Made by a program: the position numbers and the translations under genes
Part shown: one piece after another, positions 1-64,000 of the stretch
Layout of the letters: each line of letters starts with the position of its first letter
Position numbering within the stretch: position 1 is the stretch's first letter
DNA from: a virus
Length of the DNA: 64,000 nucleotides
Strand: one strand, 5' to 3'
IMG/VR virus record: IMGVR_UViG_3300050821_001265
Location: 5,111 to 69,110 of that record
Notes under the pieces: generated by a model
Databases searched by the model: none
Seen by the model: only the letters and a program-made list of their open reading frames with translations
Told to the model about the DNA's origin: nothing

Positions 1-69
1 GATACGAAAGAAGATCAAGGAAGAGACCGGAATGATAGATGAAGTACCGATGTAAAAAGGGAGAACATC

Positions 70-231
70 ATGACTGGGACCAAACCTAAATGGGAATTTG
101 TAAATGAAGAGGAGGGAAGCTACACAGAGAGGCTAGACGTTCCAGGCGGTTGGCTGTATAGAATGGTTTTGAAGGAGTCAGAGGCAAACTTTGCGGTTGT
201 ATTTGTTCCACGTCCGGATCACATATCATGA
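70..231 (+). CDS. small hypothetical phage protein (53 aa)
   Basis: Manually translated MTGTKPKWEF...RLDVPGGWLYR...VVFVP; GGGAG RBS; ATGA overlap with the next gene. Confidence 0.6.
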   Translation: MTGTKPKWEFVNEEEGSYTERLDVPGGWLYRMVLKESEANFAVVFVPRPDHIS

Positions 232-797
232 ACGACCATCCATCAAACCCAGCAATCAGCCGTCTACGCGAGCGCACCGCGTACCTCCGCGATTTGCATC
301 TCCGTATCAAAGACACGGAAATGCAACTCTCTGCACTCCGCGCCGAAGCGCGCCAGCTAAGCGAACATGAACTAGTAGAGATGTTCAATGAGGCGGGAGC
401 CGACAGCATCGGGCTTCCACCACTGGGAAATCTCCCAGGAGTGGAAGCCGAACTACGTCCGTTCTACTCCGCGAACATCGCAGCCTCCTGGGATGAGGAA
501 CGTCGTGAAGAAGCCTTCACGGCGCTCCACAACGCCGGTGCCGCCGATCTCATTAAGACCAGAATCACACTCGACTTCCCGCGTGACTCCCGCGCGGCGG
601 TTGTTGCGACCGTTAAATGGCTACAGGAGCACGCAAAAGGCGCTTCTGTAGCCATTAAAGACAGCGTACACGCCTCCACCTTAACCGCCTGGGTGAAGGA
701 GTGCTTCGAGAAGGGTCGCGCTAATGACCTCCCTCCACTAGATGTCATTGGAGCATCCACAGGGTGGAACGTAATCCTAAAAGATCGAAAGGAATAG
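228..797 (+). CDS. conserved replication-module protein (coiled-coil N-terminus)
   Basis: 189-aa ORF; VHASTLTAWVKE motif resembles proteins found upstream of SSB-like genes in phage replication clusters. Confidence 0.6.
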   Translation: MNDHPSNPAISRLRERTAYLRDLHLRIKDTEMQLSALRAEARQLSEHELVEMFNEAGADSIGLPPLGNLPGVEAELRPFYSANIAASWDEERREEAFTALHNAGAADLIKTRITLDFPRDSRAAVVATVKWLQEHAKGASVAIKDSVHASTLTAWVKECFEKGRANDLPPLDVIGASTGWNVILKDRKE

Positions 798-800
798 ATC

Positions 801-1580
801 ATGGCAAGCAAAAGCAACAATACTGCAGTAGCAAAACAGGATCAATCTGCTAACGCACTTATTGATCCTGAACTGATGAAGCAGATCGAAGCTGATTCTG
901 GTCTCGGAGTATCGGACCGCGCAGAAGATCGCATACAGGCTTGGGTGAAAGTTCTTCATCAACTTTCGCCAGAGATGAACCCGCGTGATCCGGACTTCGT
1001 GAAGGATGCAAAACCAGGAGACATATGGATCAAGGCCCAAAATCTCCTGGTCCCAGGAGACAAGGGTATCATCTTCCAGCAATGCGCGTATCAACTCCGT
1101 TGGGTCGAATGGCCTGGCGCGGTCGGGAGCAGCGGCCAACCAGTCGCGCGCTACGATAAGGCGCCACCAAATTGGGAGTTCGGTGGCATTGTGACTGATG
1201 ACGGTCACCATATCATCGAGACCAGGTATCATCTGGGTATCGTCTACGCGGATGGTCTCGATCCGTTCCCGGCGCAAATTGCGTTCTCTTCCACCGGTGC
1301 TCCGGTATCAATAAATTGGAGCAATATACAGAAGCACAAGAAACTACCAAATGGGAAGATGGCGCCAGCTTATCTATCGCTCTACCGTCTGACGACGATA
1401 GAGCGGTCAAATGAAAAGGGTCGCTGGTTTTTACTTGATCCAAAAGATGCCGGCCATGCTTCATCTGATCAGATCAGATTAGGTATGGAGGTCTCCCACG
1501 ACATCAGCGAACAAAAACTCAAGATGGGAGAAGGCGAAAGCGGCGACCGTCAATATGCATCCGAAGAGATGCCATTATAG
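801..1580 (+). CDS. putative single-stranded DNA-binding protein
   Basis: 259 aa; KVLHQLSPE, KPGDI, WVEW and NEKGRWF motifs; acidic C-terminal tail; position in the replication cluster. Confidence 0.55.
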   Translation: MASKSNNTAVAKQDQSANALIDPELMKQIEADSGLGVSDRAEDRIQAWVKVLHQLSPEMNPRDPDFVKDAKPGDIWIKAQNLLVPGDKGIIFQQCAYQLRWVEWPGAVGSSGQPVARYDKAPPNWEFGGIVTDDGHHIIETRYHLGIVYADGLDPFPAQIAFSSTGAPVSINWSNIQKHKKLPNGKMAPAYLSLYRLTTIERSNEKGRWFLLDPKDAGHASSDQIRLGMEVSHDISEQKLKMGEGESGDRQYASEEMPL

Positions 1581-1585
1581 CAACT

Positions 1586-1719
1586 CGTGGTCCGTGCGAT
1601 GTGTGATGAAGGTCGTTCAGTCATCAGCCGAAGTTGGGTGGTTGATTTGCTCTCTCCTGTCCAACAAGGTTTCTGCAGCGCGCGCATGGCGCAAGTCCGG
1701 CGACGGAGCCACGCCTTTT
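1586..1719 (+). ncRNA. candidate structured intergenic RNA with anti-RBS loop (element A)
   Basis: Closing stem CGTGG-TCCGT (1586-1595) / ACGGA-g-CCACG (1703-1713); hairpin 1633-1665 whose loop is antisense to GGAGAGAGCAAA; short U-tract follows. Confidence 0.5.
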
Positions 1720-1729
1720 GGAGACAGCA

Positions 1730-2659
1730 ATGACCGTTCATATTGTAGGCGCGGGTTTAGCAGGTCTCCTCGCAGCCAACATGCTAAACAAACTCGATCC
1801 GCAAGTTTTTGAACGTCAGCTTAAACTACCAAATAACCATAGTGCTGTCCTGAGATTCAGGACCAGCGCTATAGGTGATGTGTTAGGAATACCATTCCGT
1901 CAAGTGACCCTCGTCAAGAGCATCCAACCTTGGAAGAACCCAGCAGCGGACGCTTTAGCCTATAGCATGAAGATCGGAGGCGAGAGCCGCAGCGATCGTT
2001 CTATCAACTCCGGTGAATTAGTTGATACGCGGTGGATCGCGCCTCCCAATTTGATAGAACTTATGTCAAAGGACATAAATTCGATCAACCTCGGAACGCC
2101 TTACCCCTTCAATGAAATGAAGGGGCAAGGAGTGCCGATCATATCCACAATCCCGATGCCTGTGCTAATGGATGAATTGAATTGGCCAGACAAGCCAGAG
2201 TTCCGCTTCATGCATGGTTACAATATCAGCGCCGACATCGAGCGCTGTAACGCCTATGTGTCTCTCATGGTCCCTAGTCCGGCCTATCCGTTCTCGCGTA
2301 TCTCTATCACAGGCTCCCAACTAATTGTGGAAATCCCACAATGCGATGGCAGCTTCGAGGTTGACGCGCGGACCTGGGCAACGATGGCCGCTTCGCTCCT
2401 CGGGATAGAAATAGAACGCGTGGGCAACGTGCGTAGCCTCCGTCAGACCTACGTTAAAATACTCCCGGTGGATGATGGCGTCCGTAGGGAGTTCATCTAT
2501 TGGGCATCGAAAGAATACAACATCTATTCCCTTGGGCGCTTTGCTTGCTGGCGACCTGGCTTGCTCCTTGATGACTTAGTCAAGGATGTAAGACTAATCG
2601 AAAGCTGGATAACGCGCCGCAAGGATCACTACGCAAGAGCAATCGCTGCTCGTGCGTAG
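1730..2659 (+). CDS. FAD/NAD(P)-binding oxidoreductase (UDP-galactopyranose mutase/PPO-like fold)
   Basis: N-terminal Rossmann motif IVGAGLAGLLAA; C-terminal SLGRFACW; RBS GGAG at 1720. Confidence 0.75.
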   Translation: MTVHIVGAGLAGLLAANMLNKLDPQVFERQLKLPNNHSAVLRFRTSAIGDVLGIPFRQVTLVKSIQPWKNPAADALAYSMKIGGESRSDRSINSGELVDTRWIAPPNLIELMSKDINSINLGTPYPFNEMKGQGVPIISTIPMPVLMDELNWPDKPEFRFMHGYNISADIERCNAYVSLMVPSPAYPFSRISITGSQLIVEIPQCDGSFEVDARTWATMAASLLGIEIERVGNVRSLRQTYVKILPVDDGVRREFIYWASKEYNIYSLGRFACWRPGLLLDDLVKDVRLIESWITRRKDHYARAIAARA

Positions 2660-2809
2660 TGATAACTGAAAGGAGGTGGTTCAAATGGGTACATGCTCGC
2701 GGTCTCAGGGACCCCTAGTGAGGAGCGCCGCGAGCATCAAAGTCTGAAGCACTTCTACCGGCGGTGGGCAGGCCACTGCTCACCGCCACCCAATCAAATG
2801 GAGAGAGCA

Positions 2810-3133
2810 ATGAACCTTTATGAAATCCACAAACGAATGACGAGTCATCTTTTCCCGGCATACTCAAGCGAAGATGAAAGGTTCCTAGCGCTCGCGCTTT
2901 GCGGCGAAGCAGGAGAGCTAGCGAACATAATCAAGAAGCGCTGGCGCGATGGTGTCGATTTATCGGAGGAGGCGCGCGATGAGATAGCTGACTGTCGCGT
3001 GTACCTAGAGTTGTTGGCTAAATGTTTTGACATTGAGGGCAGCAAACTAGATGATCGCGTTCAAGACAAGTTAGAGCGTGTTGTGAAAAAATTTGAAGCG
3101 CGGTTGGCGAGAGGAGGAGCGAATGAACTTTGA
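2810..3133 (+). CDS. mazG: MazG-like NTP pyrophosphohydrolase
   Basis: LCGEAGELANIIKK...DEIAD (EXXE...EXXD) motif; RBS GGAGAGAGCAATG. Confidence 0.85.
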   Translation: MNLYEIHKRMTSHLFPAYSSEDERFLALALCGEAGELANIIKKRWRDGVDLSEEARDEIADCRVYLELLAKCFDIEGSKLDDRVQDKLERVVKKFEARLARGGANEL

Positions 3134-3356
3134 AACTTTGCCGCGCGTCTATCCAGAAATAGAGATGTGGAGCGCGGAGAGCGGCATCTGGACATTCGTG
3201 ATTATTCAAGATGGTCATGACGCGCCGTTTACTGCTTCAGTAAAAATCTCAAGATCAAAACCATTCCAAGGTGAACGCTTCGATCTAGGTGAGTTTGCTT
3301 CGTTCGTCGGAGCGGAAGCCGCTTGTGAAAAGTTCAAGAAGGAGAGAGCACAATGA
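3123..3356 (+). CDS. hypothetical protein
   Basis: ORF with GGAGGAG RBS; overlaps both neighbours. Confidence 0.55.
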   Translation: MNFETLPRVYPEIEMWSAESGIWTFVIIQDGHDAPFTASVKISRSKPFQGERFDLGEFASFVGAEAACEKFKKERAQ

Positions 3357-4102
3357 AAGTATCGCTTATCGACTATACCGGCGCCGGAACCTCCGACCCG
3401 GCCGACTACGCCGCGTCAGTTCTAATCTTCACGAAGAACACACGTTTGCTAATGGCTCCAGCATTGATGAAAGACATACAAGGTTGGAGCCAAGATCGCA
3501 AAACCAAAGAACTGGAGTACATGGCGCACACGCTCCCTAGCTCCCATGAGTTCGTTCACTTCACGTTTATAATCGAAGGCGTGACGCGCGCTTTCACTCA
3601 TCAGTTGGTACGCACGCGAAATGCTTCGTATGCGCAGCAAGCTATGCGTATCCTCAACGTCAAGGGTTGGGAGTATGATACCGGACCTACGATTGAAGCT
3701 TGCGACCTGTGTCTTGATCGTTACCGCTCCGCAATGGCCGACATCGCTACCGCCTATGACTTTCTAATCGAGCATGGCGCTGCAGTTGAGGACGCTCGCG
3801 GCGTACTGCCGACGAACATCCTCACTAATATTGTTATGGGTATCAATATGAGGAATTTCGTGGGCCTGGTCAAGAAGCGATCAGGTCCAAGAATTCAATC
3901 GGAGTATCGTGCCGTGCTCGAACAAATGAGAGAACTAACAATGGGTATTTACCCATGGTTAGTTCTCTTCCTTGATCGAACAAAGGACCGCGCCTTAACT
4001 GATTTGGATAAAGAGATCAGCCAAGAGTCCGATCCAGTCAAACGGATGCGAATGATGAAGCTTGTCGATCAAGTTCGTACTGCTGACGTTGATGTAGACT
4101 AA
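3353..4102 (+). CDS. thyX: divergent flavin-dependent thymidylate synthase (ThyX-like)
   Basis: FTFIIEGVTRAFTHQLVRTRNASYAQQAMR and ARGVLP...N.R...R...Q.EYR match the ThyX fold; the signature RHRx7S is altered to RTRx7A. Confidence 0.8.
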   Translation: MKVSLIDYTGAGTSDPADYAASVLIFTKNTRLLMAPALMKDIQGWSQDRKTKELEYMAHTLPSSHEFVHFTFIIEGVTRAFTHQLVRTRNASYAQQAMRILNVKGWEYDTGPTIEACDLCLDRYRSAMADIATAYDFLIEHGAAVEDARGVLPTNILTNIVMGINMRNFVGLVKKRSGPRIQSEYRAVLEQMRELTMGIYPWLVLFLDRTKDRALTDLDKEISQESDPVKRMRMMKLVDQVRTADVDVD

Positions 4103-4117
4103 TAAAGGGAGACTACA

Positions 4118-4570
4118 ATGGCTAACGAATCAGAGTTAAAGAAATGGTCGGACGAACAGCTAGTGGATGCTTTGATACAACCGAAGCATTCACACATCGG
4201 CTTCATGATCAAAGAAGTTCTGCGCAAGCGTATGGCAAATATGGAGATTGGGACGCTCTATAAGTATGTAACCGAGACCCAAGCGAAGCCTAACGGACCG
4301 GCAGGAGCGCCGAGACCGGCAGGAGCGCCGGTTGTTGGGATTGGTTTGCTAACTGATCGCCAACTATTGGATGAAGTTGCAGCAACAGCAGCGTCCAATC
4401 CTGAACTCCCGGAGACACTACCAAACAAAATGTTACAAGAGTGCTGCGATACAGCTTCATATCAATATGAAGGCGAAGGATTGGATGGTGAAAGATTTCT
4501 TTCAGACTCTGCGAGGAAACTTTACAGATGGTGCCTGAGGGAGCTAAGAGAGCGCGCAGCAGCGTTATGA
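4118..4570 (+). CDS. hypothetical protein
   Basis: 150-aa ORF with GGGAG RBS. Confidence 0.6.
   Translation: MANESELKKWSDEQLVDALIQPKHSHIGFMIKEVLRKRMANMEIGTLYKYVTETQAKPNGPAGAPRPAGAPVVGIGLLTDRQLLDEVAATAASNPELPETLPNKMLQECCDTASYQYEGEGLDGERFLSDSARKLYRWCLRELRERAAAL
4296..4330 (+). repeat. 17-bp direct repeat GACCGGCAGGAGCGCCG x2
   Basis: Copies at 4296-4312 and 4314-4330; encodes PAGAP twice. Confidence 0.85.
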
Positions 4571-4752
4571 GAGAGCAAGCGAAGTGGGTGGAGTGGCTTC
4601 ATAGGCTCCACCAAGTTACTGGAGAGCTAGCGCGCAAGGGCGCTAGCGCCTCCTATGACGCTCCCACGCTAGTCGCGTGGGCGGACGAACTACGGGCAGT
4701 CAGTGAAGATATGCGAAGGGAGAGCAACCGTGGGCCGAACGATCCTAACTGA
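4567..4752 (+). CDS. hypothetical protein
   Basis: ATGA-coupled small ORF. Confidence 0.45.
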   Translation: MREQAKWVEWLHRLHQVTGELARKGASASYDAPTLVAWADELRAVSEDMRRESNRGPNDPN

Positions 4753-5155
4753 TATTGACGGGACCCTATCTAACTCGCGCTGGCGAGATGGATTGATCGG
4801 CGCTGTCAGCTGGGATGAGTATCACGAGAAGTCTCAGTATGATGAACCCTATCAAAACATGATAGGGCTCATCAGATCATTGCATGAACGCGAATACTAT
4901 ATCGTGGGTGTATCCTCGCGCCCGGAAAAGTTCCGCAAGATGACGATCGAGTGGCTCTTGAAACATCAAGTGCCGCTCGATGACCTTCTGCTTAGACCGA
5001 ACAACAACCATCGTCCTTCGCCAGAACTGAAACCCTATATGGTATCCATGAGAATGGCCTTCAATGATATCGCGTTCGTCTTTGACGACCGTGAGGACGT
5101 GATCGCGGCGTTCCGCGAAAGAGGTGTAGACGGATTACAGGTGATGCCATCATGA
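4730..5155 (+). CDS. HAD-superfamily phosphatase (PNKP 3'-phosphatase-like)
   Basis: DIDGT motif I, SSR motif II, K motif III, FDDR motif IV; GTG start after GGGAG. Confidence 0.85.
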   Translation: MGRTILTDIDGTLSNSRWRDGLIGAVSWDEYHEKSQYDEPYQNMIGLIRSLHEREYYIVGVSSRPEKFRKMTIEWLLKHQVPLDDLLLRPNNNHRPSPELKPYMVSMRMAFNDIAFVFDDREDVIAAFRERGVDGLQVMPS

Positions 5156-5312
5156 CAATAGATATAGAAGTCAATCTCAACTGGGTGCTGATCGAAAAGA
5201 CCCGGATAGAGCGGCCTGCGCGTATCTCTCCGGATCAATGGCTTGATATGTGGTTAGACTTCCGGGATATGTTTGGCTACAACTTGAGCGAACCGCCGAA
5301 AGATTTAATCAT

Positions 5313-6125
5313 ATGAAGCTAGCCATCACGATGATATCCAATCGGCCGGAGACTGCGCATGAGCGATGGCTCGCTTCTGTCCATAAGCTCAACAAGCTTA
5401 GGGACAAAGTCGATACATCCTTCAGCTTCGTCTTTGAAGCGCCGTTTACTCAGGCGTTAGCGCTACCCTTCCAAAAACTTGGAAGGGTAACGCTAAAGCC
5501 GAAGTCAAAAGCGCCAATCTACAACTGGTGGCCAAATCGAAATCAAGCTTGCGCTAACGCGCCGGATGCGGAATACTGGCTTATGACGGATGATGACTTC
5601 CGCTTTGGCGGACCTACTCCGCTTGGATACGAAAGCTGGCGACGCTATTACGATGCGATCAAATATCTTGACGCTAATCCATCGTGCGGCGGCGTTTGCT
5701 GTCTGCCGTTCTTGGGAGGTTCCGCGAGCGGCTCAAAGATCATGGTAGCTCATCGCGAATTGTTTGCCCTCAGTCGCGGTCTCCTCCTCCGCAACGTCGG
5801 CAACTTCCTCTATAGCTTAAATGTCTTCAACCTCCCAGGAGCATTAGACGAACCTGCTGCGTGTTTTTCACGGATTGAGCTAGGCTACTATTTCGCGCGG
5901 ACCTTTAACACTCCGACCGTATTGCCGCCAACGCATAAGGTGCAGCCAGGCAATACTCATCCGGCTTACAACTCCGATACGATTAACACAGTCGGCATTG
6001 GTAGTGTTATTCGTAAGCGCTACAACGATCCGGACTGGGATCATAACACGCGACGCATTCCAATCGGCTGTTTAGAGATGCATTTGAAAGCATCTCCAAA
6101 CAGCGTTCTAGGAAAACGACAATGA
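5313..6125 (+). CDS. GT-A fold glycosyltransferase
   Basis: N-terminal strand ITMISNR, then NRN...YWLMTDDD (DxD motif), typical of GT-A enzymes. Confidence 0.7.
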   Translation: MKLAITMISNRPETAHERWLASVHKLNKLRDKVDTSFSFVFEAPFTQALALPFQKLGRVTLKPKSKAPIYNWWPNRNQACANAPDAEYWLMTDDDFRFGGPTPLGYESWRRYYDAIKYLDANPSCGGVCCLPFLGGSASGSKIMVAHRELFALSRGLLLRNVGNFLYSLNVFNLPGALDEPAACFSRIELGYYFARTFNTPTVLPPTHKVQPGNTHPAYNSDTINTVGIGSVIRKRYNDPDWDHNTRRIPIGCLEMHLKASPNSVLGKRQ

Positions 6126-6538
6126 ACGACAAAATGGTAGATAAATTCGCGGTTCACGATTACGTTCCATCGCCCCAGCATATGGGCGATTGCCGGATTT
6201 GTGGCCACGTTCAAGACAATACCATCCACGGTTATCCGCCGCGTGGGAAGACCGTGCCCGAGATGCTAGTGGCGCTTGGCGACCTATACCAGAAGCGTAA
6301 CAAGCTATATAAAAACAACTATAAGCATTTTGGTAAGGTCATGCTAGGAATGTTCCCGGACGGTCTAATCTTAAAGACCGAAGCAGACTTCAACCGGCTA
6401 GCCATCTTCGTTCAAATAGCTTCAAAGATGACACGCTACGGACAACAGTTCGCAGACGGCGGGCATACCGATAGTCTAGACGATGTAGCTGTCTATTCAC
6501 AAATGCTACAGGAGTACGATAGGGAGATAAAATCATGA
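6122..6538 (+). CDS. nucleotide-modification-associated all-alpha domain protein (NMAD1/DUF6378-like)
   Basis: KRNKLY..NY..FG...KMTRY...HTDSLDDVAVYSQML motif. Confidence 0.7.
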   Translation: MNDKMVDKFAVHDYVPSPQHMGDCRICGHVQDNTIHGYPPRGKTVPEMLVALGDLYQKRNKLYKNNYKHFGKVMLGMFPDGLILKTEADFNRLAIFVQIASKMTRYGQQFADGGHTDSLDDVAVYSQMLQEYDREIKS

Positions 6539-6951
6539 GTATGGAAACCCTGCTGATGATCATCGATGATACCACATCAAGCTTCAATATGCCTTCGGAG
6601 GAGGCGATCAAATGGCTGGAGCGGTTGGGAATGGAAATAGATGCCAGGATTTTGGGATTGAAGGAAGCAAGCAAACCCATTGCTATACTTGCGGCAAGAA
6701 ATTCGAGCGAGTAAAATATCAGTGTCCGATCTGCCGCGAGTGGCAGTGTTCTGAAGAATGCCGTAAACAGCATATCAAAGATATGGATCGAATATGACTG
6801 AGATCATCAAACTCCTCATCGCCTTACAAGCGGACAAAACTATTCTCCTTCAAATATCCGAGGGCAATCAAGCGCTCGCTCACATTCGTCTCAACTCTAA
6901 GCAGGCGATGGACATAGCTAAGCAACTAACGGAACTAGCAGGACTAATCAA

Positions 6952-7485
6952 ATGATAGTGTTAGCCTTCGACACTGAGACTTCGGGTCTTGTTAGCAACC
7001 GGAGTATTGCTGATAAGTTCCTTCCTCACATCATTGATTTTTTCGCAATCTTGGTAGACCTGTCCAACGGACAGGTACACCAAGAATACGAAACCCTCAT
7101 CAATCCGGGTATTGCCATTGATCAAGAGATCACGGACATTACCAAATTAACTGATGCGGACCTTAAAGACGCTCCGAAGTGGGAGAAGGTCGCGGATCGC
7201 ATAGAGGCGCTCATAAAGAGCGCTCCAGCTGTCCTTGCTCACAACGCAGCTTTCGATCAGGAGATGGTGGATATCGAGTTCGCGCGGCTAGGCCGCAAGA
7301 TCGACTGGCCTCCGCTTATCTGTACGGTTGAACAATCCCGCCATCTTCATTCCCACAATATCAACCTCAACGATCTACACGAAGAATTGCTTGGTGAGCG
7401 TTTTACTGACGCGCATCGGGCAAAACCAGACACGCTCGCTACGGTCCGGGTTGCTATTGAGATGTATAAGCGAGGGATGATATGA
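6952..7485 (+). CDS. dnaQ: DEDDh 3'-5' exonuclease (DNA Pol III epsilon-like)
   Basis: FDTETSG (ExoI), AHNAAFD (ExoII), AHRAKPD (ExoIII). Confidence 0.9.
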   Translation: MIVLAFDTETSGLVSNRSIADKFLPHIIDFFAILVDLSNGQVHQEYETLINPGIAIDQEITDITKLTDADLKDAPKWEKVADRIEALIKSAPAVLAHNAAFDQEMVDIEFARLGRKIDWPPLICTVEQSRHLHSHNINLNDLHEELLGERFTDAHRAKPDTLATVRVAIEMYKRGMI

Positions 7486-7700
7486 CTGAGTTTGACGCGC
7501 TCAAGGCTGCGCGCGAGATATTAGCAAGTATGATCGAGACGGAAAGCGCACTTGTACATATGGAGCGCGATCTATTAGTTGAAGTTGAAATATCAGAGCG
7601 CCGCCTCAATCACGTTCGTAAAGTTCTTGGATTCATACGCGAGTATGCAATCGCTCCGCAGCGCGCGAAAGTCGCGGAGCTAGCGGAGGGTTCAAAATGA
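7482..7700 (+). CDS. hypothetical coiled-coil protein
   Basis: 72-aa ORF with ATGA overlaps on both sides. Confidence 0.55.
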   Translation: MTEFDALKAAREILASMIETESALVHMERDLLVEVEISERRLNHVRKVLGFIREYAIAPQRAKVAELAEGSK

Positions 7701-10546
7701 TTCGCACAGGCTACAGTTTCAAGTCAGCTGTTGGGAAAATTCCAGACGTCATCTCGCGCCTTCAAGAAATAGGCTGGACAGTCGCGCCGATAGCGGATAC
7801 AGTCTCCACTTTCGGTTTCTTAGAGTGGACTAGATTGGCCGAGGCTGCAGGTCTGCGTCCAGTCTATGGAGTAGAGTTGGCGGTCTCACCTGACAAGGGG
7901 ATGAAGCGTCCGGAGCTAGATTGGTGGACGTTCCTAGCGAAGACGGACCTACGGCCGCTCCACGACCTTATCGCGTTAGCTACGTCTTCGCCAGGGCGAG
8001 ACGCCGCGCTGTCGTATGACGACGCGATTGATACTCCTGGTCTCTACAAGATTACTGGACCCTTGGTAAAATTGGAAGCGATTAGTCCAATGTTAGATGT
8101 AGACACCTACATCGGGCTAAGTCCTGCAATGCCACGCTTCCTACTCCGTAGCGCGCAAGAAGGTGGGTATCAATTATGCGCTATGTCTGCTAACCGTTAT
8201 CCACGGTTAGCAGACAAAGAATTTTACCGCGTAATGCTTTGGCGGAAGGCCCAGACAGCAACATTCCCGCAGCACATCTTATCGGACGAAGAGTGGCGCC
8301 GATATATGGCTGGTGTCGGTGTCGCGCCAGATTGGCTCGACAACGCCATCACAAATAGAGATAACATTCTGGCGTCTTGTAGCGCTACTCTAAAGAAGGG
8401 AACGATGCTTGTACCTGATAAGCCAATCTCGCTACGCGAGATGTGTTTATCAGGAGCACTCAAACTAGGTGTCGATCTAACCAATCACGTCTACCGTGAT
8501 CGGTTAGATCGAGAACTAGCAATGATCTCATCAAAACAATTCGAGGATTATTTCTACATCGTCTCCGATATTATGCGCTACGCGCGCGAGCAAATGATCT
8601 GTGGCCCAGCCAGAGGGTCAAGCTGTGGATCGCTCGTCTGTTATCTCCTGGAGATAACAGCGATCGATCCAATCCCATTTGACCTTCTGTTCGAGCGATT
8701 TATAGATACAACGCGCTCCGACCTACCGGACATCGATGTCGATTTTAGCGACCAACGTAGACAAATGGTATTTGACTACGTTGAGCGTAAATACGGTGAG
8801 GAGCGCGTGGCGCGTCTCGGGACCGTCGGTACATTCCAGCCGCGCCTCGCCCTCAATAGCGCCGGAACAGCGCTCAAGATACCGAAGTGGATGGTCAATG
8901 ACGTTCTCGACAACATCATTGTCCGTTCGTCCGGCGACGCGCGAGCGCTCCAGCAACTGGAAGATACGCTCAAGGACACGGACGCCGGGCGCAAACTCCT
9001 CGCCCAGCATCCGGAGATCATGGTTGCCGCGGAAATGGAGGGGCATCCCGCGAATGCGGGCCAGCACGCAGCGGGTATCGTAATGACGCAGGAGCCCGTG
9101 CTTGACTTCGTCGCGGTTAATTCCGCGACAAAGTCAGCGATGTGCGATAAGTACGATGCCGAGAGCCTCAATCTTTTGAAGATAGACGCGCTGGGATTGA
9201 CACAACTTTCAATTTTTGAAAGGTGCTTGAGTCTAATCGGTCGCCCAGACGAATACGATTTCTTTAATCGTATCCCGCTGAATGATTCAGCAGCATTCGA
9301 GGTTCTCAATCGCAGACACTATGCCGGCGTTTTCCAATTCATGGGAGGCGCGCTCAAATCTTTGACTCGACAAATTAAAGTCGAGTCACTGAACGATATT
9401 ATCGCGATCACAGCGCTCGCGCGTCCCGGACCGATGGTTACTGGCGGAGCTAACGAGTGGGTGCGCCGGCGCAACGGGACAGAGCCGCCAAACTACGCGC
9501 ATCCGATTTTGGAACCATACCTAAAAGAGACGCTAGGCGTCGTCACGTATCAAGAACAAGTTATGCAAATTGGCCGCGAGATCGGAGACCTATCGTGGGA
9601 GCAAGTCACCGCGCTACGGAAAGCGATGAGCCGTTCGCTGGGCGAGGAGTTCTTCAATCAATATGGCGACCCATGGAAGCAAGGCGCAATGAAGCGCGGA
9701 ATGTCGAAAGAGTTAGCCGACGATTTTTGGAAGGGTCTCTGCGCTTACGGTTCGTGGTGCTTCAATAAGTCCCACGCGGTAGCCTATGGCCTCGTCTCCT
9801 ATTGGTGCTGTTGGTTAAAGGCTCACCATCCAGTTGAGTTTGCTGCGGCTACGCTCGATGCGGAGAGTGATCCCATCCGTCAAATTGCTATCCTACGCGA
9901 GTTGGAGGAGGAGGGCATCGGCTACGTTTCGATTGATAGGGAGCGGAGCAATGCTTTATGGTCACCCGTTCAAGAGGGTGACCATAAATACTTGGTCGGT
10001 CCCCTAACAAACATAAAAGGTTTCGGTCCCGCGACTGTGGAAGAAATTCTTACGATGAGACGGCGTGGGGAATTGCTTCGTCCAGCCGTACAAAAGCGGC
10101 TTGACGAAGCAAAAACCGAGATTGATACGTTGTGGCCGGTGCGAGATCGCATCCATCAACTTTATCCTAATTTGACGGATGCGAACATCGCGACGGAACC
10201 AACGCCAATATCAAACGTCTCCCCGGAGCCAGGATGGCCGTCTCATCTCGTTATAGGCGTGGCACAACGAATAGTTCCGCGCGACGAAAATGAAACGGTG
10301 AAGATCGCTCAGCGGAACGGAAAGAAGATGGCGGGACCTACCGCCTACCTCAATCTGTTCCTAAGAGACGACACAGATGATATATATTGCCGGATTGGTC
10401 GCCTCGATTACGAACGGATGGGGAAGGCGATCGTGGAACGTGGTCGTCCAGGCACCTCCCTCTACGCTGTGAAGGGAACCGTCCCACCCGACTTCCGGAT
10501 GATTCGAGTAGAACGGATCAAATATCTAGGAGACCTTGAACAATGA
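7697..10546 (+). CDS. dnaE: DNA polymerase III alpha subunit (family C)
   Basis: Degenerate PHP domain; GPARGSSCGSLVCY, LLFERF, PDIDVDF, HAAG, KIDALGL, YQEQVM and FNKSHAVAY motifs. Confidence 0.95.
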   Translation: MIRTGYSFKSAVGKIPDVISRLQEIGWTVAPIADTVSTFGFLEWTRLAEAAGLRPVYGVELAVSPDKGMKRPELDWWTFLAKTDLRPLHDLIALATSSPGRDAALSYDDAIDTPGLYKITGPLVKLEAISPMLDVDTYIGLSPAMPRFLLRSAQEGGYQLCAMSANRYPRLADKEFYRVMLWRKAQTATFPQHILSDEEWRRYMAGVGVAPDWLDNAITNRDNILASCSATLKKGTMLVPDKPISLREMCLSGALKLGVDLTNHVYRDRLDRELAMISSKQFEDYFYIVSDIMRYAREQMICGPARGSSCGSLVCYLLEITAIDPIPFDLLFERFIDTTRSDLPDIDVDFSDQRRQMVFDYVERKYGEERVARLGTVGTFQPRLALNSAGTALKIPKWMVNDVLDNIIVRSSGDARALQQLEDTLKDTDAGRKLLAQHPEIMVAAEMEGHPANAGQHAAGIVMTQEPVLDFVAVNSATKSAMCDKYDAESLNLLKIDALGLTQLSIFERCLSLIGRPDEYDFFNRIPLNDSAAFEVLNRRHYAGVFQFMGGALKSLTRQIKVESLNDIIAITALARPGPMVTGGANEWVRRRNGTEPPNYAHPILEPYLKETLGVVTYQEQVMQIGREIGDLSWEQVTALRKAMSRSLGEEFFNQYGDPWKQGAMKRGMSKELADDFWKGLCAYGSWCFNKSHAVAYGLVSYWCCWLKAHHPVEFAAATLDAESDPIRQIAILRELEEEGIGYVSIDRERSNALWSPVQEGDHKYLVGPLTNIKGFGPATVEEILTMRRRGELLRPAVQKRLDEAKTEIDTLWPVRDRIHQLYPNLTDANIATEPTPISNVSPEPGWPSHLVIGVAQRIVPRDENETVKIAQRNGKKMAGPTAYLNLFLRDDTDDIYCRIGRLDYERMGKAIVERGRPGTSLYAVKGTVPPDFRMIRVERIKYLGDLEQ

Positions 10547-10690
10547 ATATCGCAGCAGGCACTTTCCCTGCATCCGTGCCAGCCAACGGGCAAGCGTGAA
10601 AGGCGCGACAAGCTACGGTTCCGGTTCCTGCCGCGATTACTCATACGGCCGGTGAAACTGTAGAAGACTGGCGACTTGAAAGGATAAACA

Positions 10691-11131
10691 ATGAGCGATG
10701 GAGAATTGCGAAAGCTGTTTCGTAAACATCTTCCGCAAGTCCACTGGTCGTCTATTGAGAGCGGACTAACTGAGCCGGGAGTTCCTGATCTGAACGGCTG
10801 CTTCGATGGCGTAGACTTCTGGGTTGAGAATAAGAAGACGAACGCTTGGGCCGTACGAGTACAGCCCGACCAGATCGGTTGGCATCTACGTCATAGCAAA
10901 GACGGTGGACACACCTTCTTTGCTATCCGAAGAATGGCAAAGATCGGACCGCGCAAGGTCGCCGCTGACGATCTATACTTAGTGGCCGGACAAAATGTTC
11001 GGTCACTAAGTGAAGACGGATTGAAGGGGACGCCAATCATCGCTTCGTTCTCCGGTGGACCGGCGCGCTGGAATTGGACTATCGTCCTTTCGATATTCAA
11101 GGGAGACTGGAATGGCGAAGTCAGAGACTAA
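10691..11131 (+). CDS. PD-(D/E)XK nuclease (VRR-NUC/Holliday junction resolvase-like)
   Basis: IE...GVPDLNG...FWVENK...Q..WH motif. Confidence 0.75.
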   Translation: MSDGELRKLFRKHLPQVHWSSIESGLTEPGVPDLNGCFDGVDFWVENKKTNAWAVRVQPDQIGWHLRHSKDGGHTFFAIRRMAKIGPRKVAADDLYLVAGQNVRSLSEDGLKGTPIIASFSGGPARWNWTIVLSIFKGDWNGEVRD

Positions 11132-11318
11132 GTTCGCACCAAATCAAATAGTAAAGGTCAAGGGTCGCGCCGCTCTGGCGAAGATAACATACCCGATGAC
11201 AATTCCCGTTCCTACTATTACTGATAATCAATTTGTTATGATCGACCGTATCATGTACAAATTTATAAACGGCAAGGAGACGTTCTACGCTTGGGAAGAA
11301 GACTTGCGCCTCAAATAG
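11112..11318 (+). CDS. small hypothetical protein (SH3/KOW-like)
   Basis: KFAPNQIVKVK...WEEDL pattern; GGGAG RBS. Confidence 0.5.
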   Translation: MAKSETKFAPNQIVKVKGRAALAKITYPMTIPVPTITDNQFVMIDRIMYKFINGKETFYAWEEDLRLK

Positions 11319-11460
11319 CCCCGAAGCCTGCTTGAACCTCCCGAACCGCCTCCCGGAGCCTCCCACAGGCTCTTTTCGCGCAGAAAAAAGGTCGAAAGAA
11401 GAGACCCGGAATGGACTGGGGAAATTCGCTAGTGGCCTCCGACCCTTATAAGCCTATTTT

Positions 11461-11494
11461 TTCGCTTTTCTTTCGATCCGCTTTCGGGGATAAT
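11461..11494 (+). promoter_or_regulatory. putative early promoter
   Basis: T-rich tract then GATAAT (11489-11494), directly upstream of the structured leader; no canonical -35. Confidence 0.35.
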
Positions 11495-11506
11495 AAAGAC
11501 TGGTTA

Positions 11507-11587
11507 AGCCTCCTAGTCGTCCTGGTTACGCTGAGGCTACGGAAAAAGGTGGGTCTCTCCTAGTCGCCCTGGTTGCGCCGAGGGACC
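11507..11587 (+). repeat. tandem repeated stem-loop CTCCTAGTCGYCCTGGTTRCGCYGAGG x2
   Basis: Copies at 11510-11536 and 11557-11583, 24/27 identical; compensatory T-A to C-G change closing loop CCTGGTT. Confidence 0.85.
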
Positions 11588-11592
11588 TAAAC

Positions 11593-11617
11593 GGGAAAAG
11601 TCCCGGGCTCTTTGAAA
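11593..11617 (+). promoter_or_regulatory. boxB-like hairpin plus boxA antitermination site
   Basis: GGGA-AAAG-TCCC hairpin followed by GCTCTTTGAAA, resembling rrn/lambdoid boxA. Confidence 0.6.
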
Positions 11618-11629
11618 CGACGGATCAGA

Positions 11630-12003
11630 GTTCTCGCCAGCGGGCGGAAGCCGCGCGGAAATTTACCACACCGCGCAGAGCTAGCCGCTGAGTCGAGCAA
11701 ACGGACCCCACTTCTTAATCTCCGACCGGCAGACGGCAACGAGAGATTAAAAAAAGAGGCGCGCGTTTCGGCCGCAGTAGCGAGACCGAAAAGACGTAAC
11801 GCGCTCCGACCGCGAGAACGAAAATCCCGACCCAACCAGCGAACAGTCGAAAGGCCGCGCGAGCGGCGCCACGCTCTCCCACATCGAACAGATCGAATAG
11901 AGAGACGGCGCTTCGCCGCGTACCCGCCGAGTAGACCGCATGGATTGCTGCTGCGTACGCTAGTGAGAGTAGCGTACCTGGGAGCAGCGTGCTGCTGACT
12001 CCA
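11630..12003 (+). ncRNA. large structured 5' leader / candidate ncRNA
   Basis: Nested stems 11630-37/11812-19, 11638-43/11685-90, 11653-58/11671-76, 11715-22/11743-50, 11761-67/11798-804 and 11955-62/11970-77; no credible ORF. Confidence 0.55.
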
Positions 12004-12022
12004 TAACAAAGGAGACTAGCAA

Positions 12023-12226
12023 ATGGACTTCAACTTCAAAGGGCCTGGCCTCGGAACTGAGGCTGGCGCTCGCGCGCGATTGGCTAAAGTTGCTGGCTTG
12101 ACCAAGCAATCAAAGACATTCGTCGCGATACAGAATGATCGCTACTACCCGGTGGTGGTCATTAATCCCGACGATATGTGGAACGCTCGCCACATCGTTG
12201 ATTGTGGCATCTTTGTACTGAACTAA
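12023..12226 (+). CDS. hypothetical early protein
   Basis: Strong RBS AAAGGAGACTAGCAAATG. Confidence 0.7.
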   Translation: MDFNFKGPGLGTEAGARARLAKVAGLTKQSKTFVAIQNDRYYPVVVINPDDMWNARHIVDCGIFVLN

Positions 12227-12239
12227 AGGAGATTAGCAA

Positions 12240-12674
12240 ATGAACACGAAGCGCGAGAATATCATCGAGCGAGGCCGAACCGGTCAAGCGCGACTCACGA
12301 CAATCCGATTAACAGCCAAGGCCCAGCGAGAGGAGAAGACAATGATCCGTAACAACGACAAGACCGCCATCGTCAAGGCTATGCGCGATGGTAGCTTCTT
12401 CAATCCCAAACTCGAAGCCAACCTACTTGATATGAACGGGAAGAAGCGAACGTCCACCTTGGAGTTCGTAGTCAAGGCTCTTAATGCTGGAGGCTACAAT
12501 TTCGAGAAGGGAGAGATCGTTGCCGCCGAGTACGATGGTGTTACAATAACCGGCGACGTGATCTATACGATCAACTACAAAGACGAAATTGGCTTTGACG
12601 ATGTCGATGCCAATAAAGAGACCTGCCACGTTTATGTCAAGTTCGTTGATGGAGAGTGGCGAGCAGACTTCTAA
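12240..12674 (+). CDS. hypothetical early protein (second in-frame start at 12342)
   Basis: RBS AAAGGAGATTAGCAAATG; internal GAGGAG...ATG. Confidence 0.65.
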   Translation: MNTKRENIIERGRTGQARLTTIRLTAKAQREEKTMIRNNDKTAIVKAMRDGSFFNPKLEANLLDMNGKKRTSTLEFVVKALNAGGYNFEKGEIVAAEYDGVTITGDVIYTINYKDEIGFDDVDANKETCHVYVKFVDGEWRADF

Positions 12675-12705
12675 TTCAACCTAACCTAACCAGGAGTAAA
12701 TCAAA

Positions 12706-12954
12706 ATGGCAACGACTCAACTCTACAACGTGTACTCCTCCCGAGAGGATACGTTCCTGATGTCAGCTCCGATGATGGTCATCGCGGCAGCATTCAATCT
12801 TCGCCGGGAAGCAGTCAAGCGTATTGTTATTGAACTCGACACAGGTTTGCCGAGTTCAACTTGCCACTTCAATGGTCGGTCGCCGATGCTGAATCTTGAG
12901 GCGATCAAGGTTACAAAAGGCCGCAGCTGGTATAGTCAAGGAGAGAGCAAATGA
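12706..12954 (+). CDS. hypothetical early protein
   Basis: RBS AACCAGGAGTAAA. Confidence 0.65.
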   Translation: MATTQLYNVYSSREDTFLMSAPMMVIAAAFNLRREAVKRIVIELDTGLPSSTCHFNGRSPMLNLEAIKVTKGRSWYSQGESK

Positions 12955-13733
12955 AGCGCGTTGTTGTTAAGGCAAAGCTGGCCCCACAGGGACAGAGAGA
13001 GGATGACGGCATTCCAGATGACCTGAGGCGTGGGCCGGGTAATTCCCGGCCCAGTTGGTTAACTGGACCGGGAAAAGCTTGCTACGTTCTCTCCCCGGAG
13101 AAGCAAGCGGAGAAGACCCGCGACCAAGAAGTACGCGAGCAAGTTCTAAAGGAGTCACAAGAGCGCAAGGACATTCGCTACAAGAACCGCGTAGCGAAGC
13201 GGCGCTCTACGCCGCGCGACCTAACTGGCCTCGTGTGGAACGCGCGGCGTAATCGCTTCGATGTTGAGGGTCAAATCAATATTGAGCGAGCAATCAAGGA
13301 AAGCGTTGAGGCTAACCCAATCGCGCTCTACAACGATATTGCCGCCAACCTCAAGAACGTCGCGCCCATCAAAGCGAAGGACGCGAAGAAGCTAGACTTG
13401 GTCGCCGCGTGTAAGGAGTTGTGGGACCGGAGCCAACTCCAGCGTCGTACGGGTCTCGTCACGAATGGGAAGGTCAAGGTCAAGACGCCCCGTCCGCCGC
13501 GCCCTCCCGGAGCGCCGCGACCTAAGAAGGAGCCTATCAAGGAGACGGCCAAGATCAAGGTCGTAGTTAAGTCCAATCCGTTCTCGCAAAAGGCGGGTAA
13601 TCGGTACGCGACCTATGAGCTGGTCAAGAAGTCGAAGACCTATGGTGAGTTCCTCAAGAAGGGTGGCGATGCCAAGACCTTTGACAGGATACTCGGATTC
13701 AAAACTATCGCAATCGAGGAGAATGGCAAATGA
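12951..13733 (+). CDS. Lys/Arg-rich hypothetical protein
   Basis: 260 aa; DDGIPDDLRR motif; basic C-terminal NPF...RYATYE...TYGEF domain. Confidence 0.7.
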   Translation: MKRVVVKAKLAPQGQREDDGIPDDLRRGPGNSRPSWLTGPGKACYVLSPEKQAEKTRDQEVREQVLKESQERKDIRYKNRVAKRRSTPRDLTGLVWNARRNRFDVEGQINIERAIKESVEANPIALYNDIAANLKNVAPIKAKDAKKLDLVAACKELWDRSQLQRRTGLVTNGKVKVKTPRPPRPPGAPRPKKEPIKETAKIKVVVKSNPFSQKAGNRYATYELVKKSKTYGEFLKKGGDAKTFDRILGFKTIAIEENGK

Positions 13734-13927
13734 GCGTAATAGAGCGACTGGCCGGTTGTCCTACCGGCGCGACCCTCGCCGCGCTTATCGCGTGCGGGCA
13801 CGATCATAAAGACATTGACCTGGCCGTTAGGAGCGGCCTGGTCAGAATGGAAGTAAGAGACTACGCGAAGCCGCGCGGACTGAAGGTCCGGTGGTACTAC
13901 CTTAACCAAACTACCAACCAGGAGTAA
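13730..13927 (+). CDS. small winged-helix-like hypothetical protein
   Basis: Coupled ORF with GGAG...GCAAATG start. Confidence 0.55.
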   Translation: MSVIERLAGCPTGATLAALIACGHDHKDIDLAVRSGLVRMEVRDYAKPRGLKVRWYYLNQTTNQE

Positions 13928-13932
13928 AGAAA

Positions 13933-14289
13933 ATGGCTACCAACTTGACTATATTATTGGTACTCGTAACCTACTTCATACCAGCCATCGTGGCTGGCGT
14001 ACGGAACCACAGGCAACGTCTAGCCATAAATGTTCTGAACGTAGTCGCCGGCTGGACGCTTATCGGCTGGGTCGTCGCGTTCGTCTGGGCGTGTACGGCA
14101 GACGTACTCCCGAAGGGACCAGCAAGTAAGGGACGAAGGATTGCTAGCTGGACGGTCGCGACTATAGTCGTCACGATTGTCTTCTGGCCAGTTCTTGGTC
14201 CCGTCCTTGGCATATCCTTCGGACCACCAGCGGCACGATCTCATCAGACCACATATTGTAATGCTTCTGGATCGTGTTACTCTAAATGA
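13933..14289 (+). CDS. superinfection immunity protein (T4 Imm-like)
   Basis: YFIPAIVA..R.H....I..LNVVAGWTLIGWVVAFVWA is the Imm_superinfect pattern; extra TM helix follows. Confidence 0.85.
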   Translation: MATNLTILLVLVTYFIPAIVAGVRNHRQRLAINVLNVVAGWTLIGWVVAFVWACTADVLPKGPASKGRRIASWTVATIVVTIVFWPVLGPVLGISFGPPAARSHQTTYCNASGSCYSK

Positions 14290-14558
14290 AGAAGCGTAAG
14301 CCAAAGCTAGACCTAGCCGCGCTCCGCGACCTAGCCTACAAGCGGCAGCGCGGTCTTTGTTACTGGTGTGGGCAAGAAATGATATACCATGGACGCGGCG
14401 AGTTGCCGCGACCGTGGAATAATCCGCGTACTCTAACAGCCGACCACCTAGTCAGGAAGGCAGACGGAGGTAGAACCGACTCAACTAATATCGTCGCCGC
14501 GTGCGCCTGGTGTAACAACCGGCGCCACGATCAACCAACCCGGAGTAAAGCAAAATGA
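14286..14558 (+). CDS. HNH endonuclease
   Basis: CYWC...TADHLV...GG...NIVAACAWCNNRR. Confidence 0.85.
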   Translation: MKKRKPKLDLAALRDLAYKRQRGLCYWCGQEMIYHGRGELPRPWNNPRTLTADHLVRKADGGRTDSTNIVAACAWCNNRRHDQPTRSKAK

Positions 14559-15610
14559 CGAACGAACGTATCATTGATAGAATACAAAAGATGCTACGCC
14601 TCGCCAACGATGGCGGAGCGACGGAAGGCGAAGCTGATGCGGCTATGGCTCTTGCTCAAAAGATCATGGCCGAAAATAACCTCTCCATGGCTACTATCGA
14701 AGCCGCTGGAGAAGCCTCCAGCGACCCGGAGGCCGCCAAGCGGGAGCGCGAGCATCAGAACAAAGGCGCGATGTACCGTTGGCAGCGCTCCTTAATGGCG
14801 TGTCTCGCCAAGATCAACTTTTGCCACGTTACAATTACTCAGGCAAGAGACGGTCGCAGTCGTAACTCGAAAGGTTACAACATCATCGGACGAACCTCCA
14901 ACGTCGTGGCCGTTCAAACGATGTTCGACTATCTTTGCTCGTCGGTAACGCGCCTCATGACCGAGGCGATCAAGGAAGGTGGCCACCACAATCGGTCTAC
15001 CTTCGCGATGACGTTCTGCGAAGGCGCTTCAGATAGACTGATCCGCCGTCTCCACGAACGTCACGAGGAGTATCTGAAGACCCAACGCGAGAAGGCGGAA
15101 GCCGCCAACCGGAATAATCCCGCTGGCCCTTCCGCTTCTAACGCGCTGGTTGTCGTGATGGCCGACTACGCTCAAGACGAAGAGTGGGCCAATTACGATT
15201 TCAGAATGGGCCGTCCGCCCGGAACTACGAAGCGCGAACATATGAAAGCGGAGGCGCGGCGCGAAGCCGCTCGCGCCGAAGCCCAGCGGAAGAAGGCGGA
15301 CCTGATTGCCTCTGGCGTAGACGAGCAGGTAGCAGAGTACATGGCCATCTACGGATGGACGGAAGAGTACACGCGCGACTATCTGAGGAAGCATAGTCGG
15401 AGTAAGCCAGAGACGAAAGCGGAGCGCGAGCGTCGCGAGCGTCAAGACCGGAGGTGGTACGAGCAAAGACAGCGAGACTACGACAAGGCCGCGCGCCGCG
15501 CCAGTGAGCCTGGCTATCGCGCGGGACGCGTGGCGGGTGACTCGATTGGATTAGACCCGCAAGTGAAGCACGGTTCCAATAAACCCAACCCGAAGGAGAT
15601 AGGCAAATGA
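14555..15610 (+). CDS. DUF2786 domain protein
   Basis: IIDRIQKMLRLA....TEGEA.AA...AQKIMAENNL N-terminus; GY..G..AG..I.L C-terminal motif. Confidence 0.85.
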   Translation: MTNERIIDRIQKMLRLANDGGATEGEADAAMALAQKIMAENNLSMATIEAAGEASSDPEAAKREREHQNKGAMYRWQRSLMACLAKINFCHVTITQARDGRSRNSKGYNIIGRTSNVVAVQTMFDYLCSSVTRLMTEAIKEGGHHNRSTFAMTFCEGASDRLIRRLHERHEEYLKTQREKAEAANRNNPAGPSASNALVVVMADYAQDEEWANYDFRMGRPPGTTKREHMKAEARREAARAEAQRKKADLIASGVDEQVAEYMAIYGWTEEYTRDYLRKHSRSKPETKAERERRERQDRRWYEQRQRDYDKAARRASEPGYRAGRVAGDSIGLDPQVKHGSNKPNPKEIGK

Positions 15611-15804
15611 GACCAACAAAGGTCTGGCTCGTCAATTTCTACTTGAGCGAGACCTACGCGCCGAAAGCGATCAAGCAATTGACCGTTCCGGCTAGGACGC
15701 GCCGTGGCGCTATTGCTACCGCGTGTAATCGAACAAAGACTGAGCCGTGGGCGCTTCACGTGAAGCGTTCCACAGCTACCGTTCTCTATATCGTTCCACG
15801 TTAA
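15607..15804 (+). CDS. hypothetical early protein
   Basis: GGAG...GCAAATG start. Confidence 0.55.
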   Translation: MRPTKVWLVNFYLSETYAPKAIKQLTVPARTRRGAIATACNRTKTEPWALHVKRSTATVLYIVPR

Positions 15805-15831
15805 CTCAACCCCAACTAGGAGACTAAGCAA

Positions 15832-16020
15832 ATGACTATCGAAACTGATATGCGGGCGGTAGCTCGCATCATGAAGCAACGCGAGTTGCCGATGAAGGCG
15901 CAATGGAAACTGGTCGGAGGTTTCCTAGCAATAATCGGCCTTGGCTTAGGAGCGACGATGCTCTACGCCCAAACTATCCAACCTCAACACCAACAAATGG
16001 TCCCGGTGGTGTTCAAATGA
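15832..16020 (+). CDS. small single-TM membrane protein
   Basis: Hydrophobic LVGGFLAIIGLGLGATML; strong RBS. Confidence 0.6.
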   Translation: MTIETDMRAVARIMKQRELPMKAQWKLVGGFLAIIGLGLGATMLYAQTIQPQHQQMVPVVFK

Positions 16021-16317
16021 AGCGCCGATTGAAGAAAGTCTTATGGATCGTGCTAGAACTTTTCGCCTGTATACACAACTATTGAAGTAACCCAGGAGTG
16101 CTCAGAAATGAAGAGGATCAAATCAGTGATCCTATGGATCGTGCTAGAACTTTCCGGCTATGGACGGTTTTATCCAACCAAGGATGAAATCAAAAATCAA
16201 AGGTGGCCGCGTTATTGAGAAGTCTTAGCCTCCTGCGCCCTCGTCAGAGGAGGGCGCAGTGGGCGTGGACTGATGCTAGCCATTCCGGTTAGCACGCACG
16301 CTTTGGAGACTACGCAA

Positions 16318-17214
16318 ATGACTACGATCAAGAAGGTGCTCACTACAACTGTCGCGGCTGTCGCTCTTACGAGTTTGGTAGCGGCGGACGCGAATGCGTT
16401 TGGTATCGTCATTAGCTTCGGAGGCTTCCATCGTCATCACGTTAGCCGCCACCATAGCCGCCACGTTCGTTCCGAGACCCGGACCGCAAAGCGCGGCTCC
16501 GCGAAGCGCGAAGCTAAAGCCGCACCGGCCAAAGTCAATCCCGCCAACCACTACTCCGGGAAGGACGAAGTGCTGGCTATGGCGCAAGCACTTACTGGCG
16601 AACAGAAGGCAGCGGATGCCGCGTGGCAGATTTATATGAATCTGCCAAAGGTGTTCCGCGACGCAATCGGTCCCGTCTCTATCTCTACCTTCGCTAACAT
16701 CGCGGACTATCGCCGCGTCAGGCAGGCCTATGACGCTGGTGACTCGTATGAAGGTTATTCCTACACCGTCCCGATGAAAGACCGTGATGACTTTTATTGT
16801 AGCGTCAACTTGATGCCGAACCCGGACGTACCAAACGAATTTGCGACTGTCCTAGTTCATGAGCTTGCACATTGTCTCGACTTCCGCCACAAGATTGGAC
16901 ATTCCATGCCGGTAATGGAGGCGTTCTTTCTTGATAGCACGAAAGATACCAAAGCCAAGCTAATCGCTGATGGCTTTGGATACTTCACGATCGAACCGCA
17001 AGAAGCGTTCGCTCAAGCGGTCTCTCACTACTTGGTAGCCAGCGTTCGTATTGACTACGCGAAGTGGGAAGCCGATTGGCCGCATCTCAACGCTAAGGTT
17101 AGAGAGATGTTGGATGCGGGTAAGGTTGCGTACCTTGATCCGAAGACGGCAGAGAAGCCGGTCAACGCCAGCGTTAAGACGGAAGCGGTGCCGGTTGCTC
17201 CGCTTGATTACTGA
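16318..17214 (+). CDS. exported zincin-type metallopeptidase
   Basis: Signal peptide (...LVAADANA), His-rich linker, HELAH (HExxH) and downstream EAFA third-ligand motif. Confidence 0.7.
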   Translation: MTTIKKVLTTTVAAVALTSLVAADANAFGIVISFGGFHRHHVSRHHSRHVRSETRTAKRGSAKREAKAAPAKVNPANHYSGKDEVLAMAQALTGEQKAADAAWQIYMNLPKVFRDAIGPVSISTFANIADYRRVRQAYDAGDSYEGYSYTVPMKDRDDFYCSVNLMPNPDVPNEFATVLVHELAHCLDFRHKIGHSMPVMEAFFLDSTKDTKAKLIADGFGYFTIEPQEAFAQAVSHYLVASVRIDYAKWEADWPHLNAKVREMLDAGKVAYLDPKTAEKPVNASVKTEAVPVAPLDY

Positions 17215-17247
17215 ACCATGAACCAAACCCAACTCGGAGTAAAGCAA

Positions 17248-17709
17248 ATGGCCAAGCGCCAACCGAAGTTCCAGAACGTTGAGACGAACCTCGCTGATGC
17301 CATCAGCGAGGCTTTCGGAAATATGAACGAACTATCCAGCGAATGTCGCGACGTTTGCGACAATATGCCGGATAGTCTCCAATCGTCCGCGCGTTACGAA
17401 GCGCTCGACAACTCTGCGTCGGAGTTAGAAAAGGATGAGCCTGACTTCCCGGATGCGCTCCAGGAATTGAAGGTTACAATCCAGCGTCCGACGAAACTAC
17501 GCAAACAATCGCGGCGGGACCGCGCGAACGAAGCCGAGACCGTCCTGCGTAACTGCGTTGACGCTATCCAATCTTGGGTAGACGAAGCACCTAACACTGG
17601 CGTTGATACGACCGATGCCCGTGAAGACGCCGCGCAGGAATTACGGGACGCTTGCGAGGAGTTAGCCGATGCTATCGGCAACTGCGAATTTCCCGGCATG
17701 TTTGGATAA
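17248..17709 (+). CDS. hypothetical acidic helical protein
   Basis: RBS GGAGTAAAGCAAATG; DNMPDSLQSSARYE motif. Confidence 0.65.
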   Translation: MAKRQPKFQNVETNLADAISEAFGNMNELSSECRDVCDNMPDSLQSSARYEALDNSASELEKDEPDFPDALQELKVTIQRPTKLRKQSRRDRANEAETVLRNCVDAIQSWVDEAPNTGVDTTDAREDAAQELRDACEELADAIGNCEFPGMFG

Positions 17710-17719
17710 GGAGAGAGCA

Positions 17720-17971
17720 ATGAGACTTATAATTGTATTTTGCGTACTCGCTGCCACATCGGCAGCGAGCGCGCAACAGACTGTTATCCGCGACGGTCGC
17801 GGGAATACGGTAGGAACAGTGACCACCGACAGCGCGGGCACCCAGACCTTTCGTGGCGCCAATGGAAATACCACGGGCACCTCGACCCGCGATAGCGCCG
17901 GTACAGTAACCTATCGCGATGCTCGTGGCAATACGGTAGGCACCGCGACCCGGAGCGGAGGCCGCCGATGA
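17720..17971 (+). CDS. small exported repeat protein
   Basis: Signal peptide plus three RDxxGNTVGT-like repeats. Confidence 0.7.
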   Translation: MRLIIVFCVLAATSAASAQQTVIRDGRGNTVGTVTTDSAGTQTFRGANGNTTGTSTRDSAGTVTYRDARGNTVGTATRSGGRR

Positions 17972-18165
17972 TGGTAATTTCAAAACTCGTCAAGACAGAG
18001 CTAACATCGATCTGTCTTGCCGCTCTGACTGACTTCCTTCGATCCACGCGCGGAGCGAATATATTTGGAGCGAAGGCTACGGTCACGGAGCCGAAGCCCA
18101 ATACGCTTCAAGTTCGCGCTAGCGATGGCCGCTACTTTGAAGTCATCATCAAGGAAACCTTCTGA
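17968..18165 (+). CDS. hypothetical protein
   Basis: Coupled ORF. Confidence 0.5.
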   Translation: MMVISKLVKTELTSICLAALTDFLRSTRGANIFGAKATVTEPKPNTLQVRASDGRYFEVIIKETF

Positions 18166-18338
18166 TGAAGAAGGAGAGAGCAAAGATTTGTTCCATCTGT
18201 GACGAACCGTTCACGGAATACGGAAACAACGCGGAGCCGGTCAACTCTGGTCGCTGCTGCGACGATTGTAACTGGGAAGTGGTGCTACCAGCGAGGTTGG
18301 TAGCATTCTTCAAACTACCAAAAGGAGAGAAGCAATGA
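18165..18338 (+). CDS. small Cys-rich (zinc-binding) protein
   Basis: Manually translated MKKERAKICSICDEPFTEYGNNAEPVNSGRCCDDCNWEVVLPAR...; C..C...GNNA.P...GRCC..CN pattern common in phages. Confidence 0.65.
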   Translation: MKKERAKICSICDEPFTEYGNNAEPVNSGRCCDDCNWEVVLPARLVAFFKLPKGEKQ

Positions 18339-18541
18339 CGAAGCCTGCTGAAGAACTTCTTGAGGAGGTTACAAGGAAGGTCCGCGCCTTCCTTCGTAAG
18401 GACTTCCCGGAGATTGCTATTGACGCGGAGGAGAGTGGCCTTGACACGGAGATAGCTTATGTCTTGGTCGATATGATCTCTGGTGACCTGGACGATGATC
18501 TACCAGATCATGGTGATTGGGCAATTCCGCGCGCCAATTAG
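18335..18541 (+). CDS. hypothetical acidic protein
   Basis: RBS AAAGGAGAGAAGCAATG. Confidence 0.55.
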   Translation: MTKPAEELLEEVTRKVRAFLRKDFPEIAIDAEESGLDTEIAYVLVDMISGDLDDDLPDHGDWAIPRAN

Positions 18542-18643
18542 GTAGCGACTTCATGCCGCCGAGTGCGACGGCGGCATCTGGGCGCAACCCCGTAGCCTCG
18601 CCAGCTACAGTACCACCCAACTCTCCAAGAAAGGAGACTAACT

Positions 18644-19045
18644 ATGGTACGAAGAAGTGAACGCGGCGAACGCCGCACCTGCTACGCTGAAATTGGCATC
18701 TTCTATAACGCAGAAGCCGATTGTATCCATATAACAACACCAGACCTTCCCGACGGTCATCTCAGGATTTCAAAAGACCCTGATTTGCGTTGGGGGCATC
18801 CGAGGCTATACGATGTGTTAGCCCGGTTGCTCAAACAGGTTGGTGCTCCTGGTCCGGAAGTTATGGATCACGTAAGCAATATGACGCGGTTAGAGATAGC
18901 CGCGAAGCTACACGAGCATGGAGCTACGCTTGGCTTCCTAGCCTCTCTCAGTGACGATGAAATTCGGGAGATGTATAGGAACGTCCGGCGTAATCCCTCC
19001 GCGCCGATTGCGGAGAACTATCCGGCACAACCGGACTCTAACTAA
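18644..19045 (+). CDS. hypothetical protein
   Basis: RBS AAAGGAG; 133 aa. Confidence 0.6.
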   Translation: MVRRSERGERRTCYAEIGIFYNAEADCIHITTPDLPDGHLRISKDPDLRWGHPRLYDVLARLLKQVGAPGPEVMDHVSNMTRLEIAAKLHEHGATLGFLASLSDDEIREMYRNVRRNPSAPIAENYPAQPDSN

Positions 19046-19223
19046 GCGAGAGCAAGTTGAGCCGTCGCGCGCAAATGCGCGGCGTCTCTTCTATCTTAGA
19101 AGGATGAAGCGATGGATGATCCGCTAGCGAAGCTAGATCAGATACGACGCAAGGCGCGCTACCTACTATGGGTAGTGAGCCTCAACCTCTTTCTAACAAC
19201 CATATTGTTTATATGGATCGTGT

Positions 19224-19499
19224 ATGAAAGATAGTCCCTGGATCGTAGGACGTAACGCAGAACGCGAGGCCATCCAAAGTGATCTCGCGTTCCTCAACTC
19301 TATACTAGAACAAATGTTTACGCGTTGGCCAGAACCTGATCAACGCGTATCAACGATGATTGCTAAGTTCGCGTGCTACCTACTTGCGCGCTGCGGAGAC
19401 GGTGACGATTCAATAGCTTGGGTCGTTGCCGAGATACGAGGCTTGCGAGAGCGAGACCAAGCCAAACGGAAGCGACAAAGAAGGAGACGAAGCAAATGA
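19224..19499 (+). CDS. hypothetical protein
   Basis: 91-aa ORF coupled to the next gene. Confidence 0.5.
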   Translation: MKDSPWIVGRNAEREAIQSDLAFLNSILEQMFTRWPEPDQRVSTMIAKFACYLLARCGDGDDSIAWVVAEIRGLRERDQAKRKRQRRRRSK

Positions 19500-19747
19500 A
19501 AGAGAAAGTCCTACCAGGAGGCGGAATACGCAAAGGTCGAATAACGTACACCCGCAAAATGCATACTCACGAACTCAATCGTGCGGCTTTGATATACGGT
19601 CTCATTACCGAATACTCAAAGACCGAATGTTTGCGGATGCACAACGAGCGCATCAAGCGAGCCAAAGCTGGCGAGATTGTTTACGAAGGTCGCGGCGTAT
19701 GGCGTGGGAAATTTGATAATCGTCGCGCGCCAAATAACTGGGATTGA
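19496..19747 (+). CDS. hypothetical basic protein
   Basis: RBS AAGGAGACGAAGCAAATG. Confidence 0.55.
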   Translation: MKEKVLPGGGIRKGRITYTRKMHTHELNRAALIYGLITEYSKTECLRMHNERIKRAKAGEIVYEGRGVWRGKFDNRRAPNNWD

Positions 19748-19788
19748 GGAGATACGCAAGGGGAATGATCTTCCCATCGCGTTTTGTG

Positions 19789-19879
19789 GCGGCGTTACCG
19801 GTGGCTCCCAGAAAGCTGTTTTGTGGCTTCCCTTGCGTTAGTCATTTGCGCCATTCAAAGACAGCAAACGCCGCTTTTT
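19789..19879 (+). ncRNA. candidate structured intergenic RNA with anti-start-codon loop (element B)
   Basis: Stems GCGGCGTT/AACGCCGC, GCTGTTTTG/CAAAGACAGC and TGGC/GCCA; 22-nt loop containing TAGTCATTTGC; 3' U5 tract. Confidence 0.5.
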
Positions 19880-19901
19880 ATCTTCAGAAAGAGAGAGCAA
19901 A

Positions 19902-20225
19902 ATGAAAGATGTACTATACCAAATTGCGTTCCCGCCAATGACGTGGAATCAACTAGGAAAGGTCCTGGAGGGTCTCCCCAAAGGGATGTTCCCGGAGATA
20001 CAACGATTGGTCGCGCGTGACGACCCGAGGCCAAACGGTAGCGCCGCGCCGCCGCGCGGCGAGCTAGAAGACGCCATCTTAATGGCGCTTAAGTCCCGCG
20101 CCTTATCCCACGCGGAGCTAGCGGCGAAGACCGGGCGCAATCCGAAGTCGGTCTACTCCGCGCTGACGCGGATGAAGCGCAAGAGGATGGTGACGAAGAA
20201 GGAGGGTCGCTATGCGCGTGTATGA
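19902..20225 (+). CDS. winged-helix DNA-binding protein
   Basis: C-terminal AILMALK....SHAELAAKTGRNPKSVYSALTRMKRKRMV. Confidence 0.7.
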   Translation: MKDVLYQIAFPPMTWNQLGKVLEGLPKGMFPEIQRLVARDDPRPNGSAAPPRGELEDAILMALKSRALSHAELAAKTGRNPKSVYSALTRMKRKRMVTKKEGRYARV

Positions 20226-20511
20226 CACCTATCGCTTCATCGACAAGGACCCGGTAATTGACGAGTGCCGCACCGCATGGAGGGATAGCGGTCACAAACT
20301 ATCCTACATCGGTCATGTTAGCCGGTTATCTTCGGCTACCATGTCGAGTTGGTTCAACGGGAAGACCAAGCGCCCACAGAACGCAAGCGTGTCCGCGTTT
20401 ATGGGCGCGCTGGGATTTGAGCGCAAGTGGGTAAAAACTACCCGCATGCGATCAATCGTCTCTAAGCTAGAAGCGAAGCGGCAGAAGTCTAAGTCCAACG
20501 GAGCAACATGA
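20212..20511 (+). CDS. XRE-like HTH transcriptional regulator
   Basis: LSYIGHVSRLSSATMSSWFNGKTKRPQ HTH pattern. Confidence 0.7.
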   Translation: MRVYDTYRFIDKDPVIDECRTAWRDSGHKLSYIGHVSRLSSATMSSWFNGKTKRPQNASVSAFMGALGFERKWVKTTRMRSIVSKLEAKRQKSKSNGAT

Positions 20512-20670
20512 CGCCCATCGGATCAGGAGTTGTCGGCTGGCTGTTGTTATTGATAATCGTTGCTTGCGTAGTTGTATGGCATTTTAGATCGTGAGCTCAT
20601 ATAGCGGAGTGCGACCGCTATATGGTCGTGCGATCTAATCAACGCGCGCGCACGGCGCAAGGAGAGAACT

Positions 20671-21720
20671 ATGTTGAAAGGAATATCGCTGGTTGAGCTT
20701 GCGAAAAAAATTCAAGCCAATCAGGAATTGAAGCGAGACTATATCGCGGACACTTCGGGTACTGCGATGATCATACAAGAAGACGGAAAGCCTGTCCTGG
20801 AACTTCCGGACCATGGGACCTTCCCGATACTTCCCTTGGCGCACGATCAAATTGGCGGCAAGACCGGCATCCCGGCTAAGTATTACGATAGGATGTTAAC
20901 CGATGATCCTCATCTGTTGGCCGCCAACGTCAATACTTGGTTTCGCCGCGACCCGAAGAAGCAAATGATACGGACGCTGGGCGGTGACGCTCGCGCGTTC
21001 CTATCTAATCGCTACCAGCGCATCGAGAATGAGGAGATGGCCGAAGCTGCACTCCCGGTACTCAAAGAGTTACCGGGAGTGCAGATAGTCTCTTCAGAAG
21101 TGACGGACCGTCGCATGTATATTCACTTCGTTGTTCCTACGATTAAGGGCGAAGTGAAGAAGGGCGACATCGTCCAAGCGGGCGGTATCATATCTAACTC
21201 TGAAGTTGGTTGTGGGTCAGCGTCGGTCTCCGGACTTCTATGGAGACTGGTATGCCTCAACGGCATGAAGACGACGGAGCAATTCCGTCGCCATCACGTA
21301 GGTCGTCAGGTTGATGACTCCGAGGAGTTGTGGGCGGACGATACCCGCGCGGCGGACGACAAGGCCATTCTTCTTAAGGTCCGCGATATGGTCCGGGCTG
21401 TCGTTGATGAGACGCGGTTTCGGTCGAACCTTGCGAAAATGCAAGGTTTGACCGAAGGTCGAATCACCGGCTCAGTTGAGAAGGTGGTAGAAGTATTGGC
21501 CGCTAAAGTAGGGGCCAATGAAACGGAGCGAAGCGGCATCCTCAAGTCGCTTATCGAGGGAGCCGACACTTCCGCTTGGGGATTGCTCAACGCGGTAACG
21601 GCGCAAAGCCACACCGCCAAGAGCTACGACCGTGCGGTTGAACTTGAGGCGGCAGGAGGCGTTCTGCTTGATCTCAGCAAGACTGAATGGAAAGAACTCC
21701 TCCATGCCGGTGCGAAGTAA
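20671..21720 (+). CDS. DUF932/DUF945-family phage protein
   Basis: AH.QI....GIP..YY..M, RAFLS.RY, ISNSEVG.GS, RLVCLNGM and WGLLNAVT motifs. Confidence 0.8.
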   Translation: MLKGISLVELAKKIQANQELKRDYIADTSGTAMIIQEDGKPVLELPDHGTFPILPLAHDQIGGKTGIPAKYYDRMLTDDPHLLAANVNTWFRRDPKKQMIRTLGGDARAFLSNRYQRIENEEMAEAALPVLKELPGVQIVSSEVTDRRMYIHFVVPTIKGEVKKGDIVQAGGIISNSEVGCGSASVSGLLWRLVCLNGMKTTEQFRRHHVGRQVDDSEELWADDTRAADDKAILLKVRDMVRAVVDETRFRSNLAKMQGLTEGRITGSVEKVVEVLAAKVGANETERSGILKSLIEGADTSAWGLLNAVTAQSHTAKSYDRAVELEAAGGVLLDLSKTEWKELLHAGAK

Positions 21721-21746
21721 CATTCACACTAGCGGGAGCAATACAA

Positions 21747-22394
21747 ATGGGAGATGATACGAATACCGGTCAGCTATCTGAAGTAGATCAAGTTGTAAAG
21801 CAAATGGCTGATCGTGCCGAAGAGAACCAGCCAACCACCTACAACAAATTGGTGGATGGAGCCTTAGCCTTGGGGATGACGGGCATGAAGCCCGTCAAAC
21901 GGTTCCCTAGTAGTGAAGTAGGAGCGAGGCGGATCGCAGAATTGCGAGACGCTATCAAGGCATTCAAGTCCGGTGACTCTGCAGAGCACCCGACAAAAGG
22001 AGAGACTACCATGAAGACGTCAGTAAAGCGTAAGCCTGCGGTCAAGAAGACGGCCAAGGGTAAGACTGCTAAGACTGCTACTCGCCGCGAGATCAAGAGC
22101 GATAACGCGCGGGCCAATCGTCCAGGCATTCTGGGCGAGTTCAAGACTTTCCCAGGAAGTTTCCGCGACAAGTTGCTTACGAAGTTGTCTTCTCCTCTCG
22201 GGAAGAAGAACAGCTATGAAGACGTTTTGAAGGCGGTCTTCGGAAACAAATCCGATGACAACCGATCAAAACTCGGCCAGCTGATCGGCTGGTTTGAGTT
22301 CCAGATCGGCAGGGACAAGTTGTCCTACACCATCACCCGCGAAGGTCGCGGGGATGAAGCTACCGTGACGCTGACGAAGGGGAAGGGCAAATAA
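21747..22394 (+). CDS. hypothetical protein with Lys-rich histone-like segment
   Basis: KRKPAVKKTAKGKTAKTA linker; possible internal start at 22011 after GGAGAGACTACC. Confidence 0.6.
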   Translation: MGDDTNTGQLSEVDQVVKQMADRAEENQPTTYNKLVDGALALGMTGMKPVKRFPSSEVGARRIAELRDAIKAFKSGDSAEHPTKGETTMKTSVKRKPAVKKTAKGKTAKTATRREIKSDNARANRPGILGEFKTFPGSFRDKLLTKLSSPLGKKNSYEDVLKAVFGNKSDDNRSKLGQLIGWFEFQIGRDKLSYTITREGRGDEATVTLTKGKGK

Positions 22395-22417
22395 CTTTCC
22401 TGACGTAGCGTCTAAAC

Positions 22418-22455
22418 TGACGGCTGTAGTTGGGAGACCCCAGCTACAGCCGTCA
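22418..22455 (+). promoter_or_regulatory. 17-bp intergenic hairpin (processing site or terminator-like)
   Basis: TGACGGCTGTAGTTGGG-AGAC-CCCAGCTACAGCCGTCA; no U-tract. Confidence 0.55.
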
Positions 22456-22475
22456 ACTATAACAGGAGGCGCTAG

Positions 22476-22730
22476 ATGATCCGACTATCCGACCATGAAC
22501 AAATCGTACTGAAGTTGATCCCGTCTAACGGGAAGAAAATTACAACGCGGGTTCTTGTTGTGAAGTTCTACGAATATCTCGGGACCAAGGTCCCGATGCA
22601 TGGCCGCGTGAATGTGGGGAGTAAGATACGCTCGCTGATCAAGAAGACGCGCCTCAATGATGTTCGCGTTCGTAGCTCGAAACGCGCGGGACCGTACCCA
22701 ATAGACGTTTGGAAGGAACGCCGCGAATGA
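22476..22730 (+). CDS. hypothetical basic protein
   Basis: AGGAGG RBS; coupled to the helicase gene. Confidence 0.55.
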   Translation: MIRLSDHEQIVLKLIPSNGKKITTRVLVVKFYEYLGTKVPMHGRVNVGSKIRSLIKKTRLNDVRVRSSKRAGPYPIDVWKERRE

Positions 22731-24313
22731 GCTATGTTCCGAAGTATGAACCTTATTCGCACCAACGGGAAGCGTTGGCGCGAATAAAGGACCGTCCTGC
22801 GTTCGCGCTTCTTATGGCAATGCGAACCGGAAAAACAAAAGTCGTTTTAGATGACTTTGGAAGGTTAGAGTATGAAGGCCGATGTGGATCGGCCCTCATC
22901 ATCGCGCCAGCCGGCGCTTACAAGACATGGGAGAAGGAAATATCAATACACGTTGGCGCGCCGCTAGCGGAGCGGCTTCTAACCTATACTTGGTCGGCTT
23001 CTGCTCAATCTCAGAAGGCTCAAAAAGTCCAAGCGGACTTTATGAACCAAACGAACAAGCCGCGCATCTTGCTAATGAACGTAGAAGCGCTGAGCGGAGT
23101 GACGCGTGCTCGCGATCTGGCTCAGGCATTCCTGAAACAGACGCGAGACCCGATGTGCGCGATCGATGAGAGTACCACGATACGCGGGGCGGATAGTTTG
23201 CGGACGAAGTTTGTAATTGACAAACTCCGTCCGTTAGCTGCCTACCGGCGAATCATGTCGGGTCTCCCGTCTCCTAACTCTCCGTTTGATCTGTGGGCGC
23301 AATTCTACTTCTTGGACCCAAAGATTATCGGACATTGGACCTTCAAGACATTCCAGAATCACTTCGCCGAGATACAGCAGATATGTATGATCCCGGCGCG
23401 CGTGCTAAAGGAAAAGCTACACCGGATGGTAGGGGCCAAGCCATTCAATATCTCCGGTATTGGTATGGTGAATGCCCACGATCTATCCCACGGGATGCTG
23501 ATTGAACAAATATCAAAGCGCGGAGGCTACGTGCCACGCGTCCCGGTCGTAAAGGCGTTCCGAAACGAGGAGGAATTGCGCGACCTGATTGCGCCCTACT
23601 CTTACCGCGTCAAGCTCAGCGATTGTTATGACCTTCCGCCGAAGGTCTACAGTATGCGCGAGGTGGAGCTAACGGCAGAACAAAAACGGGTCTACGCAGA
23701 AATCAAACAGTTCGCGTTCGTTGAACTCAACGAACTAGAACACGTTACCGCGAACCATGTTCTAACTCGTATCATCCGTCTACACCAAGTCCTTTGCGGC
23801 CACGTGCGCGACGATAGCGGAATCATTCGAGACGTTCCTGAAAACAGAACGTCTCAATTGATTGAGCTACTCAGCGAGCACGACGGTAAGAGTATCACCT
23901 GGTGTTCATATAGTCACGATATTGAAAAGCTAACGGTCGCGCTGACGAAAGAGTTTGGCGAAGGAAGCGTAGCGCGGTTCTGGGGCGGCAACCAGTCCAC
24001 TCGGGAAGCGGAGGAACTTCGCTTCCGAGAGGATCAAAATTGCCGCCACATGCTCGCTACGCCTGGAGCGGGACGCTTCTCACGTATGTGGGCTATCGCG
24101 GACCTTGTCGTGTACTATTCTAATACGCCTGATCTTGAACATCGCTCGCAAAGTGAGGATCGCGCGCAAGGGTTGGATAAAGTCAACTCGGTACTCTATG
24201 TTGATCTTATCGTTCCGGGGACTGTCGATGAAAAGATCATCAACGCGCTCCGTGCCAAGATCAATATGTCTTCGACTATCACAGGCGATAACTATCAGGA
24301 GTGGCTAATATGA
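22727..24313 (+). CDS. SNF2-family DNA helicase
   Basis: MRTGKT (motif I), IDEST (II), SGLP..N.P.DLWAQ (III), QSEDRA (VI). Confidence 0.9.
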   Translation: MSYVPKYEPYSHQREALARIKDRPAFALLMAMRTGKTKVVLDDFGRLEYEGRCGSALIIAPAGAYKTWEKEISIHVGAPLAERLLTYTWSASAQSQKAQKVQADFMNQTNKPRILLMNVEALSGVTRARDLAQAFLKQTRDPMCAIDESTTIRGADSLRTKFVIDKLRPLAAYRRIMSGLPSPNSPFDLWAQFYFLDPKIIGHWTFKTFQNHFAEIQQICMIPARVLKEKLHRMVGAKPFNISGIGMVNAHDLSHGMLIEQISKRGGYVPRVPVVKAFRNEEELRDLIAPYSYRVKLSDCYDLPPKVYSMREVELTAEQKRVYAEIKQFAFVELNELEHVTANHVLTRIIRLHQVLCGHVRDDSGIIRDVPENRTSQLIELLSEHDGKSITWCSYSHDIEKLTVALTKEFGEGSVARFWGGNQSTREAEELRFREDQNCRHMLATPGAGRFSRMWAIADLVVYYSNTPDLEHRSQSEDRAQGLDKVNSVLYVDLIVPGTVDEKIINALRAKINMSSTITGDNYQEWLI

Positions 24314-24585
24314 AGAAGAAAGAACAACTAGGTGACGCGCCGATTGAACCGAAATATATCGAGCAGATGAACAACGTAGCGCGTGCATTGGATGAATTCT
24401 TTAATGCGGGTCTCAAAGGCAAGGACCGCCCAACTGGATTTGTCCTGATGGTATTTCCTTTTGGCGATCACTCTGGACGTTGTAACTATATCAGTAATGG
24501 TGCGAACCGCAAAGACGTAGTCAATCTGATGAAGGAAATGATCGCGCGCTTCGAGGGACAACCAGAGATGAAAGGTAGCGCGTGA
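24310..24585 (+). CDS. conserved hypothetical phage protein
   Basis: GFVLMVFPFG...RCNYISNGANR.D motif frequent in alphaproteobacterial phages. Confidence 0.65.
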   Translation: MKKKEQLGDAPIEPKYIEQMNNVARALDEFFNAGLKGKDRPTGFVLMVFPFGDHSGRCNYISNGANRKDVVNLMKEMIARFEGQPEMKGSA

Positions 24586-24674
24586 TGATAACTACAATCC
24601 TACTGCTAATGATCGTAGCGGCGCTGCTACTGGCCGCGCTGCTAGTCCTATTCGTAAGATAACAAGGAGCAATC

Positions 24675-25016
24675 ATGAGCAACATCGAAGGAGAACGACT
24701 GATGGAAAATATGGAGCGAGCAATGTCAGGTGAGGAGGAGATTGCCCCAAGCAAGCCGGAGCCTCGTTCATTAATACCAACGAACAATCGACTATTGCCC
24801 CGCGCCTCGGCAATCATGGCGAGCGTAGCTGACCTCTCACAGAAAATTGAAGCGCTGCGCGATAAAATTCGCGGCGTTCTACCAGCGACCCGCCCGACCG
24901 TCGTCAAACTCGATACCACGAAGGAGCCGCAAGGAATGCCGAGCACATTTGACGCGACGGAGCGTCAGCTGGCAGCAGCCCACAAGATGCTATCAGAACT
25001 ACACGAGATGTTCTAA
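24675..25016 (+). CDS. hypothetical protein
   Basis: AAGGAG RBS; 113 aa. Confidence 0.6.
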   Translation: MSNIEGERLMENMERAMSGEEEIAPSKPEPRSLIPTNNRLLPRASAIMASVADLSQKIEALRDKIRGVLPATRPTVVKLDTTKEPQGMPSTFDATERQLAAAHKMLSELHEMF

Positions 25017-25128
25017 TAGTTGGCTCTGGTAGCTTAAGGAAAAGCGTGGCCGCTGAAGCTGTTCCGATTAAGGCCAAGATGTGAGTGCAAGGCTCACCCA
25101 GAGCGCAGCTACCAAAGGAGAGAAGCAA

Positions 25129-25545
25129 ATGAAGTTCTTACTGATCGACCCGAAAGCGCGCAAGCTACATGTCGGGGACTTTCCCGAATTGAACGATGCG
25201 AAGATCGCAGCTGGTCTTAACCCTCGTGAAGTAGACCACGGAACGGTCGCGCGTAGTCTATCCATCGTTGTGTACGAGTTCTCGTTGTTCGTCCCGCCAG
25301 AGGAGCAGTTCTACTTCTCCTTGGGCGATCAATTGTTCGCTGGGTCCGCAGTCATCTATCAAACAAACAGTATCGGCGAGACCGTCAACTTTGATAAAAC
25401 TATCCTGACCGCGACCTTCCCAAATCCCGGATGGTTGCGATGGTACCGCAGCGTCAATGAGATTGAAGCTGCGATATCAGGAGGGACCTTAAGGCGTCCG
25501 CAGACAGCGGTCAACGATACGGTTCTTTGGTCATGGAACCGATGA
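25129..25545 (+). CDS. hypothetical protein
   Basis: RBS AAAGGAGAGAAGCAAATG; MKFLLIDP...FAG.AV pattern (DUF3846-like). Confidence 0.6.
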   Translation: MKFLLIDPKARKLHVGDFPELNDAKIAAGLNPREVDHGTVARSLSIVVYEFSLFVPPEEQFYFSLGDQLFAGSAVIYQTNSIGETVNFDKTILTATFPNPGWLRWYRSVNEIEAAISGGTLRRPQTAVNDTVLWSWNR

Positions 25546-25688
25546 TAAAAATCCTCCTCACCTTCGCGCTGCTAGTCGTCGCAGCGTGGCTAGTCTTCAA
25601 CGATCACGCTATCGGTGGAGCCGCGTTAGCTTTTGTGGTATTGGTTCTGATCTTGCTAGATCATAGAACATGAGAAGAAGGAGAGCCC

Positions 25689-27413
25689 ATGTTTACGCGA
25701 CTGTGGCGCGCCTTCCTAGCGCGCTGGGGACGGCTATGGCCGTTTCCTTCCCTAGTCCCGGAGACCGCGCCGGTAGGCGTCCCGCAGCCCGTAGGAACCT
25801 CCCGGAGCGTTCCGGAGCCTCCCGGGCTAGGTCCGGCTATCCGCCTCCCGGAAACACCCGTAGGAGCCTCCCTAGCCGTCCCGGAGCCTCGCCCCGTAGG
25901 AGCCTCCCTAGCCGTTCCGGAGCCTCCCAGGCTAGGTCCGGCTAGCCGCGCCGGGAAAGCCTCCGGACGCGCCCCGGAGCCCCAGCGCGACCCCTTCCCG
26001 CCCCCACCGCCTCCCGAAGATGGCTGCTACCTTACGGACGATATGGGCCCGGAGGAACAGCGCCGGAGGTTACGGGAGCAGTATGAGAAGGAGCGGCGGA
26101 AGCACGATAAGTTTGTGGAGCCGAAAGGTCCCCATCCGGTTAAGCGCCAGCGCGTCCCGGTAGTAATGGATGAAGAGGAGTTAGACGCGCACGAACCGAC
26201 GCACCATGTTCCTGAAAAGGAAAGAGCGCGGCCCATCCCTGCGCTCGATGGTCCGCTGGTACCTGAAGGCTTTTTAATTGACCAACATCACGAAGGCGGA
26301 AAGGTCCTATTTGAAGAGGCTGAGTCCTGGGGTCAGTTTAATTTCCGCGATACTATCCTTGGCCAACTAGAGCGCTATTTTGTTTATCTGCGCCGTATGC
26401 GCCGGACTGATAAGTCAGCCTATGATTTGTATCGCGCTGTCGGCGCCACCATTGAGCCATATCTGTCCAATGTTTGGCATGGCGAGGCTGACGCTGGGGA
26501 CGCAGAACTGCTGTATAAATTCTCCGAGGAGACCATTGAGTATATGAAACGGGACGAACTATCCCCAGCCTTCATAAGAGACCGTCCAGCCTTCGGCTGT
26601 GTAACTTATGGAACCGATCCGCTTTCAGAAAGCCGCGAGTTGACCCAATCAACTAAAACAAAACGAGTTCTTTGGATACCCAAGTTCATGTACTTCACGA
26701 AATTCGAGAAGCCGCCAATCAAGTGGCAACCGATGTCCAGAGTCAAGGGCGACGTGTACGGTCTAACCGTATGGTGGGACCGTCCTCACGATCCGAGGGA
26801 GTATCGACGCAAGTATGGCGTACCTCAAGACTTCGGGGTTTGGGTAAGCAAAGATGGTAAAACAATCCGCATCCTTAAGCAGCATCTGAAGTGGAACCGT
26901 TGGGCGTACCCTCACGACTTTAAGGACTGGGCGAAAAATCGCGGCGTGGATGTACAAGTTTTTCTTCGCCATCTGTTCATCATGGCGGTAAGACATGCGG
27001 AAGACATCGAGCTATCCATGGTCCGCGTCAACGTACACAAGCGCGACCTAACCGCCGTGTTCGGAGTAAACGTGGAGCGTCTCGCCTACTTCTTCCAGGA
27101 TCGTGACTTTGCGCTTACGGCTACAGGTAGCCGCAAGCGTATCTTCCATCTCGTCAAACCGTATCAACGCAAGGACGGCAGCTGGACAAAGATGTACTTT
27201 GCCGGGGAGCGCGAGTTTGAATGGGCAGGGTACCACGTTCAGCTAACGGTTCCGGGTCTACATCATCAAAGCCTAAACACTTTCCATTATGGTAGCATCG
27301 ACAGCGGCAGAGTTAAGGATCCAGACAACCCAAAGAAATACGTTAGTACTGAATACATGGCCAAGATATTCGCGGAGTACATCCGTACTGGCAAGATTAG
27401 AAAAGGGGACTAG
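25689..27413 (+). CDS. hypothetical protein with Pro-rich repeat N-terminus
   Basis: 574 aa; C-terminal RKRIFHLVKPY.R motif. Confidence 0.7.
   Translation: MFTRLWRAFLARWGRLWPFPSLVPETAPVGVPQPVGTSRSVPEPPGLGPAIRLPETPVGASLAVPEPRPVGASLAVPEPPRLGPASRAGKASGRAPEPQRDPFPPPPPPEDGCYLTDDMGPEEQRRRLREQYEKERRKHDKFVEPKGPHPVKRQRVPVVMDEEELDAHEPTHHVPEKERARPIPALDGPLVPEGFLIDQHHEGGKVLFEEAESWGQFNFRDTILGQLERYFVYLRRMRRTDKSAYDLYRAVGATIEPYLSNVWHGEADAGDAELLYKFSEETIEYMKRDELSPAFIRDRPAFGCVTYGTDPLSESRELTQSTKTKRVLWIPKFMYFTKFEKPPIKWQPMSRVKGDVYGLTVWWDRPHDPREYRRKYGVPQDFGVWVSKDGKTIRILKQHLKWNRWAYPHDFKDWAKNRGVDVQVFLRHLFIMAVRHAEDIELSMVRVNVHKRDLTAVFGVNVERLAYFFQDRDFALTATGSRKRIFHLVKPYQRKDGSWTKMYFAGEREFEWAGYHVQLTVPGLHHQSLNTFHYGSIDSGRVKDPDNPKKYVSTEYMAKIFAEYIRTGKIRKGD
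25755..25985 (+). repeat. degenerate ~10-12-bp periodic repeat (CCGGAGCCTCCC/CCGTAGGAGCC)
   Basis: CCGG recurs at 25758, 25770, 25802, 25812, 25822, 25833, 25848, 25881, 25917, 25938, 25951, 25963 and 25974. Confidence 0.7.
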
Positions 27414-27415
27414 GA

Positions 27416-28093
27416 ATGAAACAAGGAGATAATCGTGGCCGCTGGGGTTCTGCGAGTAAGCGCGCAGCTGGACCGCATATGATCACTACCGAGGCGCAAA
27501 CCTTAGATGAAGTTCTGGATATTTTGAAAGACAAGCAGCGCCGCAAGCCGTCACCGCCGACCCTACGTCAAGAGTTAGGTTTGAGCAAACTTCAACGACG
27601 CAATGTAACTCTACCTATGGGCGGAGTCAAATTGACTCCGATAAAGTTACATCAACAAAATCGCGGACAGACATCAGTAATCGGACATCAGCCATGGACC
27701 GAGGCAGAAGTGGTAGAGGCGTATCGGTCGGGAATTGATAGGATAGTTGATCTAGGCAAACTGGCTAAGGTTCCGCTCAATCGAGTTCGCGCATGGTTGT
27801 ACAAATTTGGAGTTTGGGAGATACCCGAAGTAGTCTCTCTCGAAAGATATCAGGATATGCTAAAGAAACAGAAAGAACGATTGGCCATTAGGAGAGCCAA
27901 GTCTAAGGATATACAGGAACGGCGGACGATTGCAATGCGTCGCCGCAAGAAAAATAATCTGCTTTGTGCTCCTTATGAAGAGACGATATCTGAATGGGAA
28001 TTGAAAAGTAGCATAGAGTACACAGAACAACAAATCAAAAAGACTAATCAACTACACAAAGACCGTCTTGTCTGGATAAAGGAGAACGAATAA
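27416..28093 (+). CDS. hypothetical basic protein (possible HTH)
   Basis: 225-aa ORF, visibly AT-richer than its neighbours. Confidence 0.55.
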   Translation: MKQGDNRGRWGSASKRAAGPHMITTEAQTLDEVLDILKDKQRRKPSPPTLRQELGLSKLQRRNVTLPMGGVKLTPIKLHQQNRGQTSVIGHQPWTEAEVVEAYRSGIDRIVDLGKLAKVPLNRVRAWLYKFGVWEIPEVVSLERYQDMLKKQKERLAIRRAKSKDIQERRTIAMRRRKKNNLLCAPYEETISEWELKSSIEYTEQQIKKTNQLHKDRLVWIKENE

Positions 28094-28345
28094 GGCTGCA
28101 AGCTACGAGATGGCCAAACAACTTCAATTACTACCGGGAGGTGTCGTGATGATTCACCAAAGAGCGCTAGTGTACGCTTTTATAATCGCAATGATGATTA
28201 TCGCGCTCTGGCTTCTATCTGATTGTAGCTCTGACTATAGCCGCGAGCGTAACAGCGGTGGAATGAAAAATGGAGTCATCACTGATCTACATAAATACTG
28301 TTTGGAGTTTCCAAAGGACGCTGCGTGTCAAGGAAAGGAGAGCAA

Positions 28346-28603
28346 ATGATGGACGATCTAACTGAATGGAAGAAGCGCGCGGATGGCGGCGATAGCCGCT
28401 ATGCGATAGCGCTAGCACTAATGGCTATTGCGGAAGCTATCAGTGATAAGGGAACAAAGGAGGTAGGAATCATAGACCATGTTAGCTCATCGCTAGACGA
28501 TAAGTTTGATACGTTGATTCGAGTCATGGAGAGACTACCAGAGGAGGAGGGTGATACGCCACTATCACCTCCTCTGAAGCGGCGATGGTGGCATCGAACC
28601 TAA
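28346..28603 (+). CDS. hypothetical protein
   Basis: AAGGAGAGCAAATG start. Confidence 0.55.
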   Translation: MMDDLTEWKKRADGGDSRYAIALALMAIAEAISDKGTKEVGIIDHVSSSLDDKFDTLIRVMERLPEEEGDTPLSPPLKRRWWHRT

Positions 28604-28773
28604 AGACGCCTTCGGAATACTAACTACCAACCACAACCAGGAGTAAAGCAAATGGAAGAGTTGAGAGAGCGCATCAACAATCTCTATGGCGCCTTGCTTT
28701 TGAGCGCCATAAAAATAAAAGAGTTGGAGGAGGAAAAAAAGAAGCGAAATGGAAGCAAACGATAATAAGATTG

Positions 28774-28806
28774 AACCCCAGGCGGTCTCCCGTCCTGGGG
28801 TTTTTT
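28774..28806 (+). terminator. rho-independent terminator
   Basis: CCCCAGG-CGG-TCTC-CCG-T-CCTGGGG followed by T6. Confidence 0.8.
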
Positions 28807-29049
28807 CATTTCGGAGTTGCGCAGTGATTGAGATTTGGAAATGCGGCTTCTGTGGCCGTCCTTACTGGAAATGTAGGTGTAACTTGAAGACCGATAAATG
28901 TAAGCTATGCGGCAAGCGTATCTATCTAATCAAGACTGGGAAGGGAAAGGAGACCTACAAGTGGGTAACTGATCCGGACAAGCCAACGTCATGGACGTGT
29001 AAAGTCAATATTGACTTCCCGCTTCGATCTCACAGCCCGGAGAATAAAA

Positions 29050-29307
29050 ATGAAGACAACTAGAGTTCCAGCGGAGCGCTGCATCGGATGCGGAGAAGAA
29101 AATGACACGGCTTCAAATATTGACCAACAAACGCCAAGTCCTGGCGATCTATCAATTTGCATCAAATGCGGATACCTAAGCATATTCACAAAAGACCTAC
29201 GTCACCGTCCATTGACGGTAAAGGAATTAGAGGAGGCATCAGCCGATCCACGTATTCAAATTATACAAATGGTAAGACGCCATGTTATAAAAAACCCCGA
29301 TGCTTGA
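29050..29307 (+). CDS. zinc-ribbon protein
   Basis: CIGC...PSPGDLSICIKCG. Confidence 0.65.
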   Translation: MKTTRVPAERCIGCGEENDTASNIDQQTPSPGDLSICIKCGYLSIFTKDLRHRPLTVKELEEASADPRIQIIQMVRRHVIKNPDA

Positions 29308-29363
29308 TAGCACCGGGGTCAGTCTCCGCACAGTCCCTGGTCTCGGGAGTAAGATCAGGGTTT
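29289..29363. terminator. terminator hairpins at the convergence of the two genome arms
   Basis: A6 plus hairpin 29294-29319 (terminator for the minus strand); hairpin CCCTGGTCT/AGATCAGGG at 29335-29360 plus TTT. Confidence 0.55.
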
Positions 29364-29518
29364 CAATATCCTTGCGTCTTTACAGAGCGTCTCTGCGCTG
29401 CGGCGAATATCTTGCGTTCTTGATCCGTCAACTTCCGTTCGCGCGGCTGACGAAATTTCCGTAACCGAAAGCGCGTCATAATCCGCGCGCGCAGCTTCCT
29501 ACAATACTCGCAGCTCAT
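29363..29518 (-). CDS. small basic CxxC protein
   Basis: MSCEYCRKLRAR...; last gene of the late operon. Confidence 0.5.
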   Translation of the reverse strand: MSCEYCRKLRARIMTRFRLRKFRQPRERKLTDQERKIFAAAQRRSVKTQGY

Positions 29519-29519
29519 G

Positions 29520-30176
29520 TTACGTCTCTCTAACATCCACGTGAACGATAACACCAGCCGGCGCTTCAATCGTAACATTCACGTGAAGCTCAGCGGCTGG
29601 CGGTCCCGGATGCTGTTCAAGCGGAGGCGGATGCGATGGATCGTCAGGAACTTGCGCGCCGCCAACTGACTCCGCGATAGCCTCGCAGATCGCCTCAAAG
29701 TGTTCGTTGTAAAGATTGCTGTCCGAAGTATTATCGCAGAAGCAGACTTCGAGTAGGATCGCTGGCTTATTAGTTCCGTTCAGGAACGCCAAGCCGCCAT
29801 TATATTTGGCGCCGCGATTTGTAAACTTCCCCGCCCCAACGATAGCGTCGCAGACCCTCTTCGCGAGTGACTCTTGCGACACGTACAAGACCTCCGTCCC
29901 ATGAGCGCTATGATTGTAAGCATTAAAGTGGCAGCTCACATCATAGTCGCGGGATTGTTTGTTATGCCACGCGACGATTGTATTGAGGTTTTCATTTTGG
30001 CTATGGGAGGTGTCGTCGTGAAATTTCACACAGCCAACTCCCGCGCTCGCCAGCATCTCAGCTACCCGATCAACGACCTTGCGCGCCTCGTTCACTTCAT
30101 CCAGCTGCGGCGGGACCGGAGACCCGCTCGCGCCACGGATATATTTTCCATGTCCTGAGCTAATAGCGATTTTCAT
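29520..30176 (-). CDS. N-acetylmuramoyl-L-alanine amidase (Amidase_3) endolysin
   Basis: ISSGHG, E, SCHFNA, GTEVLY and PAILLEVCF zinc-amidase motifs. Confidence 0.9.
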   Translation of the reverse strand: MKIAISSGHGKYIRGASGSPVPPQLDEVNEARKVVDRVAEMLASAGVGCVKFHDDTSHSQNENLNTIVAWHNKQSRDYDVSCHFNAYNHSAHGTEVLYVSQESLAKRVCDAIVGAGKFTNRGAKYNGGLAFLNGTNKPAILLEVCFCDNTSDSNLYNEHFEAICEAIAESVGGAQVPDDPSHPPPLEQHPGPPAAELHVNVTIEAPAGVIVHVDVRET

Positions 30177-30396
30177 TTTTGGGGTCCCTTTGTTGGTAGT
30201 GCTTCAGCACGAATAGCCGAACCGCCGATGTTAGGTTGAACGGTTCGTATCCCGCTTTGATTTGATCGATCAATTCTTGTAGACTGATCCCTTGGTCCTT
30301 AGCTATCTGACGAAGAGCGGACCAGTACTCGACTTCCAAGGATAGACTAGTTTGTCTGCCACGTACTTCAACAGATCGCTTCTTCGCCTGCGCCAT
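30160..30396 (-). CDS. ribbon-helix-helix (RHH_4) protein
   Basis: KRSV.V.G.QTSLSLE..YW.AL..IA...NLTSAVRLFVL. Confidence 0.85.
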   Translation of the reverse strand: MAQAKKRSVEVRGRQTSLSLEVEYWSALRQIAKDQGISLQELIDQIKAGYEPFNLTSAVRLFVLKHYQQRDPKNENRY

Positions 30397-30566
30397 TGAT
30401 GCCCCCATCATAGCGCCGCCCCGTGCTTATCATTTTTTCATTTGCTGTCGTAACAATAGCTCCACTGCCTCTACTATCCAACGATACGTCTCAACAAATT
30501 GATCGTTCTTCAGAGCGTCAATTTCCTCCTTGCGCTTTAGCAGCGCTTGAATCTTTTCATCATCGC

Positions 30567-31004
30567 TCATGGAAATTTCATCGGCTCAAATATTGGTATA
30601 TCAATCTCCTTGAATACCGGAGACCTTCCACGAAAGCTATTAGGACGCGCCGGTGGCGCTGGCGGCGCTGGTAACGACTCCGACCCATACGGTCGCGGCG
30701 GCGCTTGTAACAACTTGAGCGCATCGTCCGGTAGGATACAATGCATCGCCTTTTCGGTTAGATCGTTAGTGTCTTTGATCATCGTGGCCCACTGCGTGAA
30801 CAGTTTGTCCTGAGACTTAAACAACTCAACAGCTGTCGTTTCCGTTCTCGTTGTGATCCTATTCATGTAATAATAAAACAAACCCATCAATGCGAGGTTC
30901 GTGATGATCATAGCCAGCACCAATGGCATATTGCGGAAGGTTTCAACCGCCCCGGTCGCGACGGTGCCGACTGCCTTTACGCCTTCCTCCATTACGCCTG
31001 ACAT
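30567..31004 (-). CDS. single-TM membrane protein, holin-like candidate
   Basis: TM helix PLVLAMIITNLALMGLFYYY followed by a coiled coil; lies between two cell-wall hydrolases. Confidence 0.5.
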   Translation of the reverse strand: MSGVMEEGVKAVGTVATGAVETFRNMPLVLAMIITNLALMGLFYYYMNRITTRTETTAVELFKSQDKLFTQWATMIKDTNDLTEKAMHCILPDDALKLLQAPPRPYGSESLPAPPAPPARPNSFRGRSPVFKEIDIPIFEPMKFP

Positions 31005-31013
31005 GTTCGTCTC

Positions 31014-32018
31014 CTACGCCACTGGCGTATCGTCTATTGGTTCCATCTCATCAATAAATCTTTGGATCAACCGGAATAGATCATCGGCCTCCGGGCGCAG
31101 TTCCGCTTCCTTGCGTTTGATCGGTCCCCAGTGATCCTTGAGGACGCGAAGTCCGACCGCGCAAACCTCGACGCAAAACTGCGGGCAGTGCTTACACATG
31201 GTCTGAAAATTGAAACCCTTGCCGCTTCCGTAGCATCCCCAATCGGAACTACTACAACTGACGTCTTCAGAGAAGATGTCAAGCGCGCAGAGCGGTTGTG
31301 ATCCGTCTAATCCGCCACCGGCCAGATACTCATCATATAATTTTTGCATCTCCGGCGAAGCCGACAACGAGTTAGCCGATTGCTGATACAACCCAGCTTC
31401 AGCCGTGTCGCTCGATGTATTGCTCGCGGATTGGTCGCGACCTTCGCAGTGCTGACCGCTACTCTCCCGCATCCCTAGTCCCATCAATAATACGAACAAA
31501 TGCCGAAGGGTATCGGGTCCAGCCTCCTCATTGTCCATACCAATCGAATTAAAATTTGACCGGTACCAACTAAGCGCGTCCTTCGCGTCATCGTATGTAT
31601 CGGCTTTCGCCATCTCGCGCGCGGACGAATCACCAGCCAAGTATTTGCGATAGACCGTACTCCACGCGAGCGCCATACCTTGAATATATCCAGCCGGCGC
31701 GCGTCCGCGATCATGCCAATTATAGGACGCTATCTTGCTCTTGTTCGCTACCTCGCAGATAGCATCGATTTGCTCATCGTTGAGAACAGCAAACATCGGA
31801 GGTGGATACGGCGGCAGATCAAACTCGCGTTCAAGCGCAACCCACGTATCAGTGCCGACGATGCCATCAACAGTCAAGTTTTGCTCCTCCTGGAACTCCT
31901 CGACCGCTTCCTCCGTAATAGACCCGAAGTCGGAGTCAAGCGGTTCACATTCCAGACACTGCTGGACGATCAGAACATCCGGACCGTAGCTCCCATATTT
32001 CAATAATGGGCGTCCCAT
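31014..32018 (-). CDS. peptidoglycan-binding protein with lysozyme-like catalytic domain
   Basis: PG_binding_1 pattern (L..GS.G.DV..VQ...FG..TE.AV..FQ....L.VDGIVG..TW); MRESSG...AGLYQ resembles transglycosylase ES/GLxQ motifs. Confidence 0.75.
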   Translation of the reverse strand: MGRPLLKYGSYGPDVLIVQQCLECEPLDSDFGSITEEAVEEFQEEQNLTVDGIVGTDTWVALEREFDLPPYPPPMFAVLNDEQIDAICEVANKSKIASYNWHDRGRAPAGYIQGMALAWSTVYRKYLAGDSSAREMAKADTYDDAKDALSWYRSNFNSIGMDNEEAGPDTLRHLFVLLMGLGMRESSGQHCEGRDQSASNTSSDTAEAGLYQQSANSLSASPEMQKLYDEYLAGGGLDGSQPLCALDIFSEDVSCSSSDWGCYGSGKGFNFQTMCKHCPQFCVEVCAVGLRVLKDHWGPIKRKEAELRPEADDLFRLIQRFIDEMEPIDDTPVA

Positions 32019-32028
32019 AGTTCCCCTC

Positions 32029-32124
32029 TCAGTGTACCGGGAATACCAGCACGATCGTCAGCACGATCATCATCAGCGCGAAAAGAGCGAGCACGACAAT
32101 CAGGCGTTCCCACCATTTCATCAT
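32029..32124 (-). CDS. 31-aa single-TM peptide
   Basis: Manually translated MMKWWERLIVVLALFALMMIVLTIVLVFPVH; below the ORF-track cutoff. Confidence 0.5.
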   Translation of the reverse strand: MMKWWERLIVVLALFALMMIVLTIVLVFPVH

Positions 32125-32147
32125 GCTCGCCTATTACTGCCTAGCGT

Positions 32148-32744
32148 TTATTTTTTCGCTGCTGCTGGCGCCGCTCCTGATGGCGCCGGATGCGCACCAC
32201 TCGGAACGCCAACGACGATCCATCCAGTTGTCGGTGTCCAAGCCACCTTCCATTCAATAGGCGGTTGGCCCTCAACGGGTGGCGGCGTGACTTCAGGTGG
32301 CAACACAATCGGATGCGATGGTGTCCATGGAAATACTGGTAGTTGTACCGCAATCGGCGGACTACCAGGCGGTGATGTTGGCGGCGCTGGAATGTAGATC
32401 GGATGTTCGGGATGTGCTCCCGCTGGCGGCTGCGGCTTCACTCCAGGCCCCATCCCGCCGCCCCAATAACCAGGAGGCATCTGAGGTGGGCCCCAAATCC
32501 CAAGCGGTGGTTGCCCCGGTTGCGGCCCAGGCGGACCCGCATCCACATAAGGCGGCCACGGATTAGCAATAGGGTGACTCGGGTGAACCGGAGACCAACT
32601 AGGCGGTTGGCTTGGCCATGGCGGCTGCGGCATCGGGAACCCGATGTCAACATAAGGCGGCCTGCCACCAGGCATCGGTCCACCGCCGATGCTCAAGGTT
32701 GGATCATACATTTCACCAATAATAACGACGGGTCTTCCTGCCAT
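32148..32744 (-). CDS. proline-rich protein
   Basis: HP.HPI repeats and C-terminal W..AW.P.TGW; AAGGAG RBS. Confidence 0.7.
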   Translation of the reverse strand: MAGRPVVIIGEMYDPTLSIGGGPMPGGRPPYVDIGFPMPQPPWPSQPPSWSPVHPSHPIANPWPPYVDAGPPGPQPGQPPLGIWGPPQMPPGYWGGGMGPGVKPQPPAGAHPEHPIYIPAPPTSPPGSPPIAVQLPVFPWTPSHPIVLPPEVTPPPVEGQPPIEWKVAWTPTTGWIVVGVPSGAHPAPSGAAPAAAKK

Positions 32745-32854
32745 GGTAACAACTCCTTTGCGGTTGATTGGGGTTCAATTTAAGAGATGCGCTAACACCC
32801 CTACAATTAGCGTATCGGCTTATCAGGTATTCGTTCTGCGAGTGATCTTATCTG

Positions 32855-35674
32855 TCATGGTCCGAAAACCTCGATCTGTGTAGCAACTTGATTATAGCTA
32901 TTGTTGCTCGTATTAAAACCGGCCGCACTAACGCCGGCATTAGCACCAGCCCCGGCAGCCGATCCCATGTTTATTCCTGCTGGCCCAGTCGTCGTCCCAT
33001 ACACTACACTAGACGTATTCCAATTATATGAACAAATGAAAGCCTTGGTTTTATCAAATGAATAATTCATCGCATCAGAAACAAGCGTGCCCGAAGGAAG
33101 ACTAGGATTGGCAGCACCAGCAAATCTGATCTGAATCTGCGAACCGTCAAAATCCATACTTGGATCGGCGGCAGCAGCGTGACCGCACCACATTGCATTA
33201 AATTGATTGGTGGTAGTTCCGCCGCCAGTAACAGTAACTCGTATCTGTGTGTTGCCGCTGTTCGCAACGCCAGCAACATACGCTGATGTGTTGTAGCGCG
33301 TTCGCAGATGATAACCGTTAAATGACGCGCCGAGACTTGGAGGACTTTGCGTCGTGATAAGTGGCTTCCAAGTTCCCGGAGGTGGAGTCTGTGTGGTACC
33401 TGTAGCATAAGATACGACGACGATACCGCTGCCACCCGCTGTTCCTGTAACGGCGGTTGAGGCCGCTCCTCCTTGTCCGCCTCCACCGCCACCTCGATTA
33501 GCGGTGCCTGCTGTAGCCGATGTACCTTGAACGCCGCCTAAACCGCCGCCGCAAGTTGCGGTTGCAGCTGTACCCGTTCCAGTAAGTCCGCCCGCGCCTC
33601 CGCCAGCATAACAAATAGACGTACCAGTAATTGAACTCGAACAACCAATGCCGCCCGTTCCGCCAACAGAGATCGTTCCTGTGCCGCCAATCCCGCCGCA
33701 CCCGCCTCCACCGCCGCTTCCATATCCGATGCCGCCGCTATAGCTATTGCCGCCTGCGAAACCTTGTCCAGCTAATCCCGTACCAACGGCAGCGGCATTC
33801 GATGAACCGCTACCCGAACCGCCGTTGCTCGATGGTTGACTACTACAGGCTCCGTCACCACCACCCGTCGCGGTACCAATTCCGAAAATGGATGAGCTTC
33901 CGCCCGTTCCAACGGTACAGCTTGTATAAACCGCTGGAGGAACCGGCGCACCCGCACCGACAGTAATTACTGTCGCACCGGGAGCGAGATACGTTCCTGT
34001 ACCTTGAAGGACACCGCCAGCGCCGCCTCCCGCACCGGTTGAGCTTCCTGCTGTCGTACCGCCCCAACCTCCTCCCGCCACGATCAAATAGTTGATCGCC
34101 TTACCCGTCGCGCAAGTAAGATTTGCAGAGCCAACTGTCGTGAATGTATGAACAGTATTAGCACCAACCGTCGTAATCGTCCCACCGGCGCAATTCACAT
34201 TCGGCGCACCGGACGGATACGAGACGATGACAATGCCAGAACCGCCAGCGCATCCAGCAGTACTTGCTGGTTCACTACCACCACCGCCGCCACCCGTATT
34301 AACCGCACCCACAGTACAATTATTTACATTTTGATCGCCGCCCTTCCCGCCGCCGCCTGAACCACCTGAACCGCCCGTGCCGGTATATGCACCGCCGCCG
34401 CCGCCGCCTGCGTAGAATACTGACGCGCCGGTAATTGATGAAGCTAACCCCGGGCCGCCATTGCCTCCAGTTTGACCGGACCCTGCGCCATTCGCGCCAA
34501 CCGCACCTGCACCACCACCGCCGCCGCCGCCGTTCGCACTGCCACCCGAAGCCCCACCGTTGTTGCCTTGACCAGCAATCCCAGTTCCACCCGTTTTGCC
34601 GGTAGTCGTCAGCGCGCCACCGCCGCCAGAGCCACCATTGAGTCCTTGATCATTGCCAGAATTAAATGAGCCGCCGCCGCCGCCTCCCGTAGCATTGACA
34701 ATGACAGTCACATTCGTAAATACTTCAAATAAAGTTGCTGGACCATAGTATTGATTCGCTGTCGCCGTCGCAGTTGTCGTTGCGTTTCCAGCGTTCGCCC
34801 CTCCACCTCCCACATTGCCTACGCTAAATGCCGCGCTTACAGAAGTATTTGCTGTCTGCGCGCTTGAACTCCAATTATATGAACAAATAAAATCCTTGGT
34901 ATTTGAAAATGAAAAATTGACCGCATCCGAAACTTGTGTGCTTGGAGCTACTGGGGCGGTGATGGCTCCGTTGCCGCCAACCTTTATCTGAACTTGATTT
35001 CCATCATAATTCATACTAGGAGAAGCTGCAGCCGCATGACCGCAATACATCGCGTTCATTACGTTGCCGCCAGAAACACCACTCAGCGTAACTCGTAATT
35101 GCGTCCCCGATATCGGTGCGGTTCCTGCAAATCCAGAGACCGCTATTCGAGTGCGTAACTCGTATCCACCCCAACCCGATCCGTAACTAGCAAGAGGCGT
35201 TGGAGCAACGATTGTAGTAAACCACGACCCTGCACCGCCAGGAGTTGATATAAGTGAATTGCTACCATTCCCACCTTGAGTGTTTGCTGTTCCTACATTA
35301 ACGCCTCCCGCCCCAACTATAACGCTACTGGTGCCAGCATTAACAGTCGCAGTGCCGGTGAGCCTCCCGCCAGCGCCACCGCCGCCAGCATAATAAGCGT
35401 TGCCGCCTGCGCCGCCGCCAGCAACAACTAGATAGTTGATTGTTCGTTGAGTAGGACAATAGAAGTCATTATTCCCTACAGTCGTGAATGTATGAATCGT
35501 ATTACCGCCGGAATAGGTAACAGCACCGCCGATACAATCGAGCACTCCAGAAACACCCGTTGAGCGCATACCCGGAGCTAAATGTGTACCGGGTAGCTGC
35601 CCAAACGCACTCTGCGATAGCAATGCTCCGAGCGTGCAAACAATCAGAACATTTTGAAGCGAACGCCAGCGCAT
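32855..35674 (-). CDS. glycine-rich tail-fibre-like protein with N-terminal signal peptide
   Basis: Two HTFT...YL.VAGGG...GGSGIV.VSY glycine-rich domains, two copies of a beta-rich insert, hydrophobic leader ending AFG|Q. Confidence 0.75.
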   Translation of the reverse strand: MRWRSLQNVLIVCTLGALLSQSAFGQLPGTHLAPGMRSTGVSGVLDCIGGAVTYSGGNTIHTFTTVGNNDFYCPTQRTINYLVVAGGGAGGNAYYAGGGGAGGRLTGTATVNAGTSSVIVGAGGVNVGTANTQGGNGSNSLISTPGGAGSWFTTIVAPTPLASYGSGWGGYELRTRIAVSGFAGTAPISGTQLRVTLSGVSGGNVMNAMYCGHAAAASPSMNYDGNQVQIKVGGNGAITAPVAPSTQVSDAVNFSFSNTKDFICSYNWSSSAQTANTSVSAAFSVGNVGGGGANAGNATTTATATANQYYGPATLFEVFTNVTVIVNATGGGGGGSFNSGNDQGLNGGSGGGGALTTTGKTGGTGIAGQGNNGGASGGSANGGGGGGGAGAVGANGAGSGQTGGNGGPGLASSITGASVFYAGGGGGGAYTGTGGSGGSGGGGKGGDQNVNNCTVGAVNTGGGGGGSEPASTAGCAGGSGIVIVSYPSGAPNVNCAGGTITTVGANTVHTFTTVGSANLTCATGKAINYLIVAGGGWGGTTAGSSTGAGGGAGGVLQGTGTYLAPGATVITVGAGAPVPPAVYTSCTVGTGGSSSIFGIGTATGGGDGACSSQPSSNGGSGSGSSNAAAVGTGLAGQGFAGGNSYSGGIGYGSGGGGGCGGIGGTGTISVGGTGGIGCSSSITGTSICYAGGGAGGLTGTGTAATATCGGGLGGVQGTSATAGTANRGGGGGGQGGAASTAVTGTAGGSGIVVVSYATGTTQTPPPGTWKPLITTQSPPSLGASFNGYHLRTRYNTSAYVAGVANSGNTQIRVTVTGGGTTTNQFNAMWCGHAAAADPSMDFDGSQIQIRFAGAANPSLPSGTLVSDAMNYSFDKTKAFICSYNWNTSSVVYGTTTGPAGINMGSAAGAGANAGVSAAGFNTSNNSYNQVATQIEVFGP

Positions 35675-35678
35675 GATA

Positions 35679-36482
35679 CTATTTCACATCCTTAAGCAAT
35701 GCGCCACCGATACAATACGTAGCAGATACACAAGTGTAGCCGATAGCATCAACCGCGCCTGCGGTAGTCGAGAGTACATAGTTACATGCGCCCGCGCATT
35801 TCAGCGTTGAGTTAATGGTCGCCGGGATTGTACGCGACCCTGTTCCGTCTTGTACAAATCTAATCACACCTGCTTGCCCTGCCTTCACGTTGCTAAAAGT
35901 AAGCGTGGTGACGTTAATACCGAGCGTGACCGCGACGTTGATAAATGTATTGAAGTCGAGATTCAGCGTAGCCGCACCCGCCGAAACTGGCACCTCTGCA
36001 GTAAAAACTTTATCAGCCGGAAGTATCTTGTTAGTTGTAGCTGCCATGAAATTCGCGGCGGTTGCTTGATCTATCCGCGCGCTGTTGAGCGTACCGCTAC
36101 CAATGTTGGTCGCGTTGGTCGCGTCGGTTGTAGCGGATACCGCGAATGCAGCGCCTCCGGTTTTAGTACAGGTAATGCTAGGAGCAGTAAACGTACAGTC
36201 ACCGCCCATGACGAACTCGCCATAGGTACCAGCGTTGTTGTAGGGAATGCGCCCCGAAACGCCGCCAGTGATCGTTGTACTATTAACGGCTATTGGGGAT
36301 GCTGGAATTGTTGGTAAGTCCGCCCCTATCAAAGTCCGCCAACTAGGCAAGCCGGAGCCACCGGAACTCGGTCCAGCGCAAACTTGATTGGCATTAGGTT
36401 GCCCCGAGCACTGGGCTTGCGCAGGCGCAGCCCACCACAAGACCAGCGCAAGAGCGATTAATATCCTTAGACGATTGACCAT
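35679..36482 (-). CDS. tail-fibre-like protein with N-terminal signal peptide
   Basis: MVNRLRILIALALVLWWAAPAQA|Q leader; C-terminal FSN..AGQ.G.I...QDGTGSRT...LST.A.AVD domain seen in phage fibre proteins. Confidence 0.7.
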   Translation of the reverse strand: MVNRLRILIALALVLWWAAPAQAQCSGQPNANQVCAGPSSGGSGLPSWRTLIGADLPTIPASPIAVNSTTITGGVSGRIPYNNAGTYGEFVMGGDCTFTAPSITCTKTGGAAFAVSATTDATNATNIGSGTLNSARIDQATAANFMAATTNKILPADKVFTAEVPVSAGAATLNLDFNTFINVAVTLGINVTTLTFSNVKAGQAGVIRFVQDGTGSRTIPATINSTLKCAGACNYVLSTTAGAVDAIGYTCVSATYCIGGALLKDVK

Positions 36483-37867
36483 CCTGAAGATGCTCCGTCA
36501 TTAGCGGGCACGAGCCGCAGGAATTGATAGTTAGTGTTGAGCGAAATGCTGGCGATCCCATCCATTTTTTCCGCACCAGCACAGTTGATAGTTAAAGGAT
36601 GCGCTGAGAATTGCCCACCAACATCCTTGATGAGAATTGGCCTACCCGCCCGCGTGGATGCTGCTGGAAGATTGAGAGATGCAGAACCTGACGTGATATT
36701 ACAGTTGATAATTTCGTCGGTTGCCGTAACCGTAATGGGCGACGACGTGACGTTGCGCTGCGTTGGTGGTAGTGGCTTTCCAGATAAGTCAGCATAAGCA
36801 CCAGTTGCTGCGACGGTCGCAAGTCCAAGATTGGTACGTGCCTGCGGTTTATTAGTAAGTTCCGAAAGATTATTTGCCGCAAGCATATCGCCTGTACCGG
36901 ACCCCGATGCGCCAGTCGGCCCCTGTACACCCTGAACACCAGCGATGCTAATGTTCCAATCAGCGTGCGTACCAGAACCGTTAACGAGACTTGATGTAAA
37001 AGTTAAGATATTGCCACTGTAGGCTGTGATAGCACCTTCCATCCATTCGCCAGATGATTGCGAAGCTGCTCGAATACGCGCCCCAACGACATAAGCGTAT
37101 CCTGTCGTAGTCAGCGTAAGACTGATAGAGCCTATCGCAACCGCTACTGATGTTGTTGAAAATCCGCCGTAGCCAGACCCAGTAGCTCCGGGTGGCCCGG
37201 CATTGCCAGCAGGTCCTTGAGTGCCGGACGGACCTTGAGCGCCTTGAGCTCCAGCAGGTCCGGTAGCTCCAGCAGGTCCGGTAGCTCCTGTAGGTCCAGC
37301 CGGTCCAGTAGGACCGACCGCGAGCAGCAAACCTGACGTGCCCCATGATGGCGAGGCTGTGTGCAAATAAGGTCCCCACAGATACGCTGCCGATCCTGGC
37401 ACAGCTGGATTGCTTTGTAGATAGTAATCGCCATCGACAGGAGAGACCGGATTGCTTGGGGTTGGTGCGGCCACGCCATGCCAAATCACATTACCAGGAC
37501 GACCCGCTACGCCTTGTGCGCCGTTGACGCCTTTCTCACCGGGAGTACCTGTGGAACTCAAGTTCCAATCGTTGTGAGTATTTGCGTCGCGTGTAGTACT
37601 AATTAGATCAATCGTCACCAACATGACGCCAGCTGTATAAGACGCAACAACACCTTCCATCCAATCATCAATAGGCAATGCGGCTGATGAGAACCGCACT
37701 CGACTTCCCGGCAAATACGCTAAATCAGGTTGTGTGATAAATGTCTTTGGACCAACGCTGATGGCGAAGATCGAAGTGCTAGTGCCATTATAACTCGGCC
37801 CAGCAGGTCCTGGCGGACCAATGTTGCCAGCGCTACCATTGACGACCGTAACTGAGTTGATGGTCAT
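36467..37867 (-). CDS. collagen-like tail fibre protein
   Basis: Gly-X-Y repeats, two WMEG..Y...DWN modules, GDML..NNLSEL...ARTNLGL motif. Confidence 0.8.
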   Translation of the reverse strand: MTINSVTVVNGSAGNIGPPGPAGPSYNGTSTSIFAISVGPKTFITQPDLAYLPGSRVRFSSAALPIDDWMEGVVASYTAGVMLVTIDLISTTRDANTHNDWNLSSTGTPGEKGVNGAQGVAGRPGNVIWHGVAAPTPSNPVSPVDGDYYLQSNPAVPGSAAYLWGPYLHTASPSWGTSGLLLAVGPTGPAGPTGATGPAGATGPAGAQGAQGPSGTQGPAGNAGPPGATGSGYGGFSTTSVAVAIGSISLTLTTTGYAYVVGARIRAASQSSGEWMEGAITAYSGNILTFTSSLVNGSGTHADWNISIAGVQGVQGPTGASGSGTGDMLAANNLSELTNKPQARTNLGLATVAATGAYADLSGKPLPPTQRNVTSSPITVTATDEIINCNITSGSASLNLPAASTRAGRPILIKDVGGQFSAHPLTINCAGAEKMDGIASISLNTNYQFLRLVPANDGASSGWSIV

Positions 37868-38232
37868 CGGGTTATCCCCAACATTGCTGTTATACTACCG
37901 GACGCCAATTGCCGCGTGTAACCGTCCGCGCGGCCAAGTAGATCATAAACGTAGTCTGCGGGAGGAATCAGCGCCATTATTGTAGCTGGAACTTTCAATG
38001 ACCATGTATTGCTATAGACTTGAATCAAACCATTCCCAGTCGAAGCCAAGATCACAACTGTAGCCGCAGGCGGATTCACCCGCACTTCCATTTCAAATTC
38101 GATACCGGACAAATCAATCGGTTGCTGCGGAGTTTGCAAATCCCAATATTCTAAACCATCAAGCCAATCAGAATTGGTCGCGATGGTCATGTCCATCACA
38201 ACGGGAGGCATATAGAGAATGTTCGTAGACAT
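37864..38232 (-). CDS. virion structural protein (BppU-like fibre adaptor)
   Basis: PIDLSG..F.M.VR...YVYDL...G.I motif, upstream of the collagen fibre. Confidence 0.6.
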   Translation of the reverse strand: MSTNILYMPPVVMDMTIATNSDWLDGLEYWDLQTPQQPIDLSGIEFEMEVRVNPPAATVVILASTGNGLIQVYSNTWSLKVPATIMALIPPADYVYDLLGRADGYTRQLASGSITAMLGITR

Positions 38233-38237
38233 GGCTT

Positions 38238-38693
38238 TTATTGCGGTGTTAGGAAGGACGGCGGTGCGGGCCAAGGCGGCGTACCAACGGGGACGATGTA
38301 AGCGACTAGTTGACTAAAATTCAAAGTTTGAACATTAGCAATTTGCGTATCTCTATAAGCGTTCACTGCTTTCACCCAATCCATCGTAGCCTTTGCGTTG
38401 GTGTAGGGCGTGCCAGACGTTGTTGTTGACAACGTGTAAAGAGCATTTCTCTGAACATCAGCCGGTGCATATTTATTAATTAATTGCGCGGCTTGCTCAG
38501 TAACATTATCAGCAGTCTTTGTTGTGAGCCCCTTCACAAGAAGCATATTCTGTGTATTGGCGCTTGTGTAGCCCGGAGGAATGAGTTGAATATCATAGAG
38601 TGGCATTGGATCAGATGACCAAGTAAGGTCTGGCAACTGAACGATGTTCATATAATATCTCGGATCAGGTCTAGTTGTTGTGATTGTTGACAT
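38238..38693 (-). CDS. tail fibre assembly/chaperone-like protein (paralog 2)
   Basis: Paralog of 40629-41126 (RPDP.YY.NI.Q, QLINKYAP.D.QRNALY, WPAPP). Confidence 0.6.
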   Translation of the reverse strand: MSTITTTRPDPRYYMNIVQLPDLTWSSDPMPLYDIQLIPPGYTSANTQNMLLVKGLTTKTADNVTEQAAQLINKYAPADVQRNALYTLSTTTSGTPYTNAKATMDWVKAVNAYRDTQIANVQTLNFSQLVAYIVPVGTPPWPAPPSFLTPQ

Positions 38694-38859
38694 CTAAACG
38701 ATCCTCCCCATTCGAAACACTTCGATACTGCTCGCGATAAATAGCGTCAATTGCCGCCGCAGTCTGCGAACTAACTCCTGTCCTGCTTCTAGTCCACGCT
38801 TCCACGATAGCGGCTAGTCGCGCCATCTTACGTCTTGCTTCTTCACAAAAGGTACACAT
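38671..38859 (-). CDS. small CxxC protein
   Basis: MCTFCEEARRK; fills the gap between fibre and chaperone. Confidence 0.45.
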   Translation of the reverse strand: MCTFCEEARRKMARLAAIVEAWTRSRTGVSSQTAAAIDAIYREQYRSVSNGEDRLDVNNHNN

Positions 38860-38862
38860 TTG

Positions 38863-40620
38863 TTATGCTTGCTGTTTGCCCGGAAAGTCCGTTTGCAGAT
38901 GCGACAAATCGAGATTGTTTGGCGTCCAATTGTTGTTATTGCCGCTTGCGTCTTTCCCTAATCCAGTCGCTGTAGAGTCAACCGCATTTTGCCAATTCAA
39001 ATAAAATCCATTCGGACCGAAGGGTAATTTCAAAATATCACTCGGATCGTTCGGAACAAGAATGCCATTCTTTGCTTGAGCAAATTTTGTATAATCTCCG
39101 AGACACTGACCATCTACACCAATAATTTCTGCAAACCGCAATCGGGATGTTCCGTAGACGCCATTGGACGGACCTAGCTGCGGCATTCCACTACAGCTAT
39201 AAAATGTTCCGATACATTGCTGCAATGTACTGTTCCAAGGACTGTTGCCGCTGACCGCACCCTTGCTCTTCAAAATTCCGTCAAGATAAGCGTAGATGAA
39301 GGCGCCATCGGCGCAGCACAGAAGATGATGCCACTTGTTGTCAACGAACACACCTGACGTATAATAGCCATTCGTCATTCCGGTATAGGATTCATACGTC
39401 CCAATCCCGGCAACTTGGCCGCCTGAGTTATTCCAACACATATTAAAAATGTTACCACCGCTAAGGTCAGCATTGGCCGTCAATATAAAGGCATTCATGG
39501 TACAGCCCCACCAAGCGCCGCCAGCATCACCAGCCATGAACAAATAATCAGGTCCAGCCGGATCGCTCCAACTCCCAACGCCATAAGCATAGGTTTGTGG
39601 CACAGCTTTCTTTACAAAAGCGCTGATCGACCACACTTGCCTATTCGTATTCATTGATGGCGTACGAAGCAGGCATGGTGGCTGATTAACGCCAAGTTCA
39701 AAGCTAGTGCCCGGAGCCGCTAACTGAAGTGATCTGCCGTCATAAGCCACGGGTGTCGGCGCGGGTCCTGGCTGTACCCCTGAATTAAAAACATCCAGCA
39801 ATTGCCACTGCACCGAATCAAAAACGAGAAGCCATATCTGATTAGGAACTCCGTCGCCCGCTGCAATAGGTGAGCCATCCGGATGGGCGACGGGATGAAT
39901 TGGAAAGTTATTAGGAGCAAAATCGGTCGGACCTTGAATCACTTGATCAAGCTTAACCTCAACCGTTCGTCCCTCTTTGATATCAGGCAGGACAGGACTA
40001 AAGAGGCCAATCAAATGATTTTTGACGATTTGCTTTGCATCAGTCCAATTCGGATCGAGTGCGCCGGTATCGTGAACATACGGAATATCAACATTGTGTA
40101 ATGTCGTTACGCCACCAACAGAACCATCAGCGCCCATATTCTGTAATTGAAAATACGTACCATCGCAGACCAGAGTGGCGATTTGACCAGCGACCATATC
40201 GTTGGCCTGTAGTTCGGCTCCGTCTCTGCGCTTGATGGCTGTAGGATTGATGCTGCCAATAGCTATGGTCGTTGGCCCTGTAATTGTATGGGCGATCAGA
40301 ACATGCAGCGTCAAACCACGAGTGTATGTTGTAATCTCAGGAGTAAGATTAACGACTTGCACAGTATTAAGTGGACCGCTATCTAAGCAATAAATAAGCT
40401 TGCCGTCACGAACGGCGCGCGTCATCTGATTCAAGTCTTGATCCGTCGGCTCCTGTTGCGAGTTGCTAATGAGATTTACGATCTCTCGCTGCGGGAATTC
40501 AAACGCAGCGGCAGGCGGCACGGACCCCTCACGACCAATTGTTGGGTCGCCATTTATGTAGGAAGCATTCGGGTCAATAGCGCCCGGAGGCCCATACGGA
40601 GGCTGATACTGCACTTGCAT
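38863..40620 (-). CDS. tail fibre protein with concanavalin/LamG-like domain (paralog 2)
   Basis: Y.PP.G...PNASYIN...QREIVN N-terminus; WHHL...Y.DG; FG.NGFYL...LGKD.SGN.NN. Confidence 0.8.
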   Translation of the reverse strand: MQVQYQPPYGPPGAIDPNASYINGDPTIGREGSVPPAAAFEFPQREIVNLISNSQQEPTDQDLNQMTRAVRDGKLIYCLDSGPLNTVQVVNLTPEITTYTRGLTLHVLIAHTITGPTTIAIGSINPTAIKRRDGAELQANDMVAGQIATLVCDGTYFQLQNMGADGSVGGVTTLHNVDIPYVHDTGALDPNWTDAKQIVKNHLIGLFSPVLPDIKEGRTVEVKLDQVIQGPTDFAPNNFPIHPVAHPDGSPIAAGDGVPNQIWLLVFDSVQWQLLDVFNSGVQPGPAPTPVAYDGRSLQLAAPGTSFELGVNQPPCLLRTPSMNTNRQVWSISAFVKKAVPQTYAYGVGSWSDPAGPDYLFMAGDAGGAWWGCTMNAFILTANADLSGGNIFNMCWNNSGGQVAGIGTYESYTGMTNGYYTSGVFVDNKWHHLLCCADGAFIYAYLDGILKSKGAVSGNSPWNSTLQQCIGTFYSCSGMPQLGPSNGVYGTSRLRFAEIIGVDGQCLGDYTKFAQAKNGILVPNDPSDILKLPFGPNGFYLNWQNAVDSTATGLGKDASGNNNNWTPNNLDLSHLQTDFPGKQQA

Positions 40621-40628
40621 TTCTCCTT

Positions 40629-41126
40629 TTACGAAAAGCGAAGCTTATGGGCAGCGGACCCTACTCGCACTGAAGCCACCGGCGTTAACCCGGATGGCGG
40701 CGCAGGCCAAGGTGGAAAAACGCCAACAGGCGGGAGATACGCGACAAGTTCGTTAAAGTTTAATGCTTTGACGCGAGCAATTTCTGCATCTCTAAAAGCA
40801 TTGACCGCAACGATCCAATCCATCATTGCCTTAGCATTCGTCCAAACAGTTCCTGATGTTTGTGTCGCCAACACATAGAGAGCGTTTCGTTGCAAATCGT
40901 TCGGCGCATATTTGTTGATTAACTGCATCGCTATAGTTGCCACAGGCTTTGAAATAGTCGTACGCAAACCTGGCTGAGGTAAACCAACGCTTCCATAGCC
41001 ACCCTTGACCGGATAGACTATCGTATCATCAACTGGAAGCGGGTCCGCTGCCCAGTTCCCATCATCATACTGGATAATGTTACGATAGTATTTCGGATCA
41101 GGTCTGTCGTGTGTAATGATTGGCAT
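40629..41126 (-). CDS. tail fibre assembly/chaperone-like protein (paralog 1)
   Basis: Follows a fibre gene; paralog of 38238-38693. Confidence 0.6.
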   Translation of the reverse strand: MPIITHDRPDPKYYRNIIQYDDGNWAADPLPVDDTIVYPVKGGYGSVGLPQPGLRTTISKPVATIAMQLINKYAPNDLQRNALYVLATQTSGTVWTNAKAMMDWIVAVNAFRDAEIARVKALNFNELVAYLPPVGVFPPWPAPPSGLTPVASVRVGSAAHKLRFS

Positions 41127-41129
41127 GAT

Positions 41130-42899
41130 TTATCCTGCTGAAGTGCGCCAACCTGGCGGCAAGCCAGTCGGCCACGAACCGCCGTTAGTGAATGTTGCAA
41201 AGGTTTCTGTAGAATCAGGATTGCCCGGATAGTCGAGATGTAGGCGTTCTGTAGTAAAATTCACCGGCGTGAAATTGTTGCCGTTCGGACTGTAGTCTTT
41301 TCCCAAACTTGTTTCGGTCGTACCGCTACCATCGGTGAAATTCAAATAAAAGCCATTTGTTCCGAAATTCATCCCGCCAATGTTCATCTCTTTCGGAATC
41401 ATTATGCCGCCAATATTGTAAGCAAAGAAATCCCAATCCAGCCATAGCCCATCAACCATAACAATCTCAGCCATCCGGGCACGACAACCGTAGCTTGATG
41501 GTTGCAGCGGAATAATTGAAGTGACTTCGTCGGGACCCGTTTCAGTTCCAATCGCGTGGAGGCGCGCTGCATTCATCGTGCTCGGAGTAGTTACAGGCCC
41601 AGCGTTTACGAGAATGCCATCGATCCAAACCTCAGTTTGATGCGCGGTGATCGCATCAGCCCGCCACAATAGATGATGCCAATTTTGATCCTTGAATACA
41701 CCCCACTGAAAAATTCCATTATGTGTCGCCGGATTAGTCGCATCCCCATATCCGGTTTTCGGAACAGTAGTGTTAGCCCAAAAAGTTGACAAGCAAGTAT
41801 CAAGATCACCGCCCTCAAATTCTAAGCAAGTCACATCGCCCCTACCACCAACAGTCGTTCCTGTAGAATCACCGGCGGATACAATAAACTCTCTCAGATC
41901 GGTTTGCCCACCAGGATAAACATTAGGGCGCGGAATTGTAACCGGCCAACGAATGAATGTACTAAAGGTCCAAATGTTACTATTACCAGCAGCCGTAGCT
42001 TGCCGTTTCATAAACGGAAAAGAAGTGTAGGTTCCAAACCACCCCGCATTGGGGTCTTGAAACTGCAACGAACGCTTCGGCCTTCTTACAATAAGTGCAT
42101 TCGGGTCCGCGCGACTACTGACCAACTGCCACACGCCGCCATCATAAACCAAAAGCCATATCTGATTGATGACCCCATCACCGGGACCGATAGGCGAGCC
42201 ATCGGGATGCGCCACCGGATAGGCAGGAAAGTTATTAGGTTTGAATGTAACCGGACCCGTCGTATTGTTCGCCAACTTAATCTCACAAGTACGCCCCTCG
42301 TTGATGTTAGGAATAGGCGGAACATACAATCCAATTAAATTATTCGCAGTGCCTGTATCATGGACATACGGTATATAAATTTCATATCGGTCAACATTAC
42401 CGGCACCAGCCTGATCCGCAATACCCAAGTTTTGAACTTGAAAGTTCGTGCCATCACAAACTAAATCTGCAATCTGTCCAGCCAATAAATCATTGGCCTT
42501 TAGATCAGCTCCTCCTAATCTCGTAACAGCGGCTGGCGGAAGATCGCCAATCTGAATTGTCGTCCCGCCAGCGGTTACGCTATGCGCGACTAATACACGC
42601 AACTCTAACCCAGCATCGTAACTCGTAATCGGCGGCGACAGTTGAGGTAGAACTAATTGATTTGCTGTTCCTTGATCAATATAAAAATTCAAACGTCCGT
42701 CGCGAACAGATCGCGTAACTTGCATCAAATCGTCATCAGTCGGAGCCTGTTGTGAATTAGTAATTATATTTGTGAGTTCCCGCATCGGGTTCTCAACAGT
42801 AGCCCCACTTGGCTTCGATCCAATGATCCCCTTACCACGCGCGCTATTAATGTAAGGCGCGTTTGGATCAGGACTCGCAAATGGCGGCTCATATTTCAT
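41130..42899 (-). CDS. tail fibre protein with concanavalin/LamG-like domain (paralog 1)
   Basis: MKYEPPF..PNAPYIN...ENPMRE; WHHL...W.DG; FGTNGFYLNF...LGKDYS; directly after the baseplate genes. Confidence 0.8.
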   Translation of the reverse strand: MKYEPPFASPDPNAPYINSARGKGIIGSKPSGATVENPMRELTNIITNSQQAPTDDDLMQVTRSVRDGRLNFYIDQGTANQLVLPQLSPPITSYDAGLELRVLVAHSVTAGGTTIQIGDLPPAAVTRLGGADLKANDLLAGQIADLVCDGTNFQVQNLGIADQAGAGNVDRYEIYIPYVHDTGTANNLIGLYVPPIPNINEGRTCEIKLANNTTGPVTFKPNNFPAYPVAHPDGSPIGPGDGVINQIWLLVYDGGVWQLVSSRADPNALIVRRPKRSLQFQDPNAGWFGTYTSFPFMKRQATAAGNSNIWTFSTFIRWPVTIPRPNVYPGGQTDLREFIVSAGDSTGTTVGGRGDVTCLEFEGGDLDTCLSTFWANTTVPKTGYGDATNPATHNGIFQWGVFKDQNWHHLLWRADAITAHQTEVWIDGILVNAGPVTTPSTMNAARLHAIGTETGPDEVTSIIPLQPSSYGCRARMAEIVMVDGLWLDWDFFAYNIGGIMIPKEMNIGGMNFGTNGFYLNFTDGSGTTETSLGKDYSPNGNNFTPVNFTTERLHLDYPGNPDSTETFATFTNGGSWPTGLPPGWRTSAG

Positions 42900-43627
42900 G
42901 GCAGTCCTGCATATTTATCTGGTGGTGTAAGATTGCTGTAATCATAAACCACCAATGTATGAGCTGGCTTCCACCGATCAATTAAACATTCAAGGTCTTG
43001 CGCGTAACCAATCCTCAAATGCGGGTCCAATCCGGCTTCACCGGATCCGACCCGAAACCACATCAGCGGAGCTAGATGAACATGGACTTGCCAAAAAAAT
43101 CGAATTTCAGGCGGACCGATTTCCCATCGAAAATCCTCCATAAGTTCTGGATGCTGCCCTGGCGTATCATTCCACAATTCCATTCCTCGCGTATCACCAA
43201 CTTGCGATACACCGCAAGTGAACGGAGCAAACTCACTGATTGAAATGTTATAGCCAAGCCAAGCCGCAACATCGATGAACCACTGTCGGTTTTGAGCACC
43301 GAGCAGGGTCATCTTAAAGACCAGCATTTTTTGCCGTTCAGCGAGCGTCAAAGCACTTTTGAAACAAGGATCAGGAAGGCCCCAATTTTCCTCCCATCGA
43401 TCCAACATTTCTATAGTCTTACGCGGATCGGATTCAGTCTCCAAAAAATCAGCAGCGCGACTATCAACGAAACCAAAAATGTTAGCGAGGCCACGCACTA
43501 ACCGCATGAGCACGCTGTCTTCATCACGCGGCCACACCGGACCTGTGGGCAATAAATCCGCGAGCGCAGCCGCGTAATCATCTCCAGTACGCCGCAGATG
43601 GCGATCTACAACAGCAATCTGATCCAT
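42896..43627 (-). CDS. baseplate protein (Mu gp48/DUF2313-like)
   Basis: LLP.GP.WPR, E.DP..T.EML..WE...GLPD.C, LEC.I.R.KPAHT. Confidence 0.9.
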   Translation of the reverse strand: MDQIAVVDRHLRRTGDDYAAALADLLPTGPVWPRDEDSVLMRLVRGLANIFGFVDSRAADFLETESDPRKTIEMLDRWEENWGLPDPCFKSALTLAERQKMLVFKMTLLGAQNRQWFIDVAAWLGYNISISEFAPFTCGVSQVGDTRGMELWNDTPGQHPELMEDFRWEIGPPEIRFFWQVHVHLAPLMWFRVGSGEAGLDPHLRIGYAQDLECLIDRWKPAHTLVVYDYSNLTPPDKYAGLP

Positions 43628-43632
43628 GCCAT

Positions 43633-44751
43633 TTATGGTGCGTAGATGATAGAGCCCAAGATCGGAAGATGCCCATTGTCAGGCATCGGTGTGCTTGTAA
43701 AGGTTAGTTCATAAGTATTGAGTCCAACAACCTGACTAAGAGCCTCATCTAATGAACTCCTATGCAATGTTTCGCCCGGTATTGCTTGTGTCAGAAACAT
43801 ATGTCTAACGGAGGATTCAATCCCGGCGCGAATTGCTGTCGTGTCCGGTACCACTGATCTAAGCGTAAAATTAATCGGATACGGAATTGGAGCAACAACA
43901 AAAATATCCTTCACAGCAACCGGACGTACCTTATCAATCCACTGGGCCACAGCCAGAACATCCTCTGCTGTAGGAATACCGTAATTGTCAGCGCGCAATA
44001 TATCCATCATAAATCTAATCACGACCGTACCCGGTCCCAATTCCAACGGATACGCCCATGCGCGCGTTACACCGCCAAAGGACAGCGCCCAGCGAACATA
44101 ATCCTCTTGCGATCCTCCCATCGGGGGCTGTTGGATGCGCTCAAGTACGCGCGCTCGCAAATCGTCGTCGGTCTCGGTATCTGCGCCACCATGAAAATCA
44201 TTATTAGCAATTGCTGTGTTATCAATACCATCAACGACAACCTCAAATTGTAAAACATCTCCGACCACGAGATTACCTATTGCACCAGGATCGAGTGCTC
44301 GCACTGGCACAGATGAACCTGATGCTGAGATGCTAACTTGCGTTAGCGTTTCAAAGCTAATGTCTGTAGTTGATAATTGTGCTGCCGCTGGTACGACAGT
44401 ACCCTGCGTACCAGTCACAGTCACGGTGCCAGTTGCAAATTCCGCCGCCTTCCGTCCGAGCGTTCCATCAGAATTTGTCAGCCAGATTTGCCCGTGACGG
44501 TCTAACCATTCCGTTTCTGCTGTATCTGGCATCAATTGTTTAGCTAGCCAATCTATATAGCGCAACACCAAATGAGCTAGACCTGAAGTCGCGTCCGACA
44601 GCACCCGCAGCATAGAGTTGCCGAGGGTCGCTGCCGCATTGAGCGCCGCTAGAATACGTTGCTTTGGAACGATCACTGTCGCCATAGTCGCGGCAATAGC
44701 GTCGCGCGTCATGGCGCGAACGTCCCGCAAGCTTGGCGTCGTCCATGGCAT
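43633..44751 (-). CDS. baseplate J-like protein (Mu gp47-like)
   Basis: QL.PDTAE.E.L.RHG, GGADTETDDDLRAR...PP.GG...DY..WA...GVTRAW. Confidence 0.92.
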   Translation of the reverse strand: MPWTTPSLRDVRAMTRDAIAATMATVIVPKQRILAALNAAATLGNSMLRVLSDATSGLAHLVLRYIDWLAKQLMPDTAETEWLDRHGQIWLTNSDGTLGRKAAEFATGTVTVTGTQGTVVPAAAQLSTTDISFETLTQVSISASGSSVPVRALDPGAIGNLVVGDVLQFEVVVDGIDNTAIANNDFHGGADTETDDDLRARVLERIQQPPMGGSQEDYVRWALSFGGVTRAWAYPLELGPGTVVIRFMMDILRADNYGIPTAEDVLAVAQWIDKVRPVAVKDIFVVAPIPYPINFTLRSVVPDTTAIRAGIESSVRHMFLTQAIPGETLHRSSLDEALSQVVGLNTYELTFTSTPMPDNGHLPILGSIIYAP

Positions 44752-44766
44752 TATGTGACTTCCTAT

Positions 44767-45306
44767 TTATTTGGATTGATACGGGTCTTGCCACGAGACT
44801 TGCCTGATCTCATCCCACAAGTTTTGGAATTGCAACGCGATTGCGGGAAGCGGGCCACGATACATCGTAAAGCCAACTTGAATGGTATCACGATCAGTAC
44901 GCTCCGCGCGAACATCAATTCGTGTACAAACACCATGATCTATGAATGGCTGTAACGCTTCACGCGTGTAAATCTCGGCGCGGCCAAGCGTAGAACCTAT
45001 GCGTGCCTCTATGGGCGTAATCTTCGCGCGCATTAGCTCCCATAGACGCGACCCGATTGGCCAACCATCATATAGGAGTTCGGCATCTAGATCGCCCCAC
45101 CATCCGCGCCGATCAGAAACCCCATCAGGGCCTAGCAAATCTGGCAAATCATCATCAATGTCCGCGAGACCGTCAGTACCAAGCGCAATCAATAAACTGG
45201 TAGCGAGTTCCTGCGTCTCATCTAATGTGCCCATTGGCTTTAACAAAATGTCCATCGTCACTAACGGCTGAAGCGTTACGATATTAATGATACGAATATC
45301 GGCCAT
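44767..45306 (-). CDS. baseplate wedge protein (Mu gp46-like)
   Basis: I.L.TD..A, RRGWWGD, IGSRLW.L.R.K, Y..EALQ. Confidence 0.9.
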   Translation of the reverse strand: MADIRIINIVTLQPLVTMDILLKPMGTLDETQELATSLLIALGTDGLADIDDDLPDLLGPDGVSDRRGWWGDLDAELLYDGWPIGSRLWELMRAKITPIEARIGSTLGRAEIYTREALQPFIDHGVCTRIDVRAERTDRDTIQVGFTMYRGPLPAIALQFQNLWDEIRQVSWQDPYQSK

Positions 45307-45323
45307 TTATCCTGTCCCATATA

Positions 45324-46214
45324 TCAAAGCGACCAAGTGATGATGCAGAGACCGGGAGCGGCTGGAAGCGCTGCGCCGGTAGTCACGGTAATACCGCCAC
45401 CGCCTAACGGCAATCCTCCCACATTGACTGCGCTTGTTTGTGCCGGACTTATGGCATTGCTGTGCGAGTCATAGGTACCATCGACTGTTGCCGACCCGCC
45501 GACAATTCCGTGACCAGCGCCGCCCGTTATGTTCACATCACCGCCAGTTGCGGTTCCGCCCGGGGACGTAGCCGCGCCTATATTAAGACCAGAACTACCT
45601 CCGTTGGCTGTTAGCGTTGGTATAGTTAGCGAGCCTGATTGCAACAGGCTCTGACCGCCATTCTGGCTACCAAGCCCGCCAATACCCGCTGTAAACTGTA
45701 TTGTTGCGCCCGGAACAAGTCCGGTTAATGTTTTTTCCAGATAACCGCCGCACCCGCCAGCGCCACGAGGTATGCCACTAGCATTCGAGCCTCCACCTCC
45801 GCCACCTACAAGTTTAATGAACGCCTTGGTAAAGGGAAACGGAACGAAAATGTTTTGTGAAGTCGTATAAGTAATGGTTGACGATTTTGGTTGCCATGAC
45901 TCCTCTCGCCACACACCGTTTTGATCCGCGAAATATTCACCGACATCCCCAGCATTCGCGGAGCGATTTGCCCCAGTTAACAAAATGAGATGCACCGGGT
46001 CATGCTGGATAATAATACGAGCATCAAACCGGCAGCGCTTCTCGACCAGCGTACCGGGACCAAATGAGGTAATCGTAACGACCGGAGCTGGAGAGACCGG
46101 GCCAACGATATGGACACGGTTAGAATCAACCGTATCCAAATCAGTCAGCGTCGCGGCATTGATCGGCTGTTCCGGCGCAACCCCCATCGCCGAAATGATG
46201 TGGATTTTCGACAT
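45324..46214 (-). CDS. glycine-rich tail/baseplate-associated protein
   Basis: GGGGGG...GAGG.GG...ANGG...PGG.A.GGD.N..GG.G glycine-rich domain. Confidence 0.65.
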   Translation of the reverse strand: MSKIHIISAMGVAPEQPINAATLTDLDTVDSNRVHIVGPVSPAPVVTITSFGPGTLVEKRCRFDARIIIQHDPVHLILLTGANRSANAGDVGEYFADQNGVWREESWQPKSSTITYTTSQNIFVPFPFTKAFIKLVGGGGGGSNASGIPRGAGGCGGYLEKTLTGLVPGATIQFTAGIGGLGSQNGGQSLLQSGSLTIPTLTANGGSSGLNIGAATSPGGTATGGDVNITGGAGHGIVGGSATVDGTYDSHSNAISPAQTSAVNVGGLPLGGGGITVTTGAALPAAPGLCIITWSL

Positions 46215-47215
46215 CAGGCAGGCAACGCCTTAACGTGCTTCGCGTCGCCCTGAACGGTGACGACTTGTCGAGCCTTGCTATCGTCGCCTGTCTGCTCGGT
46301 CCCGAGTATTACCTGACCGCCGCTATCCGATGGCGTTACCAACTCGATCAGCGATTTTGCCTCGTTCTGATTCGGCGCTTTGCTAGTAATCGTTGTGCGG
46401 ATTGCCTTGATATCATGGGTCTCAACCGAATCATGAGTCATGTGCGTCGCGTTCCAGTTCATCTTTGAATTGTCGCCGCCATTCCACGCCATCGTCGGAG
46501 CGTTCCAAGTTAAGGTCCCCGTCGTCGTCCAAGTGATCCCATCCATATCCATGACCATCGAAGAATAGATGGTCTTCGGATCATCCTTGTCCATGATCTG
46601 GTGTTTAATCTGTGGCTTGTATTCACCTTCGTCCTTGTACGTATCTTTATTGCGATGAGTAACTGTAAACGATTTACGATCAAAATGAACGGTAGCTAAC
46701 ACATCGTCTTTCATATCGGTCTTGGTCGCCTGAATTGCTTTCTTCCGATCCTCCTTTTTCATATCCATACCAAGCGCACTCAAAGGATCAGTTGGAGTGT
46801 TCTTATCTTTTTTCATTATACGAAAATCAAGAACCAAATCGTGCGGAACCGAAGCATTAATCCCGGAGCGCGTTATATGAACCTGCTGACCTTGATCATC
46901 ATAAATCATCAACTCGCCATTTTGCAATCCTGTAATCCGGTAGCGGCGATCATCAGCCGCTATAAGCACCATATGAGTACGAACCCCGCCAATGCTTGCG
47001 GCAATCTCTTCGAGGTTACCCAAACTATTCTCAACGTGCGGAACCGACGTCAAAAACGGAAATTGAAAGCGCTCAACGCCTATACGTTTTTCTTCCGCAA
47101 ACAACTCGATGTCGTGCTCTTGAAGTAGCTTCGTATCATCAACCTTCTTTACCAGTATCGCCCGCGATAGCATATTGTAAATGCGAGTAGCCATATCATA
47201 TGGGGTTGATCGCAT
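46214..47215 (-). CDS. baseplate spike protein (Mu gp45-like)
   Basis: R.....DD...LQ, ERFQ...TSVP, GG.R.H....DDRRYR..GL..GE...YDD.GQ. Confidence 0.85.
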   Translation of the reverse strand: MRSTPYDMATRIYNMLSRAILVKKVDDTKLLQEHDIELFAEEKRIGVERFQFPFLTSVPHVENSLGNLEEIAASIGGVRTHMVLIAADDRRYRITGLQNGELMIYDDQGQQVHITRSGINASVPHDLVLDFRIMKKDKNTPTDPLSALGMDMKKEDRKKAIQATKTDMKDDVLATVHFDRKSFTVTHRNKDTYKDEGEYKPQIKHQIMDKDDPKTIYSSMVMDMDGITWTTTGTLTWNAPTMAWNGGDNSKMNWNATHMTHDSVETHDIKAIRTTITSKAPNQNEAKSLIELVTPSDSGGQVILGTEQTGDDSKARQVVTVQGDAKHVKALPA

Positions 47216-48340
47216 TTAGCCTGGCCCTGGTTTAGCCGGTTGTGGCGTACTCGCTCCTCCTGGTACATCGAAGTTAAGATGCGCCGAACTTAACCTGCTA
47301 ACCACATGCAAACTTGCCAACGACCCTTGCTCGTTATCCTGAGTGAAAGTTACACGCTGAATATATAACTTATTATTTTTGAGCATCAGCATAGGTGAAT
47401 CAACGTTCACGCTATCACCCACCTTCCACAATTCACCGCCATCGCTTTGCCACCCATAAACAACAATATCAGCCGTGATGTTGTCGTTAAAGACCCACAG
47501 CGTTTCATAATCCATACGTCCGATTGCTTCCTGCGTCGTTAACCGCCGATCCCCAAGAAACAAATATGGTTTGTAGCCCAATCCTTTCGCTCCCGGATTA
47601 TCCGCGTGCGCTGCTGCCTGCGCCGCGCGTCTACCCCAATAACTATCCTTACCATTCGTCGCCCCATCATCAACATGTTTGGAAAATATTGTAGTGTTCT
47701 CTATTCGGCACGAAGCTGATTGAATATTTTTCCCTTCAATTAAACTTCCACCTGAAGAGCCGGTAACAGAAGCGTATGCAATCACCTTACCATGCTCATC
47801 ATCAAACAGGGTAATCCCGCGATGCCTCGCCAATCGACCTAGAAAATTGAAAGTTGTTTCACCAGGCATAATCTGAGCATCATCAATCTGCATCTCAGAT
47901 AATTGAGTAGACCCTCTCATCTCCAACTGAACGCCTTGTTTCTTTAACACAGCAGTCGCAATCGCTTGCCATTTCTGATTAAGAAATTGACCGCCGTTAT
48001 GATCCTGCGGGAGAACCGAAGCGTCAGTAATCTTCCCAGCGTTTGACTTTCCAGAGATTAAAACATTATGCTGAAAAGCATCATAGTGCGCGTTACGACA
48101 ATTCACTGTACCGGTCAGAAACAATTCGCCAGCAAACTTAACCGTACAATCATCACCCGGAATAATCTGTAACGTTGACCAATTTGGAGATGACTGACCG
48201 CCTGACGACGATACAGCCTCGGTAGCTAGGAACGCGAATTCACGCAGCGTTCCAAACTCCGCTGTAGCTTGTATCTGTTCCCACGCACTAAAGACTTGCG
48301 AGCCTATTTGTAGATCAACGGTCTCTTTTCGCTTTGGCAT
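47216..48340 (-). CDS. baseplate hub protein (Mu gpP-like)
   Basis: PGD.C.V...GE..LTG, G.S......D.S, PGET.F.FL.RLAR.RG, L.EG.NI, V.GW....G.LW. Confidence 0.85.
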   Translation of the reverse strand: MPKRKETVDLQIGSQVFSAWEQIQATAEFGTLREFAFLATEAVSSSGGQSSPNWSTLQIIPGDDCTVKFAGELFLTGTVNCRNAHYDAFQHNVLISGKSNAGKITDASVLPQDHNGGQFLNQKWQAIATAVLKKQGVQLEMRGSTQLSEMQIDDAQIMPGETTFNFLGRLARHRGITLFDDEHGKVIAYASVTGSSGGSLIEGKNIQSASCRIENTTIFSKHVDDGATNGKDSYWGRRAAQAAAHADNPGAKGLGYKPYLFLGDRRLTTQEAIGRMDYETLWVFNDNITADIVVYGWQSDGGELWKVGDSVNVDSPMLMLKNNKLYIQRVTFTQDNEQGSLASLHVVSRLSSAHLNFDVPGGASTPQPAKPGPG

Positions 48341-48342
48341 AA

Positions 48343-49059
48343 CTATGCTGTAAGCAATATTCCTTCAACCGGACAAAATGCCGGATGAACGATATTGTTT
48401 TCTGTGATTAGTTGGGATACCCGCAGATCAGTATTGAATGGAGATTGGGTCGCATCGGGATAACGCCAGTTCGCTAATTTCAAAGCCGGATACGGAGACG
48501 CTGTTGTATAATTGATAATCGTCGGCAAAGGTCGCGCGCGCACCGTCAAATCATGAACCATTGCGGCCTGTAGAGCGAGAACTTCCCGATAATTTTCTAT
48601 GTCACCACGATCCGCCAAAATTTCAACTGATGGTGTAAAACCATTCAGCATCCGGGTAAGATACGAATTAACGTCCTGCCGACTAACAAACGTAGTGTTA
48701 GCGGTTATTAGAACTAACGCAGATAACAAATAAATGATACCAGCATCCTTGACCGCTTGTCCTGGTAATGTAATGACAGGTTGGTTATGGAACTCAGTTA
48801 ACACACGATACATATTGTCAAAGGTCGCCCCAGCAGCGACCGCCGTTGTAACAATATTAAGCATAGCATCGCCAATATGCGATCCATCAATTAAGGTTCC
48901 ATACCTCAACAGCAATTCAGCATTCGTATAAACGTCGTTCGCTACGCGGCGCACATCAGATGATTGACGCCCAGTCTGCGCACCAGGCACCGTTGTAATA
49001 ATCGCCATCGCAAAATACTGAACGATGGCCATTGCTTCTTTTAGCTCCGATAATGTCAT
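48343..49059 (-). CDS. DNA circularization protein, C-terminal part (Mu gpN-like)
   Basis: R..PLP..Y.....P.L.LA...Y.DA...R...L...N..VHPAF.P. Confidence 0.75.
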   Translation of the reverse strand: MTLSELKEAMAIVQYFAMAIITTVPGAQTGRQSSDVRRVANDVYTNAELLLRYGTLIDGSHIGDAMLNIVTTAVAAGATFDNMYRVLTEFHNQPVITLPGQAVKDAGIIYLLSALVLITANTTFVSRQDVNSYLTRMLNGFTPSVEILADRGDIENYREVLALQAAMVHDLTVRARPLPTIINYTTASPYPALKLANWRYPDATQSPFNTDLRVSQLITENNIVHPAFCPVEGILLTA

Positions 49060-49577
49060 CTATTGGTTCCGTTAAATGCATCTACTTGAGAATTCAAATT
49101 TCCAGCAGCGAATGCTGACGTGCTGTTCGCAGATTGTGAAGCAGCAGCTGCTGTATCCTGCGTCGGTGATGACCCAGCATCGGAGCCCGCTTCTACGAAC
49201 ATCATCTCAAAAGTACAGTAACCTCCTCGCTCACGCGTCTCAGTTACTGTATAATTTGTACAGATAACTTGCATCGGACGAAGGAGCGGATGAATTAATT
49301 GACCTGGCCCTTCCTTCTCTAAAGCATCTGTTAGCTCATCGCGCGGTCCGATATAATCAGGGCCAATCAGATAACCTGTAATAGGATGTTGAACCGCGCG
49401 CCGCCCCATATCTTCAGAGTAGGGCGTATCACGCTTCGGATATTGATGAACTGCCACGCGGCGTCCTGAAGCGCGAGCATCGTTTTCAGTATAGAAGATG
49501 GCGCCACGAAATGAGGCTTGCTGATACCTATCACGCCACGGATTAGACGGCATCCCATATTGAGTACGTCCGGGCAT
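49056..49577 (-). CDS. DNA circularization protein, N-terminal domain (Mu gpN-like)
   Basis: WRD....ASFRG..F, GRR...H.YP.RD.P..EDMGR, L...G.G.L.HP. Confidence 0.9.
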   Translation of the reverse strand: MPGRTQYGMPSNPWRDRYQQASFRGAIFYTENDARASGRRVAVHQYPKRDTPYSEDMGRRAVQHPITGYLIGPDYIGPRDELTDALEKEGPGQLIHPLLRPMQVICTNYTVTETRERGGYCTFEMMFVEAGSDAGSSPTQDTAAAASQSANSTSAFAAGNLNSQVDAFNGTNR

Positions 49578-51637
49578 TAGCTATCAAACCCATCGTTGAA
49601 CGCGGTCTTCTCCATCTGCCAAGCACGCCGTCGCTTCATTTCGGTTTGACTAAATAATCCATCGGCATCAACAACCGCCTTCGTTCCGGGAGGCGCGGCG
49701 ATATCAACCTTCAGCGTCGCGGACCCTTCGACCTTAGTACTGAATGCTTGCGGATCGATGCTAGGCGTCATCAACTGCGGCGGTTGTAATAACCGTTGCC
49801 TAAGTTTATCATCATCTTCCTTACGAAAGGTTGAACCATCATCCGATAATCGTTTCATCGCCTCGTTGGATGGTTGTCGTATATCGTTTAATTGCTCAGT
49901 CGCGCTTTGCTGTAATCGCCGCGCCTGATCTCCAGTCTTCGTCTCTTGTTCTAATCCTGGCTTGCTATATGGCGCCGTCGCTTTCCGCAATGGATCAACT
50001 TCATCGCCACCTAGTTTACTCATAACATCAACGGCAGATTTTATATCTTCCTTTGATCGTTTTACATCAGCGGTAGGTCCCTCAAGCTTCAATCCTTTAG
50101 CTAAATTTTGGCTCTGAGCATATGCGTTCATACCCTCAACGATACCCTGCTTCGCGCTCTCCTTAACATCATCGCCGCTCGCGGGAGGTTCTGTTGGCAG
50201 CGGAACACTAGGTTGTGTGCGCGGAGGCGCCTGTTGTTGATGCAACAACTTCATAGTAGGCGAAAGATTATTGACATCTGCTTTAGCTGGCGCAGTCGGC
50301 TTGAGGAGGTTCCTAATATCCGGAATAGTTGTATCTTCATCCGGGCCGTAAGGCGACAACTTCGGTCCTTGTTTATCTGGATCAAGTTGATCATACCAAT
50401 CTGGCATTGGGGCTGGCGCGACTGGATACCCCGGCATAGTCAAATCCGCGCCTTGAGCAAGAAGCGCGTCCCGCTCCTCCTTGTTGGTTTGCCCTTGGAA
50501 AAGTTTTTCAACAGGTACGGTAATCGGCTGCGTTGCGGTTCTCGGCTTTACCTCGCCAGTGGTTGCTTTGTCTATCGCTTCCTGACCTTTCCGAATTGCT
50601 TGCGGTATCCATCCGCCTGCAGCATCACGCGCAGCTTGATCTCGCCCTAGTTTATCCAAACCAGTTTTAGGATCAACCTCTGGTGGTGGCTTATTCTTCT
50701 CATCTTCAGGAGGCTCCGGTGGCCGCTCTAACATTTTTAGCAATAATTGACCTAATGGTGAATTGAGGAACCGTTCGCCATACTCCGGCAATTTTTCAAA
50801 TCCAGCCGTCATTCCTTTCATCATCTTATCGATGCCAGGAATCAAACCGACCATAGCTTGTTCGTAGAACTTATCCCAAGTAGTCCAGAAGTCCGCCATC
50901 GTCGCTTTTAGCTTCGCGGCGTTCTCAAACATCTTCTTGGCTTCGTCCGGGTCCATCTCCTTCATTTGCTTTTTTCGTTCATAACCAGCTAACAACTTAG
51001 GTACAGACTCATCTGTATTCAAGAACTCGCGAGCAAAGCCAGCCGCCAACGCTGGATTAAATTCTTGCAATTTCTTCAGATGCTCCATCAGACCTTCGAG
51101 ATACTTTTCTGAATCACCGGCAGCAGCAGCAGGGAAAATCTTTTGATACAGATTATCTAACCCCGCCGCCGCCCACTTTGCCCGAACGCCATCGATGTTC
51201 TGCCCAATCTCCAGCATATCATCCGCGACACCTCTAAATGTTTTGAGACCTCCTTCGATGCCTACCGCCCGCATCGCGCGGTCCCAATTGATTGCAGAAC
51301 TTGCGTTCATATTCAAAATCGAAGCAGTATTCCTCAACGAGCCAAGAGTACTTGAGTAGTCAATCGCAGCCTTGGTCAACCCGATCATTGATCCGGTGAC
51401 CGCCGCTATGCTTAACCCGGCTTTAATCCCGAATGACGAAAGTGCCGGAGAAGCAACTTGATTGATTGCGTCGCCAAACCCCTTGACCGAACCGCCGAGA
51501 CCCTTAAACTTTGCTGTTGTTCCCTCGGTGTCGGCAGTCTTCTTGAAATCAGAGAATGCCCGCTCCATTTGCTTGAGCGGCGCGCTGGTCTCATCGACCA
51601 GCCTCGCTACCATTCTTAATACTGCGTCGTCGGGCAT
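49577..51637 (-). CDS. tape measure protein
   Basis: Follows the tail chaperones; helical N-terminus (VD..SAPLK); 686 aa. Confidence 0.7.
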   Translation of the reverse strand: MPDDAVLRMVARLVDETSAPLKQMERAFSDFKKTADTEGTTAKFKGLGGSVKGFGDAINQVASPALSSFGIKAGLSIAAVTGSMIGLTKAAIDYSSTLGSLRNTASILNMNASSAINWDRAMRAVGIEGGLKTFRGVADDMLEIGQNIDGVRAKWAAAGLDNLYQKIFPAAAAGDSEKYLEGLMEHLKKLQEFNPALAAGFAREFLNTDESVPKLLAGYERKKQMKEMDPDEAKKMFENAAKLKATMADFWTTWDKFYEQAMVGLIPGIDKMMKGMTAGFEKLPEYGERFLNSPLGQLLLKMLERPPEPPEDEKNKPPPEVDPKTGLDKLGRDQAARDAAGGWIPQAIRKGQEAIDKATTGEVKPRTATQPITVPVEKLFQGQTNKEERDALLAQGADLTMPGYPVAPAPMPDWYDQLDPDKQGPKLSPYGPDEDTTIPDIRNLLKPTAPAKADVNNLSPTMKLLHQQQAPPRTQPSVPLPTEPPASGDDVKESAKQGIVEGMNAYAQSQNLAKGLKLEGPTADVKRSKEDIKSAVDVMSKLGGDEVDPLRKATAPYSKPGLEQETKTGDQARRLQQSATEQLNDIRQPSNEAMKRLSDDGSTFRKEDDDKLRQRLLQPPQLMTPSIDPQAFSTKVEGSATLKVDIAAPPGTKAVVDADGLFSQTEMKRRRAWQMEKTAFNDGFDS

Positions 51638-51784
51638 CTAGCGGCGTTCCTGAGCTGAGTTGATCTCTTCAATTAGACGATTGGTATAATATACGTCACG
51701 ACTCAATTCGCTGATCGGCTTTCTAAGAAAGACATCTGGAGAGACCGAATAGTATTTCGCCAAACGGTAGCAATTCAATATCAT
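51638..51784 (-). CDS. tail assembly chaperone extension (gpGT/GpE-like)
   Basis: Manually translated MILNCYRLAKYYSVSPDVFLRKPISEL...; in the -1 frame of the upstream chaperone, after a T8 slippery run. Confidence 0.7.
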   Translation of the reverse strand: MILNCYRLAKYYSVSPDVFLRKPISELSRDVYYTNRLIEEINSAQERR

Positions 51785-52188
51785 AGTCTCCCCAAGTCTG
51801 GCAGAAAAAAAATTTGTACCGCCAGACTACACGTCGCCCAGTCGCGCGCCTTCATCTCCAAGATACTTTTCGGACTGATATTGGCGAGGCGCGCCATCAT
51901 CAATGTCATCTTCTTGGAATCAATAACCGGCAGCGGCGGCCAACCGCGACTAAAATCATTGCTGACTGGATTACCAACCGCATCAATATCCATTGCGGTA
52001 GGTTCTCGAAAGGTTAGAAAGGTCGTGACCGGACTCATGTGAGTAGCGATCGGTCTGCCCAATTCTATCTTAACCTCTGTCGGCAAACCATCGTCCGATG
52101 GTCGCCGCTCTTCTTCAGGCGGAATGCTCACGGCTGGCGGGTCTACTGGCGCCGTCGCGCCGCGCGGCTTCGTCGTATGTTCGTTCAT
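51781..52188 (-). CDS. tail assembly chaperone
   Basis: L..PI.......L.FREPT..D...LA.......I..M...DW......FF; between tube and tape measure. Confidence 0.8.
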   Translation of the reverse strand: MNEHTTKPRGATAPVDPPAVSIPPEEERRPSDDGLPTEVKIELGRPIATHMSPVTTFLTFREPTAMDIDAVGNPVSNDFSRGWPPLPVIDSKKMTLMMARLANISPKSILEMKARDWATCSLAVQIFFLPDLGRL

Positions 52189-52550
52189 GAAGTCATCTCA
52201 CTACAATTCATCCCTTCCCACCGAATACGCGCGAAGCCTTCACGCGTGTTCATTTCTATTCGTCCCGCCTTCCACGCGTTGCGTAGAACGTAGGAGTGCC
52301 CGTTGATAAGGTCCGCTTGGATAGTCGCGTCCGTGACTAGCTCGACATCCTCCCAGTTGATCGTCGGGTCTAACGATATGTCAGCCTCGATATATGGCAC
52401 AGCAGGAAGTTCCTGATAACCATGCACACGATCTTGACCGGCAAGGCCGGTGCGCTCGACGCGACCCGGATTGATCGTCAAGTTACCACGCAGGGCGATA
52501 GGCGCGCCATCAGTAAACAGGAACGCAGTACCAGCGATAGCTTGTCCCAC
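52185..52550 (-). CDS. tail tube protein (Mu gpM-like)
   Basis: IAGTA....DG, R..L.G.D.VHGY.E.P..PYI, T....L.NG..Y.L..AW. Confidence 0.9.
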   Translation of the reverse strand: MGQAIAGTAFLFTDGAPIALRGNLTINPGRVERTGLAGQDRVHGYQELPAVPYIEADISLDPTINWEDVELVTDATIQADLINGHSYVLRNAWKAGRIEMNTREGFARIRWEGMNCSEMTS

Positions 52551-52581
52551 TTAAACCTCCTACTTGTTCGAGATGTTATGA

Positions 52582-54165
52582 TCAGGCAGCCACAAGTTCG
52601 TCAATCGACCTATCATACTGAAGCCTGAACTGACCCAATACCGCAAACACACGCAACTGGTTGATGATATCAGGCGGGAAAAGTACATCAAGCCGGTTTG
52701 GATCCTGGACGTTCCGCTCCACGATCAGATGAGCCTTAAATTGGCGCGAATTTTCGACCAAGCCAAGATATTCCTCAAACTCGTAGTATGCGATGATCTC
52801 GGCCTTGATGATCTTTGGCGACACAGCTGCTTGACCGGGCCCCAATCGCGTATCATCATCGCAGAGTTTATGTCTGGGGAACTTCGTAGTAATGTCCGCC
52901 TTCAAATCGCGGAACAACCGCGCGAGCGTAGCCAATGTTGTGAGAACCTCATATGCGTCGTCCGGCACGCCATACTCATTGAACTGGTATGTCGTTGATT
53001 CTCGCATTATTATCGGAATGCTCTGCGATCCGACTTTCTGTCGAGCCAAACCCCACATATTGTTTAGCTCCGTAATATTGAACTGAGTATGCTTCGGAGC
53101 GGGCCAAATTTTCTGCAAGCCGAGGGTCTGCAACGGACGCGCCGGATCAGCATTAAACGCGCGCGCGCCCATCGAGCAGTATGCTGCCGCCCATTCCCAA
53201 ACTGGCGATGGCGAATCAACTTCAACCGCCATTACTGATAAAACCGGATAGTTGTTGTCTTGCGCCCAAATGATATGATCAGCATAAGTTCCGCGCCGAG
53301 CCTGAAAGACCATACCATATTGCTCGCGCAACCACGACCAGCGACCATCGTCAAATCCATACTCATAGTTCCAATCGAGCATAGTATTCGTATCGGTCCA
53401 CGGCAACGCCACATATTCAAAGTTAACGGACTCACCGAGATTGGCAATAGCAGTCGCACAATCCGGAATGCCGCTACCGCCCGCGAGTTTGCCGCCCAAA
53501 TTGGATGGCGTGTTAGGATTGGAATAGGTAAGCGTGACCCCTGGAGGCATCACCTCACCACCGCGCGTGCCAAGATAATTATCGCGGATATCAATATCGT
53601 TGCCAGTAACGCCAACCCATTTACACGTCAATGTAACGACGGCAGCGGCAGCAACCGCTGTTACCGGCAATGTAACGCCACCCTGGACGCCACCAAACGG
53701 CTGGGACCCTGTATTGATTGCCGCCGCTAGATTGGTAGCAATGATAGTTGGAGTATCGTCCTGCAATACCCGGATGCCGACCAAATTGCCGGCGATATAA
53801 ACGTACAGCGACCCCGCATCGGTCGCCGGACCGGCAACCGTAATAGTGCCATGCGCCGCCACTCCTGCCGCAGGCGCAGGAACCGGCAACCCCCAAACGA
53901 GCGTGGAAAAGTTATTATCGAAGAAACGATTGAACATCGCCTCCAACATCGAGCCCGCGCCGAAGGCTGCTGTTGCTTGCGCCTTCGATCCGATCGGAAC
54001 GGGAACATTCATAACTGCGTTCCCAGCATCAGGTCCTGTATCTATCATGTGACCGACCATAAGTCCGTCCAATTGCGCGATCCCGAGACCCGCCATACTC
54101 GGATCAACCTGCAACCAGAAAAGCGGCATGCGCCATGAAGTAGGAATGTCCATAGAAATTGGCAT
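52582..54165 (-). CDS. tail sheath protein (Mu gpL-like)
   Basis: IP...R.PLF...D.S.A, FG.GSML..M, LPVTA, DPARPLQTL.L, FPRHKL..D, VER...DPNR.D.L.P.D.INQLRVFA. Confidence 0.95.
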   Translation of the reverse strand: MPISMDIPTSWRMPLFWLQVDPSMAGLGIAQLDGLMVGHMIDTGPDAGNAVMNVPVPIGSKAQATAAFGAGSMLEAMFNRFFDNNFSTLVWGLPVPAPAAGVAAHGTITVAGPATDAGSLYVYIAGNLVGIRVLQDDTPTIIATNLAAAINTGSQPFGGVQGGVTLPVTAVAAAAVVTLTCKWVGVTGNDIDIRDNYLGTRGGEVMPPGVTLTYSNPNTPSNLGGKLAGGSGIPDCATAIANLGESVNFEYVALPWTDTNTMLDWNYEYGFDDGRWSWLREQYGMVFQARRGTYADHIIWAQDNNYPVLSVMAVEVDSPSPVWEWAAAYCSMGARAFNADPARPLQTLGLQKIWPAPKHTQFNITELNNMWGLARQKVGSQSIPIIMRESTTYQFNEYGVPDDAYEVLTTLATLARLFRDLKADITTKFPRHKLCDDDTRLGPGQAAVSPKIIKAEIIAYYEFEEYLGLVENSRQFKAHLIVERNVQDPNRLDVLFPPDIINQLRVFAVLGQFRLQYDRSIDELVAA

Positions 54166-54199
54166 TGCTATTGCTCCTGATTAGGCCGCTGCTGATCAG

Positions 54200-54472
54200 C
54201 TACCGATGTTCAGTTTCAGATGGCTTGTAGTGAGGCTTATCATCGTCGGATTCAACAACGGTCACGTCACCGTCTTGAATACGACAAAACGTAAATTTAT
54301 CTCGCGGCCAAGTCGCCGGACCTTCCGCAGGAAACCCGCCAGCAGTAGGATGCCTCAGCCATTTGCGCAACTTTTCTTCCGTCATATGCGGCCGCTCCTC
54401 GCTAAGCAGCGGGTGGCTAGCGTTTGGCATAACCTTTACGACAGGTCGGATTTTTTTCACCATCTTTAGCAT
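54200..54472 (-). CDS. DUF2635-like small tail protein
   Basis: RHP.....P.EG...WP.D.F...R..DGDV, directly upstream of the sheath. Confidence 0.7.
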   Translation of the reverse strand: MLKMVKKIRPVVKVMPNASHPLLSEERPHMTEEKLRKWLRHPTAGGFPAEGPATWPRDKFTFCRIQDGDVTVVESDDDKPHYKPSETEHR

Positions 54473-54486
54473 TTGAAGTTCTCCTG

Positions 54487-54861
54487 TTACGGTGAATGCG
54501 CGATACTGGCGTGTGAAATCGTGACGGTTTGATTCAAGATAAGATCAACGAAGTCAAGAATGATATCAGCACCGCTGAGTCCAACCGTCAAACCGCTAAT
54601 GATAACATTACCGCCACCATCTCTGATGTGAGCCTCGACCAACGATCCAGCCACCAAAGCCGTACCCGACTTTGGCATACCGTTCATCGTGATCGCTCCA
54701 CTCGCCTCAGTGAATGACGGATCATCCAATGTGATGGTCACCATAACCGTCGCCACACCAGCCGTACCAAGTTCCATAAAGGCCGGTTCAATGTTAGCGT
54801 CAATCGCATCGATGACTGCTTGCATACGCGCCGATTTTAACGCTGCCGCATAACTAGCCAT
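54487..54861 (-). CDS. hypothetical virion protein
   Basis: 124-aa beta-rich ORF in the structural operon. Confidence 0.6.
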   Translation of the reverse strand: MASYAAALKSARMQAVIDAIDANIEPAFMELGTAGVATVMVTITLDDPSFTEASGAITMNGMPKSGTALVAGSLVEAHIRDGGGNVIISGLTVGLSGADIILDFVDLILNQTVTISHASIAHSP

Positions 54862-55550
54862 TACATCACCCTACCGGCCATGATTACGCTATCAGGCGCT
54901 TCAACGACGACCATATTGCCCACCGCACCCGCTGACATTTGCCACGTCATACTCACGCTATCAGGCGCTTCAACGACGACCATATTCCCGACCGCACCGC
55001 CGAACGTAGACCACTGCCGATAGATCGTTGGCGGAAGCGGCTTCGTTTCGCTCTCTACTTGCGGCGCTGGCTTGCCGATGATTCCGATTGTCTTGAAGTA
55101 ATCGTTAATTGTCGGCACAAACATTACCTGATGCATCAAAAAGGAGATCGACTGACGTAGCTCGCAGACGTTCGTTTCATGGATCAATGAAAAGGTCGGG
55201 TTCTGCCTACGCATATTCGGGAAGCCGCGCACTTGCTTTAGGAACTTTGGATCCGTCAACAATACATCCTCAACCATATCCATCGTCGCGTTCATCGCGA
55301 TCAAATCATCCGTATCAATAGCTCCCGCCATCACTAACGAAAAATAAAACGTCATTGTCGGTTCGTATTTCGGCGGACCCGCAGTCGGGTCTCCCCAGGC
55401 CGGAAAATCCGTGTCCGCCGTCATCATCATACGCGGAAGGTCTTCCGGATTAACCAAATACATTGGCGTTTGCGATAGCTTCTTGATAGTAGGAATTGCC
55501 TGTATGCGCATCCACGCCTGATCAAATAATGCCTTACAATCGTATGGCAT
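54861..55550 (-). CDS. putative tail terminator/completion protein
   Basis: Position after the head-tail joining gene; C-terminal duplicated GAVGNMVVVEAPDSV. Confidence 0.55.
   Translation of the reverse strand: MPYDCKALFDQAWMRIQAIPTIKKLSQTPMYLVNPEDLPRMMMTADTDFPAWGDPTAGPPKYEPTMTFYFSLVMAGAIDTDDLIAMNATMDMVEDVLLTDPKFLKQVRGFPNMRRQNPTFSLIHETNVCELRQSISFLMHQVMFVPTINDYFKTIGIIGKPAPQVESETKPLPPTIYRQWSTFGGAVGNMVVVEAPDSVSMTWQMSAGAVGNMVVVEAPDSVIMAGRVM
54886..54986. repeat. 32-bp direct repeat
   Basis: ACGCTATCAGGCGCTTCAACGACGACCATATT at 54886-54917 and 54955-54986. Confidence 0.9.
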
Positions 55551-55553
55551 AAT

Positions 55554-55910
55554 TTAATCCGTCTTGCGAATTGTTAGAACAATACCGCCTTGTCGATCTA
55601 GGTCCGTATCTGAAATCCGATAGTAGCCCGGTTCAATTTGATCATTACGCCAATCCGCAGCATCGACATATATTTGATCGTTACAGAGCGGCTCCACTGG
55701 GACCTCTGCGCGCCGAATGCCAAACGTCGTTTCTTGATCAGAGAATACCGAACCATTGTCTAGCTGGAAGTCAGATTTGCGTGACGTTAATATAGCTCGC
55801 ACGCGATACGGATCGCCGCCTGGCTGAGAGACAACCGGGATGATAGTGATCGGACGTGCGAACGCCGTCATCCCGGCCAATAATGCCGTATCGCTGAAGT
55901 TGATCGCCAT
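55554..55910 (-). CDS. head-tail joining protein
   Basis: 118-aa ORF after the capsid cement gene; D..D..G...L.IR C-terminus. Confidence 0.65.
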   Translation of the reverse strand: MAINFSDTALLAGMTAFARPITIIPVVSQPGGDPYRVRAILTSRKSDFQLDNGSVFSDQETTFGIRRAEVPVEPLCNDQIYVDAADWRNDQIEPGYYRISDTDLDRQGGIVLTIRKTD

Positions 55911-55921
55911 GAGGAGAGAGA

Positions 55922-56248
55922 CTAGACCGCGCTAGGATTCAACCGCACGCGTCCTACTGACGATGGATTGGCGGCAACCTCAGAGGCGTATCCAATCAGC
56001 GTCCCAGCGCCGATACTGGCCTGTTTGGTACCAACTACCCAATTGATCGGAGCACCGACGGTCCAGGCTTCCGCCGAGACCTTCGGTAGCTCGAACACGC
56101 CAGTCACCTTAACCGCGACCAGCGCGCCACTCGCGGCGTTCATTGTCGCCACGCCTACGAGTTTGCCGATGATCACCAGGTCGCCGCTATTAACTGCTGC
56201 TGGCGCCGGCACATTAAGCGTGGTACCTTCTTCGATATAGTTTTTCAT
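55922..56248 (-). CDS. DUF2190 capsid cement/decoration protein
   Basis: MKNYI..G.T...AP..V.SGD.V..G.L.GVA...GVFELPK. Confidence 0.9.
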   Translation of the reverse strand: MKNYIEEGTTLNVPAPAAVNSGDLVIIGKLVGVATMNAASGALVAVKVTGVFELPKVSAEAWTVGAPINWVVGTKQASIGAGTLIGYASEVAANPSSVGRVRLNPSAV

Positions 56249-56285
56249 GTTACTAATCCTCTATTTGATGCTGCGGAGTTACGGA

Positions 56286-58403
56286 TCAGGCGCCAGCGTT
56301 CTTGTAGAGACCGCGCCAGTGCAACGCCTTGACGCCAGCATCCATGCGAACTTTGAACTCCGCGCCATCAGTAGTCCAACCTTCACGCTGATCCATGAAC
56401 GGAGTATCTGCCCCATCGAGATAAGTCACCTCGATGGTATCTGTCTGCTGCGGATCAGATATCATATACCAAGCAGTTCCGTTCAACCGCGCATCAGTGA
56501 TTGGCGTAGCAATGCCGCGCACCGGGTTGCTGATCTGACCGGCGTCCCCAGGGATACGTTCTGAAGTCATGACAGTGTTCATGACCATCGCGTACTCCGG
56601 AGGAGTGAGGGCGAACTTCGGAACAATACCAACTGCGGTACCAATTCCTTGATCGTCCGTCTGGCGAGCCATAGCCGCTCGCGCCGCACCCACTGAGGTT
56701 ACCGTAGGAGCGGCCGCAGTAGGCGCGATGTTTCCATGCGCCGTCGCGAACAGGGCAACGCCATCCTGCATTACCGGATTGCCGTTGATGATCGCGTAGA
56801 CCAGATTGCCGATCGTACGCTTGGCGCCACGTCCCATCTTGCGCGGGACTCGATTGAAGAAACCAAGATCATCGTTGACAATGGCTTGACGAGTGATCGC
56901 GAACATCTTGCCGTAGGTCGCGATTTGTACTGATGTTCCGGTATCAGCCATCGTCCCGTATTTGTACTCACCGCCCTCCGGGACCGGATCAAGCCCAGGG
57001 AACAACCCGAGATCAATACGAGCAATCGGGCGGAAGTCAGTAGCCGTTCCTTTCGCGGTCCAGAGCGGGAACGTCTCTTCAATCTCTTCGTAACCAATCA
57101 TCATCGCACGATGGGCGACGTTCCCAAGGATGTTCCCGAAGTCACTCGTTGAGTGATAGCCTGGACCTTCGGCCCGAATACTGAAAGCATGACCAATCAT
57201 AGTCATACGATCCATCGCGCCGCTCTTGACGTTACGGAGGTTGAGCGCTGAGCGTGCTAACTCGCTCAGAGTTAGTCCGCTGAACTCGTTGCGCTCGCCT
57301 CCCGTAATATTGGCACGAGCCATAATGCCCTTGCTGACGCCTTGAACCCACTTCTCCAAATAATCCACGGTGACGGTAGCATTGACGCCAATGATATCCG
57401 GATTATCAGGATTGTTGGGCGCCGCGTGGATTTCATTCCACTTCGCAAAAATCTTTTCGCGAGCAGCCGCGAGCTCAACCCCAGAGTTCACCAACTCCTC
57501 GGCAAACTCAGCGGGAAGCTTGGCTGCGCGCACATGCTGAGTAATGCCAGCGACCCGCGCGCGTTCCGTCGCGATAGCTTCCCGCGTTGCCGCTTGTACA
57601 TCAACTTGAATAGGCACAAGCGTAAGCGTCGGTGACGCAGGAGGTGCGGGAGGCGCGGGAGGCGCGGGAGGTGTCGGCAATTGAGCGACAACTGGCTCCG
57701 GCGTGGGTGGAGTAGGAGTATGAACGGCGGCTTGTGTCCCGCCGTTGGCAGGCATATTGTCCATGATTGGACTCCTTGGTTGCGCGGCGGGTGCCGCAAT
57801 AGTCGGCTTTGCGCGAAGTAGCTTCGCCATTGCGGCCGCGTCAAGCTTCGCGCAAGCTGCGACGCGCATCTGTGCTTCATCAATGATATCGCAGAACCCT
57901 TTTGCCTTTGCGTCTTCCGCGCTTAGGTAGGTCTCCGCTTCCATCATCGCTTGGATAGTCTCCCGACTTTGCCCTGTGCGCTTAGAATAAATATCAATCA
58001 TCTGTTGGCGTTGCATATCTACAACGTTTGCGGATGATCTAAGGTCTTCTGCGTTACCAACGACCATAGCCCACGGATCATGGAGCATCATCGTTGAACC
58101 CTGCATCATCTTGATACTATCGCCAGCCATCGCGACGATGCTCGCAGCGGAGGCCGCCATCGCGTCAATGATGACTTCGATGCGACGCTGCGAGGCGCGT
58201 AGGACGTTATAGATGGCGAGACCTTCCGCGAGCGACCCGCCTGGCGAGTTGATACGGGCAACGACCGTTGCGCCGGCTGGCAAGGACGCCACACTATCAA
58301 TAACATCGACAGCGCGTATCCCGTCTTCAAACCACGACTCAGGGTCGATCACTCCGTACAGGATCAACTCGCCATTGGTAATTAATGACTTGGTCCCGTC
58401 CAT
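56286..58403 (-). CDS. ClpP-like prohead protease fused to major capsid protein
   Basis: INSPGG, AASAAS..AMAGD, M.HDPW and ET..SA..A...GF.D in the N-terminus; HSTSDF..IL, TYGK.F.ITRQAI.NDD and WRG.YKN.G in the capsid part. Confidence 0.95.
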   Translation of the reverse strand: MDGTKSLITNGELILYGVIDPESWFEDGIRAVDVIDSVASLPAGATVVARINSPGGSLAEGLAIYNVLRASQRRIEVIIDAMAASAASIVAMAGDSIKMMQGSTMMLHDPWAMVVGNAEDLRSSANVVDMQRQQMIDIYSKRTGQSRETIQAMMEAETYLSAEDAKAKGFCDIIDEAQMRVAACAKLDAAAMAKLLRAKPTIAAPAAQPRSPIMDNMPANGGTQAAVHTPTPPTPEPVVAQLPTPPAPPAPPAPPASPTLTLVPIQVDVQAATREAIATERARVAGITQHVRAAKLPAEFAEELVNSGVELAAAREKIFAKWNEIHAAPNNPDNPDIIGVNATVTVDYLEKWVQGVSKGIMARANITGGERNEFSGLTLSELARSALNLRNVKSGAMDRMTMIGHAFSIRAEGPGYHSTSDFGNILGNVAHRAMMIGYEEIEETFPLWTAKGTATDFRPIARIDLGLFPGLDPVPEGGEYKYGTMADTGTSVQIATYGKMFAITRQAIVNDDLGFFNRVPRKMGRGAKRTIGNLVYAIINGNPVMQDGVALFATAHGNIAPTAAAPTVTSVGAARAAMARQTDDQGIGTAVGIVPKFALTPPEYAMVMNTVMTSERIPGDAGQISNPVRGIATPITDARLNGTAWYMISDPQQTDTIEVTYLDGADTPFMDQREGWTTDGAEFKVRMDAGVKALHWRGLYKNAGA

Positions 58404-58415
58404 AGCTATGATCCT

Positions 58416-58778
58416 TTATGCTGCGGCTGCTGGAGACTTGCTCATTGCGATTGAAAAATCCCGCTTGGCTTCTTGCGGGACCGGATTTTCGCGAGGACCG
58501 GAGCGGAACTTAACCCATCCCATCATATTCCCCCAATGTACAGGAATAGGAACGGCAGTCCCAGGTATCACAGTCATTACTATTTCGTGTCCTGTGCTAT
58601 CAAAACAATCGTTGAAAAAATTACCATCAGATGACATCTGAAAACTGAGTCCTGCTGCCGTCCAATCTGCCGGCATCGTTATCCGTACTGGTAGACCCGC
58701 CGAACAATCAACAGCGGATGAGAGCGACTCACCAGCCGCAATGATCGGTCCGTTCACTACTAGTAATTGTGAAGCCAT
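58416..58778 (-). CDS. conserved hypothetical protein
   Basis: I.AGESLS..VD......I.MP..WT.A.L.FQ.S.DG...K.RSG....PV.Q. Confidence 0.7.
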   Translation of the reverse strand: MASQLLVVNGPIIAAGESLSSAVDCSAGLPVRITMPADWTAAGLSFQMSSDGNFFNDCFDSTGHEIVMTVIPGTAVPIPVHWGNMMGWVKFRSGPRENPVPQEAKRDFSIAMSKSPAAAA

Positions 58779-58779
58779 G

Positions 58780-58953
58780 TTAACCTCGCAGCGGTGCGCC
58801 GAATACGTTCCAACCTAATAGCGCGAACAGGATGAAGTGAAGTAGCGCGCCGCCGCTCAAGACATAGGGACCAGCTAGGAAGCCTCCGAACACCGCGAGC
58901 GAGAACACAAACCAGATCAGCATCAAAATCCAGAATGCTAAGGCGCGACTCAT
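58780..58953 (-). CDS. 57-aa two-TM membrane protein
   Basis: Manually translated MSRALAFWILMLIWFVFSLAVFGG...LLHFILFALLGWNVFGAPLRG; GAGGA RBS. Confidence 0.7.
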   Translation of the reverse strand: MSRALAFWILMLIWFVFSLAVFGGFLAGPYVLSGGALLHFILFALLGWNVFGAPLRG

Positions 58954-58971
58954 TTTGGTTTCCTCCAGCTA

Positions 58972-59061
58972 TCAAACATAGGCTCCAATGATCCAAGATA
59001 TGATCAAGAAGACGATTATCACCACAAGAATGATAGCCGCTCTGCGGGTGCCGGTGTCCAT
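58972..59061 (-). CDS. 29-aa single-TM peptide
   Basis: Manually translated MDTGTRRAAIILVVIIVFLIISWIIGAYV; TGATG overlap with the portal stop. Confidence 0.5.
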   Translation of the reverse strand: MDTGTRRAAIILVVIIVFLIISWIIGAYV

Positions 59062-60647
59062 CAGCCACGATCACTTCCGCCGCCACCACCACCACCAACG
59101 CTTGGCTTCGGAACCTTGACTGACTGTACGCTGGCGATACCTTGGTTCTCTCCGACTGGCTCGCCAGTAGCAGCGGCGGACTTCTGCTCGACACCACGAC
59201 CAGATACTTGACGCGGATCGCTGTCGAAGACTAGGTTGAGTTCATCAGCAACCTTATTGTCCTGAGCTATCTCGTTGTAGACCTGGAGCGGATCGTAACC
59301 ATTGCGGCGTATCTCTTCGCTCCGCGAGGAAAGCCCCATACGGACGGAGCGCCCAGCGGCGTCAATCTCAGTCGCCGGGTCGATCATCTCGCGGCGCGGT
59401 GGTGTCCAATCGAGCCGGAACGGTTCTGTAGACCCCGTCATGACTTCGATAGCGTCCTGCGTCCAGACAGCGAGCGGGTCCATAAACATCGGCATAAGCA
59501 TATTCCAACGCCAGCTATCTATAGAGCGCTGGTACTCTATCCAACCCATGCGGCCGCTCGAATAGTTGACGCCAGTAAGATCACCGGTGAGCGCCTCGTA
59601 TGTTATGTTCATACCAGCGGCTATCTCGCGCAGCGTGACCTTGGAGTAGTCACCAAAATCCGTGGTCGGAGGCGGGGTGGCGAAACTAATTGATTCGCCC
59701 TCCCGCAACCGCTCGATCATTCCAGGTTCAAACTGTTCTATCGGAAACCCAGTGGGAGACTGCGCTATGGTATCTGGACCAGTAGGTACGAAACCTTCGA
59801 CCGTTGTTATGAAAGCCGCGAAGCAAGCCGCAATCTTTTGCCGCATTAATTGCGCATCAGTATAGTCCGCGAAGTCCCGCATCCTCATCATAACCGGAGC
59901 AAACCAGGAAACGCCCCGAACTTGACCGGGACGGTCTACGCGATAGATATGAGCGACGTTATCTGCCGGGACCCTAGTGCCACGGAATGTAGTTTGGCCT
60001 AGCCAGCCACCAGGATGACGATCAAATAAATAGTACGCGACCCGCTCACCGATCTTATTAAACTCAACACCTTGTACGACTAGATTACCATTAGCAAGTT
60101 CGCTATCTTGAAATGTGTCAAGATAATCTGGTTCAAGAATTTGTAGTTGAAAGGGTAAGTCAAATCTGTTCTGGATGCGCCTGGGGCGCTTCCTGATCAG
60201 AACCTCGCCTGACTCCACAATCGTCTGCATCGCCAGGTTCTGAATACCGTACAAATTCTGCCGGCGTTCAATATCTATTTCAGAGTTCTCAAAATGATCC
60301 TTGACAAGAGCAAATACTTCAGCTGTACGCTTATCAAGCGTAGACGTAACGCGCGGAACAATACCCGCGCCAACGACGTTATGAGCGAGGGTTGCCTTTG
60401 CCCTGGAGGCAAAGGCATTATTGCGGCACATATCGCGCGCAGCGTCCCGGAGCCGAAAGTTGCCAATGCGCGTCTCAAAGTTAGCGTCGGTCCCGATAGC
60501 GCGCCAGCCTTGTGTGCGGCGACTAAGTGTTGCCGCATCATAGAGCGCCTTAGTTTGATCAAGACGCGCCATACGTGTGCGCGCTTCCGCGCGCTTCGCG
60601 GCCTTGATCGGAGCGACGTAGCCTATCGTCCGATCAAGCCAATTCAT
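59061..60647 (-). CDS. portal protein, lambda family
   Basis: LR..ARD..RNN, VG.GI, GVEF...G..VAY, RPGQVRGVSWFAP, YE.LTGD...VNYSSGR, IDP..E. Confidence 0.95.
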   Translation of the reverse strand: MNWLDRTIGYVAPIKAAKRAEARTRMARLDQTKALYDAATLSRRTQGWRAIGTDANFETRIGNFRLRDAARDMCRNNAFASRAKATLAHNVVGAGIVPRVTSTLDKRTAEVFALVKDHFENSEIDIERRQNLYGIQNLAMQTIVESGEVLIRKRPRRIQNRFDLPFQLQILEPDYLDTFQDSELANGNLVVQGVEFNKIGERVAYYLFDRHPGGWLGQTTFRGTRVPADNVAHIYRVDRPGQVRGVSWFAPVMMRMRDFADYTDAQLMRQKIAACFAAFITTVEGFVPTGPDTIAQSPTGFPIEQFEPGMIERLREGESISFATPPPTTDFGDYSKVTLREIAAGMNITYEALTGDLTGVNYSSGRMGWIEYQRSIDSWRWNMLMPMFMDPLAVWTQDAIEVMTGSTEPFRLDWTPPRREMIDPATEIDAAGRSVRMGLSSRSEEIRRNGYDPLQVYNEIAQDNKVADELNLVFDSDPRQVSGRGVEQKSAAATGEPVGENQGIASVQSVKVPKPSVGGGGGGGSDRG

Positions 60648-60949
60648 CGCCAAGACTTCCAGGAATAACGATCATAGTATTCCTGAGCAGGAGCAATACC
60701 ATCGCTATAGCCTGCGACTGTAGTGCGACCCGGCGGAGGAGGAATTGCCCCCAACCGCGTAAGCTGCTGGAGGAGGTCATCACGCGCACGGAATAATTCT
60801 GCTAAGCTACGATAGGTAACAGACTTACCATCGTAGCTTACGGAACTAGTGCCGCTCGCAATAGCCTCATTGAGCGCGAGATACTGCGCGAGCAGCTGCG
60901 CTATAGGATCGACAGCGGGCGGCGCTGGTAGCGTTGTTCCGTTTGACAT
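60644..60949 (-). CDS. head-tail joining protein (gpW-like)
   Basis: L.EAIASG...VSY.GK.VTYRSL.EL. Confidence 0.85.
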   Translation of the reverse strand: MSNGTTLPAPPAVDPIAQLLAQYLALNEAIASGTSSVSYDGKSVTYRSLAELFRARDDLLQQLTRLGAIPPPPGRTTVAGYSDGIAPAQEYYDRYSWKSWR

Positions 60950-60965
60950 CGGTTATTACTGATGT

Positions 60966-61490
60966 TTAATGCTTGCCTTGCTTAGTCGCTGTAGCCTCTT
61001 TGGCCTTCTCTGCCTTCTCCTTCTGGCGCTCTGCGCGCGCCTCCTTGTCCGGGTCTTCGACCATGACGACGCGCGGCATCATAACATCTTGAAGCGACTC
61101 CACCATACGCGCCGCTTCGTCTGGCGTCATACGCTTTGTGCCGGCGTCTTGCGACGGTTTCGAGTTAGGCGGCAATTCGGTTCCGGCTTCAGCTGTTCCG
61201 GCCTGCGCCGCGCCGACCACCATAACAACTTCATCCTTCTCTGGCTTTTTACGGACCGCGTAAGGAAGGTTGTCGGAGCCAATCGTGATAACGACCAAGG
61301 ACCCATCTTGAATCCCTTTCTGTACATCCTCATCGGAGACGTACTCCAACGGAAGCCGGAGATTGGTTCCGGATAGATCAAGCGGCGCTTCCGGAGCAGC
61401 CCAAACGCCGCCGCGCTTAGAAAGGATGCCGGTGCCGCCTTCCTTGCTCAGGATGCCGTCCACCGTATGTTCGTGCTCTTGCTCAGGCAT
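60966..61490 (-). CDS. hypothetical protein
   Basis: 174-aa ORF with GGAG RBS between terL and gpW. Confidence 0.55.
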   Translation of the reverse strand: MPEQEHEHTVDGILSKEGGTGILSKRGGVWAAPEAPLDLSGTNLRLPLEYVSDEDVQKGIQDGSLVVITIGSDNLPYAVRKKPEKDEVVMVVGAAQAGTAEAGTELPPNSKPSQDAGTKRMTPDEAARMVESLQDVMMPRVVMVEDPDKEARAERQKEKAEKAKEATATKQGKH

Positions 61491-61499
61491 TGGTCGCTC

Positions 61500-63533
61500 C
61501 TATCTTGGCTGTAACCACCCTCCGCGCTCACCGCGAAGCGATGTCTGTCTGCCGCCTAGCCATCCACGCCTCGTTTGAGGTTGATGAGGGTTGGTGCCTT
61601 CTGATTGCGGCGAAGTAGCGGGAGGAGGAGACGCTGGTGGCGCTGCCACCCGTTCTCCTCCTAACGGTATCTTCTGAACATTGAGTAGATGTCCAGCGGC
61701 TTCATTCATCGCCTCGCAATCGAGATAGTGATTGCGCTTTCCGACTTGAATCCAATCGGCGCGTCCGGACGGCGCGACCTGGCGGGTCTCACTTACTAAT
61801 TGACGACAGTAATCCTCAGTAGCGTCTGCCGATAGCCAGAAGCCTCCGGGTTGATCCTCCGGCCACGCAAGGCGTTCGTGAAGACGTTGCTTCCAGAAAT
61901 CAGTATCGAGCCGAACTAATTCAAGGTTCCATTCGGACTTCTGTCCCGGTAAAGTTACGTGAGTCTTGCCACGCATGATCGGTGCGCTTAGTGAGGCCCA
62001 GCCTTTTGCTGGTCTCACAAAGCGGCGGAAGCGGCGACAAAACTCATACGTGACATTGTCGGAACCGGAGTTAGGTTTATTAGGACGGAAGCCCGTATCA
62101 ATTAACGCAAGCATAATGTGAAGATCACCATATGCTTGCGTTAGAGTTTCCGCGAGGTCATTCCATATCTCAGGTTGATCGGTGTAGCCCGCGAGTTCGC
62201 CCGACTCAATTTGCCAAGACGTAGCTCGCGCGCCCCAGCCTCTGATCGAATAGTAGAAGCCGTTGCCTTGAACGTCCACTGCGGCTGAGAGCCTGATGAC
62301 TCCATCAGGCACTTCGCCATAACGGTGTGTCAGACGACGTTGTGCTACTCGATGCCAGTCCTTAAGGTCCGCGCCTCCCGGCGTATACAACTCGCCGAAG
62401 CCGGCATTCACGGCCGTCTGTACCATCGCCGGATCAGCCATCTCCACCGCTTGGAGATAGGACTTGACGCGGTCTCCGAAAGATACGAACGGGGAGGCGA
62501 GACCTGAAACCCAATAGGAGAGAGTGTCTGTGGTGGTCGGATCGCCTATGATCTGACCACCTTCGATGCGTTGCCCTGGCGCAACAAATAGACCGCTTGC
62601 GTTCATATATGACTTATGATCGTCGTCAATAATTCCGCCGCAGCCGGGACAGATGAGGTGGACCGTTTGGGCCGCCTCAATTGGTTGGAGAGCTTTGTCC
62701 CAATGCAGGAGGCTGAATCTTGGAATAAAATAATCAGCACAGTGAGGGCAAGGCCATGACCAATGATGTCTTGAGCCTTGCTGCCAGAGCCGCCAGATAG
62801 GCGACTCATAGATGTCCTCAGCAGGAGCGTCCGCCCAGAAGTAGAGACCGCTGTGTTTATCCTGGATCGTGGCCTCCACTATCCCCTTTCGGGGAGTGGA
62901 GGTGACCGCGCAGCAGAAGTCCGCATAAGTATCGCCGCGCCGCTCGACTAGTCCGAGTGGATCGCCCTGACCCTTGACGTTCGCGAGCATCTCGTCATAC
63001 TCGTCCACGAGCGCAAGCGCGGCAGGGTCAGACTTTAGCGCGGAGGAGGAGCCAGCATGAGCGAGACGAAACGGAACGCCGCCGATGATCTTGCGGGTCT
63101 TCGTCATCCGCTTCCCGCGCGCCACCTTATCTGCGAGTGACGGCGCTTCGTCCAGTAACAGCATTATGCGCGGTTCAAACTGTTCCGTCAGGAACTGCTT
63201 GGTAGGACCCACGTATAAGATCGGCGCTGGCTTCTGAGCTAGGCGCCAGCCGACGACATCAAGTAGCAGATCGGTCTTACCCGCCTGAGCCGCTGTTACA
63301 ACCACAATTCGTTTGGTCGTTGCTGCCGCGATCGCGCGCTCTATCTCGATGACGTAAGGCGTTAGATGCGGATCGCGCGGACCCGGAACCGCAGCGGTCC
63401 TTGGATATGTTCTGTTACGCGCCGCCCACTCGTCAGGATGGGACCGTGATGGGACGCGTAGGAGTTTCGCCAGTCTCTCTAAGAGCCGCTGCTCGCAACT
63501 CCAAACGGTTAGCTGCTCTGTTGAGGATGTCAT
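61500..63533 (-). CDS. terL: terminase large subunit (lambda gpA family)
   Basis: TPY, AQAGKT, VDEYD, STP, PCPHC, CPGCG, VDVQ and NHYLDC motifs. Confidence 0.95.
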   Translation of the reverse strand: MTSSTEQLTVWSCEQRLLERLAKLLRVPSRSHPDEWAARNRTYPRTAAVPGPRDPHLTPYVIEIERAIAAATTKRIVVVTAAQAGKTDLLLDVVGWRLAQKPAPILYVGPTKQFLTEQFEPRIMLLLDEAPSLADKVARGKRMTKTRKIIGGVPFRLAHAGSSSALKSDPAALALVDEYDEMLANVKGQGDPLGLVERRGDTYADFCCAVTSTPRKGIVEATIQDKHSGLYFWADAPAEDIYESPIWRLWQQGSRHHWSWPCPHCADYFIPRFSLLHWDKALQPIEAAQTVHLICPGCGGIIDDDHKSYMNASGLFVAPGQRIEGGQIIGDPTTTDTLSYWVSGLASPFVSFGDRVKSYLQAVEMADPAMVQTAVNAGFGELYTPGGADLKDWHRVAQRRLTHRYGEVPDGVIRLSAAVDVQGNGFYYSIRGWGARATSWQIESGELAGYTDQPEIWNDLAETLTQAYGDLHIMLALIDTGFRPNKPNSGSDNVTYEFCRRFRRFVRPAKGWASLSAPIMRGKTHVTLPGQKSEWNLELVRLDTDFWKQRLHERLAWPEDQPGGFWLSADATEDYCRQLVSETRQVAPSGRADWIQVGKRNHYLDCEAMNEAAGHLLNVQKIPLGGERVAAPPASPPPATSPQSEGTNPHQPQTRRGWLGGRQTSLRGERGGWLQPR

Positions 63534-63939
63534 CCAGACGGTGCTCTATCTCATCGCGAAGTTTAAGATCACGCGAAATCATCGCGGGTAATCCGCTCAA
63601 CTCCGCTCGCAGATTACCGAATACGTCATCGACAAGCGCATAACTCTCCTCGATATCAACGACGATGTGCGCGCGCTCCGCAATTCGCAACTCGATCTCC
63701 TTTACGCGCGCAGCTTGGACGCGGGATTGGACGGCGGACTTAGACGTTTGGCGCCCTTCGTCGCGGAGATACTTCATAACGCCTTTGATCGTCTCAACGA
63801 GCGGCCAGGTATTCGGAGCGAGCGGCTTTATCCAACCAGCATCCGCTATGCGATCAAATTGCGAGCGGCTGTAATCGAGTAGCTTATGCATCGTCGCAGT
63901 GTTAACTGTCGCCGTCATCACCGCTTCGTTAGCAGACAT
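63433..63939 (-). CDS. terS: terminase small subunit (Nu1-like)
   Basis: N-terminal wHTH-like segment and coiled coil (AR..EIEL...E), then LP..I; directly upstream of terL. Confidence 0.8.
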   Translation of the reverse strand: MSANEAVMTATVNTATMHKLLDYSRSQFDRIADAGWIKPLAPNTWPLVETIKGVMKYLRDEGRQTSKSAVQSRVQAARVKEIELRIAERAHIVVDIEESYALVDDVFGNLRAELSGLPAMISRDLKLRDEIEHRLDDILNRAANRLELRAAALRETGETPTRPITVPS

Positions 63940-64000
63940 TTATTCGTTCCCAGGGATTTTGAATTTCCTGAATATTTTTATGGCTTGGGCCGCGGCGTTG

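Follow-up and report, generated by a model that had tools for sequence, protein, structure and literature searches.

A covarying three-way-junction RNA family in uncultured PB1/Pam3-related phages and a candidate antisense loop against early-gene initiation regions

Introduction

Regulatory RNAs of lytic phages have, to our knowledge, been little studied. In phage T4, the RegA protein recognises RNA and represses translation of a class of early mRNAs at their initiation regions. The S. aureus icaR mRNA provides an example of anti-Shine-Dalgarno pairing between a 3'UTR and a 5'UTR, and pyrimidine-rich loops in general match Shine-Dalgarno sequences to some degree. Three-way-junction riboswitch aptamers (e.g., the purine type) are ~65 nt long, are closed by a P1 helix, and present two hairpins and a conserved junction near a ribosome site. 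The c4 RNA is excised from its precursor by RNase P. According to the review PMC12197685, c4 of phages P1 and P7 is a small structured RNA encoded in the same operon and on the same strand as its targets and upstream of them, and its loops pair around the downstream ribosome-binding site and block translation. The known phage antisense RNAs, c4 and others covered by that review, mostly control one gene, in temperate phages (PMC12197685).

Here, we describe an element that lies between two early genes of an uncultured phage from soil. Within the window, by which we mean the whole stretch of 64,000 nt analyzed, a 149-nt spacer (1581-1729) separates an ORF at 801-1580 from an ORF at 1730-2659. 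An earlier note on this DNA had placed a multibranch RNA here, between an SSB-like gene and a FAD oxidoreductase. The position in the spacer holds. The upstream protein is Pam3 gp34-like (PF23977) and not demonstrably an SSB, and the downstream protein has only a sub-threshold Rossmann match (E 0.0064). The element combines an RNA family supported by covariation, without an Rfam counterpart and with a conserved anti-Shine-Dalgarno loop, with a 14-nt extension of that loop in one clade, which matches the class-specific initiation consensus of about ten early genes.

Results

Among GenBank phages, there was no DNA match to the window, and protein matches were all below 60% identity (at most 37% among the matches listed). 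No close relatives were found in IMG/VR by single-protein queries, by a clade-specific peptide pattern, or by element DNA patterns. An element pattern gave 10 matches in genome_contigs, about the chance number; the 5' block was absent in nine and present with three mismatches in one, which we took as chance. The pattern CCGTAAG..GTGATG..GCC returned 75 IMG/VR loci, in which the only real members were three contigs already known, and a further element-pattern search returned only two already known contigs. Using blastn-short, the element had no match in 80 distant loci, and homology to such loci was detectable only by reading the spacers and by covariance models. One close relative, L082, was found, as the sole locus from a single metagenome scan. 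Three further proteins, P0002, P0003, and P0005, are 73-83% identical. Four soil DNA sequencing runs were also compared with the window. Contigs from three of them (X2, X3, and X4) cover the element and are identical to the window there, and therefore carry no comparative information, and the fourth (X5) had zero depth over the element. No RNA run was listed among the sequencing runs carrying the sequence.

The Rfam/Infernal search that the earlier note had called for matched no known family, either in the window or in four relatives' loci. In the window (1400-1900, E ≤10), cmscan found nothing relevant, its sole match being SgrS (E 6.9), and the loci of L019, L039, L037, and L011 gave no match at E ≤1. 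ARAGORN found no tRNA or tmRNA in the window.

Homology and covariation show that the predicted RNA is a member of a small, uncatalogued three-way-junction family in PB1/Pam3-related uncultured phages. The family core comprises a P1 helix ending in GGU/GCC, a P2 hairpin with UCUCC in its loop, a CGYAAG junction, and a P5 hairpin. Six compact members of 61-76 nt occur in distant relatives (L039, L037, L004, L019, L011, and L005). With a model built from L039 alone, a search of 469 kb found L037, L004, and L019 at E-values of 2e-7 to 7e-9, L011 at 3.5e-5, and L005 at 0.018. A second covariance model, R2, was built from five compact members with the window copy excluded. Run against 12 kb with filters off, R2 placed window 1585-1715 as its top match (14.9 bits, E 0.029, these E-values being rough); with default filters, the window copy was missed. 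Against L082, it gave a similarly rough E of 0.11, choosing a different 5' strand for P1. The R2 consensus reads ...ccUCUCCg... in the P2 loop, where UCUCC is conserved.

Of the cells in the five-sequence alignment, 97.3% pair, and both partners are changed in 9 of its 15 pairs. This was matched by 0 of 500 shuffles, and sliding the partner strand by 1-3 columns left only 33-65% paired. A hand alignment of eight members (the window copy, L082, and the six compact members) pairs in 117 of 120 cells, with double changes at 11 of 15 pairs. Two MAFFT alignments were set aside: one of seven spacers, in which the helices were out of register, and one of four sequences. All eight members have the P1 GGU/GCC with its U.G pair at the junction, and covariation is seen in the three outer P1 pairs and, family-wide, in P2. 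Frequent G.U pairs, among them the U.G that never varies at the junction, fix the RNA to the + strand. The junction is CGYAAG in seven of eight members, with UGGUAAC in L005. At the position equivalent to P5, all six compact members carry NGGG-NGUGAUGN-CCCN with a GUGAUG loop, vs. a GCGA tetraloop in the window and ACCA in L082. As these two copies are without GUGAUG, we treat the NGUGAUGN loop as a feature of a subgroup.

Position is conserved as well. The element shares its strand with the gene cluster, precedes the FAD-like gene, and is single copy in all five records searched. In many relatives, a gp34-like gene stands upstream of the FAD-like one, and in L037 and L039, it is the ORF immediately preceding the element. 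In seven of eight members, P1 ends within ~20 nt of the next ribosome site and within ~35 nt of the start codon on the same strand, the other being L005, whose element is ~95 nt from the next start. A four-U run follows P1 within ~10 nt in five of eight members. The FAD-like gene abuts or overlaps the preceding ORF in 67 of the 77 relatives analyzed (spacer ≤32 nt), and so the element creates a start that could be controlled separately.

In the window copy, P1, P2, and P5 occur in family order with 17 of 17 pairs standard, and the R2 alignment gives identical helices (Table 1). The P2 domain has expanded to 84-85 nt in the window's clade. The multibranch fold claimed earlier is upheld by comparison with relatives, since its helices covary across the eight members, but not by folding energy. 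Of the closing stem drawn in the earlier note (1586-1595/1703-1713), the outer 6 bp stand (1586-1591/1708-1713), whereas the inner part (1592-1595/1703-1707) fails because it conflicts with covarying P2 (1592-1598/1683-1689) and P5 (1696-1699/1704-1707). An inner stem proposed at 1599-1605/1681-1687 found no comparative support. The proposed hairpin at 1633-1637/1661-1665 fared better and is retained in L082 as GUGG/CCAC with a loop of 22 nt, evidence that comes from two sequences only.

Table 1. Coordinates of the RNA element, its neighboring genes, and the gene starts complementary to its loop
Feature	Position	Strand	Basis or detail
Upstream gene, Pam3 gp34-like	801..1580	+	PF23977, E 6.7e-27
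Whole RNA element, expanded three-way junction (P1, P2 domain, junction J, P5)	1586..1713	+	Model R2 match and hand alignment
P1 5' strand, CGUGGU	1586..1591	+	Pairs with 1708-1713
P2 5' strand, CCGUGCG	1592..1598	+	Pairs with 1683-1689
P3 hairpin (GAUGA/UCAUC) within expanded P2 domain	1605..1625	+	Two-sequence inference
Hairpin H (GUUGG/CCAAC), 23-nt loop carrying the block	1633..1665	+	L082 counterpart
Anti-initiation-region block, GAUUUGCUCUCUCC	1644..1657	+	Core UCUCC (1653-1657) is the family-wide loop motif
Second conserved single-stranded block, GUUUCUGCAG	1669..1678	+	Contains self-complementary CUGCAG
P2 3' strand, CGCAUGG	1683..1689	+	L082 comparison, R2 alignment, hand alignment
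Junction J, CGCAAG	1690..1695	+	Family consensus CGYAAG
P5 hairpin, UCCG-GCGA-CGGA	1696..1707	+	Compensatory pairs in L082
P1 3' strand, GCCACG, then CCUUUUGG	1708..1713	+	Hand alignment of members
Initiation region, downstream Rossmann/FAD-like gene (GGAGACAGCAAUG)	1720..1732	+	10/11 match to block; duplex -22.7 kcal/mol
Downstream gene, 309-aa Rossmann-type/FAD-like	1730..2659	+	Near ThyX in relatives
Initiation region, MazG-like gene	2800..2812	+	11-nt exact complement
Initiation region, ThyX	3340..3355	+	AGGAGAGAGCA, 11-nt complement
Initiation region, 260-aa gene	12939..12953	+	14-nt exact complement; strongest predicted duplex, -25.7 kcal/mol
Initiation region, 83-aa protein with apparent signal peptide	17709..17722	+	12-nt exact complement
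Start of 57-aa Cys-rich ORF	18165..18184	+	13-nt exact complement inside codons 3-7
Initiation region, 107-aa gene	19890..19904	+	11-nt complement

Thermodynamic z-scores were no better than shuffles, at +1.36 for 1581-1732 and -0.10 for 1586-1713, and were -0.30 in L082 and -0.22 to -2.30 in the compact members. Enforcing the helices gave -42.6 kcal/mol vs. a free MFE of -44.0 kcal/mol. In single-sequence ensembles, the mean unpaired probability of the block was 0.47, or 0.12 in a 300-nt context, and its opening energy was ~5 kcal/mol, such that single-sequence folding leaves the block free inconsistently. The MFE structures of L019 and L004 pair the UCUCC loop with GGGAG/GGGGG of P5, which suggests that two alternative conformers may form. 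Consensus scans of 1300-2000 found no canonical terminator and no sigma-70-like promoter on the + strand, although the promoter consensus may not be that of the phage or its host. The region is crossed by a 48-aa ORF on the + strand and a 63-aa ORF on the - strand, but we rejected a small-protein reading because these frames are not kept between the window and L082.

The block in the loop of hairpin H exactly complements an extended consensus of initiation regions, (A)GGAGAGAGCAA(A)UG, found at nine or more early/middle genes on the same strand. The earlier note had reported that 1645-1658 is the exact reverse complement of 12939-12952 (14/14), 18172-18184 (13/13), 17709-17720 (12/12), and 2800-2810 (11/11), and that the adjacent ribosome-binding site at 1720-1730 matches with one mismatch; on recheck, the first four were all exact, and the last does differ at one base. 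Allowing ≤1 mismatch, GGAGAGAGCAA occurs 10 times in the window vs. 0.97 expected, a count that 0 of 100 shuffles reached, and these sequence matches are therefore not chance. Nine copies are on the + strand, none of them more than 20 nt from a start codon. The single - strand copy is at 1647-1657, in the spacer itself, and is the sole inverted copy in the 69-kb genome. Across that genome, the looser pattern GGAG-N3-7-GCAA(A)TG has 17 + strand occurrences and a single one on the - strand. The start of gp34 in the window gave a duplex with the loop of -17.0 kcal/mol, among the weaker of the 13 starts tested. For the second conserved block, no complement was found elsewhere in the genome.

Comparison with L082 separates the conserved from the changing parts of the spacer. 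Proteins of L082 and the window are 68-80% identical, and the spacer is 56% identical. The block is identical at 14 of 14 positions while the spacer flanks diverge, and the second block is identical after a shift of 1 nt. In P2, L082 has CCGUGCC/GGUGCGG, amounting to one compensatory change and three wobble changes; its P5, CUAG-ACCA-CUAG, has three compensatory pairs, and its P3 equivalent is GUGUAC/GUACAC. Forward copies of the motif stand at three of its gene starts within 5 kb, and AGGAGAGAGCA also precedes its ThyX. At ≤2 mismatches, the L082 motif count is 4 vs. 1.77 expected, which 22 of 200 shuffles reach and which is not significant alone. The L082 loop and the upstream gp34 start are predicted to form 15 contiguous bp (-30.5 kcal/mol), a length to which the loop flank CCGUUC extends the pairing, and the ribosome site of the downstream gene matches the block at GGAG alone (-12.9 kcal/mol).

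More distant members keep the short UCUCC anti-Shine-Dalgarno core alone. For the three complete relatives, G001-G003, the loop has no more matches than chance would give. In RNAduplex tests, the loops of L039, L037, and L019 paired with the adjacent start no more strongly than shuffled loops did (fractions 0.39, 0.08, and 0.14). In L011, the loop sequence CGCUCC matches the adjacent GGAGCG.

Discussion

Our preferred reading, to which we give about an even chance, is that the element acts as a c4-like antisense RNA, pairing with translation-initiation regions and lowering early-gene translation. A structured + strand RNA spanning 1586-1713 would be co-transcribed with the early nucleotide-metabolism genes. 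Its UCUCC core, extended to the 14-nt GAUUUGCUCUCUCC in the window's clade, would base-pair with initiation regions, whether inside the polycistronic RNA or once the element has been released, and this pairing would occlude the Shine-Dalgarno sequence and start codon and reduce translation of the early-gene set. The element would act on distant genes and also on neighbors, namely the FAD-like gene in the case of the window and gp34 in that of L082. The element probably damps early-gene translation because its loop exactly complements their shared ribosome landing sequence. The earlier note had left the choice between a trans-acting sRNA and a cis switch. A conserved, structured + strand RNA with a loop complementary to initiation regions is supported. 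The cis-only option fits poorly: gating of the downstream gene alone sits badly with L082, where the loop pairs over 15 bp upstream and only weakly downstream. A trans or multi-target role fits better with these sequences. Because extended complementarity to many gene starts is confined to the window's clade, the multi-target reading draws on effectively one lineage and two sequences.

It is somewhat unlikely that the element is purely a cis-acting leader of the next gene (riboswitch-like, protein-operated, or thermosensing), with its UCUCC loop masking the Shine-Dalgarno sequence that closely follows and the other genomic matches reflecting a consensus common to initiation regions. Such a leader would suit the placement of P1 just before the next ribosome site in seven of eight members, the separately controllable start that the element creates where most relatives have abutting or overlapping ORFs, and the resemblance of GGU/GCC, CGYAAG, and the GUGAUG loop to a binding pocket or protein site. 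It is also consistent with the 10/11 match of the adjacent start in the window, the loop complementary to the adjacent start in L011, and the alternative conformers suggested for L019 and L004. The distant members, which keep only the UCUCC core, may act in cis. Yet L082 keeps the whole block while its downstream start pairs far more weakly than the upstream gp34 start, a conserved block of 14 nt far exceeds the length needed for masking GGAG, and the L005 element is distant from the next start. We consider it quite unlikely that the RNA is structured for another job, such as RNase processing or stability, attenuation or termination, or a protein scaffold, with its ribosome-site complementarity unused. 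The U-run after P1 in five of eight members points this way, as do the element's operon position, one of tight translational coupling in relatives, and the limits of family-wide conservation, which covers only the 5-nt UCUCC, with no extended targets in the compact members. However, the terminator scan was empty, and this explanation accounts neither for an exact 14-nt complement of the clade's own over-represented motif nor for the loop flank that extends pairing to 15 bp in L082.

The remaining explanation is that there is no functional RNA here, but rather the relic of an inverted gene start, a DNA-level protein site used in either orientation, or a small protein gene. Rearrangement could invert a recurrent motif, and the region is spanned by ORFs on both strands. 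Still, those frames are not conserved in L082, the helices covary with strand-specific G.U pairs in eight phages, the block is conserved between diverged flanks, and nine forward copies at or near start codons fit a role at the RNA rather than the DNA level, which together leave this explanation highly improbable.

A more speculative extension of the antisense reading, which we regard as unlikely, is an RNA repressor that can be switched and that acts on an entire temporal gene class, with a ligand- or protein-operated junction that exposes or hides a loop mimicking the 16S rRNA tail. The conserved GGU/GCC and CGYAAG would form that junction. As the stable RNA accumulated, early/middle translation would be turned off and ribosomes freed for late mRNAs without the motif, and the target set could evolve through motif gain or loss at individual gene starts.

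If the pairing is functional, it would offer phages a compact, programmable means of timing the translation of a gene class and would explain why the stretch from the Shine-Dalgarno to the start codon is so unusually uniform among these early genes. The pair of loop and motif is directly testable and could be reused in reporter systems.

Comparison with known systems

Like c4 (Rfam C4, RF01695), the element lies upstream of, and on the same strand as, genes with complementary ribosome sites. It differs in having no match to RF01695 (E ≤10 in the window, E ≤1 in four relatives' loci) and in its architecture of three-way junction, CGYAAG, and UCUCC loop. Its phages are of lytic type, PB1/Pam3-like, and the window's clade offers many candidate targets rather than one. 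The int-alpA motif (RF02996) likewise had no cmscan match in the window or the four relatives' loci, and our family is single copy in a gp34/FAD-like/ThyX cluster. No passage on int-alpA occurs in the main text of Weinberg et al. 2017 (PMC5737381).

Family members share with purine-type riboswitches a size of ~65 nt, closure by P1, two hairpins, a conserved junction, and an upstream position. By contrast, their P1 adjoins both P2 and P5 directly, without intervening unpaired nucleotides. They have no Rfam match and, by inspection, no complementarity between the two hairpin loops, and the window copy has a GCGA tetraloop in place of the conserved GUGAUG loop. The likeness to icaR is clearest in L082, where the element is just 3' of gp34 and its loop is predicted to pair over 15 bp with gp34's own ribosome site, whereas the gp34 start in the window is, by inspection, not complementary to the loop, and the best matches are to other genes. 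As a functional analogy only, the element resembles T4 RegA in that it would lower translation of an early-mRNA class by occupying initiation regions. The proposed effector here is an RNA acting by base pairing, and if the switchable-repressor extension were true, it would be the RNA counterpart of the RegA protein.

A conserved RNA junction in the spacers of distant relatives

Comparison of spacers across relatives shows a conserved + strand three-way-junction RNA family with a conserved UCUCC loop. The spacers of L011, L019, L037, and L039 share a 3′ motif, read as GCCGYAAG, a GUGAUG-loop hairpin, and GCCRC, that resembles the window's GGCGCAAG-UCCGGCGACGGA-GCCACG. A covariance model built from L039 alone (R1) and run against 469 kb matched L037 (E 6.7e-9), L004 (2.1e-7), L019 (1.7e-6), L011 (3.5e-5), and L005 (0.018), with the E-values of these short-calibrated models, here and below, being rough. 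A second model (R2), built from the five best members and containing neither the window nor its close relative L082, has the consensus uGGCGGU-GCgug-uuagGgccUCUCCguuuacgg-cacGC-CGuAAG-ugGG-aGUGAUGc-CCca-GCCGCC.

In the five-sequence alignment, which was fitted to the model and so favors the structure, 97.3% of cells pair and nine of the 15 pairs are altered in both partners; none of 500 shuffles matched these figures. When partners were shifted by 1–3 columns as a control, 33–65% of cells paired and at most two pairs were double-changed. With all eight members in a partly hand-made alignment, pairing holds in 117 of 120 cells and 11 of the 15 pairs are double-changed; GGU/GCC with the junction U.G is invariant (8/8), and CGYAAG occurs in seven. 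The RNA's many G.U pairs would become A.C mismatches if read from the opposite strand, which makes it + sense. Each of the five records searched, three of them complete genomes, has one copy of the element.

Single-sequence minimum free energy (MFE) folds give the junction in four of the six compact members (L039, L037, L004, L019, L011, and L005). In L019 and L004, the junction gives way to pairing between the UCUCC loop and the G-rich strand of P5 (see table); these predicted folds hint at an internal anti-anti-Shine-Dalgarno switch. As a separate observation, 17 nt over the end of P2 and its loop in L039 (2926–2942, UUGUUAGGUCCUCUCCG) form an exact antisense match to a segment with hairpin-forming potential in three other relatives. 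That segment sits inside the ThyX coding sequence (L068 4752–4810, L043 5776–5834, and L065 2901–2959), as an insertion encoding ...KLKTGEDLTIRDS... that is missing from L039's own ThyX.

The window copy and its genomic setting

The window's source is a 69,110-nt IMG/VR virus record with + strand genes up to ~29 kb and structural genes on the − strand. Downstream of the element, the gene cluster at 1730–5155 (Rossmann/FAD-like, MazG-like, ThyX, an unknown protein of 150 aa, and a HAD phosphatase of the PNKP type) seems to form a module for nucleotide metabolism or modification. The FAD-like family, for which there is no Pfam model, counts >2,000 homologues in metagenomes. Of 77 analyzable distant loci, 67 have the FAD-like gene directly adjoining or overlapping the ORF before it (spacer ≤32 nt), and in 10 a spacer of at least 86 nt precedes it; among loci L002–L081, the overlap is frequently 4 nt and ATGA-type. 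The RNA element is confined to loci in which the two genes are uncoupled in this way, or, as in L004, lies upstream by one more gene. Consensus scans found no promoter or terminator.

Features of the window and of two compact relatives
Feature	Position	Description
gp34-like gene (Pam3)	801–1580	PF23977, E 6.7e-27
Spacer with element	1581–1729	149 nt, between gp34-like and Rossmann-type genes
Rossmann-type gene	1730–2659	309 aa; sole Pfam match NAD_binding_8, sub-threshold
MazG-like gene	2810–3133	downstream of Rossmann-type gene
ThyX gene	3353–4102	downstream of Rossmann-type gene
HAD-phosphatase gene		after ThyX
Uniform initiation region, examples	12010, 12227, 13717, 15594, 15818, 18323, 19482, 25116	
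Alternative P5 pairing	L019 1037–1102; L004 91–155	UCUCC loop pairs with GGGGG/GGGAG strand of P5 (MFE)

No close relative was found among GenBank phages or in IMG/VR. One metagenome contig, L082 (5,058 nt), is such a relative, with unchanged gene order and protein identities of 68% (gp33), 68% (gp34), and 81% (FAD-like). Its spacer is 56% identical to the window's overall, vs. 65–70% in the flanking genes. The GATTTGCTCTCTCC block is kept 14/14, GTTTCTGCAG is also conserved, a 12-nt run at the 5′ end is identical inside a longer, nearly identical stretch, and shorter conserved pieces lie towards the 3′ end. The reading frames of small ORFs crossing the spacer are not preserved between the two. 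The conserved block GUUUCUGCAG (window 1669–1678) contains self-complementary CUGCAG and might mediate dimerization or a tertiary contact; no complementary site was found elsewhere in the genome. Contigs of three other soil DNA runs (X2, X3, and X4) match the element exactly, with X2 carrying a variant stretch at 2449–2572, inside the FAD-like gene; no RNA sequencing run carrying the window sequence was found.

R2 missed the window copy with default filters; with filters off (window 1–6000, 12 kb searched), its best match was 1585–1715 (14.9 bits, E 0.029), aligning P1 as CGUGGU/GCCACG, P2 as CCGUG/CAUGG, the junction as CGCAAG, and P5 as UCCG/CGGA. For L082 (E 0.11), the model builds P1's 5′ strand from an internal GUGGU. 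This GUGGU (window 1638–1642, L082 3067–3071) repeats that strand and could pair with GCCAC, and because both sequences have it, an alternative conformer is possible. In a comparison of just these two sequences, P2 differs by one compensatory and three wobble changes and P5 by three compensatory pairs. Their P2 domains span 84–85 nt, with two extra hairpins backed by these two sequences alone, and P5 ends in a tetraloop where compact members have GUGAUG. Enforcing the homology-derived helices on the window element costs 1.4 kcal/mol (−42.6 vs. −44.0), and RNAfold energy does not single out the region (z +1.36 for 1581–1732 on the + strand, −0.08 on the − strand, and −0.10 for 1586–1713).

The loop block mirrors a start-codon motif

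The matches to 1645–1658 that the earlier note had given all proved exact: 14/14 at 12939–12952, 13/13 at 18172–18184, 12/12 at 17709–17720, 11/11 at 2800–2810, and, with its one mismatch, 10/11 at the adjacent 1720–1730. At ≤1 mismatch, GGAGAGAGCAA occurs 10 times in the window vs. 0.97 expected, a count that none of 100 shuffles attained. The + strand carries nine of them, all at start codons or in the first 20 nt of an ORF, and the − strand just the one at 1647–1657. These forward copies are the most sharply defined version of a consensus spread more widely among early genes, AGGAGA-N2-4-GCAA(A)UG; genome-wide, the pattern GGAG.{3,7}GCAAA?TG has 17 + strand occurrences vs. one on the − strand. 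The conserved 14-nt block mirrors an over-represented, strand-specific motif at start codons. This initiation region is unusually uniform across early and middle (+ strand) genes and absent from late − strand genes.

Across 80 loci from more distantly related phages (502,908 nt), the motif was no commoner than background, the two strands together giving 11 matches. We also counted loop-complementary stretches, against shuffled loops, in the window's genome and in three complete relatives with compact elements. The window's genome has nine stretches of at least 10 nt on the same strand and one on the opposite, and all six of at least 11 nt lie at gene starts; shuffled loops averaged 3.6 matches of at least 9 nt. 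Loop matches in the three relatives were at the shuffled level, so what the whole family shares is the 5-nt anti-Shine-Dalgarno core. Judging from these counts, the combination of extended block and shared initiation-region motif is peculiar to the window's clade.

In L082, the inverted motif is single copy, in the spacer, and the forward motif lies at three + strand gene starts (exact at 4243, one mismatch at 4693, ThyX, and 2203, gp34). Its count at ≤2 mismatches, taken alone, is not significant (4 vs. 1.77 expected; 22 of 200 shuffles reach 4). The candidate targets vary within this clade: the motif marks the ThyX start in both phages, the FAD-like start in the window only, and the gp34 start in L082 only.

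Possible functions and comparison with known systems

Given these patterns, there is about an even chance that the block pairs with initiation regions carrying the motif, and that such pairing would lower translation of those genes in the manner of P1/P7 c4 RNA; this multi-target reading is based on two related sequences. The strongest predicted window duplexes reach −25.7 kcal/mol (18-nt block vs. 12951), and opening the block would cost ~5–6 kcal/mol for the element by itself, rising to as much as 8.6 within 300 nt of context. In L082, an unbroken duplex of 15 bp (−30.5 kcal/mol) is predicted between the gp34 start and the loop with its own 3′ flank, vs. just −12.9 for the loop with the adjacent FAD-like start.

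The earlier note had proposed either a trans-acting sRNA processed from the operon or a cis switch gating the next gene. A purely cis leader is conceivable but doubtful: it would fit where the element lies in seven of eight members, the conservation of the junction, and the existence of alternative conformers, but it leaves L082 unexplained. The U-run that follows P1 in five of eight members is consistent with a different structural function, for example in processing or attenuation, which we consider unlikely. Three further readings, as a relic, as a site acting at the DNA level, or as a small protein gene, are very improbable even taken together.

If the block does pair with initiation regions, its action would most resemble that of c4, which pairs around the ribosome site of downstream genes in its own operon (PMC12197685). 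The window element lies outside the c4 family: neither the window region nor four relatives' loci matched any Rfam family, and cmscan gave no match to the int-alpA family. With a proposed action like that of c4 but no Rfam match, we regard it as a new RNA family that would apply a known principle. What sets it apart is an extended target motif shared by a whole class of genes.

What the first reader, a model, noticed from the sequence alone, without database searches (positions are those of the whole stretch)
12011..28654. Candidate phage antisense-RNA translational regulon: conserved GGAG-N-GCAAAUG start regions matched by loop-exposed antisense elements
Seen: 12 + strand genes start with exactly GCAAATG shortly after GGAG (ATG at 12023, 12240, 12951, 13730, 15607, 15832, 16318, 17248, 19496, 25129, 28346, 28652). 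Near variants (GCAATG, GCAAAATG, GCACAATG) occur at 1730, 2810, 3353, 14555, 17720, 18335 and 19902. Three unrelated intergenic structured elements on the same strand carry reverse complements of parts of this region in predicted loops: ATTTGCTCTCTCCT (1645-1658), TAGTCATTTGCG (19839-19850) and CCTGGTT twice (11521-27, 11568-74). Known: start-associated sequences exist in cluster K mycobacteriophages, and bacterial sRNAs repress translation by pairing over SD/AUG. Inference: the phage standardised its early start regions so that a few of its own RNAs can shut them off together in trans. I do not recognise this as a described system.
Basis: partly seen in the sequence, partly recalled or inferred. 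Interest (0 to 1): 0.85.

Follow-up and report, generated by a model that had tools for sequence, protein, structure and literature searches.

The report
Shared start motif on phage genes
An uncultured soil phage puts nearly the same short sequence (GGAG, a few bases, GCAA, then ATG) in front of a fifth of its non-structural genes, a kind of "start-associated sequence" already seen but never explained in other phages, and the idea that the phage's own antisense RNAs switch these starts off has little support.

Summary
The sequence observation holds. GGAG-N0-5-GCAAATG occurs 12 times on the + strand and 0 times on the - strand (0.1 expected). Every copy starts an ORF of 37-298 codons.

The window is most of a 69-kb soil-metagenome myovirus. 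GCAA directly precedes the start codon in 12 of 59 non-structural-arm genes and 1 of 40 virion-arm genes. One closer relative (L090) carries the motif on non-homologous genes. More distant relatives carry different start repeats of their own.

This is a start-associated sequence (SAS), as described and still unexplained in Cluster K mycobacteriophages, Microbacterium EF phages and Citrobacter phage Mordin.

The antisense-regulon reading is weak:
- Only the inverted copy at 1645-1658 exceeds chance (4 of 200 shuffles; best of 14,992 windows). It is not robustly unpaired.
- Five other SAS-bearing phages or loci have no inverted copy.
- The 12-mer at 19839 is chance-level and sits in a terminator-like hairpin.
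- The CCUGGUU loops belong to a covarying hairpin in a 705-nt leader.

I found no RNA data with which to test expression.

The parts
12011..12025 (+). SAS, GGAGACTAGCAAATG, start of 67-codon ORF 12023-12226
12228..12242 (+). SAS, start of 144-codon ORF 12240-12674
12940..12953 (+). SAS (GGAGAGAGCAAATG), start of 260-codon ORF; overlaps the end of the upstream ORF (ATGA)
13718..13732 (+). SAS, start of 65-codon ORF. Its L090 orthologue (67% aa identity) has no SAS
15595..15609 (+). SAS, start of 65-codon ORF
15819..15834 (+). SAS, start of 62-codon ORF
16305..16320 (+). SAS, start of 298-codon ORF; preceded by conserved hairpin B
17236..17250 (+). SAS with C/A-rich upstream tract, start of 153-codon ORF
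19483..19498 (+). SAS, start of 83-codon ORF
25117..25131 (+). SAS, start of 138-codon ORF
28337..28348 (+). SAS (short spacer), start of 85-codon ORF
28640..28654 (+). SAS with C/A-rich tract, start of 37-codon ORF
1720..1732 (+). near-variant SAS (GCAATG), start of 309-codon ORF; the least open of the 19 start regions (0.25)
2800..2812 (+). near-variant SAS, start of 107-codon ORF
3341..3355 (+). near-variant SAS (GCACAATG), start of thymidylate-synthase-like ORF
14542..14557 (+). near-variant SAS (GCAAAATG), start of 351-codon DUF2786/DUF7168 ORF
17710..17722 (+). near-variant SAS, start of 83-codon ORF
18324..18337 (+). near-variant SAS, start of 68-codon ORF
19890..19904 (+). near-variant SAS without GGAG (AGAGAGAGCAAAATG), start of 107-codon ORF
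12679..12708 (+). SAS relative of the C/A-rich subfamily (AACCAGGAGTAAATCAAAATG), start of 82-codon ORF
13907..13935 (+). SAS relative of the C/A-rich subfamily, start of the Imm_superinfect ORF
1645..1658 (+). single inverted copy of the SAS consensus (anti-SAS when read on the + strand) in the 149-nt gap 1581-1729
19788..19880 (+). long hairpin followed by a T-run (terminator-like). Its apical loop holds the 12-mer at 19839-19850
11319..12022 (+). about 705 nt with no convincing ORF, directly upstream of the first exact SAS gene; L090 has a counterpart of similar length
11507..11539 (+). hairpin A copy 1, 7-nt loop CCUGGUU
11550..11589 (+). hairpin A copy 2, 7-nt loop CCUGGUU
16221..16271 (+). 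hairpin B, invariant GUCAG loop, covarying stems, 34 nt upstream of the SAS at 16305

Best explanation
The repeat is a lineage-specific start-associated sequence (SAS): a standardised translation-initiation cassette used by the non-structural (+ strand) arm of a 69-kb myovirus. Its form is an optional C/A-rich tract, GGAG(A/T), about 4 variable bases, GCAA, AUG, and usually A at +4.

Most likely it works in cis. It presents a strong Shine-Dalgarno core at a fixed 8-nt spacing inside an unusually open stretch of mRNA. Ribosomes therefore load efficiently, either from solution or by termination-reinitiation at ATGA overlaps. The near-identity of the copies is kept by selection on that cassette, and the cassette stays in place while the small genes behind it are replaced.

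Shown: the motif, its position, its class restriction, its openness in silico, and its persistence on non-homologous genes in a relative.

Inferred: that it raises initiation, and that no dedicated trans-acting partner is needed.
For: - Position: 12 of 12 full motifs lie at ORF starts, all on +.
- Class restriction: GCAA at -4..-1 in 12 of 59 + arm genes against 1 of 40 virion-arm genes (Fisher p = 0.013; 0.28 expected from composition, binomial tail 1.4e-16). GGAG at -14..-6 in 40 of 59 against 11 of 40. ATG in 56 of 59. A at +4 in 42 of 59 against 13 of 40.
- Openness: median unpaired probability over -16..+3 is 0.58 for the 19 SAS starts, 0.49 for 39 other + arm starts (p = 0.037) and 0.42 for 39 virion-arm starts (p = 9e-5).
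- Upstream tract: C+A fraction is 0.64 against 0.53 and 0.53.
- Overlaps: 8 of the 19 sit on a 4-nt overlap with a called upstream gene.
- Not gene duplication: no paralogy among the + arm proteins at E <= 0.01, apart from one 20-residue hit.
- Conservation: L090 (polymerase 83% aa identity) has the motif at 7 starts downstream of its polymerase, on genes mostly not homologous to the window's SAS genes.
- Family trait: relatives at 45-59% polymerase identity have different start repeats in front of small genes: L092 x4, L023 x5-6, L073 x5.
- Precedent: same anatomy as published SASs (passages of PMC3203893, PMC7302621, PMC4611695).
Against: - G and C at -4 and -3 are not what a merely unstructured, A-rich spacer would need. 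Yet they persist in L090 across 24% nucleotide divergence of the polymerase gene, which hints at sequence-specific recognition by something.
- If the cassette were simply the best ribosome site, the abundant virion proteins should use it, and they do not.
- Different relatives use different motifs. That fits a co-evolving phage factor or concerted evolution as well as it fits ribosome optimisation.
- The host and its 16S rRNA are unknown, so extended rRNA pairing was not tested.
- Openness and gene calls come from my own simple ORF caller and from ViennaRNA folds, not from data.
- No expression or translation measurement exists for this phage.
Confidence: 0.5

Rival explanations
1. The SAS is an operator for a phage- or host-encoded RNA-binding protein or endonuclease that treats the whole gene class together. 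T4 does this with RegB plus ribosomal protein S1 (cleavage at GGAG plus an A-rich 3' context in early start regions) and with RegA (a repressor binding start regions).
For: - The motif is class-restricted and overlaps both the SD and the AUG.
- GGAG is enriched on the early arm: 40 of 59 against 11 of 40.
- The specific GC at -4/-3 is conserved in L090, and the motif is lineage-specific among relatives.
- The RegB/S1 target is an 11-nt single-stranded GGA plus an A-rich stretch (abstract of PMC1702504).
- Mordin, which has SAS-like repeats, is annotated with a RegB-like protein.
- Most small + arm proteins have no known family, so a novel factor could hide among them.
Against: - No Pfam match to RegA, RegB, CsrA or S21 anywhere in the 69-kb record at E <= 1. 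The record is estimated to be 83% complete.
- There is no positive evidence for any binding protein.
Confidence: 0.22
2. First reader's idea, reduced to what survives. The inverted SAS at 1645-1658, carried on + strand RNA, is an anti-SAS that pairs with SAS start regions in trans (or within the same polycistronic RNA) and lowers their translation together.
For: - It is a perfect 14-nt complement of the 12951 start region. Matches of 14 nt or more occur in 4 of 200 dinucleotide shuffles.
- It ranks 1 of 14,992 16-nt windows of the + strand 1-30000 for mean duplex energy with the 19 start regions (-17.16 kcal/mol), with 18 of 19 at or below -12. The next independent window scores -14.48.
- It lies in one of the few gaps over 100 nt.
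- It is the only reverse hit of the consensus in the genome: 8 forward, 1 reverse.
- Four K1 mycobacteriophages also have one inverted SAS each, not at a gene start (passage of PMC3203893).
Against: - It is not reliably single-stranded: unpaired probability is 0.62, 0.47, 0.28, 0.11 and 0.14 in five folding contexts.
- The region as a whole folds no better than shuffles (z = +1.07).
- No promoter- or terminator-like signal marks out a discrete small RNA (sequence read; one search did not cover this region).
- One site embedded in an mRNA would face about 19 targets.
- No inverted copy exists in Mordin (15/0), in the L023 genome (5/0), or in the held parts of L092, L073 and L090.
- The other two proposed elements are at chance level: rank 97, and ranks 1141 and 2187, of 14,992.
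- The reverse complement CATTTGC is not enriched: 6 in the window against about 5.9 expected per strand.
- The gap between the two flanking genes is an insertion-prone spot in relatives, so a relic of an inverted cassette is plausible.
Confidence: 0.09
3. The repeats matter at the DNA level. They are short homologies at gene boundaries through which small early genes are swapped in and out, as proposed for PeSL cassettes of T4-type phages. Their sameness comes from concerted evolution, with nothing beyond ordinary SD function in translation.
For: - The SAS region is hyperplastic. Between the window and L090, only 3 of 9 L090 ORFs have full-length homologues here, and two more have partial matches, while the motif persists.
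- The L090 homology block for gene 13730 begins exactly at the ATG.
- Each lineage has its own repeat.
- PeSL precedent: titles and abstract openings only of PMC2839356 and PMC4122927.
Against: - The conserved block is anchored to the start codon to the nucleotide, and is kept when it lies inside the upstream ORF. That points to translation.
- The motifs are only 12-16 nt, 30 nt at most, which is short for homologous exchange.
- ATG and A(+4) are co-enriched with it.
- The orthologue of gene 13730 in L090 lacks the motif, so the motif is not simply carried with a cassette.
Confidence: 0.1

Closest known systems
Start-associated sequences (SAS) of Cluster K mycobacteriophages (Pope et al. 2011, PMC3203893; passages read)
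   Same: - A short asymmetric repeat in 11-19 copies that contains the SD core.
- It lies within a few bases of start codons, nearly always ATG.
- One orientation, and restricted to the non-structural half of the genome.
- Found on unrelated gene families and conserved across related phages.
- A single inverted copy that is not at a gene start (in four K1 phages).
- Function unknown; an RNA or a protein ligand was left open.
   Different: - Different sequence (GGGATAGGAGCCC there).
- There the conserved flanks surround the SD and end 3-7 nt before the start. Here the second conserved block (GCAA) abuts the ATG.
- No ESAS-type 17-bp inverted repeats here. Instead a C/A-rich tract and, at one gene, a covarying hairpin.
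- The host here is unknown and probably Gram-negative. This is a guess from a PEP-CTERM protein and from the hosts of the nearest named phages.
- A myovirus, not a temperate siphovirus.
26-bp repeat of Citrobacter myophage Mordin, Felix O1-like (PMC4611695; passage read; record KT363872)
   Same: - A C/A-rich tract, then GGAG, then an A-rich spacer, in front of small hypothetical genes on one arm of a lytic myovirus of a Gram-negative host.
- 15 forward copies of the 17-nt core at 3 mismatches or fewer.
   Different: - Different sequence, and no GCAA block next to the ATG.
- No inverted copy (0 reverse).
- Mordin is annotated with a RegB-like protein. This phage has none detectable.
SAS/ESAS of Microbacterium cluster EF phages (PMC7302621; passages read)
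   Same: Ten copies of a 13-bp motif at the RBS position of non-structural genes. Those phages also encode a Pol III alpha-type polymerase and ThyX, as this one does.
   Different: Different motif (GGGAAAGGACCCC), an actinobacterial host, and an ESAS always linked to the SAS.
T4 RegB/S1 target sites and RegA operators
   Same: Early-gene start regions share GGAG plus an A-rich, single-stranded 3' context that lets one factor act on the whole class (abstract of PMC1702504). That RegA binds start regions including the AUG is recalled, not checked here.
   Different: No RegB or RegA homologue in the record. T4 sites are degenerate, whereas here a specific GCAA is kept.
PeSL cassettes of T4-type phages (PMC2839356, PMC4122927; search listing only)
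   Same: Repeated regulatory sequences between small variable genes in hyperplastic regions of myoviruses, linked to gene shuffling.
   Different: PeSLs are promoter plus stem-loop composites, not start-codon-anchored RBS motifs. A sigma-70-type scan here is at chance (17 found against 13.1 expected).

Membership tests
Start-associated sequence (SAS) | Short asymmetric repeat present in about ten or more copies in one genome | tested here: met
   12 exact copies plus 7 near variants and 2 further relatives. 0.1 exact copies expected.
Start-associated sequence (SAS) | Lies at the RBS position within a few bases of a predicted start codon and includes the SD core | tested here: met
   12 of 12 exact motifs end in the ATG of an ORF of 37 codons or more.
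Start-associated sequence (SAS) | One orientation, confined to the non-structural part of the genome | tested here: met
   12 on +, 0 on -. GCAA before the start in 12 of 59 against 1 of 40 genes. One inverted consensus copy.
Start-associated sequence (SAS) | Strong preference for ATG starts | tested here: met
   19 of 19 SAS genes and 56 of 59 + arm genes start with ATG, against 32 of 40 on the virion arm.
Start-associated sequence (SAS) | Conserved in related phages and attached to unrelated gene families | tested here: met
   L090 has 7 motif-bearing starts, mostly on genes without a homologue here. No paralogy among the window's SAS genes.
Start-associated sequence (SAS) | Conservation beyond what can pair with the 16S rRNA tail | tested here: inconclusive
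   GCAA at -4..-1 cannot extend a GGAG:CCUC pairing in the canonical tail (established knowledge). The host and its 16S rRNA are unknown, so this was not checked.
Start-associated sequence (SAS) | Extended SAS: imperfect 17-bp inverted repeats upstream of a subset | tested here: not met
   No shared inverted repeat upstream of the SAS copies in the repeat finder. A C/A-rich tract instead. One covarying hairpin upstream of gene 16318 only. In Cluster K only about half the SASs carry an ESAS, so I treat this as a subset feature rather than a bar to membership.
Trans-acting antisense small-RNA regulon | Discrete small RNA with its own start and end | not testable with these tools
   Needs RNA 5'/3' end data from infected cells.
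Trans-acting antisense small-RNA regulon | Seed complementarity to the targets beyond chance | tested here: inconclusive
   1 of 3 elements passes. The 14-mer: 4 of 200 shuffles, rank 1 of 14,992. The 12-mer: 57 of 200 shuffles, rank 97. The 7-mers: ranks 1141 and 2187.
Trans-acting antisense small-RNA regulon | Seed exposed in a stable structure | tested here: inconclusive
   19839 and CCUGGUU are in loops of the MFE folds. The 1645 element is paired or unpaired depending on context. The regions' z-scores are +1.07, -0.19 and +0.73.
Trans-acting antisense small-RNA regulon | Seed conserved and co-varying with targets in relatives | tested here: inconclusive
   Only L090 is close enough, and it covers only the CCUGGUU hairpin. 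The loop is kept, but no AACCAGG lies in the held 5.6 kb.
Trans-acting antisense small-RNA regulon | Anti-motif accompanies the start motif in other phages that have such motifs | tested here: not met
   Mordin 15/0, L023 genome 5/0, held parts of L092 6/0, L073 3/0 and L090 4/0, forward/reverse.
T4 RegB/S1 or RegA control of early start regions | Phage encodes a RegB or RegA homologue | tested here: not met
   PF10715 and PF01818: no candidate in the 69-kb record at E <= 1. The record is about 83% complete.
T4 RegB/S1 or RegA control of early start regions | Early start regions share GGAG plus an A-rich single-stranded 3' context | tested here: met
   GGAG in 40 of 59 against 11 of 40. SAS start regions are the most open.
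PeSL-type mobile regulatory cassette | Promoter plus stem-loop composite between variable genes | tested here: not met
   SAS copies contain no stem-loop. Sigma-70-like and terminator-like sites are at chance frequency: 17 against 13.1, and 26 against 22.4.

The most novel reading that the evidence does not exclude
The lone inverted SAS at 1645-1658 is a real anti-SAS. Carried on early + strand RNA, it base-pairs with up to 18 of the 19 standardised start regions and sets or shuts off their translation as a group. This would give the first mechanism for start-associated sequences, and would explain why some Cluster K phages also keep exactly one inverted copy.
Probability: 0.08. Interest if true: 0.8.

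Novelty: new variant of a known kind. Interest (0 to 1): 0.4.

Why it matters
Start-associated sequences have been in print since 2011. Papers of 2024 and 2025 still call their role ill-defined or unverified (PMC11373665 and PMC12699233, passages).

This case shows the phenomenon in an uncultured soil myovirus lineage that uses a DnaE-type polymerase. The conserved block touches the start codon, and related phages each carry their own version. That widens SAS from an actinobacteriophage curiosity towards a recurrent way of organising early-gene translation, and it supplies natural sequence variants for reporter tests.

It also shows that a striking antisense match can be mostly chance. Only one of the three proposed elements deserves a bench test.

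Tried and rejected
Relatives
- Megablast of 12000-20000 against GenBank phages: no match.
- Helicase and the 351-aa protein against IMG/VR: no relative.
- An 18-nt SAS word in IMG/VR gave two loci (L088, L089) with one copy each and no tblastx similarity to this genome, so I treated them as chance.
- A hairpin-B pattern in IMG/VR: none.
- Of 80 IMG/VR loci found with the polymerase, 2 have a single GGAG-N4-GCAAATG and none has more.
- The noncoding regions have no DNA similarity to any locus except L090.

RNA families and tRNAs
- Rfam at gathering thresholds on the whole window, and at E <= 1 on 11300-12030: nothing.
- No tRNA or tmRNA.

Expression
- No RNA holder listed among public runs.
- Four DNA runs (X1-X4) hold near-identical contigs. 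These gave no informative variation at the motif or the elements.

Cis anti-RBS idea for the 1645 element
- The MFE of 1581-1745 pairs it with the next gene's start region.
- A duplex test of that start region against its 148 nt upstream is unremarkable: -16.3 kcal/mol, z = -0.41, and 72 of 200 shuffles do as well.
- The same test in 10 relatives gave z from -0.93 to +1.10. I therefore do not claim cis sequestration.

- strand ORF at 1645: the - strand reading of the site has ATC where the ATG would be, followed by 9 codons (read by eye), so it is not a gene start.

Known RNA-binding or ribosome factors: RegA, RegB, CsrA and S21 were not found.

Gene calls
- They are from my own ORF tiling, not a trained gene finder.
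- For one search I dropped 11 of 70 + strand ORFs as doubtful: 1587, 4528, 5359, 10536, 11332, 11411, 11612, 18553, 29517, 29716, 30018.
- I used 17720 instead of 17669.
- The virion-arm set is the 40 - strand ORFs of 45 codons or more beyond genome position 35000.

Tools and papers
- Supplementary files of papers were not opened. Fig. S3 and the tables of PMC3203893 may bear on the inverted-copy parallel, which I know only from the main-text passages.
- PMC9262239 held nothing on SAS.
- One search was an uninformative literature search.
- In print or not: searches ('start associated sequence', 'start-associated sequences') found 3 and 7 papers. None of the passages I read tests an antisense RNA. 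I did not search further, so I do not claim the idea is absent from print.

Recalled, from no call: RegA operator properties; RfaH/ops and LoaP leader-hairpin recruitment of NusG paralogues; C/A-rich translational enhancers and S1.

Full report
**What the window is.** The window is bases 5111-69110 of a 69,110-nt virus record. The record is classed as linear and estimated to be 83% complete.
- The - strand half (about 30-64 kb) encodes large terminase, portal, a protease-capsid fusion, tail sheath, tape measure and an endolysin-like protein.
- The + strand half encodes a DnaE-type polymerase (7697-10546), a helicase, a thymidylate-synthase-like protein, an RNase T-type exonuclease, a PNKP-type phosphatase and many small proteins without a known family.
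- The nearest named phages share only 35-37% polymerase identity.
- Near-identical DNA is held by four soil-metagenome runs, X1-X4.

**The observation.** GCAAATG occurs 23 times against 11.7 expected.
- The full pattern GGAG-N0-5-GCAAATG occurs 12 times, all on the + strand between 12011 and 28654. Shuffles give a mean of 0.1 and a maximum of 2.
- Every copy ends in the ATG of an ORF of 37-298 codons.

**Class restriction.** These figures use my own ORF tiling; Tried and rejected lists the rows I dropped. All are unless noted.

| Feature | + arm (59 genes) | Virion arm (40 genes) |
|---|---|---|
| GCAA at -4..-1 | 12 | 1 |
| GCA(A)(A) variants included | 20 | 3 |
| GGAG at -14..-6 | 40 | 11 |
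| ATG start | 56 | 32 |
| A at +4 | 42 | 13 |

- From base composition 0.28 GCAA copies are expected among the 59 genes, giving a binomial tail of 1.4e-16.
- SAS start regions are predicted to be the most open. Median unpaired probability is 0.58, against 0.49 for other + arm starts and 0.42 for virion-arm starts.
- Their upstream 19 nt are C/A-rich: 0.64 against 0.53.
- Repeat finding groups the sites into subfamilies of 20-30 nt (D2, D3, D5, D6).
- The proteins behind them are not paralogues.
- Eight of the 19 sit on a 4-nt overlap with a called upstream gene, so the motif is then encoded inside the preceding ORF.

**Relatives.** None of 80 IMG/VR loci with polymerase identity of 37-62% has the motif more than once.
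- One metagenome contig, L090, has 83% aa and 76% nt polymerase identity. It has the motif or close variants at seven starts downstream of its polymerase.
- Only three of nine L090 ORFs have full-length homologues here, and two more have partial matches.
- The orthologue of gene 13730 lacks the motif, while non-homologous genes carry it.
- More distant relatives carry their own start repeats in front of small genes: L092 (four copies), L023 (five to six copies of an approximately 27-nt repeat) and L073 (five copies).
- A standardised start region is therefore a recurring trait of this phage group, with a sequence specific to each lineage.

[quoted passage not shown] It is confined to the non-structural arm and runs in one orientation, with a single inverted copy in four K1 phages. 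The ligand was left open as 'either RNA or protein' (PMC3203893).
- Comparable repeats are reported in Microbacterium cluster EF phages (PMC7302621).
- Citrobacter myophage Mordin has a 26-bp C/A-rich-GGAG repeat (PMC4611695).
- Papers of 2024 and 2025 still call the role ill-defined or unverified (PMC11373665; PMC12699233).
- The differences here are the sequence, the second conserved block touching the ATG, and the absence of ESAS-type inverted repeats.

**Testing the antisense reading.**
1. Exact complements. I compared the 19 start regions (-20 to +11) with the + strand of 1-30000. The longest match is the 14-mer at 1645. A match that long or longer appears in 4 of 200 dinucleotide shuffles. 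The 12-mer at 19839 is ordinary: 57 of 200 shuffles reach 12.
2. Duplex energies of every 16-nt window against the 19 start regions. The 1645 window ranks 1 of 14,992, with a mean of -17.16 kcal/mol and 18 of 19 targets at or below -12. The 19839 window ranks 97. The CCUGGUU windows rank 1141 and 2187. The best window inside the 705-nt noncoding region ranks 29 and lies in a stem.
3. Exposure. The 1645 element has an unpaired probability of 0.62, 0.47, 0.28, 0.11 and 0.14 in five contexts. In the MFE of 1581-1745 it pairs with the start region of gene 1730.
4. That cis pairing is itself not special: z = -0.41, and 10 relatives show nothing.
5. Inverted copies elsewhere. Mordin has 15 forward and 0 reverse, the L023 genome 5 and 0, and the held parts of L092, L073 and L090 have 0 reverse. 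The window's own genome has 8 forward and 1 reverse.
6. The gap holding the 1645 element lies between two genes whose homologues are separated by 42 nt to 3.6 kb in relatives. It is a variable spot where a relic could sit.

**What the other two elements are.**
- 19788-19880 folds into a long hairpin closed by a GC-rich stem and followed by a T-run. It lies just before gene 19902, which makes it terminator-like. The fold is not significant on its own (z = -1.34).
- The CCUGGUU loops cap a repeated hairpin, hairpin A. There are two copies here and one in L090. Of 13 predicted pairs, 8 keep pairing through double changes, and the loop is invariant. A covariance model finds one more candidate, in L084.
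- Hairpin A lies in a 705-nt stretch without a convincing ORF, directly upstream of the first SAS gene. L090 has a counterpart of similar length.
- A second element, hairpin B (16221-16271), is very stable (z = -4.79). It has six copies in four lineages, with an invariant GUCAG loop and 9 of 17 pairs compensated. Each copy lies 25-45 nt upstream of a gene start.
- The phage encodes a NusG-like protein just outside the window, and eight related loci have homologues.
- From recalled knowledge, specialised NusG paralogues are recruited by leader hairpins. These hairpins are therefore better candidates for protein recruitment or RNA processing than for antisense seeds. This is inference.

**Verdict.**
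- The start motif is real, highly non-random and class-specific. It is best filed as a new variant of the known but unexplained SAS phenomenon.
- I favour a cis-acting standardised initiation cassette (0.5).
- After that come a protein or nuclease operator (0.22), DNA-level cassette junctions (0.10) and the antisense reading reduced to the single inverted copy (0.09).
- The antisense regulon as proposed, with three elements, is not supported.
- The inverted copy at 1645-1658 remains a cheap and specific thing to test.

Noticed in passing
L172:1845-2360 (- strand; genome coordinates, just left of the window): 171-aa NusG-like protein (PF02357, E = 2.2e-14). tblastn finds homologues in 8 related loci. 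This points to phage-directed transcription elongation or antitermination over the long + strand arm.
   Followed up: partly
window 16221-16271; L090:3875-3927 and 4632-4683; L096:14127-14182; L015:8784-8839; L009:14773-14819: Conserved hairpin with an invariant GUCAG loop and covarying stems (9 of 17 pairs compensated; z = -4.79 for the window copy). Always 25-45 nt upstream of a gene start, downstream of the polymerase gene. No Rfam family.
   Followed up: partly
window 11319-12022: About 705 nt without a convincing ORF, between the replication genes and the first SAS gene. L090 has a counterpart. It holds a strongly conserved T-rich block (about 11440-11500) and two copies of a covarying hairpin with loop CCUGGUU.
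   Followed up: partly
L092:13204-15120; L023:13380-19010; L073 (- strand of the locus): Related phages carry their own lineage-specific start repeats in front of small genes. Examples are a 15-nt repeat x4 in L092 and an approximately 27-nt repeat x5 in L023.
   Followed up: partly
window 25788-25973: Three copies of an approximately 81-nt direct repeat inside the 574-codon ORF 25689-27413. They encode a proline-rich repeated N-terminal segment. No family match for the protein.
   Followed up: no
window 14267, 16043, 16134, 19213: A second short motif, ATGGATCGTG: 3 exact and 1 near copy on the + strand within 5 kb. With 1 mismatch or fewer there are 12 in the window against 5.1 expected, and 1 of 100 shuffles reaches 12. 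Two copies lie in a 30-nt direct repeat at 16039 and 16130.
   Followed up: no
window 19063-19084: GC-rich hairpin after gene 18644-19045 with GCAAATG in its 4-nt-loop region. It is one of the GCAAATG copies that is not at a gene start.
   Followed up: no
window 13933-14289 and 14286-14558: A superinfection-immunity-family protein (PF14373, E = 1.5e-17) next to a small HNH endonuclease, both inside the SAS gene cluster.
   Followed up: no
L172:1039-1728 (- strand): 229-aa protein ending in a PEP-CTERM motif (E = 4.3e-8). Its start region (GGAGACTAGGAATG) resembles the SAS spacer. This is a possible hint at the host group.
   Followed up: no
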